Assembly: GCA_963655625.1 (NCBI GenBank)
Contig: CAVKFX010000003.1
Location: 1-32,338, forward strand
Reading direction: 5' to 3'
Source: an uncultured Eubacteriales bacterium
GTDB taxonomy: Bacteria > Bacillota > Clostridia > Oscillospirales > Oscillospiraceae
Length of the DNA: 32,338 nucleotides
This document shows, one piece after another, positions 1 to 32,338 of the stretch. The notes below the pieces were generated by a model that worked only from the letters and a program-made list of their open reading frames with translations, was not told the origin of the DNA and ran no database searches. How positions within the stretch are numbered: the first letter of the stretch is position 1; each line of letters begins with the position of its first letter. A program made the position numbers and the translations under genes.

Positions 1-66
1 TTTGCACATGGAAACAGAATGCAGACGGCGATTCGGTGTTCTGGGGAGATTACTCACCGAACTATG

Positions 67-442
67 AATATTCACAGCATCGATCCCGCATCGGAATTTT
101 ACATCACCATCTACGGCTCAATAGCCCAAAGCGAATCAGAGAACATTAGCGCCAATGTCAAATGGGGCAAAGCACAAAGTGCCAAGCAAGGCAATGTGCC
201 GTTCCAATGCAAGCACTTCCTCGGCTACACCAAAAACGCAGACGGCGAAATTGAGATTGTTCCCGATGAAGCCGAGATTATCCGTGAGATATATGAGCGA
301 TATCTATCCGGCGAAAGCCTGTACGGAATCAAATGCTATCTCGAAGCAAAAGAAATACCAACACCTGCCGGATGCAGTGTATGGCGGCAGGAAACCATTC
401 GATCCATCCTCTCAAACGAGAAGTACAAAGGCGACGCCATCA
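67..442 (+). pseudogene. Internal fragment of a large serine recombinase (resolvase C-terminal helix plus recombinase domain); truncated at the 3' end and probably at the 5' end
   Basis: Frame of ORF 19..591 reads SEFYITIYGSIAQSESENISANVKWG...FLGY...IVPDEAEIIREIYERYLSGES...W...TIRSILSNEKYKGDAI, the typical recombinase-family pattern. Similarity stops at about 442, where the frame runs into unrelated sequence. No catalytic N-terminal Ser domain is recognisable upstream. Confidence 0.85.
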
Positions 443-595
443 TATGTGCTGGAATTCCTGATCTACAAGAAGGCATTCGGCGGCGGAAACTACAATATCG
501 CCCAGGCGGTCAGCGTCACGGTGCTGCTGTTTGCCGTAATCATCATTATCTTCCGCCAGATACTGGCCGCGAAAGGAGATGGGACGGATGAATAA
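443..595 (+). pseudogene. 3' remnant (about 50 aa) of a carbohydrate ABC transporter permease (MalF/UgpA type)
   Basis: Frame of ORF 155..595 from 443 reads YVLEFLIYKKAFGGGNYNIAQAVSVTVLLFAVIIIIFRQ, the typical last loop and TM helix of CUT1 permeases. It overlaps the start of the next permease. No 5' part is present. Confidence 0.8.
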
Positions 596-1418
596 GAAAT
601 CGATAGCGCGCAATTCACTGGCGCAGATCATTATGATCTTTACATCCGTGATGATCATTTTCCCGCTGTATTTTATGACCATCAACTCCTTTAAGACCCG
701 GGAGCAGTATCTGGTCGACCCTGTGGGGCTGCCAAACCCGTTTACACTGCAGAACTATGTGGACGCCTTTGCGGGAAAGGATTTCCTATTATGGTTTGCC
801 AACAGCCTGATCCTTTCCCTGGGGGCTGTTGCGCTGACGATGATCATCGGCCTATTTGCCGGATACGCCTTTGCCAAGATGAGATTCAAGGGACGCGATG
901 CGCTGTTCAGCCTGATCATCCCGCTGATGTCCGTGCCGCCGGTGGCGATGCTTATTCCGCTGTTTCGCACAGTGGTCAAGCTGGGCATGGTCAACACGCT
1001 GGGGTCTGTTATTTTCATCTACTGCGGGCTGTGCCTGCCGATGACCGTGTATATGATCCGCAATTTTCTTCTGTCGGTGCCGGATGCCATCCTGGAGGCG
1101 GCGCGTATTGACGGCTGCAGCCGCTTCCGGTCGCTGTTCAGCATCGTACTGCCCCTTTCCGTGCCGGCGATCATTACCTCGGGGCTTGTGAACCTGGTTT
1201 GGGCATGGAATGAGCTGATGGTGGCGCTGGTGTTTCTCCAAAAGGAGAATCTGCGCACACTCATCGTGGGCACGACGATATTCAAGAGCCGCTACAGCCT
1301 GAATGTTCCCGTGATTATGGCGGGATTAGTGGTAGTGACGCTGCCGATGATCATCGTATATATTTTCGGGCAGAAGAAGCTGGTGCAGGGACTCATGTCC
1401 GGCGCCGTCAAGGAGTGA
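588..1418 (+). CDS. Carbohydrate ABC transporter permease (MalG/UgpE type)
   Basis: Multiple hydrophobic segments, EAA loop ILEAARIDGCS, FANSL and WNE motifs. AAAGGAG SD precedes ATG 588. Confidence 0.93.
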   Translation: MNKKSIARNSLAQIIMIFTSVMIIFPLYFMTINSFKTREQYLVDPVGLPNPFTLQNYVDAFAGKDFLLWFANSLILSLGAVALTMIIGLFAGYAFAKMRFKGRDALFSLIIPLMSVPPVAMLIPLFRTVVKLGMVNTLGSVIFIYCGLCLPMTVYMIRNFLLSVPDAILEAARIDGCSRFRSLFSIVLPLSVPAIITSGLVNLVWAWNELMVALVFLQKENLRTLIVGTTIFKSRYSLNVPVIMAGLVVVTLPMIIVYIFGQKKLVQGLMSGAVKE

Positions 1419-1452
1419 CCGGCGGGAGACATATGCCGGGAGAGGAGTTATC

Positions 1453-2673
1453 ATGCACAAAGAAGAATTGAAGCAGCTTTCGGAGTATTATCTCCGCCAT
1501 ATACTGGACGATGTCATGCCGTTTTGAGATGCACGCTGCGTGGACGAGGAGTGCGGCGGCTTTTTCACCTGCTTTGACCGGCAGGGCAAGCTGACGGATG
1601 ACAACAAATACATTTGGTTCCAGGGGCGGCAGACCTATACATATGCGCTGCTGTACAACCACATCGAAAAGCGACAGGATTGGCTCGACAAGGCACGTCA
1701 CGGCTTCCGCTTCCTGGCGGACAAGGCTTATGCGGGCGGTGGACGCTGGAATTATAAGCTGGACCGGCAAGGCCATGTGCTGGTGGGGACGACGTCCGTG
1801 TTTGCGGATATGCATGTGCTGCAGGCCCTGGGGGAATACAACACGGCCCTGGGCGGACAGGACGCCGAGGCAATGGCGATTATGCGTGCTACATATGATA
1901 CCCTGGAGCGGAATTTTGCCGACAGATATTTCAAGGATATCTATGAGAATACCTGGCAGGAAAACCACATCTGGCACGATATGTATATGACGGCGCTGAG
2001 CGCGATCATGACATGCATCCCGGTGCTGGGGGAGGAGTATACGCGGCCCTTTATTGACGAGTGCCTGGATAAGATATGCAACTGGTTTGCAAGGGACGAC
2101 TACCGGGCCATATTTGAGACCGTGTCGTGGGATAACCAGCTCTTCCTGGAGGAGCCGGCAGACCGATTCACAAACCCCGGCCACTCCTCTGAGGCGGTAT
2201 GGTTCATTCTGGAGTATGCGCGCAGCAGCGGCCGGGAGAACCTGCTGCATCGCGCGGTGGAATTTGAGGATTGGGTGTATGAACGAGGGTATGACAAGGT
2301 GTACGGCGGCCTGAATTCCTACCTGGATGTGAACGGAACGGAGCCTGTGGCCGTGGATTGGTTTTTGGCCACAAACTCCCTCTGGGATGACAAGGTGTGG
2401 TGGGCAAATGCGGAGCAGCTGTGCGCCCTGGCTATGACCTATGAGGCGGGGAAAAACGAGCTGTATTGGGAGCGATTCCTGCGCCACCATCAGTATTGCC
2501 GCAGCAATTTCTTTGACCCGGAATATGGCGAGTGGTTCGAGCGGCTGAACGCAGACGGATCGGTCAAGGTGGACGCCAAGGGAACCGAGTGGAAATGCGC
2601 GTTTCATCTTGTGCGGGCGCTGGTATACACTTTGGAGGCCCTACGGCGCATGGAGACTGCACAGAACAATTGA
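1453..2673 (+). pseudogene. AGE-family epimerase (N-acylglucosamine 2-epimerase-like) with an in-frame TGA at 1525-1527
   Basis: GAGGAG SD then ATG 1453 reads MHKEELKQLSEYYLRHILDDVMPF*DARCVDEECGGFFTCFDR, in frame with ORF 1540..2673. Family motifs WFQGRQ, NPGH, KVWW..E, GEWF and K..FH are present. The stop replaces the W of the conserved PFW. Confidence 0.85.
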
Positions 2674-2733
2674 ACCCCCTGCCCAAGAAATCCGAGAAAA
2701 TGAAAATATGCCTGCGAGGCAGACGATCCATAG

Positions 2734-2773
2734 TAAAGCCGCAGCGGACCATGTGTGGTCTGCTGCGGCTTTA
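2734..2773. terminator. Probable bidirectional intrinsic terminator between convergent genes
   Basis: TAAAGCCGCAGCGGACCA-tgtg-TGGTCTGCTGCGGCTTTA, an 18-bp inverted repeat with one G-U pair. Confidence 0.8.
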
Positions 2774-2803
2774 AATAATTAATTGGGTGGGGGATTTTTA
2801 CAT

Positions 2804-3676
2804 TCAGGCGGGGAGATTGACCAACATCAGCAGGGTGCCGGCGACGATGAGTACAAGGCCCAGGGTGGCCTTTTTGGTCAGGCGCTCATGAAACACCAGG
2901 GCCGAAAAGCCGATGGACACCAGGATGCTCAGCTTATCAATGGGCACCACCACACTGGCGAGCCCATCCTGCAGAGCCTTATAGTAGCACAGCCAGGAGC
3001 CGCCGGTGGCCAGGCCCGACAGGCAGATGAAGACCAGCTCCTTTTTCGGAACGGAGCGCAGGGTGTGCTGCTTCCCCTTGACGAACACGATCAGCCACGC
3101 CATGACCAGCACCACGCCGGTGCGGATGGCGGTGCCCAGATTGGACTCCACGCCGTCGATGCCGATCTTGCCGAGGATAGACGTCAGGGACGCGAAAACT
3201 GCAGAGAGTACTGCGTATATGAGCCAGCTTTTTTTCTCGCGCTTCTCACCGGAAACGGCTTTTTTCTCGATCATCAGGAAGGTGCCCACGCCGATAAGGA
3301 CAATGGCCAGGCCCTTGAGCCAGGAGACCGGCTCGCCCAGGAAGATCAGCGCCAGCAGAATGGTCAGAATCGTGCTGGATTTATCGATGGGAACGACTTT
3401 ATTGACATCGCCCTGCTGCAGGGCCCGGAAATAGCACAGCCAGGAGGCGCCGGTGGCCAGGCCCGAGAGGATCAGGAAGATCCACGTTTTGGCACTGAGA
3501 GACGTGATGGTCGGCCCAGAGCCCACGATCCACACCATCAGCCACGAAAAGAGCAGCACCACAATGGTGCGGATGGCCGTGGCGGCGTCCGAGTCCGTTT
3601 TCCGGATGCCACACTTGGCGAGGACCGCCGTCAGACCGGCAAACAGCGCAGAACCGAATGCAAAGATAACCCACAT
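2804..3676 (-). CDS. EamA/DMT family transporter (two EamA repeats)
   Basis: Two internally repeated halves (SALFAGLTAVLAK..ATAIRT..SGLATGASWLCY..VVPIDKSS and SAVFASLTSILGK..GTAIRT..SGLATGGSWLCY..VVPIDKLS), about 10 TM segments. GAAAGG SD precedes ATG 3676. Confidence 0.92.
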   Translation of the reverse strand: MWVIFAFGSALFAGLTAVLAKCGIRKTDSDAATAIRTIVVLLFSWLMVWIVGSGPTITSLSAKTWIFLILSGLATGASWLCYFRALQQGDVNKVVPIDKSSTILTILLALIFLGEPVSWLKGLAIVLIGVGTFLMIEKKAVSGEKREKKSWLIYAVLSAVFASLTSILGKIGIDGVESNLGTAIRTGVVLVMAWLIVFVKGKQHTLRSVPKKELVFICLSGLATGGSWLCYYKALQDGLASVVVPIDKLSILVSIGFSALVFHERLTKKATLGLVLIVAGTLLMLVNLPA

Positions 3677-3748
3677 AACAGACACCTTTCTTTCCCGTCT
3701 GAAATACACGCAGAGGCCGCGCAATACCGGCGCGGGACCTACCTCCCT

Positions 3749-3777
3749 ATTTTAGCGCCAAATGCCGGATCCGTCTA
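3749..3777 (-). promoter_or_regulatory. Sigma-A-type promoter for the EamA gene
   Basis: Minus strand TAGACG-17 bp-TAAAAT. Confidence 0.55.
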
Positions 3778-3822
3778 CCCGCAAAAGAAGTTTTTGGCGG
3801 CGGGCCGAAGGAGGATCCGAGG

Positions 3823-3851
3823 TTGAAGGGGGAGAGAATCTGTGGTAAAAT
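3823..3851 (+). promoter_or_regulatory. Sigma-A-type promoter for the HD-domain gene
   Basis: TTGAAG-17 bp-TAAAAT with extended -10 TG. Confidence 0.6.
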
Positions 3852-3881
3852 CGAGAAAATGAAGCGCGTGGAGGGACAGAC

Positions 3882-4442
3882 ATGGAGGCGAGAAAACTAT
3901 TGGAGACGATGGCTGTGGCGGAGCGGCTGAAGGACACCACCCGGCACTGCTACACCCGGAAGGGGCGGCATGAGAGTGTGGCGGAGCACTGCTGGATGAT
4001 GACGCTGATGGCCTATTTCGTGCGGGACGAGTTTCCGGAGGCGGACATGGACAAGGTGATCCGCATGTGCCTGATACACGACCTGGGAGAGGCATTCACC
4101 GGGGATATTCCGTCCTTTGACAAGACGGCGGAGAACGAGGAGAACGAGGAGAGACTCCTGCGGGACTGGGTGAACACGCTGCCGGAATTTTACCGGGAGG
4201 AAATGACGGCTCTGTATGGCGAGATGGAAAAGCGGGAGACCCTGGAGGCGAAAATCTACAAGGCCATAGATAACCTGGAGGCAGTGATCCAGCACAACAT
4301 CTCGGACTTGGCTACATGGATCCCCAGGGAGTACGAGCTGAATAAGACCTACGGCGACGACAAGGTGGCCTTCTCCGAATATCTCAAGGGCCTGCGGGCG
4401 GAGATCCGCAGGGACACGGAGAAAAAGCTGGGGGAGCGGTGA
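3882..4442 (+). CDS. HD-domain hydrolase (YfbR/HDDC2-like, putative 5'-deoxynucleotidase)
   Basis: RLKDTTR, ESVAEH, MCLIHDLGEAFTGDIP and KAIDNLEA motifs. GGAGGG SD. Confidence 0.88.
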   Translation: MEARKLLETMAVAERLKDTTRHCYTRKGRHESVAEHCWMMTLMAYFVRDEFPEADMDKVIRMCLIHDLGEAFTGDIPSFDKTAENEENEERLLRDWVNTLPEFYREEMTALYGEMEKRETLEAKIYKAIDNLEAVIQHNISDLATWIPREYELNKTYGDDKVAFSEYLKGLRAEIRRDTEKKLGER

Positions 4443-4456
4443 CGGGTGATAAAAGG

Positions 4457-4487
4457 AAACGCGCTTACGAACGTAAGCGCGTTTTTT
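4457..4487. terminator. Bidirectional intrinsic terminator between the HD gene and tRNA-Ser
   Basis: AAACGCGCTTACG-aa-CGTAAGCGCGTTT followed by a T-run and preceded by an A-rich tract. Confidence 0.8.
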
Positions 4488-4578
4488 GGCGCAGTGGGAG
4501 GGATTCGAACCCTCGTGCCGCTTTTGACGACAACACGATTTCCAGTCGTGCTCGTTATGACCTCTTCGATACCACTGC
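4487..4578 (-). tRNA. tRNA-Ser (anticodon GGA), CCA encoded
   Basis: Minus strand: acceptor stem GCAGTGG/CCACTGC, discriminator G plus CCA, anticodon arm CACGA-CTGGAAA-TCGTG, long variable arm, T-arm GAGGG-TTCGAAT-CCCTC. Confidence 0.96.
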
Positions 4579-4610
4579 ATATTCTGTTTTTGCTGCGAAC
4601 AGCAACATTT

Positions 4611-4638
4611 ATTATACCAAAATTTTGACGCTTGTCAA
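4611..4638 (-). promoter_or_regulatory. Consensus sigma-A promoter of tRNA-Ser
   Basis: Minus strand TTGACA-16 bp-TATAAT with extended TG. Confidence 0.8.
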
Positions 4639-4710
4639 CACATATTTCTCAAAATCAGGAAGAATTTATGAGCAGGATGTTTTGAAAAACACCCTGCCCA
4701 TAAATTTTCT

Positions 4711-4887
4711 TTAATCCAACTTTTTCGCCACGGTCACCATCACCGTGTCCAGAGCGTTACCCATCCGCTGCATGGCCTGGCCCACAGCGGTTTTCCGGCA
4801 CTTGGGACGGGGACAGACGATCATCTCTGCGGTGACGCCTACCATAATTCCGGCGGCCATGCCCCAGAGAAACGGACTTTTACACAT
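4711..4887 (-). CDS. Small (58 aa) protein with one N-terminal hydrophobic segment, function unknown
   Basis: Strong AAAGGAG SD ahead of ATG 4887. Sequence MCKSPFLWGMAAGIMVGVTAEMIV followed by a basic, helical tail. Confidence 0.65.
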   Translation of the reverse strand: MCKSPFLWGMAAGIMVGVTAEMIVCPRPKCRKTAVGQAMQRMGNALDTVMVTVAKKLD

Positions 4888-4954
4888 TTGCACTTCACTC
4901 CTTTGTCCACGGGGATAGTATCTCCCGTTTGCCGGGAAAAAACCGCCGGAGCAG

Positions 4955-4983
4955 TTGCCAAATTTCGCCGCATGGCGTATAAT
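4955..4983 (+). promoter_or_regulatory. Sigma-A promoter of the pyrF-like / phosphatase-GNAT / ygiQ operon
   Basis: TTGCCA-17 bp-TATAAT. Confidence 0.75.
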
Positions 4984-5022
4984 ATCCACAAAAAAACCGG
5001 ACAGAGAAAAGGAGCGTTTTTT

Positions 5023-5790
5023 ATGTCTGCTGAACGCCTGCAGGAGGCCATCCGCCGCGCTAAGACGCCGGTGGCCCTAATGCTGGATCCCCGGGAGGAC
5101 CGGCTGGAGAAAAAATATCTGAAGAATTTTATAGATCTGTACGGGGACTGCCCCATGGCCCACGCCGAGGCCCTGCGCTACCACGGCAGCCAGGCCATCT
5201 CGCAGGCGGCGGGGAAGCTGCCGGCGGTGATGCTGCGGGCGGAGCCGTATCTCCGGCAGGGCTTCATGGGGATGGATGTGCTTTCAAACCTGGTGAACAT
5301 GGCCAAAAATCAGGGGCTATACACCATTGTGGACGCCCGGTGCGCCGGGACGGAGCCGTGGCTCCGGGGCGGCGTCAACGCCGACGCCGTGACCATCCTG
5401 CCCTATGGCGGGGTGGAGAGCTGCCGGGCAGCGGAGGACAAGCTGGTCATCGCCGTGCTGCGCACCAGGGAGGCCGGGGTGGCCTCCGTGCAGAATCTTA
5501 TGGCCGGGGACCGGCAGGTGTTTCAGGCGGCCGGAGAGCAGATGGCCCGCTTCGGCGCTGCCTGCATGGTGGAAACGGGCTTTAGCCTGGACATCAAGGA
5601 CCTGCGCAGGCGGCTGAAGGATGCCTTTCTGATCCTGGCCTGCTGCGACGGAGACAACGCCTATCCCGCCTTTGACGAATATGGCCGCGGCGCCCTGGTG
5701 GCGGACGGAGAGCTGCAGTATGCAGAGGACCTGTCTGCGGCCATAGACGCGGCGGTGGCCAACATGAAGAAAATCATTCAAGTACTGTAA
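5023..5790 (+). CDS. Orotidine-5'-phosphate decarboxylase (PyrF subfamily 2)-like protein lacking the catalytic residues
   Basis: Collinear with PyrF-2 motifs (RL..AI, LDP, PAV, AK..GLY.I.D, ADAVT..PY.G, V.RT, QNL, LR, AFDE.GRGA.V), but AVK is AVM and DxKxxD is DARCAG. AAAGGAG SD precedes ATG 5023. Confidence 0.75.
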   Translation: MSAERLQEAIRRAKTPVALMLDPREDRLEKKYLKNFIDLYGDCPMAHAEALRYHGSQAISQAAGKLPAVMLRAEPYLRQGFMGMDVLSNLVNMAKNQGLYTIVDARCAGTEPWLRGGVNADAVTILPYGGVESCRAAEDKLVIAVLRTREAGVASVQNLMAGDRQVFQAAGEQMARFGAACMVETGFSLDIKDLRRRLKDAFLILACCDGDNAYPAFDEYGRGALVADGELQYAEDLSAAIDAAVANMKKIIQVL

Positions 5791-5800
5791 GGAGAACGCC

Positions 5801-6829
5801 ATGACCCGCATTTATTTAGTCAGACACGCCGAGGCGGAGGGGAATCTCTACCGCATTGCCCACGGCCATTATAACGGACTCATTACCGCCCGGGGGTATA
5901 AGCAGATCGCGGCCCTGCAGCAGCGGTTTGAGCACATACCCATCGACGCCGTATACAGCAGCGACCTGTTCCGCACCCGCACCACGGCCAGGGCCGTATA
6001 TGTGCCCAAGGGACTGACGCTGCACACCGACCCGAACCTGCGGGAGGTGAACATGGGCGTGTGGGAAGGCCACACCTGGCAGCAGCTGCGCATGGAGGAC
6101 GAGGAGCGCATTGTGGACTTTAACCGGCACTTAGACCGCTGGCAGGTGCCCGGCGGCGAGACGGCTCAGCAGGTGCTGGATCGGTTTATCCCGGCGCTGA
6201 CGAAGATCGCCCGGGAAAACGACGGCAAAACCGTGGCGGTATTCAGCCATGGGGCGGCGCTGCGGATGGTGCTGGGTACTTTGGAGGGCAGACCCCTCAG
6301 CGAGCTGGGCAGCACGCCTCATGGGGACAACACGGCTATCTCTTTGGTGGAGTATGACGAGGATGGCTTTACCGTGCTGTACCGGGATGACAACCACCAT
6401 TTGATCGATGCGAACCTGTCCACCTTTGCCAAGCAGAAATGGTGGAAGGATGAGCGGATGCTGGAGAGCGATATGTATTATCTGCCCATGACCGGTACCC
6501 AGCGGAAGGAGCTGGGCATCGGCCCGGAGGGAGAGGCCATTGCCGTGCTGCACGGGGATGAGCTGGCCGGCGGCGTGCAGCTGCTGCCCCAGACGGAGCC
6601 CGGGGTGGGCCGGATCGGCTGGTATGGCCTGCTGCCCACCTGGCGGGGCCTGAACCGGGGCATCGGGCCCCTGGGGCAGGCGGTGCAGTATTACCGGGAA
6701 AAGGGCGCACAGCATATCCGCCTGCGCTGCAAGGACGCAGAGACGGAGAGCTTCTTCCGCCATTACGGATTTGAGAAAACTCCCCGGGGTGACATGGATC
6801 TCTACATAGGATACGGAGATAAGGCATGA
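5801..6829 (+). CDS. Histidine phosphatase (PGM-like) fused to a C-terminal GNAT-like domain
   Basis: LVRHAE, YSSDLFRT, LREVNMGVWEG, PGGE and FSHG motifs. C-terminal LLPTWRGLNRG and FFRHYGF resemble GNAT motifs A and B. AAGGAG SD. Confidence 0.88.
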   Translation: MTRIYLVRHAEAEGNLYRIAHGHYNGLITARGYKQIAALQQRFEHIPIDAVYSSDLFRTRTTARAVYVPKGLTLHTDPNLREVNMGVWEGHTWQQLRMEDEERIVDFNRHLDRWQVPGGETAQQVLDRFIPALTKIARENDGKTVAVFSHGAALRMVLGTLEGRPLSELGSTPHGDNTAISLVEYDEDGFTVLYRDDNHHLIDANLSTFAKQKWWKDERMLESDMYYLPMTGTQRKELGIGPEGEAIAVLHGDELAGGVQLLPQTEPGVGRIGWYGLLPTWRGLNRGIGPLGQAVQYYREKGAQHIRLRCKDAETESFFRHYGFEKTPRGDMDLYIGYGDKA

Positions 6830-8790
6830 GAGGAACGGAATTCCTGCCGGTGAGCCGGGAGGAGATGCGGGCGCGGGACTGGTACTACTACGACTTCCTG
6901 GTGGTCATGGCCGATGCCTACATCGACCATCCCAGCTTCGGCAGCACCCTCATTGCAAGGCTGTTGGAGGCGGATGGGTACCGGGTGGCGGTGCTTTCCC
7001 AGCCGGATTGGCACGATTGCACGGCCTTTGCCGAAATGGGAAAGCCCCGGTATGGGGTGTTCATCGGCGGGGGAAACCTGGACAGCATGGTGGCCCACTA
7101 CACCGTTGCCAAGCGGCGGCGGGACAGGGATCTCTACTCGCCCGGGGGCAAGATGGGTTATCGCCCCGACCGGGCTACCATTGTGTACGCCAACCGGGCC
7201 CGGGAGGCATTTGGCAGCGGAACGGCCATTATCATCGGGGGACTGGAGGCGTCTTTGCGGCGCTTTGCCCACTACGACTACTGGGACGACAAGGTGCGCC
7301 GGCCTATTCTCTTTGACGCGCCGGCGGATCTGCTGGTGTACGGCATGGGGGAGACGGCCACGAGAGAAATTGCCCGCAGGCTGGCTAAAAAGGTGCCTGT
7401 GGGGGACATCACCGACGTCCGGGGGACGGCGTTTTTGAGCCAGGATGCGGAAAAGTGCATCTACCGGCCGGTGACGGTGCCCGGCTACGAGAGCGTCCGG
7501 GAGGACAAAAAACAGTATGCCATAGCCACCAAGCTGCAGTACGACGAAAACGATCCCATCCGGGGCTGCGGCGTGGTGCAGCCCTGTGAGGGGCGGTATC
7601 TCATTGTGAACCCGCCCCAGCGGCCCCTGCCCCGGGAGGAACTGGACAGGCTCTATGACCTGCCCTTTGTGCGGGAGGTGCATCCCATGTATAAAGAGGG
7701 AGTGCCGGCTATTGAGGAGGTGCGGTTTTCCATCGCCCACAACCGGGGGTGCTTCGGCGGGTGCAACTTCTGCGCGCTGACCTTTCACCAGGGGCGGATG
7801 GTCACCTCCCGGAGTATCGAGTCCGTTCTGCGGGAGGCGGAGATTCTTACCCATGACCCGCAGTTCAAGGGGTATATCCACGATGTGGGCGGGCCTACGG
7901 CCAACTTCCGCCACACCTCCTGCCCGGGACAGAAAAAGCACGGCTGCTGCAAAAACCGCAGCTGCCTGGCCCCGGAGCCGTGCAAAAATCTGGATGCCGA
8001 TCACTCGGAGTACACGGAGCTTTTGCAGCGGCTAAGGACGCTGCCGGGGGTGAAAAAGGTGTTTGTCCGCAGCGGGATCCGCTACGACTATATGCTGCAG
8101 GACAAGAACCAGGACTTTTTCCGGGAGTTGGTGGACTATCACATCAGCGGGCAGCTGAAGGTGGCCCCGGAGCACTGCGTTTCTTCGGTGCTGGACTACA
8201 TGGGCAAGCCCCATTTCGATGTATTTGAGAAGTTTTGGCGCAGGTATCAGAAGCTCAACGAGGCGGACCATAAGCAGCAGTACCTGGTGCCGTATCTCAT
8301 GTCGTCCCACCCGGGCTGCACCCTGGCGGACAGCGTTCGCCTGGCGGAGTTCCTGCACAGGACTGGGCATCTGCCGGAGCAGGTGCAGGACTTTTACCCC
8401 ACGCCGGGGACCCTCTCCACCTGCATGTACTATACAGGCATCGATCCCAGGGATATGACGGAGGTATATGTGGCCCGAAGTCCTCACGAAAGGGCCCTGC
8501 AGCGGGCGCTGCTGCAGTGGGGACGCAAGGATCTGCGGCCCCTGGTCATTGAGGCCCTGGAGAAGGCGGAGCGGACGGATTTGATCGGGTACGAGGAAAA
8601 GTGCCTGATCCGCCCCCAGAAGGGGGAAAAATACTTCGGGAAAAAATCGGAGGAGCCGCAAAAGCCCGACCGCCGGGAAAAGCCTCGGGGCGGTAACTTC
8701 CGCCGCAAGCGGCCGGAGGCTCCGGACCAAAAGGGGAAAATGCCTCCGCGGAAGAAGGAGGCCTTTGCCAAGCGGAGAAAAGGGAAATGA
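6826..8790 (+). CDS. ygiQ: YgiQ (UPF0313) family radical SAM protein
   Basis: DAYIDHPSFG, GNLDSMVAHYT, GGLEASLRRFAHYDYW, CxxxCxxC (CFGGCNFC), DVGGPTAN, SGQLKVAPEH and QVQDFYPTP motifs. ATGA overlap with the upstream gene. Confidence 0.93.
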   Translation: MRGTEFLPVSREEMRARDWYYYDFLVVMADAYIDHPSFGSTLIARLLEADGYRVAVLSQPDWHDCTAFAEMGKPRYGVFIGGGNLDSMVAHYTVAKRRRDRDLYSPGGKMGYRPDRATIVYANRAREAFGSGTAIIIGGLEASLRRFAHYDYWDDKVRRPILFDAPADLLVYGMGETATREIARRLAKKVPVGDITDVRGTAFLSQDAEKCIYRPVTVPGYESVREDKKQYAIATKLQYDENDPIRGCGVVQPCEGRYLIVNPPQRPLPREELDRLYDLPFVREVHPMYKEGVPAIEEVRFSIAHNRGCFGGCNFCALTFHQGRMVTSRSIESVLREAEILTHDPQFKGYIHDVGGPTANFRHTSCPGQKKHGCCKNRSCLAPEPCKNLDADHSEYTELLQRLRTLPGVKKVFVRSGIRYDYMLQDKNQDFFRELVDYHISGQLKVAPEHCVSSVLDYMGKPHFDVFEKFWRRYQKLNEADHKQQYLVPYLMSSHPGCTLADSVRLAEFLHRTGHLPEQVQDFYPTPGTLSTCMYYTGIDPRDMTEVYVARSPHERALQRALLQWGRKDLRPLVIEALEKAERTDLIGYEEKCLIRPQKGEKYFGKKSEEPQKPDRREKPRGGNFRRKRPEAPDQKGKMPPRKKEAFAKRRKGK

Positions 8791-8833
8791 ATCGGGCCCG
8801 GCGGCCGGGTGCCTCTCTGCGGTGTGTAAAACG

Positions 8834-8872
8834 AAAAAAATCGGAGACTTTCTCAGAAAGTCTCCGATTTTT
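8834..8872. terminator. Bidirectional intrinsic terminator between ygiQ and the catabolic island
   Basis: AAAAATCGGAGACTTTCT-c-AGAAAGTCTCCGATTTTT, a perfect inverted repeat with A and T tails. Confidence 0.88.
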
Positions 8873-8902
8873 GCTGACCGCAGAGGGAACAAAACCGATC
8901 GG

Positions 8903-10507
8903 TCAGGCGCGGGTATAGACGGACTCGCCGCCGATGATGGTCTGCTCTACCCGGGCGGAGGAAACGTCGGTCACGGTGCCGTCCGCCTGGGGCGCGATGC
9001 CGGAGAGGATGACGAAGTCGGCGTATTTCCCGGCCCGGATGGAGCCCATGGTCGCCTCATCAAAGGAGCCGATGGCGTTGTGCAGGGTATAGCAGCGGAC
9101 AGCCTCCTCAAAGGTGATGACCTCCGCGGGATTGAGCAGGCGGTCGCTGTTCTTGATCTCCCGGGTCATGGCCGTGTGGATGCCCAGCAGGGGGTTGGGA
9201 TCGTCCACGGGATAGTCCGTGCCGAAGCCCACCTGGATGCCACGGTCCAGCAGGGTGCGGATGGGCTGGATGTGCATGGCACGCCGGGGACCGAGATTGT
9301 TGAAATAGGTGGTACCGAACTCCCGGATGAAGATGGGCTGGGTCATGATGAGCAGGTGGTTCAGGCGGATGGTGTCAATGAGCCGGTCATCCAGCAGCTC
9401 GGCATGCTCAATGCGCAGGCGGGCGGTATCCTTGCCGGCGGAGGCGGCATAGAGGGACGCTACATAACCGGTGGCCCGGTCGCCGATGGCGTGGACCGCC
9501 ACCTGGTGGCCGCGGTCTGCCAGGTAGGTGGCGTAGGTATCCAGACGGTGCTGCAGCAGCAGGCCGGTGTTTTCCGGCTGGTCCTGATAGGGCTCATTTA
9601 CCGCGGCGGTGCGGCTGCCGAAGCTGCCGTCGGCGAAGAGCTTTACGGAGCCGATCTTCAGCCGTCCGGCGGGGTGCCGGGCCTTCAGGTCCGTGAGCCA
9701 GCGGTCAAAATCCCCGGCGGGCTCGCCGTCCCCGGGGCGGACCATCAGATAGGTGCGCAGGAGCAGGGCGCCCCGGCGCTCCATCTCCTCATAGGCCTCC
9801 ACATAGGCCCGGGGGAGCATCATGTCGGTGCCGGCATCGTGGATGGCGGTGATGCCGCAGCGCAGGAGCAGGTCCTGCTCCTGCAGCAGGTAGCGCTGCA
9901 CCACCTCCGGGTCTGCCTCGGGCATGGAGTCCAGCACGTATTGCTGGGCACCCTCGGTGGCAAGGCCGGTGTAGGCGCCGGAGGCGTCCTTGATAAAGGC
10001 ACCGCCCTGGATGGACTCCATTTTTTCCGGGTCGAGGCGGTCTATCACCTGGGAATTGACAACGCACATGTGACCGCAGACCCGGATGATGGTCACGGGA
10101 ACGTCGGGAAAGACCTTATCCATGTCCCGGCGCGTGACCATGCGGCCGTCGTCCAGATTTTCCTCGGAGAAGCCGAAGACGCTGATCCAGGCCTCGCCGC
10201 TGCCCTCCTTTTCCCGGCGGACGTAGGAGAGCATATCCTCCACGGAGGCAAAGCGCCGGTCGGATATATCCAGCTTCAGTCGGTTCAGGGCGGCGGTGAG
10301 CATGTGCAGGTGGGAGTCGATAAAGCCCGGCAGCAGCATGCGGCCCCGGAGGTCCACGGGCTGGGCCCCGGCGGCCAGGGCATCGGGCATGTGGCAGGAC
10401 CGGCCCACGGAAAGGATGCGGTCATCCTCCGTGAGGACGTAATCCGCCCGGGGGCAGGCATCGTCCATGGTGAGGATGGTACCATTATAATATAGCTTTT
10501 TGGACAT
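8903..10507 (-). CDS. YtcJ-like metal-dependent amidohydrolase (Amidohydro_3)
   Basis: NGTILTMD, PGFIDSHLH, VKLFADGS, HAIGD, RIEH, GTDYP and GKYADFVIL motifs. GGGGAG SD precedes ATG 10507. Confidence 0.9.
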   Translation of the reverse strand: MSKKLYYNGTILTMDDACPRADYVLTEDDRILSVGRSCHMPDALAAGAQPVDLRGRMLLPGFIDSHLHMLTAALNRLKLDISDRRFASVEDMLSYVRREKEGSGEAWISVFGFSEENLDDGRMVTRRDMDKVFPDVPVTIIRVCGHMCVVNSQVIDRLDPEKMESIQGGAFIKDASGAYTGLATEGAQQYVLDSMPEADPEVVQRYLLQEQDLLLRCGITAIHDAGTDMMLPRAYVEAYEEMERRGALLLRTYLMVRPGDGEPAGDFDRWLTDLKARHPAGRLKIGSVKLFADGSFGSRTAAVNEPYQDQPENTGLLLQHRLDTYATYLADRGHQVAVHAIGDRATGYVASLYAASAGKDTARLRIEHAELLDDRLIDTIRLNHLLIMTQPIFIREFGTTYFNNLGPRRAMHIQPIRTLLDRGIQVGFGTDYPVDDPNPLLGIHTAMTREIKNSDRLLNPAEVITFEEAVRCYTLHNAIGSFDEATMGSIRAGKYADFVILSGIAPQADGTVTDVSSARVEQTIIGGESVYTRA

Positions 10508-10521
10508 AGCGTTTTCTCCCC

Positions 10522-11976
10522 TTACAATTGTTTCAGAATGTTTTTCACGAACGTCCACAGGACGCCTACGGACTCGATGCCCATATATTCCCGGGGGGTA
10601 TGCTCGTCATAAATGATGGGGCCCATGGAGATGATGTCCATGTCCGGCACAGCTTTTTTGAACAGGGAGCACTCGGTGCCGGCGTGGGTCACCTTAAAGC
10701 GGGGCTGGGCGTTAAATTCCCGGAGATATTCCTGCTCCACCAGCTTGCGCACCGGGGAGTCGGGGTCATAATCCCAACTGGGAAGGGGCTGCCCTTCCTC
10801 CAGGGAGGCACCGGACAGGGCTGCCGCGGCGCGCCACTTCTGGCACATGTATGCCAAAAGGGATTCCTTGCAGCTGCGGGCCGAGAGATAGTATAGCACC
10901 TGGTCGCCGTCTATTTCAACATTGCCGATGTTGCTGGAGCACTCCGGCACGTCCGAGAAGGTGCGCTGCATGGAAAGTACCCCGTTAGGGAGAACCTGCA
11001 GCAGGCGGGATAGCGTCTGCACGCTTGCCTGAGACAGGACCCGGGCGGCTCCATCGGCGGCGGACAGGCGCAGGCAGATACCGTCGTCCACATCGCGCAG
11101 TTCATCCTGCAGGGACCGTTCAAATCTGCGCAGGGATTCCGTGAGGCGGGGCATATCCACCGGGTAGAGCAGCACCATACACTGGGCGGGGATGCCGTTT
11201 TTGTTTTCCTGGGTGGTGTCGCCGCTGCTGAGAGAGAGGATTTGGGCATTTTCCTGCAGCAGAAACGCCAGCAGCCGGCCCAGCAGCACGCTGCTGTTGC
11301 CTCGGCCCTTCTGAATGTCGCCGCCGGAGTGGCCGCCCTGAAGGCCTGTCAGGTCAATGCGCAGAGCCTCACGGACGGGGCAGGGATCGAATGTGACGCG
11401 CTGGCGCAGCAGGGCCTTCTGATTGCCGGCGCAGCCTACATAGATGCGGCCCTCAGTAAAGCCGCCGGCATCAAAGTTGATCATAGTGCGGCCCCGGAGC
11501 TGGCGGGCATCGAAGTGGGAGGCACCCACCATGCCGATCTCCTCGGCGGTGGTGAACACAGCCTCGATGGCCGGGTGGATCAGCGTGTCGTCATCCAGAA
11601 TGGCCAGCTGATAGGCAACGCCGATGCCGTTGTCGGCACCCAGGGTGGTACCCCGGGCCCGAATCTTATCGCCGTCTATGTACAGGTCCAGGCCCTGGGT
11701 GTCGAAATCGTGTTCCACGCCCTCCTCTACGGCGCAGATCATGTCCATATGGGACTGCAGCACCAGGCCGGGCCGGTCCTCCCGGCCGGGAGAGGCGGGC
11801 TTGCGGATGAGAATGTTGCGGTACTCGTCCTCAATACACTCCAGGCTTCGCTCCCGGGCAAACTGCATGAGAAAGGACGACAGCTTCTCCTCCCGCAGAG
11901 AGGGGTGGGGGATGGAACAGACCACCTCAAACCAGTGCATAACGGCCTGGGGGGCCAGATCTTTCAGCACATTCAT
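10522..11976 (-). CDS. pepD: PepD-like M20C dipeptidase (aminoacyl-histidine/Xaa-dipeptidase family)
   Basis: IPHPS, LQSHMDM, TTLGADNGIG, EEIGM, GGHSG, HAGTEC and H.P.E motifs. GAAAGGAG SD precedes ATG 11976. Confidence 0.88.
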   Translation of the reverse strand: MNVLKDLAPQAVMHWFEVVCSIPHPSLREEKLSSFLMQFARERSLECIEDEYRNILIRKPASPGREDRPGLVLQSHMDMICAVEEGVEHDFDTQGLDLYIDGDKIRARGTTLGADNGIGVAYQLAILDDDTLIHPAIEAVFTTAEEIGMVGASHFDARQLRGRTMINFDAGGFTEGRIYVGCAGNQKALLRQRVTFDPCPVREALRIDLTGLQGGHSGGDIQKGRGNSSVLLGRLLAFLLQENAQILSLSSGDTTQENKNGIPAQCMVLLYPVDMPRLTESLRRFERSLQDELRDVDDGICLRLSAADGAARVLSQASVQTLSRLLQVLPNGVLSMQRTFSDVPECSSNIGNVEIDGDQVLYYLSARSCKESLLAYMCQKWRAAAALSGASLEEGQPLPSWDYDPDSPVRKLVEQEYLREFNAQPRFKVTHAGTECSLFKKAVPDMDIISMGPIIYDEHTPREYMGIESVGVLWTFVKNILKQL

Positions 11977-12076
11977 GGGGGTACTCCTTTCGTGTTTGAG
12001 AGATAAAAATGGGAGATCTGCTCCGCATTTTACAGCGACACGCCGGATCTCCCAATTGTTCCGCGCAGGCGGAGAA

Positions 12077-13039
12077 TTATTTATGCAGTTCGCAGGCCAC
12101 AAAGTGTCCCGGGCTGACCTCTACCAGGGGCTTATCGGTACCCTCGCAGGCGGGGGTGGCAAACTCGCAGCGCTTGCAGAAGCGGCAGCCGGGCTTGACG
12201 TTGATGGGGCTGCTGACCTCGCCCTTGATGGTCTTGAAGGGAATGTCCCGCTTGGACAGATCCGGCTCGGGAATGGCGGCAAGCAATGCCTGGGTATAGG
12301 GGTGCAGGGGGTTATTGAACAGCTCCTCGGAGGGGGCGATCTCCACCGCCTGGCCCAGATACATGACCATGATCCGGTCGGAAATGTGCTTGACCACGCT
12401 GAGGTCGTGGGTGATGAAGAGATAGGTCAGATTCAGCTCGTCACCAAGGTCCATGAGGAGGTTCAGGATCTGGGCCTGGATGGATACGTCCAGGGCCGAG
12501 ACCGGCTCATCGCAGACGATGAACTTGGGATTCAGGGACAGGGCGCGGGCAATGCCGATGCGCTGGCGGCGGCCGCCGTCCAGCTCATGGGGGTACATGT
12601 TGGCATAGCGCCGGGCCAGGCCCACCATGTCCATCAGCTCCGCGGCGCGGTTATAGATGTCGGCCCGGTGGGCGTAGGTCTTATGGATGATCATGTACTC
12701 GGCAATGACCTCGATGACAGACTTGCGGGGGTCGATGCTGGCGTAGGGGTCCTGGAAGATGATCTGCAGATCCTGGCGCAGGGGACGGAACTTCCGCTGG
12801 CTGATCTTGGTGACATCCTGGCCCTTGTAGATGATCTGGCCGGAGGTGGGCTCCACCAGGCGGAGGATGCTTCGGCCCAAGGTGGACTTGCCGCAGCCGG
12901 ATTCGCCCACTACACCGATGGTTTCGCCCTCCTGGATATCCAGGTTGATGCCATCCACCGCATGGAGGGTGGCACCGCCGTTGAGCTTGAAATAGGTTTT
13001 CAGATCCTTCAGCTGGATCAGCGGAGTGGCGTTATCCAT
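12077..13039 (-). CDS. Oligopeptide/dipeptide ABC transporter ATP-binding protein (OppF/DppF type)
   Basis: Walker [15 protein letters not shown], signature [20 protein letters not shown] and C-terminal Cys motif. Confidence 0.93.
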
Positions 13040-14141
13040 TCATATTCTCCTTCCTGCTGCCGTCGGGATTAAACCGGTGGCAGCACAGCTGATGGGTGCC
13101 GGAAACGGAGACGCTGGGATGCTCCCGGCGGCAGAGGTCGGTGGCGTACTTGCACCGCTCGGCAAATACGCAGCCCTCCGGCAGGTTGGTGGGATCGGGC
13201 ATCAGGCCGGGAATGGCGTTGAGGCGGCGGGACTTGGAACGCAGATCCGGGATGGAGCCGAACAGCCCCTCGGTATAGGGGTGGTGGTTCTCGCCCTCGA
13301 AAATGTCCTGCACCGTGCCGTACTCCACGATCTCGCCGGCATACATGACGCCTACATCGTCGCAGATCTTGGCCACGATGCCCAGGTCATGGGTGATCAT
13401 CAGCATGGAGGTGCCCAGACGGTCACGCAGGTCCTTGATCATCATAAGCACCTGGGCCTGGATGGTCACATCCAGGGCGGTGGTGGGCTCATCGGCGATG
13501 AGCAGGTCCGGCTCACAGGCCAGGGCAATGGCGATGATGACGCGCTGCTTCATGCCGCCGGAGAACTGATGGGGATACTCCACCTTGCGGGCCGGGAGGA
13601 TGCCCACCATCTGCAGGGTGCTTTCCACACGCTGCTCCACCTCCTCCTTGCTCAGGTGGGGGTTATGGATCTTGATGGCCTCGGCGATCTGGTCGCCCAC
13701 GGACATGACGGGGTTCAGGCTGGTCATGGGGTCCTGGAAGATCATGGAGATGCGATTGCCGCGGATGGCGCGCATCTTCTTTTCGGCCATATACTTGGGG
13801 GCGGGTAGCTCTACCTCGGCGGGGTCGCCGCCCTCGGGGGTATGGGCGGCCAGGTACTCCTCCTTGGAGAGGGGATTGCCGCTGCGGTCCCGGATGGACA
13901 GCACATCCTGGCCGTCAAATTCGATGGAGCCGGTGGGGATCTGGGCCGTGCGGTCCGGCAGCAGGCCTAAGATCGCCCGGGCCGTTGTGGTTTTGCCGGC
14001 ACCAGTCTCGCCTACCAGGCCGAAGGTGCTTTTGCGCTTGATGGCGATGTTGATGCCGTTGACTGCTTTCACCGTTTCCAGATCGGTTTTATAGATCACG
14101 GAAAGGTCCTTGATTTCCAAAATGTTGTTGTTATCATTCAT
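13032..14141 (-). CDS. Oligopeptide/dipeptide ABC transporter ATP-binding protein (OppD/DppD type) with an approximately 34-aa insertion
   Basis: Walker [37 protein letters not shown] and HPYT. GAGG SD precedes ATG 14141. Confidence 0.93.
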
Positions 14142-14163
14142 GTAAGACACCTCGCTTCATCCG

Positions 14164-15063
14164 TTAAGATTTCAGGTGCGGATCCATGGCATCCCGGAGA
14201 CCGTCGCCCACCAGGTTGACGGAGCAGGCGGTGATGACGATGGCCAGGGCGGGGAAGACCAGCATGTGAGGCGCTACACGCATATACTCGCGGGCATCGG
14301 AGATGATCTGGCCCCATTCGGGAGCGGGTGGCGGCATGCCTAGGCCCAAAAAGCCAAGGGTGGACTCATAGAGGATGATCTTGGCCACGTTCAGAGTCGT
14401 GTTGACAATGATGACGCCCATGGCATTGGGGAAGATATGGGAGAGGATGATGCGGGCGCTGCTGGCGCCGCCGGCCTTGGCCGCTTCCACATACTCAAGG
14501 TCTGACAGACTGAGGATCTGAGAGCGGACCAGGCGCACATAGTTGGTGAAGTAGGCCAGGGTCAGAGCGATGACCAGGTTCACGGTGTTGGCACCCAGGG
14601 CGAACACCACGGCCATGGTGAACAGAATGTCCGGCACGGACATGAAGATGTCCAGGCCGCGCATGATGATGCTGTCCACCTTGCCGCCGAAGTAACCGGC
14701 GATGGCACCCAGGGCACAGCCCACCACGCAGGAGGACAGGGTGGCCAGCACGGCGATGGCGATGGAGGTGCGGCCGCCGTAGAGCACCCGGGCCAGCAGG
14801 TCACGGCCATAGGAGTCCAGGCCGAAGATGTGCTCGGCAGAGGGGGTGGCCAGCTTCTGAGACAGATTCTGGGTCACGGCGGAATCATAGGTGGCGAACA
14901 GGTTGGCGAAGATCAGAAAGAAGGCGATGAGACACAGCATCACAAGGCCGATCATGGAGCCGGGGTTCTTGCGGAAGCGGCGCCAGATCTCCTTGAGCTG
15001 GCTGGGCTTTTTGAACTTGATGGGCTCGGCAGCGGCAGCCGCGGGCGTTACTTTTTCACTCAT
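14164..15063 (-). CDS. Oligopeptide/dipeptide ABC transporter permease (OppC/DppC type)
   Basis: HIFGLDSYGRD, YVEAAKAGGAS (EAA loop), PEWG and NLVGDGLRDAMDP motifs. AAGGAGG SD. Confidence 0.93.
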   Translation of the reverse strand: MSEKVTPAAAAAEPIKFKKPSQLKEIWRRFRKNPGSMIGLVMLCLIAFFLIFANLFATYDSAVTQNLSQKLATPSAEHIFGLDSYGRDLLARVLYGGRTSIAIAVLATLSSCVVGCALGAIAGYFGGKVDSIIMRGLDIFMSVPDILFTMAVVFALGANTVNLVIALTLAYFTNYVRLVRSQILSLSDLEYVEAAKAGGASSARIILSHIFPNAMGVIIVNTTLNVAKIILYESTLGFLGLGMPPPAPEWGQIISDAREYMRVAPHMLVFPALAIVITACSVNLVGDGLRDAMDPHLKS

Positions 15064-15075
15064 ACGGCTACCTCC

Positions 15076-16017
15076 TTATCCTTTAACGCGGGTGTACTTG
15101 GCCTTGATGCGGGGATCTACGAAGGCGTAGATGATATCCACCAGCAGCATGATCGCCGTGAATGTAATGGAGATGACGATGGTGCCGGCGATGATGACCG
15201 GCTCATCCTTATAGGCGATACGGTCCACGATCAGCGCGCCGATGCCGGGGACGGAGAACAGACGCTCTGCCACCACGGCACCCATGATGAGGCCGCCCAT
15301 GTTCAGGCCGATGTTGGTGATGACCGGCAGGAGGGCGTTTTTCAGAGCGTGCTTCCAGATGACGGTGCGCTCCGTGGCACCCTTGGCCCGGGCGGTATCG
15401 ATATAGTCGGCGCGGATGGACTCCAGCATGGAGGATTTGGTGAACCGGACATTAAATGCCGTTACGGGGATGGCCATGCACAGCGCCGGCATGATATAGC
15501 TTTTCCAGGTGGCTAAGCCATAGGATGGCAGCCAGTTCAGTTTCAAAGAGAAAATCAGCAGCAGCGACATGCCCAGCACGAAGGACGGGATGGCCGCCAG
15601 AAGAAACGCCAGAACAGAGGGAACATAGTCCCAGACGGAGTATTGCTTCACTGCGGTGAGGATGCCTAAGGGCACGCCCACCAGGGTTGAGATGATGATG
15701 CCGATGACGGACAGCTTCAGCGTGACGCCGAAGCGGGGCAGCACCTCGTCTGCCACGTCCTGACCGGTGAAATAGGAGGTGCCGAAGCTCTGGTCAACGA
15801 CCAGATTTTTTACATAGCGGGCGTATTTTACCAAAAGAGGATCATTATAGCCCAGCTCTTCATTCAGCTGGTCCACTGCTTCCTGAGGAGCGGACACGCC
15901 AAGGATAGATCTACCGGGATTGCCGGGGGTAAGGTTCAGCACGAAGTAGATGATGAAGATAACACCCAGGATCGTCGGTATCAGGAACAAAATGCGTTTG
16001 AGTACATACCGATACAC
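15076..16017 (-). CDS. Oligopeptide/dipeptide ABC transporter permease (OppB/DppB type)
   Basis: PGNP, DYIDTARAKG, HALKNALLP and DIIYAFVDPRI motifs. AAAGGAGG SD precedes GTG 16017. Confidence 0.93.
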   Translation of the reverse strand: MYRYVLKRILFLIPTILGVIFIIYFVLNLTPGNPGRSILGVSAPQEAVDQLNEELGYNDPLLVKYARYVKNLVVDQSFGTSYFTGQDVADEVLPRFGVTLKLSVIGIIISTLVGVPLGILTAVKQYSVWDYVPSVLAFLLAAIPSFVLGMSLLLIFSLKLNWLPSYGLATWKSYIMPALCMAIPVTAFNVRFTKSSMLESIRADYIDTARAKGATERTVIWKHALKNALLPVITNIGLNMGGLIMGAVVAERLFSVPGIGALIVDRIAYKDEPVIIAGTIVISITFTAIMLLVDIIYAFVDPRIKAKYTRVKG

Positions 16018-16042
16018 AGCATATCCTCCTTTCATTTAAATT

Positions 16043-16075
16043 GAGCGGCAGGACAGGCGTGCTGCCCTGCCGCTT
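16043..16075 (-). other. Intercistronic stem-loop after the substrate-binding protein gene
   Basis: Minus strand AAGCGGCAGGGCAG-cacgc-CTGTCCTGCCGCTC, no long U-tract. Confidence 0.65.
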
Positions 16076-16112
16076 TGGTTTGATAGGGGATAGGGATTTG
16101 CGGGGGGAGAGG

Positions 16113-17675
16113 TCAGCTGGCGGAGACCCAGCTGAAGTTTCTGACCTTGTAGTAGGTGGGAACGGGGGTGCCCACATCCAGGTCATCGGCCCAGACGATG
16201 GCCACAGGACGGTTGATCAGGGGCAGGATGGTGGCGGTATCCATGATCATGGACCACAGCTCGGTGTAGTAGGTCATGCGCTCATCCTGCTTGGCAGTGC
16301 CGGCGCCCAGGGCGACCAGCTCTTCCATACGCTTCCAGTTGAACTTGTCACCGATGGTGTAGTTGATGACGTACATACCAACGGACTCGCTGTGGACCTG
16401 CTGACGGATGTTATTGAAGTCGTAGTTGCCGGAGTCGCCGTAGACGCAGATGTCATAGTCCTGAGCCTGCCACTTTTCAACGGCCATGGACACGTCCAGC
16501 ATCTCCACCTTGGCATGGATGCCGACGGCTTCTAGATCAGCCTGGAGCACCTGGGCGGTCTTGGAGTTGTGGGCGGAGCTGGTGGTCAGAATGGTGCCCA
16601 CATCCACACCGTCGGGATAGCCGGCCTCGGCCAGCAGGGACTTGGCCTTATCGGGGTTGTAGGCATAGGTCTCAAAGCCGGTGGTGGGCTGGGTGGGGCA
16701 GTACTCGGGAACCATGTAGGTATCGGTGGCCTTGCCGTAGCCCTCGGCCACAGCCAGGTTCACGTCTTCCTTGTTGATGGCGTAGAACATGGCCTTGCGG
16801 ACCAGGTCGTTATTCAGAACGGTGGCGTTCTTGCTGGCATAGTTGATGCCCATCCAGATGACGTTGTTGCCGGTGACCATGGCGCTGTGAGCGTCGCCGG
16901 CCTTCTTATACAGGGAGTCCCAATCGGACAGAGCTGCTTCCTCGTAGTAATCCAGCTCGCCGTTCTCATAGGCGATGACGGCGGCGGCGGAGTCAGCGAA
17001 CACGCGGTACTCAACCTTCTTGATGTTGGGAGCGCCCTGCCAATACTTGTCATAGGCGGACAGCTTCGCACCGGTGGAGACATCGTATTCGGTGACATAA
17101 TAGGCACCGGTGCCGGCGGTGTTGGGGATGGTGCCGAACTTATCGCCCTGCTGGGTCACTTCGTTCTCCTCCACGATCTTCACGCGGAACAGGGTGTGCG
17201 CGATGGGAGCGTAGGCATACTTCATGTGGATGACGAAGGTCTGGTCATCGGGAGCTTCCACACTGTCGATCATGGTGGTCAGGTAGGTCATGTTGGCGTT
17301 CTTGAAGGCACGCTCATAGGTGAACACGCAGTCGGAAGCGGTGAGAGCCTCGCCGTTCTGGAAGGTGATGCCGTCCTTGAGGGTGATGGTGTAGGTCATG
17401 GAGTCGTCGCTGACTTGAACGTCCTTGGCCAGCTCGTTGTAGTAGCCGCCCTCGGCTTCGTTCATGCCGTACAGACCCTCATAGATCTGGTCATAGAGCT
17501 TGATATCGTGGGTGTTATTGCTGTTTGCGGGGTCAAGGGTAGTGAATGCGGTTTCGGCTCTGAGGACCAGAGTCTTTTCGCTGGGATCGGTGTTGTCGTT
17601 GGTTTTCTTGCCGCAACCGGCCAGAAGACCCAGAGTCATGACGACTGCGAGGCAAAGCGCGATAATCTTTTTCAT
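16113..17675 (-). CDS. Family 5 (OppA/DppA) ABC substrate-binding lipoprotein
   Basis: Signal peptide II MKKIIALCLAVVMTLGLLAG-C; LDP, IYEGL, LKDGITFQNG, GTGAY, VRKAM and AKSLLAEAGY motifs. AAAGGAG SD. Confidence 0.93.
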   Translation of the reverse strand: MKKIIALCLAVVMTLGLLAGCGKKTNDNTDPSEKTLVLRAETAFTTLDPANSNNTHDIKLYDQIYEGLYGMNEAEGGYYNELAKDVQVSDDSMTYTITLKDGITFQNGEALTASDCVFTYERAFKNANMTYLTTMIDSVEAPDDQTFVIHMKYAYAPIAHTLFRVKIVEENEVTQQGDKFGTIPNTAGTGAYYVTEYDVSTGAKLSAYDKYWQGAPNIKKVEYRVFADSAAAVIAYENGELDYYEEAALSDWDSLYKKAGDAHSAMVTGNNVIWMGINYASKNATVLNNDLVRKAMFYAINKEDVNLAVAEGYGKATDTYMVPEYCPTQPTTGFETYAYNPDKAKSLLAEAGYPDGVDVGTILTTSSAHNSKTAQVLQADLEAVGIHAKVEMLDVSMAVEKWQAQDYDICVYGDSGNYDFNNIRQQVHSESVGMYVINYTIGDKFNWKRMEELVALGAGTAKQDERMTYYTELWSMIMDTATILPLINRPVAIVWADDLDVGTPVPTYYKVRNFSWVSAS

Positions 17676-17773
17676 ACTCTTACTCCTTTATTTTAGTGGG
17701 TAAGCAAACCGGTGGGCTTTCGCACACCGACCCGCTTTGCGGCAGGGCCGCCCCTTACGGGTGAAATGAGGGA

Positions 17774-18379
17774 TCAGTATTTTTTGCCTTCTTTATAGCT
17801 GGGGAGGTCTTTCTTTTTCTGGTAATTGGGCATCTTGCAGCGAAACGTACACTTGTCGTCGCCCCGGGTGAGGATCTTCTCCTGCACCACTACGGTGTCC
17901 TCGTGATAGGCGGTCCACATGGCGTGGTGGATCTCCTCGCAGTAGACCACAGCGGCATCCATCAGGTCGTACTTCTTCCACAGGTCATACATATCGCATT
18001 CGTCCAGATCGGAATAGAAGTCGTCCTTCTCAAAGATCTGGCGGCAGGTCTCCTGGTCGTCATCGCCGGGCAGGTCCGCGTAAACGTGGAGGTTCTGCAT
18101 GTTCAGCTCCAGGCCATAGTGCAGCTGGCGCTCCCGCTGGGCAGTGCCGCGGATCTTTCCAAAATCACGCAGGGCCCGGCGGACCACCTGCTCACCCTCG
18201 GCTCCGAAGGAATCGATCACGCGCTGGGCAATGAAACCATAGATGAGGGTGTAGAAATCCTTCATGACGGCGACCTCACTCTTGTTGTCGTCCATCTTGA
18301 AGTCGGGCACTTCCTTTACGTAGGCATCCTTCTGGAAGGACGCCGTATCCACTTTCTTTTCGTTGTTGTCCATCTTCAT
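17774..18379 (-). CDS. L-2-amino-thiazoline-4-carboxylate (ATC) hydrolase-family protein; true function unknown
   Basis: FG.EG...VR.A...FG..RG N-terminal pattern plus C....W, YC and L.RGD..C.F Cys motifs typical of the ATC_hydrolase/V4R-like family. AGGAAGG SD. Confidence 0.75.
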   Translation of the reverse strand: MKMDNNEKKVDTASFQKDAYVKEVPDFKMDDNKSEVAVMKDFYTLIYGFIAQRVIDSFGAEGEQVVRRALRDFGKIRGTAQRERQLHYGLELNMQNLHVYADLPGDDDQETCRQIFEKDDFYSDLDECDMYDLWKKYDLMDAAVVYCEEIHHAMWTAYHEDTVVVQEKILTRGDDKCTFRCKMPNYQKKKDLPSYKEGKKY

Positions 18380-18510
18380 CAAACCTTCCTTTCTGCGAGG
18401 GCAGAGTCCTTTTTCTCTGCGCTGCTTAACTGCTACTGTATCTTCTTTTTTGGGGCCAATTCTGACACTTGGTTAAACCGCACAAGTTTCACGGAATGGG
18501 CTGCATTCTT

Positions 18511-18538
18511 AATTGTCGATATTATATTGTCGACAATT
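18511..18538. promoter_or_regulatory. Tandem operator 1 (putative GntR/FCD site)
   Basis: aaTTGTCGATAttataTTGTCGACAAtt: two units 14 bp apart, the second a perfect palindrome, directly downstream of the promoter at 18545-18573. Confidence 0.75.
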
Positions 18539-18544
18539 TTCTTT

Positions 18545-18573
18545 AGTTTAATCATTTTTTCTACATATGTCAA
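18545..18573 (-). promoter_or_regulatory. Sigma-A promoter of the ATC-opp-pepD-amidohydrolase operon
   Basis: Minus strand TTGACA-17 bp-TAAACT. Confidence 0.75.
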
Positions 18574-19016
18574 TCTTTTATTTGCTGAATAATTTTTCTA
18601 ATTTTTGTGTATTTCGCTGATTTTAAGAGTGGTTATAGTTGTCTAACTTGTAATGATATAATTTTTGATTTAGACGTTTTTTGCTTGAATAATTTGAATT
18701 TAGCTGCTATCAAATACAATATTCTGATATTTACACAGTATTAAATCGAAGATTTCGATGGGACGGATTTTCCGGTTTTCAAATAAACCGGAGCAATTAA
18801 TGTTTAAAATCGATACTTCTGCATATAACGTTTTTTTTAATATTTCCATGCATTTTCTTAATGGAAATTACATCTTGGGTGGTGTGCAGGAGCGCTTATC
18901 CTTCCGAGCTTATGGCATGGAGACAAGCAGAATTACGGCAATAAGGGCGGAAGGGGGGCTGCTTTCTCACATAATACAAAGAATCTCGGCCAAAGGCGGG
19001 GAAAACAGACGAAAAT

Positions 19017-19062
19017 TGACCCGGCGGGATCTTCGGAAGCTGCCGAAGATCCCGCCGGGTCA
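19017..19062 (-). terminator. Intrinsic terminator of the oxidoreductase-ligase-aminotransferase-racemase operon
   Basis: Perfect 20-bp inverted repeat TGACCCGGCGGGATCTTCGG-aagctg-CCGAAGATCCCGCCGGGTCA, followed on the minus strand by ATTTT; 35 bp past the racemase stop. Confidence 0.8.
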
Positions 19063-19097
19063 CAAAGGAAGAGGAAGAGGAAGTATATAGCGAAAAT

Positions 19098-19799
19098 TCA
19101 GTCCAGCACAGTGCCGCCGGCGAAGCGGATGGCTCCTTTGGCAAGCTCCAGTGTGGGGTCGATGGCCGGGAAGGTCAGGTGATACAGTTCCATGGCCGGG
19201 GGAAGCTCGGTGCATCCCAGCACCATGGTTTCGGCGCCTTGCTGCTGCAGACGAGCGGCAGCGGCCTCTACAGCGGCGGTGTCATAGACAGTGGCGCCGG
19301 CCTTTACGCCGCGATAGATCATGTCCATGACGGCCTGCTGGCCCGCTTCGTCCGGGGTGAGCAGAGTGATGCCGAATTTTTCGGCCACGGCGGCGTAGAC
19401 ACCGGTCTGCACAGTGCCGTTGGTGGCCAAAAGGCCCGCCTTGCGGATGCCCCGGCGCTGCATCTCCTGACAGGTCAGCTCCAGCATATTCAGCAGAGGA
19501 ATATGCACGGAGGACTGCACCTGGGCATGGAAGCAGTGGGCTGTATTGCAGGGCATAATGAGACAGTCGGCCCCGTCAAACTCCAGCATCCGGGCGCTTT
19601 TCTGCATCTGGGGCAGGGGATCCTCCCCGCCCCGGAGCAGGGCGGCGGTGCGGTCGGGAATGGCGGTGTTGTTATCGATGATCACGTGCAGATGGTCCTG
19701 GTCGCAGGCGGCCCGGGTATGGGTGACGATCTTGCGGAACAGGTCCGCCGTGGCCAAAGGGCCCATGCCGCCGATGATGCCGATGGTTTTCTTGTTCAT
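19098..19799 (-). CDS. PLP-independent aspartate racemase-family protein (Asp/cysteate racemase clade)
   Basis: IGIIGGMGPLAT, DQDH, IPDRT, PCNTAH, LATNGT, IY.GVKAG and GCTEL; both catalytic Cys present. GGAGG SD. Confidence 0.9.
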   Translation of the reverse strand: MNKKTIGIIGGMGPLATADLFRKIVTHTRAACDQDHLHVIIDNNTAIPDRTAALLRGGEDPLPQMQKSARMLEFDGADCLIMPCNTAHCFHAQVQSSVHIPLLNMLELTCQEMQRRGIRKAGLLATNGTVQTGVYAAVAEKFGITLLTPDEAGQQAVMDMIYRGVKAGATVYDTAAVEAAAARLQQQGAETMVLGCTELPPAMELYHLTFPAIDPTLELAKGAIRFAGGTVLD

Positions 19800-19819
19800 A
19801 GGCATGCCTCCCCGAAGGC

Positions 19820-21004
19820 TCAGTGGAGAGCGGCCAGGGCCTGGGCGATGCGGTCAAAGCCCCGCCGGATCTCGGACATGGAATTGGTATAGGCGATGCG
19901 GATGGCACCGGGGGCCATGAAGGCGCCGCCGGGCACCACGGCCACATGGTACTGCTGCAGCAGATACTCACTCATGGTAAAGGAATCGGTGATGACGTGG
20001 GTGCCGTCGGTCTTGCCATAGTACCAGCTGACATCCGGCATCAGGTAAAAGGCGCCGTCGGGCTTGGTGCAGGTGACGTGGGGCAGTCCGCAGGCCCGCT
20101 CATAGGCGTAGTCGCGCCGGGCCACAAACTCGGAGACCATCTCCCTTACACCTTCCTCGCCGTGCTCCAGGGCCTCCAGGGCGGCCCACTGCACAAAGGT
20201 GGTGCTGTTGGAGGTGACGTGGCTCTGCAGGGCGCTGATGCCCTTGGCCAGGGCCAGGGGAGCGGCAGAGTAGCCGATGCGCCAGCCGGTCATGCGGTAG
20301 GCCTTGGACATGCCGTTGATGACGATGGTGCGCTGATAGATCTCCGGGGACAGGGAGGCGATGGAGATATGGCGGGCATCGCCGTAGAGGAGCTTTTCAT
20401 AGATCTCGTCGGCGATGACGTACAGGTCCTTCTCCACAGCCAGCTGAGCGATAGCCTGGAGGCTCTCCAGGCCGTACACGGCGCCTGTGGGGTTATTGGG
20501 GGAGTTGATGATGATGGCGGCGGTCTTATCGGTGACGGCCCGACGGATGGCGTCCAGGTCCAGCTGGAGATCCGGGGTGCAGGGAACGCACACGGGCACG
20601 CCGCCCACCAGCTTGACCATCTCCACATAGCTGACCCAGCCCGGAGTGGGGATGATGACCTCGTCGCCGGGGTTGGTCACGGCCATGACGGCATTGAACA
20701 GGGCCTGCTTGGCGCCGGTGGAGACGCAGATCTGCTCCGGGGTATAGGTCAGGCCGTTGTCCCGCTGCAGCTTGGCGCAGATAGCCTGGCGCAGCTCGGG
20801 GATGCCGGCGGTGGCTACATAGGTGGTTTTGCGGGCGTCCAGGGCGTCCTTGCAGGCGTCGCAGATGGGCTCGGGGGTCTTAAAATCCGGCTCGCCGATA
20901 TTCAGGGCCACCACGTCGATGCCCTCTTTTTTCATGCTGCCGATGAGTCCCTCCAGCTCACAGGTGGCGGAGGGCGTAATATTGCCGACAATTTTACTGA
21001 TCAC
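19820..21004 (-). CDS. Class I PLP aminotransferase (AspC/aspartate aminotransferase-like)
   Basis: GEPDF, GAKQAL, NSPNNPTG, DEIY, SKAYRMTGWRIG (PLP Lys), GAFY and IRIAY. AAGGAGG SD precedes GTG 21004. Confidence 0.92.
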   Translation of the reverse strand: MISKIVGNITPSATCELEGLIGSMKKEGIDVVALNIGEPDFKTPEPICDACKDALDARKTTYVATAGIPELRQAICAKLQRDNGLTYTPEQICVSTGAKQALFNAVMAVTNPGDEVIIPTPGWVSYVEMVKLVGGVPVCVPCTPDLQLDLDAIRRAVTDKTAAIIINSPNNPTGAVYGLESLQAIAQLAVEKDLYVIADEIYEKLLYGDARHISIASLSPEIYQRTIVINGMSKAYRMTGWRIGYSAAPLALAKGISALQSHVTSNSTTFVQWAALEALEHGEEGVREMVSEFVARRDYAYERACGLPHVTCTKPDGAFYLMPDVSWYYGKTDGTHVITDSFTMSEYLLQQYHVAVVPGGAFMAPGAIRIAYTNSMSEIRRGFDRIAQALAALH

Positions 21005-21032
21005 AGGGGCCTCCTTACTCAAATAAAACGGA

Positions 21033-21230
21033 TCATTCCACGTAAATGGCGAAGTCGGGGCACATTTTCTCACATTTCTTGCACTTGACGCACTGGTCCT
21101 CCCGGACGGCGGCGGCATAGTTATAGCCCTTCTTATTCACGTGATGGGTGATTTCAAACACTTGCTTGGGACACAGAGTGACACACATGCTGCAGCTCTT
21201 GCACAGCTCCTGGTCGATATATACGGACAT
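21033..21230 (-). CDS. 2[4Fe-4S] ferredoxin / 2-oxoacid oxidoreductase delta subunit
   Basis: CKSCSMCVTLCP and CVKCKKCEKMCPDFAI motifs; NKKGY linker typical of KorD-like subunits. Confidence 0.92.
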   Translation of the reverse strand: MSVYIDQELCKSCSMCVTLCPKQVFEITHHVNKKGYNYAAAVREDQCVKCKKCEKMCPDFAIYVE

Positions 21231-21233
21231 GGA

Positions 21234-22112
21234 TCAGCCCTCCTTATTCAGTAACAAACGGACCTGCTCCGCCAGCTGGGTGGGGCTGGTCACTACATGC
21301 ACACCTGCGCTCTGCAGGGCCGCAATCTTGGTGGCGGCGGTGCCTACATTACCGCTGACGATGGCACCGGCGTGGCCCAAGCTCTTGCCGGTGGGGGCAT
21401 TGCGCCCCACGATGAGAGACACCACGGGCTTGGTGACATGGTCGCGGATATACGCGGCGGCTGCCTCCTCGGATCCGCCGCCGATCTCACCCAGCAGCAC
21501 GATGACCTGGGTATCCGGGTCCTGCTGGTACAGGGCGATGGCGTCCTTCTGGGTGAAGCCCCACATGGGGCCGCCGCCGATGGCGACGACGCCGGACTGG
21601 CCGATGCCCCGGTCGGTGAGGGTCTTGCCGATCTCATAGGAGAGGGCGCCGCTCTTGGAAACGATGCCCACATGGCCCTTTTGGAAGAAGCGGACCGGGT
21701 GGGCGCCTACCTTGCACACGCCCGGGGCGATGACGCCGGCGCAGCCGGGGCCCACCAGGATGGTGCCGTGGGCCTTGGCATAGGAGATGATCTCCACCAC
21801 GTCGTGCAGGGCAATTTCCTCCGTGGTGAGGACCAGGAGGCGGATGCCGGCGTCGATGGCTTCAAAGCAGGAGTCCTTGGCCACCCGGGGCGGGACGAAG
21901 CAGATGACAGCGTCAAAATCGTGGGCGCGCTTGGCCTCGGCCACGTAGTTATACACGGGGATGCCGCAGACCTCCTGGCCGCCCTTGCCGGGGGTGACGC
22001 CGGCGACGATGTTGGTGCCGGCGTCCAGCATGGCCTTGGCCTGCAGGGAGCCGGATTTGCCGGTGATACCCTGGACCATGACCCGGGTATTTTTATCAAT
22101 GAGGATAGACAT
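21234..22112 (-). CDS. sucD: Succinyl-CoA synthetase-like ADP-forming acyl-CoA ligase, alpha subunit
   Basis: VQGITG, GVTPGKGG, VSKSGALSYE, GEIGG and GHAGA (phospho-His) motifs. Substrate not established. Confidence 0.88.
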   Translation of the reverse strand: MSILIDKNTRVMVQGITGKSGSLQAKAMLDAGTNIVAGVTPGKGGQEVCGIPVYNYVAEAKRAHDFDAVICFVPPRVAKDSCFEAIDAGIRLLVLTTEEIALHDVVEIISYAKAHGTILVGPGCAGVIAPGVCKVGAHPVRFFQKGHVGIVSKSGALSYEIGKTLTDRGIGQSGVVAIGGGPMWGFTQKDAIALYQQDPDTQVIVLLGEIGGGSEEAAAAYIRDHVTKPVVSLIVGRNAPTGKSLGHAGAIVSGNVGTAATKIAALQSAGVHVVTSPTQLAEQVRLLLNKEG

Positions 22113-22115
22113 GCT

Positions 22116-23237
22116 TCAGCCCTCCTTTACAGCGGCGGCCACGGCGGCCACGGTTTCCGTGAGATCGTCAAAGGTGGTCATGCCGTGCTCGTGCATGATA
22201 CGGATGCCCTCCTCCTGCATGGTGCCGCACATCCGGCAGAATACCGGCACGGTGACGTTGTGCTCCCGACAGTAGTCGGTGAGGCCCTTGGCCATGTTAT
22301 CCATGCGGTTGAAACCGCCGATGAGCACCACGATCACGGCGGAGATGTCCGGGTGGTTCTGCAGGGTCAGCTCCATGGCCCGGTACATGACCTCCGGAGT
22401 GGTCATGCCGCCCAGCTCGCAGAAGCTGGAAACGGAGAGACCGGCGTCATGCAGCAGGTCCAGGGTCAGCATGCCGGTGCCGGCGCCGTCGGAGATCATG
22501 GCCACATTGCCCTCCAGGGGGACATAGGTGATGGTGGTGGCCTCCTTTTCGGGGGCGGCGTAGCGGTACAGACTGCTGCGGGCTTCCTCCAGCCGCCGGC
22601 AAAGGTCCGCGGCGGAGGCGGCGTGGTCGTCCAGAACGAACTTGGAGTCCATGGCGATGAGGCGGCCGTCCACCAGGCCCAGGGGGTTGATCTCCACCAG
22701 CAGGGCACCGGTGGTGAAAAAGGCGGTCTGGAGCTTATCCAGCAGGGCGTACACATCGGCCTTGTCCGCCGCCTGCAGGGTCTGGGCGATCTGGCGCTTC
22801 TGGTAGTCCTTGAGGCCCGTGAAGGGGTCGATCTCCAGCTTCAGGATCTCCTCCGGGTGCTCCCGGGAGACCTGCTCAATGTCCATGCCGCCCATGGCGC
22901 TGACGATCAGCGTGGGGGTGGAGACGCCCTGAAGGGTGATGGAGAGATAGAACTCCCGCTGAGGCTTTAGCATCTCCTCGGCCAGCAGGCCGTGGACGGG
23001 ATGGCCCTTGATGGTCATGTGCAGGATATCCCGGGCATAGCGGGTATACTCGTCTTCCGTGCGGCAGACCTTTACGCCGCCGGCCTTGCCGCGGCCGCCG
23101 GTCATGACCTGGGCCTTCAGCACGAAGGGGAGGTCCATGGGGGCGGGGGCGTCTGCGGAGGTGAGCAGATGGCTCTGGGGGACGGGAATATCGAACCGGC
23201 CCATGAGCTGCTTGCCTTCATATTCAAATAAATTCAT
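22116..23237 (-). CDS. sucC: Succinyl-CoA synthetase-like ADP-forming acyl-CoA ligase, beta (ATP-grasp) subunit
   Basis: MNLFEYEGK, KAQVMTGGRGKAGGV, GGMDIE and EINPL motifs. The C-terminal acid-binding motifs diverge. Confidence 0.88.
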   Translation of the reverse strand: MNLFEYEGKQLMGRFDIPVPQSHLLTSADAPAPMDLPFVLKAQVMTGGRGKAGGVKVCRTEDEYTRYARDILHMTIKGHPVHGLLAEEMLKPQREFYLSITLQGVSTPTLIVSAMGGMDIEQVSREHPEEILKLEIDPFTGLKDYQKRQIAQTLQAADKADVYALLDKLQTAFFTTGALLVEINPLGLVDGRLIAMDSKFVLDDHAASAADLCRRLEEARSSLYRYAAPEKEATTITYVPLEGNVAMISDGAGTGMLTLDLLHDAGLSVSSFCELGGMTTPEVMYRAMELTLQNHPDISAVIVVLIGGFNRMDNMAKGLTDYCREHNVTVPVFCRMCGTMQEEGIRIMHEHGMTTFDDLTETVAAVAAAVKEG

Positions 23238-23255
23238 ATGTCACCGCCTTATCCG

Positions 23256-23816
23256 TTACCCGTGATAGTACAGGTCATTGTCCTTGGCGTAGGCGATACC
23301 GGCCTTGGCGGCCTTGAGGTTCAGCTCTACGAAGCGGGGGTTGACCTGGGTGCGGATCACGTCCATCAGGTCCTCCTCCTTCAGCATGCCGAGACACTCG
23401 GACAGGAAGCCCAGCACCACCATGTTGGCGGCCATACGGTTGCCCAGGTCCACGGCAATCTGGGTGGCGGGGACGGCAAAGGTATGGGCGATGGGACGGG
23501 TCAAATTGGTGACCAGCTGGGGGTCGATGACCAGGACGCCGTCTTCCTCCAGGGTGGGGATGTACTTTTCATAGGCGCTCTGGAACAGGGCCACCAGCAG
23601 GTTCTTCTCCTGGGCTACCGGGGAATTGATGGGGGTCTTGTCGATAATCAGCTCGGCCTGGCACTGGCCGCCCCGGGCCTCGGAGCCGTAGGACTGGGTC
23701 TGCACGGCGTACAGGCCGCCCTTGGTCACGGCGGCGGTGCCCAGCATCACGGCGGTGAGGATGATACCCTGGCCGCCGAAGCCGCACAATGTGATCTTCT
23801 GAGGATATTGCAGCAT
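23256..23816 (-). CDS. 2-oxoacid:ferredoxin oxidoreductase gamma subunit
   Basis: GFGGQG, QTQSYGSEARGG, ANMVVLG and NLKA motifs. Confidence 0.92.
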   Translation of the reverse strand: MLQYPQKITLCGFGGQGIILTAVMLGTAAVTKGGLYAVQTQSYGSEARGGQCQAELIIDKTPINSPVAQEKNLLVALFQSAYEKYIPTLEEDGVLVIDPQLVTNLTRPIAHTFAVPATQIAVDLGNRMAANMVVLGFLSECLGMLKEEDLMDVIRTQVNPRFVELNLKAAKAGIAYAKDNDLYYHG

Positions 23817-23830
23817 ATCTCGTTCCTCCC

Positions 23831-24643
23831 TTATAACGGCATGTTGGTGCCGGCGTAGATGGGCTTATCCACACAGAGGAAGTTGCCCAGGGCCAGCTTG
23901 CCTTCTTTTTCTTCGTCGGTCATCTGCGCGCCCTTGGCCTGGGGGTAGGTGACGCTCTGGATATACTCCGCCACCTTCATGGGGTCACCGGTCTTCAGAG
24001 CGTAGCGGCCATAGTGGGTGGGGCACTGGGAGACGATCTCGATGAGGGAGAAGCCCTTGTGCTGCAGGGCGCGCTCCATGGCCTGCTTGCACTGCAGGGG
24101 CTGCATGGTGGTCCAGCGCTCCACGTGGGTGGCGCCGGCGGCCAGGGCCAGCTTGCACACGTCGAACCGGGGCTCGCCGCTGCCGTAGGGGGTGGTCATG
24201 GTGCGGGACTCCTCCGGAGTGGTGGGCGCCACCTGGCCGCCGGTCATGGCGAAGTTCATGTTGTTCACCATGACTACGGTCACGTCCAGGTTGCGGCGGC
24301 AGGACTGGATCATGTGGTTGCCGCCGATGGAGACCAGGTCGCCGTCACCGGCAAAGATCACCACGGGCAGCTCCGGGCGCATCATCTTTACGCCGGTGGC
24401 CCAGGCCAGGGTGCGGCCGTGGACGCCGTGGAACATGTCGGTCTTGATATAGATGGGGATGCGGGCCGTGCAGCCCACGCCGCCGATGTGCAGCATCTGC
24501 TCGGGGTCCATGTGCAGCTCATCCAGGGCCTGGATGTAATAGTTCAGCACCTGGCCGCAGCCGCAGCCGGCGCAGAAGAAGTGAGGAAGCTTTTCCTTGC
24601 GCAGATATTTCCGCAGGGGGTTGATCTTCAGCTGGTCTGCCAT
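23831..24643 (-). CDS. 2-oxoacid:ferredoxin oxidoreductase beta (TPP/Fe-S) subunit
   Basis: FCAGCG, GVGC, HGR, GDGD..IGGNH, NN..FAMTGGQVAPT and CP motifs. Confidence 0.93.
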   Translation of the reverse strand: MADQLKINPLRKYLRKEKLPHFFCAGCGCGQVLNYYIQALDELHMDPEQMLHIGGVGCTARIPIYIKTDMFHGVHGRTLAWATGVKMMRPELPVVIFAGDGDLVSIGGNHMIQSCRRNLDVTVVMVNNMNFAMTGGQVAPTTPEESRTMTTPYGSGEPRFDVCKLALAAGATHVERWTTMQPLQCKQAMERALQHKGFSLIEIVSQCPTHYGRYALKTGDPMKVAEYIQSVTYPQAKGAQMTDEEKEGKLALGNFLCVDKPIYAGTNMPL

Positions 24644-24644
24644 G

Positions 24645-25814
24645 TTACTTCGTCTCCTCTCTGATCACGTTATAGATCTCCTCAGAGGTGTGGATCTGAC
24701 CTCTGTTCTTGGTGACGGGGACCACCGGGCACTTGCCGGCGGCCACCCGGGTGATTTCGTTGACATAGCGGCCCATATTCATTTCCACGGCAAAGATCCT
24801 GGAAACATTGCCGGCTACCTCCCGGATGGCCTTTTCGGGCACGGGCCAGATGTTGCACAGCTTCAGCACGCCCACCTTCACGCCGCTCTCACGGGCCATC
24901 TGGGCGGCCTCGATGGAGGGGCGGACCTCGCTGCCGTAGGTGACGATGGCGTAGTCGGCATCGTCCATCATGAACCGCTCGGTGCGGCAGATGTCGTCGG
25001 CATTTTCCCGGATCTTGCCGCACACACGGCGGTACAGCCGCTCAAAGTCGTCGGGATCCCAGTCGATGCCGCCGCGCTCATTGTGGGGGTTCAGGGAGTA
25101 GATGGTCTTATAGCCCTTGCCCAGGGGGGCGAAGTCGGGGCAGCCGTTTTCCGGCGCGCCGAAGGGGAGGTAATCCTCCGGGGCGGCGGTGGTATACTTG
25201 CGGTTGAAAAGCTCGATCTTGTCGGCGGAGGGGATCTCCAGGCGCTCACGCATCAGGGCGATGGTGGCCTCGGACATGACAATGACGGGGTTACGGTACT
25301 TTTCCGCCAGGTTGAAGGCCCAGATGGTGTAATCATACAGCTCCTGCACGGAGGAGGGGCACACCACAATGGCCTCATAGTCACCGCTGCAGCCATAGCG
25401 GAGCTGGTAGACATCCGCGTAGGTGGCGAAGTTGTCGCCCCGGGTACGCATAACATCGGCCACCACCACGGGCGCCTCGATGGTATAGCAGTAGCCCAGG
25501 CCCTCCTGCATGTAGTTAAAGCCGGCGCTGGCGGTGGCGGTCATGACTTTGCCGCCGGCCAGAGAGGCTCCGGCCAGAGCGAAAATGGAGCACAGCTCGT
25601 CCTCGCCCTGGACAAATTGACCGCCTACCTGCGGCAGCCGCTGGGACATACGCTCGGAAATTTCATTGGCGGGAGTGATGGGATAGCCGGCAAAGAAGTT
25701 GCAGCCGGCGCTGATGGCACCTTCCACAAGAGCATAGTTGCCAAGCATAAAATGCACGCCGCTGTCTACGCGCTTTTCCCATGCGTCCAGCTGATTGGCC
25801 CGAATGATCGACAT
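24645..25814 (-). CDS. 2-oxoacid:ferredoxin oxidoreductase alpha subunit
   Basis: GNYA, AGYPITPA, EDE, TATA..GF.YMQE, AEKYRNPV, YGS and VEMNMG motifs. Confidence 0.93.
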   Translation of the reverse strand: MSIIRANQLDAWEKRVDSGVHFMLGNYALVEGAISAGCNFFAGYPITPANEISERMSQRLPQVGGQFVQGEDELCSIFALAGASLAGGKVMTATASAGFNYMQEGLGYCYTIEAPVVVADVMRTRGDNFATYADVYQLRYGCSGDYEAIVVCPSSVQELYDYTIWAFNLAEKYRNPVIVMSEATIALMRERLEIPSADKIELFNRKYTTAAPEDYLPFGAPENGCPDFAPLGKGYKTIYSLNPHNERGGIDWDPDDFERLYRRVCGKIRENADDICRTERFMMDDADYAIVTYGSEVRPSIEAAQMARESGVKVGVLKLCNIWPVPEKAIREVAGNVSRIFAVEMNMGRYVNEITRVAAGKCPVVPVTKNRGQIHTSEEIYNVIREETK

Positions 25815-25875
25815 GGCATAATTCCTTTCTCTTTAAATAAGCTGGTCGGGTCTGTCACAGGATGAATAAAAAATA

Positions 25876-25900
25876 CTGTCGACAATATACAATCCGACAA
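25876..25900. promoter_or_regulatory. Tandem operator 2 (putative GntR/FCD site)
   Basis: cTGTCGACAAtatacaATCCGACAA, directly downstream of the promoter at 25905-25933. Confidence 0.72.
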
Positions 25901-25904
25901 GACA

Positions 25905-25933
25905 TTTATACATGAAAATAAGGAGGTTGTCAA
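25905..25933 (-). promoter_or_regulatory. Sigma-A promoter of the oxidoreductase operon
   Basis: Minus strand TTGACA-17 bp-TATAAA. Confidence 0.7.
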
Positions 25934-25946
25934 CCCTTTTCTTAAA

Positions 25947-25981
25947 CGGCGCTGCCGCAGAATATCTCTGCGGCAGCGCCG
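25947..25981 (-). terminator. Stem-loop / probable terminator after the D-aminoacylase gene
   Basis: Perfect 15-bp inverted repeat CGGCGCTGCCGCAGA-atatc-TCTGCGGCAGCGCCG with a short TTT tail on the minus strand. Confidence 0.7.
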
Positions 25982-26007
25982 CCGGTTCGATATGGATGTT
26001 TCAGGCT

Positions 26008-27531
26008 TTAGTTATTGACCTTGGTTTCGCCCAGCACCCACACACGGCGGATGCCCACGGGGGGGATGGCAGGCTCCAGATAGGAGTTGGCGGAGTTGAT
26101 GGTGGCCGGGTCGAACAGGACCAGGTCGGCATCCATGCCCCGGCGGATCAGGCCCCGGTCCCACAGACGCAGGCGGCGGGCCGGCTCGGAGGTGATGTGG
26201 CGGATGGCCTCCTCCAGAGGCATGACCTGCAGATCCCGGACATAGTGGCCCAGGAAGCGGGGGAAGGAGGCGTAGGCCCGGGGATGGGGATGCGCGCCCA
26301 TAATGCCGTCGGTGCAGACGCAGTGGGCGTCGCTCTTCATGACATAGATGACGTCGTCCTCGGAGATGGAGAAATAAATGGCGATGACCTCGGGGCCCTC
26401 GTGCTGCAGGATGTGCAGCACGGCGGTGCCCACCTCCATGCCCAGCTTTTCGCTGATGTAGTCCATCTTTTGGCCGGCCATCCAGGCGTATTCCTCCGTG
26501 GCGACGGAGGCCAGCATGATGCACTCGGCGCCGCCCCGGGCCTGGATCTCGTCCTGGGTCTCCTTGAGGATCTTCTGATAGGTGTCCGGATCCTTCAGGC
26601 GCTGCTGGAAGCCCTGCTCGCCGCCATCGTAGGCCCACTGAGGCACGCAGACCTTCAGCCCCGTGCAGGCGGCGGTCCAGGGGTACTGGTCCAGGGTCAC
26701 GTCGTAGCCCTGGGCGCGCATGGCGTTGATGGACGCCATGGACTGGTGGACCTTGCCCCAGTTCCGGGGGCCCAGGGCCTTGTGGTGGGAGATCTGCAGG
26801 CGGACGCCGCTCTCCCGGACGATGGTGTTCATCTCCTCCACGGACTCCAGGAGTTTGTCCTTCTCACTGCGCATATGCACCATGATGAGGCCGTCGTAGG
26901 CGGCCACCACCTTGGCCATTTCAATAAGCTCCGGGGTCTGGGCGAAGCTGCCGGGAGGATAGATAAGACCCAGGGACATGCCCTTGGCGCCCTGCTCCAG
27001 GCAGCGGGCCAGCAGGGCCTTCATCTGCTCCAGCTCCTGGGCGGTGGGCTCCCGGTTATCGTTGCCCATAACGTTCATGCGGATGGTGCCGTGGCCCACC
27101 AGGCCCACAAAGCGGGCGGAGGGATGGGCGTTTTCCACGGTCTGCTCATAGTCGGCGAAGGAGCGCCAGGTATAGGGGCCGGGGATGGTGCCGGCCAAGG
27201 GGGCCATGTTGTCGGCCAGCTCCTGGACCAGGTCGTCGGTCAGGGGCGCCACGGAGGAGCCGTCCTGGCCCAGAACTTCCGTAGTGATACCCTGCTGCAC
27301 CACCTGGGGCAGGGCGGGGTTGCGGATGAGCTCCAGCTCGTTATGGCTGTGGGTGTTGATGAAGCCGGGGGCCAAAGCCAGACCGGCGGCGTCCACCACC
27401 TCCCAATCGCTCTGGGGGGGGATGACACCGATCTGAGCGATGACGGAGCCGCCGATGAGAACATCGGCGTGGAAGGGCTTGCAGCCGGTGCCGTCATAGA
27501 CGGTGGCATTCCGGATCAAAGTTTTTTTCAA
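26008..27531 (-). CDS. N-acyl-D-amino-acid deacylase (D-aminoacylase) family protein
   Basis: DGTG, APGFINTHSH, QGITT, GLIYPPG, HMRSE, QISHHK, DQYPWTA, TDG, HPRAY.SFPR and ADLVLFDP motifs. AAAGGAGG SD precedes TTG 27531. Confidence 0.92.
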   Translation of the reverse strand: MKKTLIRNATVYDGTGCKPFHADVLIGGSVIAQIGVIPPQSDWEVVDAAGLALAPGFINTHSHNELELIRNPALPQVVQQGITTEVLGQDGSSVAPLTDDLVQELADNMAPLAGTIPGPYTWRSFADYEQTVENAHPSARFVGLVGHGTIRMNVMGNDNREPTAQELEQMKALLARCLEQGAKGMSLGLIYPPGSFAQTPELIEMAKVVAAYDGLIMVHMRSEKDKLLESVEEMNTIVRESGVRLQISHHKALGPRNWGKVHQSMASINAMRAQGYDVTLDQYPWTAACTGLKVCVPQWAYDGGEQGFQQRLKDPDTYQKILKETQDEIQARGGAECIMLASVATEEYAWMAGQKMDYISEKLGMEVGTAVLHILQHEGPEVIAIYFSISEDDVIYVMKSDAHCVCTDGIMGAHPHPRAYASFPRFLGHYVRDLQVMPLEEAIRHITSEPARRLRLWDRGLIRRGMDADLVLFDPATINSANSYLEPAIPPVGIRRVWVLGETKVNN

Positions 27532-27544
27532 TGAAAACGCCTCC

Positions 27545-27573
27545 TTTACATTTCTGACTGAGTGTGGTATGAT
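27545..27573 (+). promoter_or_regulatory. Sigma-A promoter of the M20-racemase-yczE operon
   Basis: TTTACA-17 bp-TATGAT with extended TG. Confidence 0.62.
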
Positions 27574-27578
27574 AAATA

Positions 27579-27602
27579 TGTCGAATACATACAGTCGACA
27601 AT
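27579..27602. promoter_or_regulatory. Tandem operator 3 (putative GntR/FCD site), shared by two opposed promoters
   Basis: TGTCGAAtacatacAGTCGACAAT; GTCGA cores 14 bp apart as in operator 1. Confidence 0.72.
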
Positions 27603-27614
27603 ATACGTAAGCAA

Positions 27615-27643
27615 AGGATACCACCCGGCTATAGTAAAGTCAA
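27615..27643 (-). promoter_or_regulatory. Sigma-A promoter of the D-aminoacylase gene
   Basis: Minus strand TTGACT-17 bp-TATCCT with extended TG. Confidence 0.6.
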
Positions 27644-27782
27644 GCAAAGACGTTCCAAATTTTAAGGAAATAATTCATCTTTTTCACAAAAAAACATCCG
27701 GCGCTTTGGACCGGAGAGCAAAAAGCACAGAGCGACCGGAGAAATAGGACCGCAACTTAAAATTTGAAAGGAGAATTGAGCA

Positions 27783-28931
27783 ATGGACGAGTACAGCGAA
27801 TTGTTTCAGTTATTAAAGAAAATGGTATCTTTCCCGTCTACGGACGGAAATGAAGCGGGCATCAGCGACTTCCTGGCGGAAAATGCCCGGGTTATGGGAA
27901 TGGACCTGGTGGAGCAGCAGGAGGCGCTGCCGGGCCTGAAAAACGTCATCGCCGTAAAGACCTTCGGCCGGGGCGGCAAGCGGATCGTGCTCAACTCCCA
28001 CATGGATGTGGTGCCCCCGGCGGACGGCTGGGATACGGACCCGTATGACCTGGTCATCAAGGGCGACCGGGCCTACGGCCGGGGTTCCACCGATGCCAAG
28101 GGCCCCCTGGCGTGCCTGACCATGGCGGTGAAGCGGATCATTGAGAACCCGGAGGGGGTCAACGGCACCATCGTATATACCGCCGTGGTGGACGAGGAGA
28201 GCCACTCCACCGGCGCCAGGACCCTGGTGAAGCACCCCCAGGTGTACGGCGACTACTGCATCGTGGGTGAGCCGACTCTCTCCCGGGTGGCGGTCAGCCA
28301 CAACGGCAGCCTGCGGCCGGTGATCGTGGCGGAGGGGCTGTCCGTCCATGCCTCCAACCCGGAGCTGGGCATCAACGCCATCCGCATTGCGGCCTACATC
28401 TCCCAGCTGGTGGATGAGATCGCAGATGAAATTTCCGGCATTGTGCATCCTGCAACGGGGAAGCCGTCCATTGCCATCACCATGATCTCCGGCGGCGTGC
28501 AGGAGAACGTGGTGCCCGACCGCTGCGAGATCACCATCGACCGGCGCATGGTGCCGGGGGAGGATGAACAGCAGCTGCGCCGGCGGTTTGACCGGCTGTG
28601 CCAGGAGGCCCAGGAGCATTTCCCCGGCAGCCGGGTCTATGTGGACCATTATCTGGTCACCACCGGCCCCGCAGCGGAGACCCCGGCGGACAGCGAGCTG
28701 GTGCAGACCGCCTTTGCCGCGGCTAAGGCGGCCGGCGGGGAGGACCAGGAGCCCTTCGGCCTGACCTGCAACACGGATATGAACCACTTTACCCGCGCGG
28801 GCATCCCCACGGTGATCATCGGTCCGGGGACCATTACGGTGGCCCACAAGCCCAATGAATACGTGGCTCTGGAGCAGCTGGAAAAGACCTGCGCCGTGGA
28901 TGAGGCGGTCATTCGGGCGCTGCTGAAATAA
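27783..28931 (+). CDS. M20A metallo-deacylase (ArgE/DapE-like)
   Basis: LNSHMDVV, GRGSTDAKG, VDEE, GEPT, HAS.P..G.NA, NVVPD, DRR and AHKPNE motifs. AAAGGAG SD. Confidence 0.92.
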   Translation: MDEYSELFQLLKKMVSFPSTDGNEAGISDFLAENARVMGMDLVEQQEALPGLKNVIAVKTFGRGGKRIVLNSHMDVVPPADGWDTDPYDLVIKGDRAYGRGSTDAKGPLACLTMAVKRIIENPEGVNGTIVYTAVVDEESHSTGARTLVKHPQVYGDYCIVGEPTLSRVAVSHNGSLRPVIVAEGLSVHASNPELGINAIRIAAYISQLVDEIADEISGIVHPATGKPSIAITMISGGVQENVVPDRCEITIDRRMVPGEDEQQLRRRFDRLCQEAQEHFPGSRVYVDHYLVTTGPAAETPADSELVQTAFAAAKAAGGEDQEPFGLTCNTDMNHFTRAGIPTVIIGPGTITVAHKPNEYVALEQLEKTCAVDEAVIRALLK

Positions 28932-28950
28932 GAGGAAGGGAGAGAGCGGT

Positions 28951-30102
28951 ATGTCTTGCGGTTTGGAAAATGCCAACACCGTGGTGACGGTGGACCTGGG
29001 AAAGGTGCGGCGCAACATTGAGCGCATCCGCAGCCATATTGGCCCCGATGTTGACATTATGTACACGGCCAAGTCCAACGGCTACGGCCACGGACTGATC
29101 CGGCCTACCCTGTTCATGCGCGACAAGTGCGGCATCCACTGCTTTGCCACCGGCCAGCTCAGCGAGGCGCTGGAGCTGCGGCAGGCGGGGCTGGAGGATT
29201 TCATACTGGTGCTGGGGGGCATCCCCTACAGCGGTGTGCCCGCCTTCGTGGCAAACGACCTGGTGGCCACGGTGTATGAGGATACGCTGCCCCGGGCACT
29301 GAATGAGGAGGCGGCCCGGCAGGGAAAACGCGTGCGGGTACACATTAAAATAGACACGGGGCTGCGGCGATTCGGCGTGCAGCCCGGCGAGCAGCTGGCG
29401 CACCTGATGGAGACGCTGCGGGGCCTGCCCTACCTGGAGATAGACGGAGTATATACCCATCTGGCCAACGGCTACTCTTTGGACAAATCCTTTACCCACC
29501 GGCAGATGGGCCTGTTCACCCAGGCACTGGAGCAGCTGAAGGCGTCGGGGATCCGGCCCCGGCTCGTCCACGCGGCCAATACGGCGGCCTGCGTGGCCTC
29601 CCCGGAGTGTTACTACGATGTGGTGCGCCTGGCGGCGCTGATCTTCGGCTATGACATCTCCCCCGGCATCCCCAACCGGCTGAGCCTGGAGCCGTCCATG
29701 CGCTGGACCAGCAAGATACTGAACGTGCTGTGGGCCGAGGAGGGCGAAAATGTCAGCTACTACCGGTTTTTTGTGCCCAAGCGCCCCACGAAGATCGCCA
29801 TCATCGGCTTCGGCATGGGCGACGGATATTACCGGGGCCTTGTGACCCGGGACACCGAACACAATGCCGACGTGCTGATCCACGGCCAGAGAGCGCGGTT
29901 GCTGGACCTGAACGTGGATGTAGCCTTTGCCGATGTGACGGACATACCCGACGTGCGGATCGGCGACACGGCGGTGCTCATCGGCCAGGACGGCCGGGAC
30001 GAGATCACCTCCATGGAACTGGGCGAAAAGGGCGGCACGTCCAACGGGCACATTTGCTGCTCCATCACCGGCCGCCCCCTGCGGTACTATATCAATGAGT
30101 GA
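28951..30102 (+). CDS. Alanine racemase-fold PLP enzyme with a divergent substrate pocket
   Basis: AKSNGYGHG (PLP Lys41), EALELR, HIKIDTGL.R.G, YTHLA, HAAN, VSY (Tyr270) and G.GDG motifs. Confidence 0.88.
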   Translation: MSCGLENANTVVTVDLGKVRRNIERIRSHIGPDVDIMYTAKSNGYGHGLIRPTLFMRDKCGIHCFATGQLSEALELRQAGLEDFILVLGGIPYSGVPAFVANDLVATVYEDTLPRALNEEAARQGKRVRVHIKIDTGLRRFGVQPGEQLAHLMETLRGLPYLEIDGVYTHLANGYSLDKSFTHRQMGLFTQALEQLKASGIRPRLVHAANTAACVASPECYYDVVRLAALIFGYDISPGIPNRLSLEPSMRWTSKILNVLWAEEGENVSYYRFFVPKRPTKIAIIGFGMGDGYYRGLVTRDTEHNADVLIHGQRARLLDLNVDVAFADVTDIPDVRIGDTAVLIGQDGRDEITSMELGEKGGTSNGHICCSITGRPLRYYINE

Positions 30103-30826
30103 GCGGGTGAGCGCGCCTGTGCTGGCACGCCGGTACAGCGCTAAGCTGCTGCGGATGGTCATAGGCTTCAGCTTCATTGCCCTGGGTGTGGTGATCGCCA
30201 AGCAGTCCTACTGCCTGTCCCCCTGGAACGTGCTCAATGACGGCCTGGCCTATACATTTCCCATTACCATCGGCCAGGCCAATATCACCGTGGGCATGAC
30301 CATACTGGTTATAAACCTGTTGTTTCTGCACGAGACCTTCGGCGTGGGAACGGTACTGAATATATGGCTGGTGGGCGTTATTACGGACCTGCTGATGAAG
30401 CTGAACGCTGCCTGGGACATTCTGCCCAAGATCCACTCCGTGCCGCTGCAGATCCTTTGCTGCCTGGTATCACTTATATGCAATGCCCTGGGGATCTATT
30501 TCTACATGTCCGCCCGGATGGGGGCGGGACCCCGGGACACGGTGATCGTATTTCTCACCAAGCATCTGCCGCTGCCGGTGGGGCTGTGCAAGCTGCTGCT
30601 GGAGGCTGCGGCGTGCCTGGTGGGCTGGCTCATCGGCGGCGAGGTGGGCATCGGTTCGCTGATCTCCGTTTTTTGCGGCGGGCCGATCCTGCAGCAGGTT
30701 TTTCGCCTGTTCCGTTTCCAGGTGAAGCAGCTTCGGGGTGAGAATATAACCGATACATGGCAAATTCTCCGGGGAAAAAGATTGCCGCCGGAGATGGAAA
30801 TAACGGCGGAAACTACGGGAAAATGA
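30095..30826 (+). CDS. YczE/YyaS/YitT-like membrane protein
   Basis: Hydrophobic throughout; SPWNVL..G, GVGT.LN, GAGPRD and GG.VGIG motifs. Overlaps the racemase stop. Confidence 0.85.
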   Translation: MSERVSAPVLARRYSAKLLRMVIGFSFIALGVVIAKQSYCLSPWNVLNDGLAYTFPITIGQANITVGMTILVINLLFLHETFGVGTVLNIWLVGVITDLLMKLNAAWDILPKIHSVPLQILCCLVSLICNALGIYFYMSARMGAGPRDTVIVFLTKHLPLPVGLCKLLLEAAACLVGWLIGGEVGIGSLISVFCGGPILQQVFRLFRFQVKQLRGENITDTWQILRGKRLPPEMEITAETTGK

Positions 30827-30844
30827 TTTGTTTTTTGCCAGCTG

Positions 30845-30873
30845 TTGACAAAGTATACAGAAAAGGTTAGAAT
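30845..30873 (+). promoter_or_regulatory. Sigma-A promoter of the GntR gene; the -35 lies within an operator-like TGTTGACAA
   Basis: TTGACA-17 bp-TAGAAT; context cTGTTGACAAAGTATACAG. Confidence 0.7.
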
Positions 30874-30934
30874 GGAAAATGGAAATCAGGACCAATCTCA
30901 GAAATAATCACGGCCTGTAAATATAGGTGTAGTA

Positions 30935-31639
30935 ATGTTTGAAAACCAAAATTTAGGAAGCAAGCCTTCTCTGAAGCAGCTTGTATACGAAAATCTGCAA
31001 AATATGATCGTGCAGGGAAAGCTGGAGCCCGGTGAAAAGCTCATCGAGGACGACCTGGCCCAGGCCATGCACATCAGCCGTGCGCCGATCCGCGAGGCCA
31101 TCAGCATGCTGGAGCGGGACGGGTTTGTCCGCATCATCCCCCGAAAGGGTGCCATCGTTGCGGAGGTATCGGAGAAGGACGCCATGGACATTTGGAAGTG
31201 TCGCCTGGCTTTGGAGCCTTTTGCCGCCAGAGAGGCCATGCCCCATATCCCCAAGGAGGAGCTGGAGGCGGCGCTGAAGCGCATCGGCAAGATCGAGAAG
31301 GACTACTCCTTTGAGGAGTATGTGGCTTCCGACCTGGAGGTGCATGGGCTGTACTATGGGCATCTGGACAATGAGTACATGAAGTCCATCCTCAACAATC
31401 TGAAGGCACACTCGATCCGGGTGCGCTGGCTGAAAGAGGTCAGAAACAGCTTTACGGATATGTCCCGCAGCTCTATCCGGGAGCACAGGCAGATCATAGA
31501 GGCCTTTCTCAGCGGGGACGGCGACCGGGTCTATAACACGGTGCAGCAGCACATTCTCAACAGTGCCGCCCGGCTGAAGGATCCCGGCGACAGCATCTTC
31601 TGCCCATCAGCGCCTAAGACGATAGAGCAAAAATCATAA
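30935..31639 (+). CDS. GntR family transcriptional regulator with FCD domain (FadR subfamily)
   Basis: wHTH L.PGEKL.E..LA....SRAPIREA...LE..G.V...PRKGA.V; FCD motifs R..LE, D..H, N and EH..I..A..H. Confidence 0.93.
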   Translation: MFENQNLGSKPSLKQLVYENLQNMIVQGKLEPGEKLIEDDLAQAMHISRAPIREAISMLERDGFVRIIPRKGAIVAEVSEKDAMDIWKCRLALEPFAAREAMPHIPKEELEAALKRIGKIEKDYSFEEYVASDLEVHGLYYGHLDNEYMKSILNNLKAHSIRVRWLKEVRNSFTDMSRSSIREHRQIIEAFLSGDGDRVYNTVQQHILNSAARLKDPGDSIFCPSAPKTIEQKS

Positions 31640-31645
31640 CGGATC

Positions 31646-31690
31646 ATGCGCCGCCTGTCCCGGCAAACGCGGGACAGGCGGCGCATTTTT
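31646..31690 (+). terminator. Intrinsic terminator after the GntR gene
   Basis: 17-bp inverted repeat ATGCGCCGCCTGTCCCG-gcaaacg-CGGGACAGGCGGCGCAT followed by TTTT. Confidence 0.85.
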
Positions 31691-31821
31691 GGGGACTTCC
31701 TGTTATGATGCTTTGGCACGGCAAAAAGCCGGCCGTGCGAAAGGAAGCCGTACAATTCACCGGCGATAGGGGGAGTTCGGAAAAATTTGCAAATAGACGG
31801 AGAGTTTTTTCGTGCGGCGGC

Positions 31822-31850
31822 TTGAGAAAGACAATGCTATATGCTATAAT
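31822..31850 (+). promoter_or_regulatory. Sigma-A promoter upstream of ychF
   Basis: TTGAGA-17 bp-TATAAT with extended TG. Confidence 0.72.
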
Positions 31851-32079
31851 TTATATGTAATAGTGCGTCCCTTTTTCGCAGGCGCGGAGGGGATGTACCT
31901 GATCCCTGTTTATATAAGCACTGAAATGAAGCGGGGGGCGGGCTGTGGAGCTATTTGAATCAAGGGGGTTTCCGATATAAAAGCCCATGCGAAAATGGTG
32001 TAAAAATGGCGTAAACCGAAAATGCCGGATCGCAGAAGCCTCTGATAAATCAGGATTTTTTAAGGAGATGTAGAGATAT

Positions 32080-32338
32080 ATGAAATTAGGTATCGTCGGT
32101 CTGCCCAATGTGGGCAAGAGCACCCTCTTTAACGCCATCACCAACGCCGGTGCCGAGAGCGCCAACTACCCCTTCTGCACCATCGAGCCCAACGTGGGCG
32201 TAGTGGCGGTGCCGGACGCACGGCTGGACAAGCTGGCTGAGATGTACCAGCCGGACAAAAAGACTCCGGCGGTCATCGAATTCGTGGACATTGCGGGTCT
32301 GGTGAAGGGCGCCAGCCAGGGCGCGGGCCTGGGCAACA
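32080..32338 (+). CDS. ychF: Redox-regulated ATPase YchF (5' part, runs off the window; absent from the ORF track)
   Basis: [46 protein letters not shown]...[29 protein letters not shown]. Confidence 0.97.

Follow-up and report, generated by a model that had tools for sequence, protein, structure and literature searches.

The stretch of DNA analysed here (the window) comprises 32,338 nucleotides from an uncultured Eubacteriales bacterium and contains an island of 21 genes at 8903-31690, made up of 20 long ORFs and a 65-aa 2x[4Fe-4S] ferredoxin (Table 1). The gene types represented are Amidohydro_3, PepD, OppFDCBA, the ATC_hydrolase family, an Asp/Glu racemase, a class I/II aminotransferase, SucD/SucC-like ligase subunits, the gamma, beta and alpha subunits of a 2-oxoacid:ferredoxin oxidoreductase (OFOR), the D-aminoacylase, ArgE/DapE M20 and Alr families, a YczE/YitT-like protein and GntR-FCD. 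Profile matches located every gene type of the original prediction where it had been placed, and its count of 23 genes is corrected to 21 with the ferredoxin at 21033-21230 (-) included.

The island was found in 4 of 97 other genomes of the genus. One congener (G1284) carries the entire block 8903-31690 at 92-95% DNA identity between different flanks, a second (G1290) has the full gene set, but rearranged, and units of the island also co-occur at L139 and L102/L170, whereas in a close congener with flanks 90-94% identical (G030) about 9 kb of other genes lie between ygiQ and ychF. On the left, homology to other hosts stops at 8901-8905 (G305; G1284; three independent runs) and on the right homology to G1284 stops at 31690. 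With its patchy presence, fixed edges (8903, 31690) and different flanks the 23-kb block is, judging from sequence, a mobile one in a gut anaerobe. No integrase was found inside the block, nor were there terminal repeats or an atypical composition, G+C and GC3 being the same as in the flanking genes.

Table 1 Features of the island and its borders, in window coordinates
Feature	Position	Strand	Evidence and remarks
Hairpin terminator between ygiQ and island	8836..8872	.	
Amidohydro_3 metallo-amidohydrolase, accessory	8903..10507	-	PF07969 288 bits
PepD-type dipeptidase	10522..11976	-	TIGR01893 434 bits over cut-off 344
OppF ABC ATPase	12077..13039	-	profile match
OppD ABC ATPase	13032..14141	-	profile match
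OppC permease	14164..15063	-	profile match
OppB permease	15076..16014	-	profile match
OppA family-5 lipoprotein, predicted binding protein	16113..17675	-	PF00496; lipobox; NCBIfam subtypes all under cut-off
ATC_hydrolase-family protein	17774..18376	-	PF14196 51 over 28
Operator 1	18524..18539	.	promoter region of ATC-Opp-PepD-amidohydrolase unit; weaker half-site at 18510
20-pair hairpin terminator	19017..19062	-	ends OFOR-ligase-aminotransferase-racemase unit
PLP-independent aspartate-type racemase	19098..19805	-	C86, C198, R52, T88, K168
Aspartate aminotransferase, subgroup Ib type	19820..21001	-	PSAT, TGAKQ; PDB 1J32 376 bits
Ferredoxin / OFOR delta subunit, 65 aa	21033..21230	-	two CxxCxxCxxxC motifs
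ADP-forming acyl-CoA ligase alpha, SucD-like	21234..22112	-	H247, Y159 kept; N123G, D181G, SKSGALS
Ligase beta, SucC-like	22116..23237	-	SDGAG, GGFNRMD instead of NGAG, GGI(V/T/M)R
OFOR gamma	23256..23816	-	PF01558
OFOR beta	23831..24643	-	GCTAR Arg kept, as in 2-oxoglutarate enzymes 6N2N and 8YS5
OFOR alpha	24645..25814	-	YPITP kept; shorter (Q/M)RxRG(E/D)N in place of QRGGPSTGxPT loop
Operator 2	25873..25888	.	5' of OFOR alpha / OFOR unit
D-aminoacylase-family deacylase, GQDG subtype	26008..27531	-	Cys of GNCG in solved D-aminoacylase is Asp here
Operator 3	27589..27604	.	between divergent D-aminoacylase-family and M20 deacylase genes
ArgE/DapE-family M20 deacylase	27783..28931	+	TIGR01910 253 over 218; GLTCNTDMNH clade tied to core
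Alr-family PLP racemase	28951..30102	+	TIGR00492 235 over 168; LDLNVD for xCMD
YczE/YitT-like membrane protein	30095..30826	+	NF052291 116 bits, under cut-off 205
GntR-FCD regulator	30935..31639	+	own sigma70-like promoter at 30845-30873
GC-rich hairpin + T run	31646..31690	+	

A palindromic operator, ATATTGTCGAC(A/T)RT, recurs at 18524, 25873 and 27589 and so marks three promoters. When a matrix derived from these sites was scanned over the 1.09-Mb genome, where their own top ranks are expected by construction, the sole independent match lay inside the island at 20979 (score 22.9; best elsewhere 18.5), within the first codons of the aminotransferase, and upstream of gntR the scan gave no site scoring at least 9 in the window. 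With one mismatch allowed, TTGTCGACAA had 5 matches against 0.58 expected, a number reached in 0 of 100 shuffles, for a pattern picked after being seen and with 2 of the 5 matches falling in the tRNA or in coding DNA. The same promoters carry the operator in G1284 and G1258 (three sites each), in G1290 and G1296 (one each), and also in L136 and L102. Of the single regulon first proposed, the operator shared by three promoters stands, while the regulon itself remains a prediction from motifs.

Among 21 non-redundant loci with enough flank, OFOR alpha, beta and gamma and the SucCD-like ligase form the invariant part (21/21), normally with the small ferredoxin alongside. The feeders vary, with aspartate aminotransferase (AspAT) in 15 clusters, Asp racemase in 10, M20 and D-aminoacylase-family genes in 8 each, Opp/PepD and Alr-like genes in 3 each and Amidohydro_3 in 1, and the idea of one self-contained 23-gene pathway therefore gives way to an invariant OFOR-ligase core. 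Neighbours elsewhere include an aspartate dehydrogenase (AspDH) in 2 of the 21 (NF009828 205 over 177; TIGR03855 183 bits, under the cut-off of 207), a serine-racemase-family PLP enzyme in 6 that resembles 3-hydroxyaspartate dehydratases, with all named subtypes under cut-off, and at L195 an Sdh/NadB-like flavoprotein by the core.

The window racemase has two catalytic Cys and AspR-type motifs. Its closest solved relative is P. horikoshii AspR, at 210 bits versus <30 for glutamate racemases; 27 of 27 neighbours share the motifs IPDRT/ISDRT, CNTAH and (V/I)K. Functional roles for Arg and Lys in the racemase, and for the subgroup Ib Lys in the AspAT, are presumed. In the GQDG deacylase the His and Asp metal ligands are kept and the bridging Cys (GNCG) is replaced by Asp, and the enzyme would work like D-aminoacylase as a different subtype. 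The Alr-family protein has the catalytic Lys and Tyr and lacks the acceptor-side xCMD segment, for which 9 of 10 neighbours have LDLNVD/LDLNFD; D-Ala, one of the substrates suggested earlier, is doubtful because the protein is missing the CMD segment that its relatives in the PDB have. Residues invariant in the ATC-family alignment (C127, C146, E147, H150, C176) are likely to form a metal site, and the model of this protein (pLDDT 82) has a V4R/H-NOX/TRAPP-like fold (in VIA, DmpR and Bet3 tie as best match, DmpR at Z 8.9 with rmsd 5.2 A over 141 residues); it could be a binding protein. The YczE/YitT-like protein is a possible exporter.

The predicted substrate pockets of both core enzymes are remodelled family-wide. 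Like 2-oxoglutarate:ferredoxin oxidoreductase (KGOR), the OFOR has YPITP, the carboxylate Arg and beta GCxxR/K, and its pocket loop QRxGPSTG is replaced in 55 of 56 loci by one that is four residues shorter and carries a new Arg. The KGOR models are not passed (PRK09627, 285 below 579; PRK09628, 230 below 364), and an acidic D/E127 has been gained near the pocket, adjoining the pocket-lining Thr349 position. In the ligase alpha subunit the catalytic H247 lies in GHAGA, and Tyr159, to which binding of the distal (C4) carboxylate in succinyl-CoA synthetase (SCS) is ascribed, is kept in 71 of 71; the N123 position is occupied by Gly in all 71, where 63 of 63 controls have Asn, N124 of HpfZ being named as a C1/phosphate/Mg residue. 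The beta subunit lacks the GIV loop, which binds succinate C4 (PMC11489063), and has GFN instead, without exception in 50 rows picked for overall similarity; 76 of 76 controls have Ile at 309. An acidic D250 lies near the ligase pocket in 72 of 73 (N in 74 of 76 controls). Taken together, the OFOR with its beta Arg and shorter loop with a new Arg, and the ligase with Tyr159 and GIV changed to GFN, would fit a shorter dicarboxylate, and SauCD, a related sulfoacetate ligase, acts on malonate (7% activity) but not on succinate.

The oxidative branch of peptide/Stickland fermentation runs through an aminotransferase, an OFOR and an ADP-forming acyl-CoA synthetase and shares the energetic logic of the island, but the island ligase is of SCS type and not of acetate-CoA ligase type (TIGR02717 72 bits, far under cut-off) and the feeders appear specific for acidic amino acids. 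Another parallel is the glutamate operon of G868, which combines GntR and a GNCG deacylase with a glutamate racemase and canonical forms of OFOR and SCS. It shares the island's folds and gene order (OFOR alpha-beta-gamma, SucC, SucD), and both have the phospho-His (H247) and ATP-grasp, a GntR and partners of the racemase and D-aminoacylase kinds. The island module differs in forming a separate clade (SH-aLRT 99, quick tree) at 31-37% identity, with DGAG/GFNR, N123G, D181G and the OFOR loop RxRG(E/D)N, and in having AspR rather than MurI and a GQDG rather than a GNCG deacylase. In G1048 the same operon (canonical SucC 418 over 370) contains an insertion of an island-type module together with an additional GQDG deacylase, the adjacent glutamate racemase belonging to the neighbouring Glu operon and not to the module. 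As the module there lies inside a canonical D-Glu/succinate operon, it is unlikely to serve 2-oxoglutarate.

From these gene families, synteny, operator motifs and pocket substitutions we infer every reaction and substrate that follows, and on our best reading the island would be a mobile, GntR-controlled scavenging block around a dedicated oxidative fermentation core. Opp would import short peptides or N-blocked amino acids, from which aspartate would be freed by PepD and the amidohydrolase, by the M20 deacylase on the L side and by the D-aminoacylase on the D side; the racemase would convert D-Asp to L-Asp and the Ib aminotransferase would form oxaloacetate from it. The remodelled OFOR would then oxidatively decarboxylate oxaloacetate to malonyl-CoA, with reduction of the encoded ferredoxin, and the remodelled SucCD-type ligase would release malonate and make ATP. 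The general mechanism, in which an acidic amino acid gives a 2-oxoacid, an acyl-CoA and ATP with a non-succinate acid, seems to us quite likely. That D/L-Asp (free, N-acylated or in peptides) should pass through oxaloacetate and malonyl-CoA to malonate, ATP and reduced ferredoxin is a tentative preference, somewhat short of an even chance. The earlier logic of transamination, OFOR, ADP-forming ligase and ATP is supported, as are feeding by D- and N-acyl substrates and the joint occurrence of the units in other genomes, and D-Asp survives best of the substrates put forward.

Independent feeders appear to converge on Asp/oxaloacetate (AspR-type racemase, AspAT, AspDH, the hydroxyaspartate-dehydratase-like enzyme and the flavoprotein), and the AspR-like racemase, the parallel glutamate operon, the pocket changes and the malonate activity of SauCD also argue for aspartate. 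Against it, an OadA-like carboxyltransferase domain occurs in 9 of 9 core-bearing genomes tested and in 9 of 9 others, none over cut-off, so that oxaloacetate could already be turned into pyruvate, making a dedicated route look redundant. A search of the 9 core genomes gave no alpha subunit of malonate decarboxylase, 11 of the 21 clusters are without an adjacent AspR, and the Alr-like second racemase and the ATC-family protein are left unexplained. The acidic residues gained (ligase D250, OFOR D/E127) would be better suited to an amine or a hydroxyl than to malonate.

These acidic residues bear on a beta-substituted Asp with two stereocentres (for example 3-hydroxyaspartate or 2,3-diaminosuccinate), which the core would take to tartronyl- or aminomalonyl-CoA and then to tartronate or aminomalonate and ATP. 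N123G and D181G would open space at the C1 site of the ligase with D250 as an added acceptor, OFOR D/E127 was gained beside the Thr349 position, the window holds two racemases, and the neighbours include the hydroxyaspartate-dehydratase-like enzyme, an AcnX-like dehydratase (L167) and a DapE-like M20 protein. However, the dehydratase would yield oxaloacetate directly and bypass the core, and the scarcity of the Alr-like gene (3/21) also counts against this substrate, which we regard as unlikely. Aspartate might instead be the product, with an amino-substituted 2-oxoglutarate, 4-oxoglutamate (from 2,4-diaminoglutarate or 4-hydroxyglutamate), oxidised to aspartyl-CoA, Asp and ATP released by the ligase, and AspR, AspAT and AspDH disposing of the Asp. 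This would need the smallest change to known pockets, the succinate and 2-oxoglutarate determinants Y159 and beta Arg being retained and one acid added per enzyme, it avoids redundancy with oxaloacetate decarboxylation, and Glu-type neighbours are present (GltS, GDH, TAXI, D-Glu cyclase, C26). We consider it rather improbable, however, as the literature searched offered no biological source of diaminoglutarate or oxoglutamate, the matches being chemistry by their listings, and the glutamate racemase adjacent in G1048 is part of the Glu operon.

A non-desulfonating fermentation of cysteate through sulfopyruvate and sulfoacetyl-CoA to sulfoacetate and ATP has precedent in the ADP-forming sulfonate-CoA ligases SauCD, SqwKL and HpfYZ (PMC10413351, PMC11489063, PMC12890257), which are paralogues of SCS adapted to another acid and working in the ATP-forming direction, with the GIV-loop Val changed to Asn. 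The window racemase passes the CuyB model NF052483 (237 over 190), as do 4 of 4 neighbour racemases tested, beta N310 corresponds to Asn in the published GIN signature, and sulfopyruvate would require an OFOR of its own. The second signature residue, alpha His160, is however absent (Tyr in 71 of 71), HpfZ having His160 and a conserved Asn124 where the island ligase has Tyr159 and Gly123, and D250 would disfavour a sulfonate. Loci with both signature residues form a separate lineage (L212, L214) with GGAG, GG(V/I)NN, THE and DASS exporters; in L214 a ligase of this kind is already paired with an OFOR, and the L212 homologue, assigned to the SauCD/SqwKL type by context only, is 28% identical to the island ligase with different motifs. 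The known ligases work with CoA-acylating aldehyde dehydrogenases, no sulfonate exporter lies near the island core, and four queries for DASS, TauE and NMT1 homologues gave no match in 89 loci. The CuyB model is also passed by racemases near groEL, division genes and in other unrelated neighbourhoods. In comparison with the CuyB/CuyA pathway (PMC11193023, PMC12814064), no CuyA-type sulfo-lyase or HpsN-type dehydrogenase was found in the island or among annotated neighbours, the PLP enzyme near the core elsewhere is serine-racemase-like, and the island core would not cleave C-S. Cysteate, also raised in the original prediction, is weakened accordingly and we hold it to be very unlikely. Ordinary oxidation of Glu to succinate by KGOR and SCS, or a broad Stickland-type oxidative branch as the original prediction implied, is highly improbable. 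In its favour, the SucD-like subunit narrowly passes the succinate-CoA ligase alpha cut-offs (358 over 336; 355 over 353) and OFOR alpha passes PRK08659, with 2-oxoglutarate enzymes among its nearest solved relatives. Against it, the SucC-like subunit falls under both NCBIfam cut-offs (282 under 370; 265 under 376), other residues stand throughout the family in place of the GIV motif and the Asn of NGAG, the racemase is not MurI-like, and in G1048 the module has a canonical KGOR/SCS operon beside it. D-Glu, suggested earlier, is unlikely because the pocket differs from that for succinate and because G1048 has a canonical Glu/succinate operon as well.

No described cluster of such content turned up in the literature searched, in line with what was first claimed. 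The core enzyme pair probably makes ATP from D-/L-aspartate or a close analogue, by a route absent from that literature. If true, this would be an anaerobic energy route that is widespread yet unstudied, and two of its enzyme activities would be new. We put at about even the chance that these are an oxaloacetate-type ferredoxin oxidoreductase and an ADP-forming malonate ligase or, more boldly, that the ligase is an amino-acid ligase, with aspartyl- or aminomalonyl-CoA as the ATP-yielding thioester, drawing on an amino-dicarboxylic metabolite unrecognised in guts and sediments.

The block at 8903-31690 is a real, mobile island. In one congener (G030) both island flanks are matched at 90-94% identity yet other genes fill the slot, while G1284 carries the block at 92-95% identity between different flanks and G1290 carries it at 72-82% identity with the Opp unit relocated. 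The original prediction treated the units as belonging together and their co-occurrence in the latter two genomes agrees with this. A 91-94% match in a genome of a different genus (G305) ends at 8901, and contigs from three of four sequencing runs match starting at 8903-8905 and continue into other DNA. The G305 assembly is without the DAA-to-GntR half, which is not evidence of absence because its contig stops at that point. No integrase and no compositional anomaly were found in the block. Among 97 other genomes of the genus four have an OFOR alpha orthologue, and the ligase was found in 0/36 genomes of the genus sample, 1/400 of the family, 2/398 scored of the class and 5/400 of the phylum, many of these genomes being incomplete. 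The source genome itself is a 1.09-Mb assembly, 55% complete, in which the window is an entire contig.

Between ygiQ (end 8790) and ychF (start 32080) we counted 21 genes and not the 23 initially reported, and spacing, hairpins and promoter-like sites indicate that they probably form five units. The palindrome ATATTGTCGAC(A/T)RT precedes units 1 and 2 with a third copy between the divergent units 3 and 4; the shared operator proposed earlier is thus found at three island promoter regions, covering units 1-4. G1284 and G1258 each retain it at all three places, and G1290 and G1296 ahead of OFOR alpha; the match before gntR is below threshold in the window and scores 14.5 in a related locus, L102. 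We infer from these sites that the island GntR may bind the operator and that the units would be co-induced; the block is probably co-regulated. An Rfam scan of the window gave tRNA-Ser as the sole match.

Features of the window and of loci in compared genomes
Feature	Sequence	Position	Strand	Content
Unit 1	window		-	ATC-oppABCDF-pepD-amidohydrolase
Unit 2	window		-	OFOR alpha-beta-gamma-sucC-sucD-ferredoxin-aminotransferase-racemase
Unit 3	window		-	D-aminoacylase
Unit 4	window		+	M20-alr-yczE
Unit 5	window		+	gntR
Operator copies	window	18524, 25873, 27589
Further operator match	window	20979-20994		genome's fourth-best, within first codons of aminotransferase gene
Spacer	window	18382-19098		AT-rich, 716 bp, separates racemase and ATC gene; mostly swapped for other DNA in G305 and one sequencing run, probably others
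tRNA-Ser(GGA)	window	4487-4578	-
Serine-recombinase fragment	window	1-595		PF07508, PF00239; runs into end of sugar ABC permease; second permease and AGE-family epimerase downstream
L207, ygiQ-ychF slot	G030			cargo of ~9 kb, cysteine-synthase-like and Rrf2-like genes (named by eye)
L208, ygiQ-ychF slot	G012			another congener; cargo of ~3.4 kb, unlike island
L247	G1284	10586 onward		second, unrelated Opp operon directly past island's left edge
L232	G868	8247-18978		canonical OFOR/SCS operon
L221	G1048			canonical OFOR/SCS operon
L212	G242:C31	479-12889		also NMT1-type ABC importer and SucCD-like ligase
L214	G250:C67	75-6267		separate OFOR and ligase operon; alpha His, beta GIN, DASS; OFOR beta GCSSW

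In order to separate the core from its neighbours we combined nine genome loci with 80 metagenome loci (those listed with flanks among 97 stretches from a motif scan), and grouping the resulting 89 loci at 90% ligase identity gave 43 clusters, of which 21 were tallied after 22 were dropped for short flanks; the four genus genomes with an OFOR alpha orthologue, including G1284 and G1290, lie outside this tally. OFOR alpha, beta, gamma and SucD occur in 21/21 clusters and in most loci SucD is followed by a small ferredoxin (66 ORFs of this kind listed), the core comprising six genes. The neighbours vary, with an aminotransferase in 15 clusters, GntR in 14, an AspR-type racemase in 10, M20-clade and D-aminoacylase deacylases in 8 each, a serine-racemase-family PLP enzyme in 6, TRAP in 5, ATC in 4, Opp/PepD and Alr-like proteins in 3 each, aspartate dehydrogenase and YczE in 2 each and Amidohydro_3 in one; as related clusters are not independent these counts are tallies and not a test. 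GltS, GDH, TctA, D-Glu cyclase, a C26 hydrolase, an arginase-family enzyme and nitrilase-family amidases were seen once or in one lineage. Since only the core is invariant, the window represents one elaborate version of a modular system, and the single self-contained pathway originally envisaged is not supported given such patchy feeders as Opp/PepD (3/21) and Amidohydro_3 (1/21). At two loci of one genome (L194/L195, G571) the core lies beside genes identified by eye as lipoamide dehydrogenase, H-protein and lipoate ligase-like, and a TfrAB-like flavoprotein/Fe-S pair also adjoins it.

Alignments show that both substrate pockets have been rebuilt in the module clade. Ligase beta has D250 in 72/73 sequences where the controls, SucC relatives of 31-37% identity among the genome-collection matches listed (generic patterns) that may not all be succinate-specific, have N in 74/76, and GFN where they have GI(T/V/M). 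Conservation of GGFNRMD in the metagenome loci is circular because it was their selection pattern; it is also invariant in 50/50 proteins picked by overall similarity, and the remaining pocket sites had no part in locus selection. In ligase alpha, position 123 is G in 71/71 against N in 63/63 controls, G181 replaces D, the SKSGALS motif is found, and Y159 and H247 are retained. The available part of PMC11489063 describes succinate C4 as bound by Tyr and the GIV amides in SCS, His160 plus GIN as marking 3-sulfopropionate ligase, and N124 as part of the phosphate/Mg/C1 site; with Y159, GFN and G123 the island enzyme therefore fits neither the succinate nor the 3-sulfopropionate pattern. The ligases group in a single clade (SH-aLRT 99) in a quick tree without bootstrap, in which the long branches of L089, L091 and L092 cannot be relied on. 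OFOR alpha retains YPITP and the carboxylate Arg, and OFOR beta retains GCTAR (62/62), while the alpha loop QRGGPSTGxPT is replaced by a shorter (Q/M)RxRG(E/D)N in 55/56 loci; Thr349 of this loop lies beside the substrate side chain and its mutation had little effect, according to the part of PMC5020499 available. The module probably has two new enzyme specificities.

Coupling of an OFOR to an SCS is textbook logic, and peptide fermentation provides a precedent for the module. The island racemase is nearest to the P. horikoshii aspartate racemase, the aminotransferase is most similar to aspartate aminotransferases of known structure, and aspartate dehydrogenase-like, hydroxyaspartate-dehydratase-like and NadB/Sdh-like neighbours would act at the same node. 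Because these enzymes converge on aspartate/oxaloacetate we tentatively place first a route in which D- or L-aspartate would be converted to oxaloacetate, oxaloacetate to malonyl-CoA, and malonyl-CoA to malonate with formation of ATP. Against this route, an OadA-like domain occurs in 18/18 genomes tested, none over cut-off, the new acidic pocket residues are better suited to an amine or hydroxyl, malonate decarboxylase was not found in the 18 genomes searched (70-residue partial matches in 2/18), and the Alr-like and ATC proteins are left without a role. Other readings hence have to be weighed, of which a beta-substituted aspartate as substrate is possible but not likely, further explanations are together about as unlikely, and formation of aspartyl-CoA, with aspartate as the product, is distinctly unlikely. 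Phosphonoalanine to phosphonoacetate was rejected, with no phosphonate transporter or hydrolase among 90 neighbours scanned, as were carboxymethyl-lysine, ectoine/diaminobutyrate and arginine routes, which leave AspR, AspAT and AspDH unexplained.

Cysteate is an improbable substrate; the CuyB label of the racemase is weak because the model also passes racemases next to groEL, next to division genes and within other unrelated neighbourhoods (neighbours named by eye), a DegT-family neighbour resembles CuyC at family level only (50 bits), and no HpsN is found among annotated neighbours. Two loci, L212 (transketolase, acylating aldehyde dehydrogenase, DASS, TauE) and L214 (OFOR, DASS), are sulfonate-type by context, and their ligases have the two sulfonate signature residues, with motifs that differ from those of the island ligase. 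L212 looks like a SqwD/SqwKL sulfo-TK variant and L214 is a candidate sulfopyruvate to sulfoacetate route. Further SucCD paralogues at L209/L210 (G052, G117), L211 and L213, with the pocket motifs SNGSG, VGAG with LSASS, and IGGG with GGFM, adjoin acylating aldehyde dehydrogenase, malic enzyme, LarA, citrate-lyase-like or enolase-family genes.

Glutamate is the least probable substrate named. The G868 operon, comprising GntR, canonical OFOR and SCS, a 2-hydroxyacid dehydrogenase, glutamate racemase and a GNCG deacylase, is probably an N-acyl-D-glutamate to succinate fermentation, as is its counterpart in G1048, where the module and a GQDG deacylase are inserted in an operon of this type and thus indicate that the module runs in parallel and serves another acid. 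Glutamate racemase as a substitute for AspR was dropped, the gene belonging to the adjoining canonical operon.

The ATC protein is predicted to fold like V4R proteins, probably has a metal site and may be a binder rather than a hydrolase; a Foldseek search gave no match at E 0.001 or better, and ESM Atlas matches carried family names only. The single-sequence structure model of OppA had a pLDDT of 32.

The module occurs in at least 43 sequence clusters, on contigs of 33-64% G+C and in five families of one phylum, under database labels of succinyl-CoA synthetase or 2-oxoglutarate oxidoreductase; one protein cluster, P0036, bears the name Wansuia hejianensis, a cultured candidate carrier. The cluster was not recognised in the original prediction and we likewise found no description of the module in the literature covered, which leaves out most subscription journals, where one may exist; the relevant papers concerned only sulfonate ligases, others found dealt with chemistry, and the papers drawn on were PMC10413351, PMC11193023, PMC11489063, PMC12814064, PMC12890257, PMC11659671 and PMC5020499. 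If the aspartate to malonate route is true, the module would let gut microbes consume D-aspartate and N-acyl-aspartate and release malonate, and would supply an enzyme that turns oxaloacetate into malonyl-CoA in one step, which is useful in engineering.

Follow-up and report, generated by a model that had tools for sequence, protein, structure and literature searches.

A conserved eight-gene operon encoding distinct OFOR and CoA ligase subfamilies that likely oxidises an acidic amino acid for ATP

Eight genes on the minus strand of a 32,338-nucleotide stretch of DNA from an uncultured Oscillospiraceae bacterium (contig CAVKFX010000003.1, referred to as the window) form one operon conserved in anaerobic bacteria, in which the OFOR and the CoA ligase each represent a distinct subfamily. 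The operon likely oxidises an acidic amino acid for ATP, rather than being part of the citric acid cycle. The best reading, in which we infer substrate, direction and products and to which we give less than an even chance, is that D/L-aspartate is converted via oxaloacetate and malonyl-CoA to malonate and ATP. The racemase would first bring D-aspartate into the L-form, from which the aminotransferase would yield oxaloacetate; the OFOR is predicted to turn this into malonyl-CoA, with CO2 and reduced ferredoxin as the other products, and from malonyl-CoA the ligase would free malonate while forming ATP; co-regulated transporters, peptidases and deacylases may supply aspartate from peptides, N-acyl and D-forms.

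The open reading frames lie in a single run with gaps of 1–28 nt, in the order given by a first-pass annotation of the same DNA: OFOR alpha (oforA, 24645–25814), the ThDP-binding OFOR beta (oforB, 23831–24643), OFOR gamma (oforG, 23256–23816), a SucC-like ADP-forming CoA ligase beta (22116–23237), a SucD-like ligase alpha (21234–22112), a 2x[4Fe-4S] KorD-like ferredoxin (21033–21230), a class Ib aspartate aminotransferase (19820–21004) and a two-cysteine, PLP-independent Asp-type racemase (19098–19799), the start codons of the last two being picked from ribosome-site spacing. No further TCA enzyme was found among the 40 window ORFs scanned, in agreement with that annotation. Related loci, many of which are close kin, were surveyed as sets of 113 for neighbours and 74 complete loci for order and gene presence, and the OFOR-ligase gene order is retained in all 74. 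A literature search, thin on subscription papers, returned no paper on this gene cluster and no physiology paper on cultured carrier strains, matches in the ESM Atlas carry generic OFOR names only, and a search of sequencing runs turned up no RNA data set.

The proposal that the operon has its own promoter, operator and terminator is borne out by three sites. A σ70-like promoter (25905–25933, minus strand), with a perfect −35 hexamer, 17 nt and a 5/6 −10 hexamer, was read by eye and is absent from the output of a consensus scan, and an intrinsic-terminator-like hairpin of 20 pairs with a T-rich tail (19017–19062, minus strand) closes the operon. Downstream of the promoter lies a palindromic, GTCGAC-centred operator-like site (25873–25888) that is conserved in relatives; it repeats at about 18524–18537 and about 27589–27604, and these three are the only matches in the 1.09 Mb genome. 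Across the survey, 71 loci have a gap upstream of oforA, and 24 of these carry the operator core there; none of the 29 loci without a gap has it, and it is absent from all 562 coding control windows.

A larger regulon, spanning about 23 kb, appears to be built around the operon. The common operator at about 27589–27604 lies upstream of a D-aminoacylase-family amidohydrolase (26008–27519, minus strand; own hairpin at 25947–25981), and the copy at about 18524–18537 is carried by a downstream unit (8903–18376, minus strand) encoding an ATC-hydrolase-family protein, an Opp/Dpp ABC transporter, a PepD-like dipeptidase and an amidohydrolase. A divergent plus-strand unit (27783–31639) encodes an ArgE/DapE-family deacylase, a second alanine-racemase-family enzyme, a YczE-like membrane protein and a GntR/FCD regulator, which is likely the repressor acting at the operator. 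Co-regulation with uptake systems and amino-acid-releasing hydrolases fits catabolism, and it is highly improbable that the module runs in reverse, with the ligase activating a dicarboxylate, the OFOR carboxylating it and the aminotransferase making glutamate or aspartate, although each step could in principle go either way and, in Bilophila, SauCD is described as working as an activating enzyme (PMC10413351).

The OFOR was assigned to the Kor-like group, but its alpha subunit forms a separate, non-canonical subfamily. After a conserved Arg, the Kor-type GGPSTG loop is replaced by an RG[ED]N loop that is four residues shorter, is fixed in the subfamily and adds a second invariant Arg. A profile of the alpha subfamily separates members (673–788 bits) from other sequences (at most 389), and the window protein scores 285 on the OorA model, under the cut-off of 579. 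In the beta subunit, the counterpart of Arg63 in Magnetococcus OGOR is retained (alignment to 6N2N chain B). This beta Arg and the second invariant Arg in alpha count in favour of the aspartate reading. The best model for the ferredoxin is OGOR_delta, at 74 bits against a cut-off of 125, and it looks like an OFOR delta subunit, though it may instead be the electron acceptor.

In a tree that contained no MtkAB sequence, the ligase falls in a clade of its own (SH-aLRT 100) and groups with neither SucCD nor SauCD-like references. It conserves the phospho-His loop GHAGA and the ATP-grasp motif GGRGKAGG, and its alpha subunit keeps the catalytic His. The succinate site of SucCD consists of a GIV motif in beta and an Asn and a Tyr in alpha, as set out in the accessible text of the HpfYZ report (PMC11489063); relative to that description, GIV is changed to GFN and the alpha Asn to Gly (GPN to GPG), while the Tyr is retained. 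Further changes are DGAG for NGAG in beta and His for the substrate-loop Met in alpha, and the succinate-site residues conserved elsewhere are substituted in all members of the clade. The bulkier Phe and the added His and Asn would suit a shorter, polar acid. The OFOR and ligase together bear out the claim that this is not an ordinary kor plus sucCD fragment: KorDABC-SucCD operons of anaerobes (e.g. L083, L091 and L092) share the folds, the four-subunit OFOR type, OFOR-ligase adjacency and the beta Arg, but in the window the delta gene follows the ligase, the alpha loop is shortened, the succinate site is rewritten and both enzymes fall in separate clades.

The conventional route from glutamate (including D-Glu from cell-wall or gamma-glutamyl peptides) through 2-oxoglutarate to succinate and ATP, by a divergent Kor and succinyl-CoA synthetase, had been left as an alternative and is kept here as a rival, albeit quite an unlikely one. 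The Kor-like assignment and the beta Arg fit it, as does the ligase alpha, which satisfies both SucD cut-offs (358 over 336 for the SucD model), and PepD, Opp and the alanine-racemase-family gene would fit cell-wall peptide salvage. However, ligase beta falls below both SucC cut-offs (282 vs 370 and 265 vs 376), whereas a canonical SucC paralogue in genome G062 passes (481), and the conserved succinate-site residues are lost throughout the clade. A canonical kor-suc operon coexists in two of five genomes tested (G061 and G062), which also supports an aspartate substrate. Glutamate-side neighbours do occur, with Glu-racemase-like proteins at 4/113 loci, PxpA-like proteins at 3/113, and single cases of gamma-glutamyl transferase, peptidase C26 and a Na+/Glu symporter, and they count against aspartate; most of the Glu-racemase-like and PxpA-like cases sit beside a GLT/GMT ligase subclade, whose motif is more SucC-like but whose OFOR loop is nevertheless the same as that of other members. 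Glutamate oxidation would be expected to need GDH rather than an aspartate aminotransferase, which together with an Asp racemase would consume 2-oxoglutarate and not supply it; of the 74 complete loci, 49 have an aminotransferase and only 2 a GDH.

The best PDB match of the racemase is the P. horikoshii aspartate racemase (1JFL, E 2e-61), its closest solved relative, and both catalytic Cys are retained, as are the counterparts of Arg48 and Lys164, which bind the beta-carboxylate in that enzyme. The Asp-type assignment made earlier stands, and a racemase with AspR residues, of a type present in 42 of the 74 complete loci, supports aspartate as the substrate. The aminotransferase matches solved class Ib aspartate aminotransferases best and has the conserved Lys motif (GAKQ); acidic residues in its N-terminal helix were discounted as pointing to an amine substrate, given that the Phormidium enzyme also has an acid there. 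Asp-type racemases and aspartate aminotransferases act on cysteate as well.

Fermentation of D/L-cysteate through sulfopyruvate and sulfoacetyl-CoA to sulfoacetate and ATP is an unlikely candidate, and would have the ligase become sulfonate-specific independently of SauCD/SqwKL. A dedicated route would make sense for cysteate because the tail of sulfopyruvate, unlike a carboxylate, could not leave as CO2, and the extra OFOR Arg and the ligase Asn, His and Tyr could bind a sulfonate. The window racemase passes the CuyB model (NCBIfam NF052483, 237 over 190), but this is non-discriminating, since a context-identified CuyB, at 175, falls short of the cut-off and a pass also occurs in one of 14 control genomes. 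At three GLT/GMT loci the racemase comes out as sister to context-identified CuyBs (SH-aLRT 95 and 100), while the window racemase is 41% identical to a CuyA-linked CuyB and differs from it in two motifs, in which it agrees with AspR. AspR and CuyB share the two-cysteine family, CuyB being partnered by CuyA in the available account (PMC11193023), a partner absent here. CuyA, HpsN and SauS-like proteins were found at 0/113 loci and TauE at 2/113, within the operon at L005 and L010, with none above cut-off in G062 or G065; there is little positive support for cysteate because of these counts. Two neighbours that might have supplied cysteate metabolism were rejected: a ThrC-like protein as cysteate synthase (100 vs a cut-off of 325) and a DegT-like protein, at one locus, as CuyC (22% identical to a context-identified CuyC).

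SauCD and SqwKL are, as described in the available parts of their reports (PMC10413351; PMC12890257), SucCD-derived ADP-forming ligases with changed specificity, but their partner is an acylating aldehyde dehydrogenase and not an OFOR, and no adjacent SauS-like acylating sulfoacetaldehyde dehydrogenase occurs at the 113 loci. The SauCD references were context-identified stand-ins (L085–L088) and not the assayed proteins; they belong to another clade, whose motifs differ. For SqwKL there was no true stand-in, because the candidate ALDH-ligase-E1 clusters (L084 and others), rejected as SqwDKL, have a pyruvate-dehydrogenase-type E1 as neighbour. The 3-sulfopropionate-CoA ligase HpfYZ combines GIN with an alpha His for Tyr in the accessible account (PMC11489063), whereas the operon ligase has GFN, the Tyr and further changes, and it groups with no context-identified HpfYZ-like ligase. 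It thus lacks the SauCD-like motifs, the HpfZ His and the full HpfYZ signature as these sources describe them, although the shared third-position Asn matches the proposed sulfonate-binding Asn of HpfY and counts against aspartate. The cysteate branch is accordingly weaker than the first-pass annotation implied.

Most neighbours are hydrolases, racemases or transporters that act on amino acids in N-acyl, peptide-bound or D-form; aspartate/C4 enzymes are scattered among them. Those above curated cut-offs, at one locus each, are aspartate carbamoyltransferase (L186), M18 aminopeptidase (L189), type Ic aspartate aminotransferase (L005), aspartase (L031), fumarate hydratase (L148) and an aspartate dehydrogenase-like protein (L119). 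These aspartate/C4 enzymes, mostly single loci and some divergently transcribed, support aspartate. Threonine-dehydratase-like (5/113) and ThrC-like (7/113) proteins, RraA-type and DHDPS-family aldolases, a class V aminotransferase and many different racemase families also occur; together with the fixed polar changes in both active sites, which would fit an extra substituent, they suggest as substrate an acidic amino acid with a substituent, such as 4-hydroxyglutamate (giving malyl-CoA and malate), 3-hydroxyaspartate (giving tartronate), 3-methylaspartate or phosphonoalanine. We consider this unlikely, as the racemase resembles a standard Asp racemase, ligase beta scores 212 on the malate-CoA ligase (MtkA) model against a cut-off of 604, and no single such compound explains all the neighbours. 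An ornithine-cyclodeaminase-family neighbour was rejected as BhcD (66 vs 500), and an alanine-racemase-family gene as BhcC (22 vs 690).

Conversion of aspartate to malonate, proposed in the first-pass annotation, stands as the leading but tentative reading on the AspR-type racemase, the aspartate aminotransferase and the changed ligase site, among other points. Neither the OFOR nor the ligase subfamily has a characterised member, which counts against it, as does the lack of a recurrent malonate transporter among the loci and of malonate decarboxylase alpha in five genomes, save one weak partial match. A dedicated route would also seem to have no obvious advantage, because oxaloacetate to pyruvate to acetate gives equal ATP with common enzymes. 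Malonyl-CoA supply for fatty acids was rejected as the main role, as four of five carrier genomes have AccA-family matches.

Aminotransferases, OFORs and ADP-forming acyl-CoA synthetases ferment amino acids oxidatively in Thermococcales and in the oxidative Stickland branch, and the operon follows the same logic, in which an amino acid becomes a 2-oxoacid, then an acyl-CoA and finally an acid, with ATP and reduced ferredoxin formed on the way. It differs in being one operon, in having a racemase and in using a SucCD-type rather than ACD-type ligase, and we know of no described version for aspartate or cysteate. For the individual steps, the consulted portion of a preprint reports a ThDP enzyme that turns oxaloacetate into malonyl-CoA, Streptomyces BkdFGH (10.1101/2022.10.28.514148); it shares this chemistry, but is described there as a lipoyl/NAD complex of an aerobe with the reaction as a side activity, rather than an enzyme that is dedicated to it, uses ferredoxin and is coupled to ATP formation. 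SauCD shows 7% activity on malonate in the available text (PMC10413351). More tentatively still, the operon may encode a dedicated oxaloacetate:ferredoxin oxidoreductase and an ADP-forming malonate-CoA ligase, each the first of its kind, in a new fermentation taking aspartate from D-, iso- and N-acyl salvage to malonate in organisms from gut Clostridia to sediment anaerobes.

Automatic annotation as kor plus sucCD leads to gut and sediment genomes being wrongly credited with a TCA or reverse TCA cycle. Irrespective of its substrate, the operon brings to light two enzyme subfamilies that are uncharacterised but clearly marked by sequence signatures, and its carriers include cultured strains. 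Were cysteate the substrate, it would be a new sulfoacetate source for H2S-producing Bilophila. If aspartate is converted to malonate, the operon would add a new class to the substrates of OFORs, give malonate, which inhibits succinate dehydrogenase, a microbial source, and open an anaerobic path to malonyl-CoA that spends no ATP. Three variants (L129, L145 and L146) are ligase-less, and on the malonate reading could make malonyl-CoA without acetyl-CoA carboxylase.

The operon (19098–25814, minus strand) consists of eight genes with an intergenic spacing of 1–28 nt, in the order read by the first-pass annotation (OFOR alpha, beta and gamma, CoA ligase beta and alpha, ferredoxin-like delta, aspartate aminotransferase (AspAT) and Asp-type racemase), and the families are backed by Pfam and NCBIfam. 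The promoter, operator and terminator also claimed for it have counterparts in the DNA: a promoter-like site and a GTCGAC-centred palindrome are readable 5' of the operon, and a 20-pair terminator-like hairpin lies 3' of it. The palindrome precedes three units: the operon itself, the D-aminoacylase-family gene upstream and the Opp unit downstream. These three sites are its only matches in the 1.09 Mb genome (55% complete) of which the window is contig C3. Among the compared loci that have a gap upstream of oforA, the first gene of the operon, 24 of 71 carry the core of the palindrome there, as against 0 of 29 gapless loci and 0 of 562 coding control windows. This shared motif, with a GntR/FCD gene at the end of the region, suggests that the operon forms the core of a roughly 23-kb regulon that would also cover peptide uptake, peptidases, deacylases and a second racemase. 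No second ligase or OFOR alpha was found in the 55% complete genome. The second alanine-racemase-family gene in the window (28951–30102), 31% identical to another copy on contig C51, is conserved in 10 of 113 loci and in one of these (L122) lies directly 3' of the delta gene; a resolvase/recombinase fragment (19–591) is located at the start of the contig.

The module is rare. An alpha-subunit profile scored 673–788 bits in 4 of 401 phylum genomes, including that of the window, and 389 bits in the next best; the ligase was found in 0 of 36 same-genus genomes searched, and this ligase type in only 1 of 251 genomes of the family of G061, a compared genome. A GTDB scan returned 49 loci, 30 of which contain the module; the remaining 19, with distant and mostly canonical ligases, were excluded from the locus counts. 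Two loci from a class search (400 genomes) were added, as were the 80 best among 501 metagenome matches, giving 113 loci with the window included. By their labels, the carriers belong to the Oscillospiraceae, Lachnospiraceae, other Clostridia, Desulfovibrionaceae, Deltaproteobacteria and Anaerolineaceae, and they include the cultured strains Lientehia hominis NSJ-141 and Fusibacillus kribbianus YH-rum2234. OFOR alpha, beta/gamma and both ligase genes occur in 74 of the 113 loci, in identical order in 74 of 74, accompanied by the aminotransferase (49), Asp-type racemase (42), GntR (34), D-aminoacylase-family (26) and ArgE-family deacylase (21) genes, TauE (2) and GDH (2), counts that are floors and non-independent because the loci are incomplete at their ends and many are closely related. 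One module copy (L004:200-13893, 92–100% identical) lies on a contig titled Barnesiella intestinihominis while its closest matches are titled Oscillospiraceae, a possible case of mis-binning or transfer.

In a midpoint-rooted tree of 76 beta+alpha pairs, including 27 hand-picked module pairs, the module ligases form a single clade (SH-aLRT 100) apart from SauCD-like, HpfYZ-like and canonical ligases, with GFN and GLT/GMT subclades inside; a beta-only tree with library representatives is concordant (support 0.986). The anticipated separation from canonical SucCD is therefore seen, but not a grouping with SauCD-like ligases, the references being stand-ins and not the assayed SauCD, SqwKL, HpfYZ and MtkAB proteins; the SauCD-like ligases were picked by context (an acylating dehydrogenase, joined in two loci by a tripartite tricarboxylate transporter). 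According to excerpts of PMC11489063, the succinate site is formed by the beta GIV motif with an alpha Tyr and Asn, and GIN with His is the HpfYZ signature. Whereas SucCD has NGAG, GIV and the alpha Asn, all module ligases aligned have DGAG, with Gly at the Asn position (Asp in the GLT/GMT group) and His for Met. The beta motif is GFN in 71, GLT in 5 and GMT in 2 of the 113 loci, with no call in 35, where the gene is absent, cut or missed by the pattern. HpfYZ differs again, combining GIN with His for the Tyr that module ligases keep. The ligase beta falls under the SucC and MtkA cut-offs and the alpha exceeds that of SucD.

The OFOR is of the four-subunit, Kor-like type, and its beta subunit retains the Arg that aligns with Arg63 of the Magnetococcus OGOR, a residue that binds the distal carboxylate. 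In the alpha subunit, an RG[ED]N loop, four residues shorter, replaces the GGPSTG loop downstream of a conserved Arg, with more fixed changes close by, and the module alpha occupies a long, separate branch. A canonical kor-suc operon, whose beta ligase passes the SucC cut-off, also occurs in 2 of 5 carrier genomes tested. That two consecutive enzymes carry parallel fixed changes, and that the canonical pair can coexist with them, speaks against 2-oxoglutarate/succinate as their substrates, bearing out the view that this is no TCA fragment of kor plus sucCD; the module is real but mis-annotated. It very probably breaks down an acidic amino acid oxidatively, with a gain of ATP, via aminotransferase, OFOR and ADP-forming ligase, and is probably catabolic and not a glutamate-to-succinate route; operation in reverse is highly improbable. 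Glutamate as substrate would fit Glu-racemase-like (4 of 113 loci) and PxpA-like (3 of 113) neighbours, which in loci with a typable ligase belong mostly to the GLT/GMT subclade, single gamma-glutamyl enzymes and one Na+/Glu symporter, but is quite unlikely: an AspAT stands where GDH would be, which suggests another substrate, and both OFOR and ligase have fixed active-site changes. The aminotransferase–OFOR–ligase logic is already known, while both enzyme subfamilies are uncharacterised; searches of an open-access library found no paper that treats this cluster or an OFOR specific for oxaloacetate or sulfopyruvate.

Among solved structures the racemase matches P. horikoshii aspartate racemase best, and it retains both Cys as well as the Arg48/Lys164 equivalents. 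This type agrees with the first-pass proposal of Asp or an Asp isostere, but the family cannot separate Asp from cysteate, as excerpts of the CuyB study (PMC11193023) report no aspartate test. The window racemase exceeds the CuyB model cut-off, under which a CuyB from a cysteinolate-type cluster falls and which 1 of 14 control genomes passes; a CuyA-linked CuyB (L104) is 41% identical to it and differs in two motifs. CuyBs nest among module racemases, as sisters of three from the GLT/GMT group, which counts against aspartate and favours cysteate. Cysteate is nevertheless unlikely, since hardly any of the sulfonate neighbours looked for turned up: CuyA, HpsN and SauS occur in 0 of 113 loci, and TauE, in 2 of 113, is generic (13 of 14 control genomes). 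In 2 of 5 carrier genomes no TauE scored over the cut-off. The aminotransferase, an ordinary class Ib AspAT, would suit Asp, Glu or cysteate.

Most neighbours encode amidohydrolases, peptidases, amino-acid transporters or racemases from a variety of families. Such a setting indicates that amino acids are salvaged from N-acyl, cyclic, peptide-bound or D-forms. A substituted acidic amino acid is, like cysteate, an unlikely substrate. Our preferred reading, held tentatively, is that aspartate would be converted to oxaloacetate by the aminotransferase, oxaloacetate to malonyl-CoA by the OFOR, and malonyl-CoA to malonate with ATP by the ligase. It is preferred because of the racemase type, scattered aspartate/C4 enzymes (aspartate carbamoyltransferase, M18 aminopeptidase, type Ic AspAT, aspartate dehydrogenase-like, aspartase, split fumarase and malate-racemase-like proteins, each in 1–2 loci) and the oxaloacetate-to-malonyl-CoA chemistry that excerpts of a preprint (10.1101/2022.10.28.514148) report for another ThDP enzyme. 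Its main weakness is that common enzymes can take oxaloacetate to acetate for the same amount of ATP. According to a review (PMC13768988), PFORs that seem to use oxaloacetate may in fact be acting on pyruvate formed by its decay.

Glutamate racemases usually have His after the second catalytic Cys-Thr; the Glu-racemase-like proteins near the module in L032, L189 and L192 (split in L180) have Asp. In L170 and L181, a GLT/GMT-type module lies amid genes for corrinoid proteins, PxpA and methyltransferases of MtmB-like and MttB-like type, so that the feedstock there may be an acidic amino acid with an N-methyl group.

Several variant clusters were also seen. L129, L145, L146 and L211 lack the ligase but have an OFOR of the module's subfamily (with beta and gamma fused where these were called), delta and AspAT. 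Genes for a hydantoinase/allantoinase-like protein and a hydantoin racemase come before them, and longer loci also have D-aminoacylase-family and RraA-type genes. L148, L149, L157, L162 and L169, whose loci contain neither an aminotransferase nor an Asp racemase, share a tail of D-aminoacylase-family, ureidoglycolate-lyase-like, DUF6282 and often FrhB-like genes, which may supply a 2-oxoacid directly from a ureido compound. A different OFOR and ligase operon in the family of G061 (L089:2119-10898 in G092; L090:4879-9763 in G304) has a ligase with the complete HpfYZ signature (GIN and His in place of Tyr) and an OFOR beta with Trp where Arg63 would align; L089 also has a DASS transporter and a gene pair for an FAD-linked 2-hydroxyacid oxidase. 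This operon is a candidate for interconverting a C4 2-hydroxy/2-oxo sulfonate and 3-sulfopropionate. A recurrent Clostridia cluster (L084, L095, L096, L097, L100, L101 and L103), often with GntR, combines an acylating aldehyde dehydrogenase, a SucCD-like ligase in its own clade and pyruvate-dehydrogenase-type E1/E2(/E3). A further OFOR and ligase operon (L098:7704-15901, G541) has a ligase that clusters with this E1-ALDH clade; genes for malic enzyme, an M20 hydrolase, a sodium:solute symporter and an amidohydrolase flank the operon.
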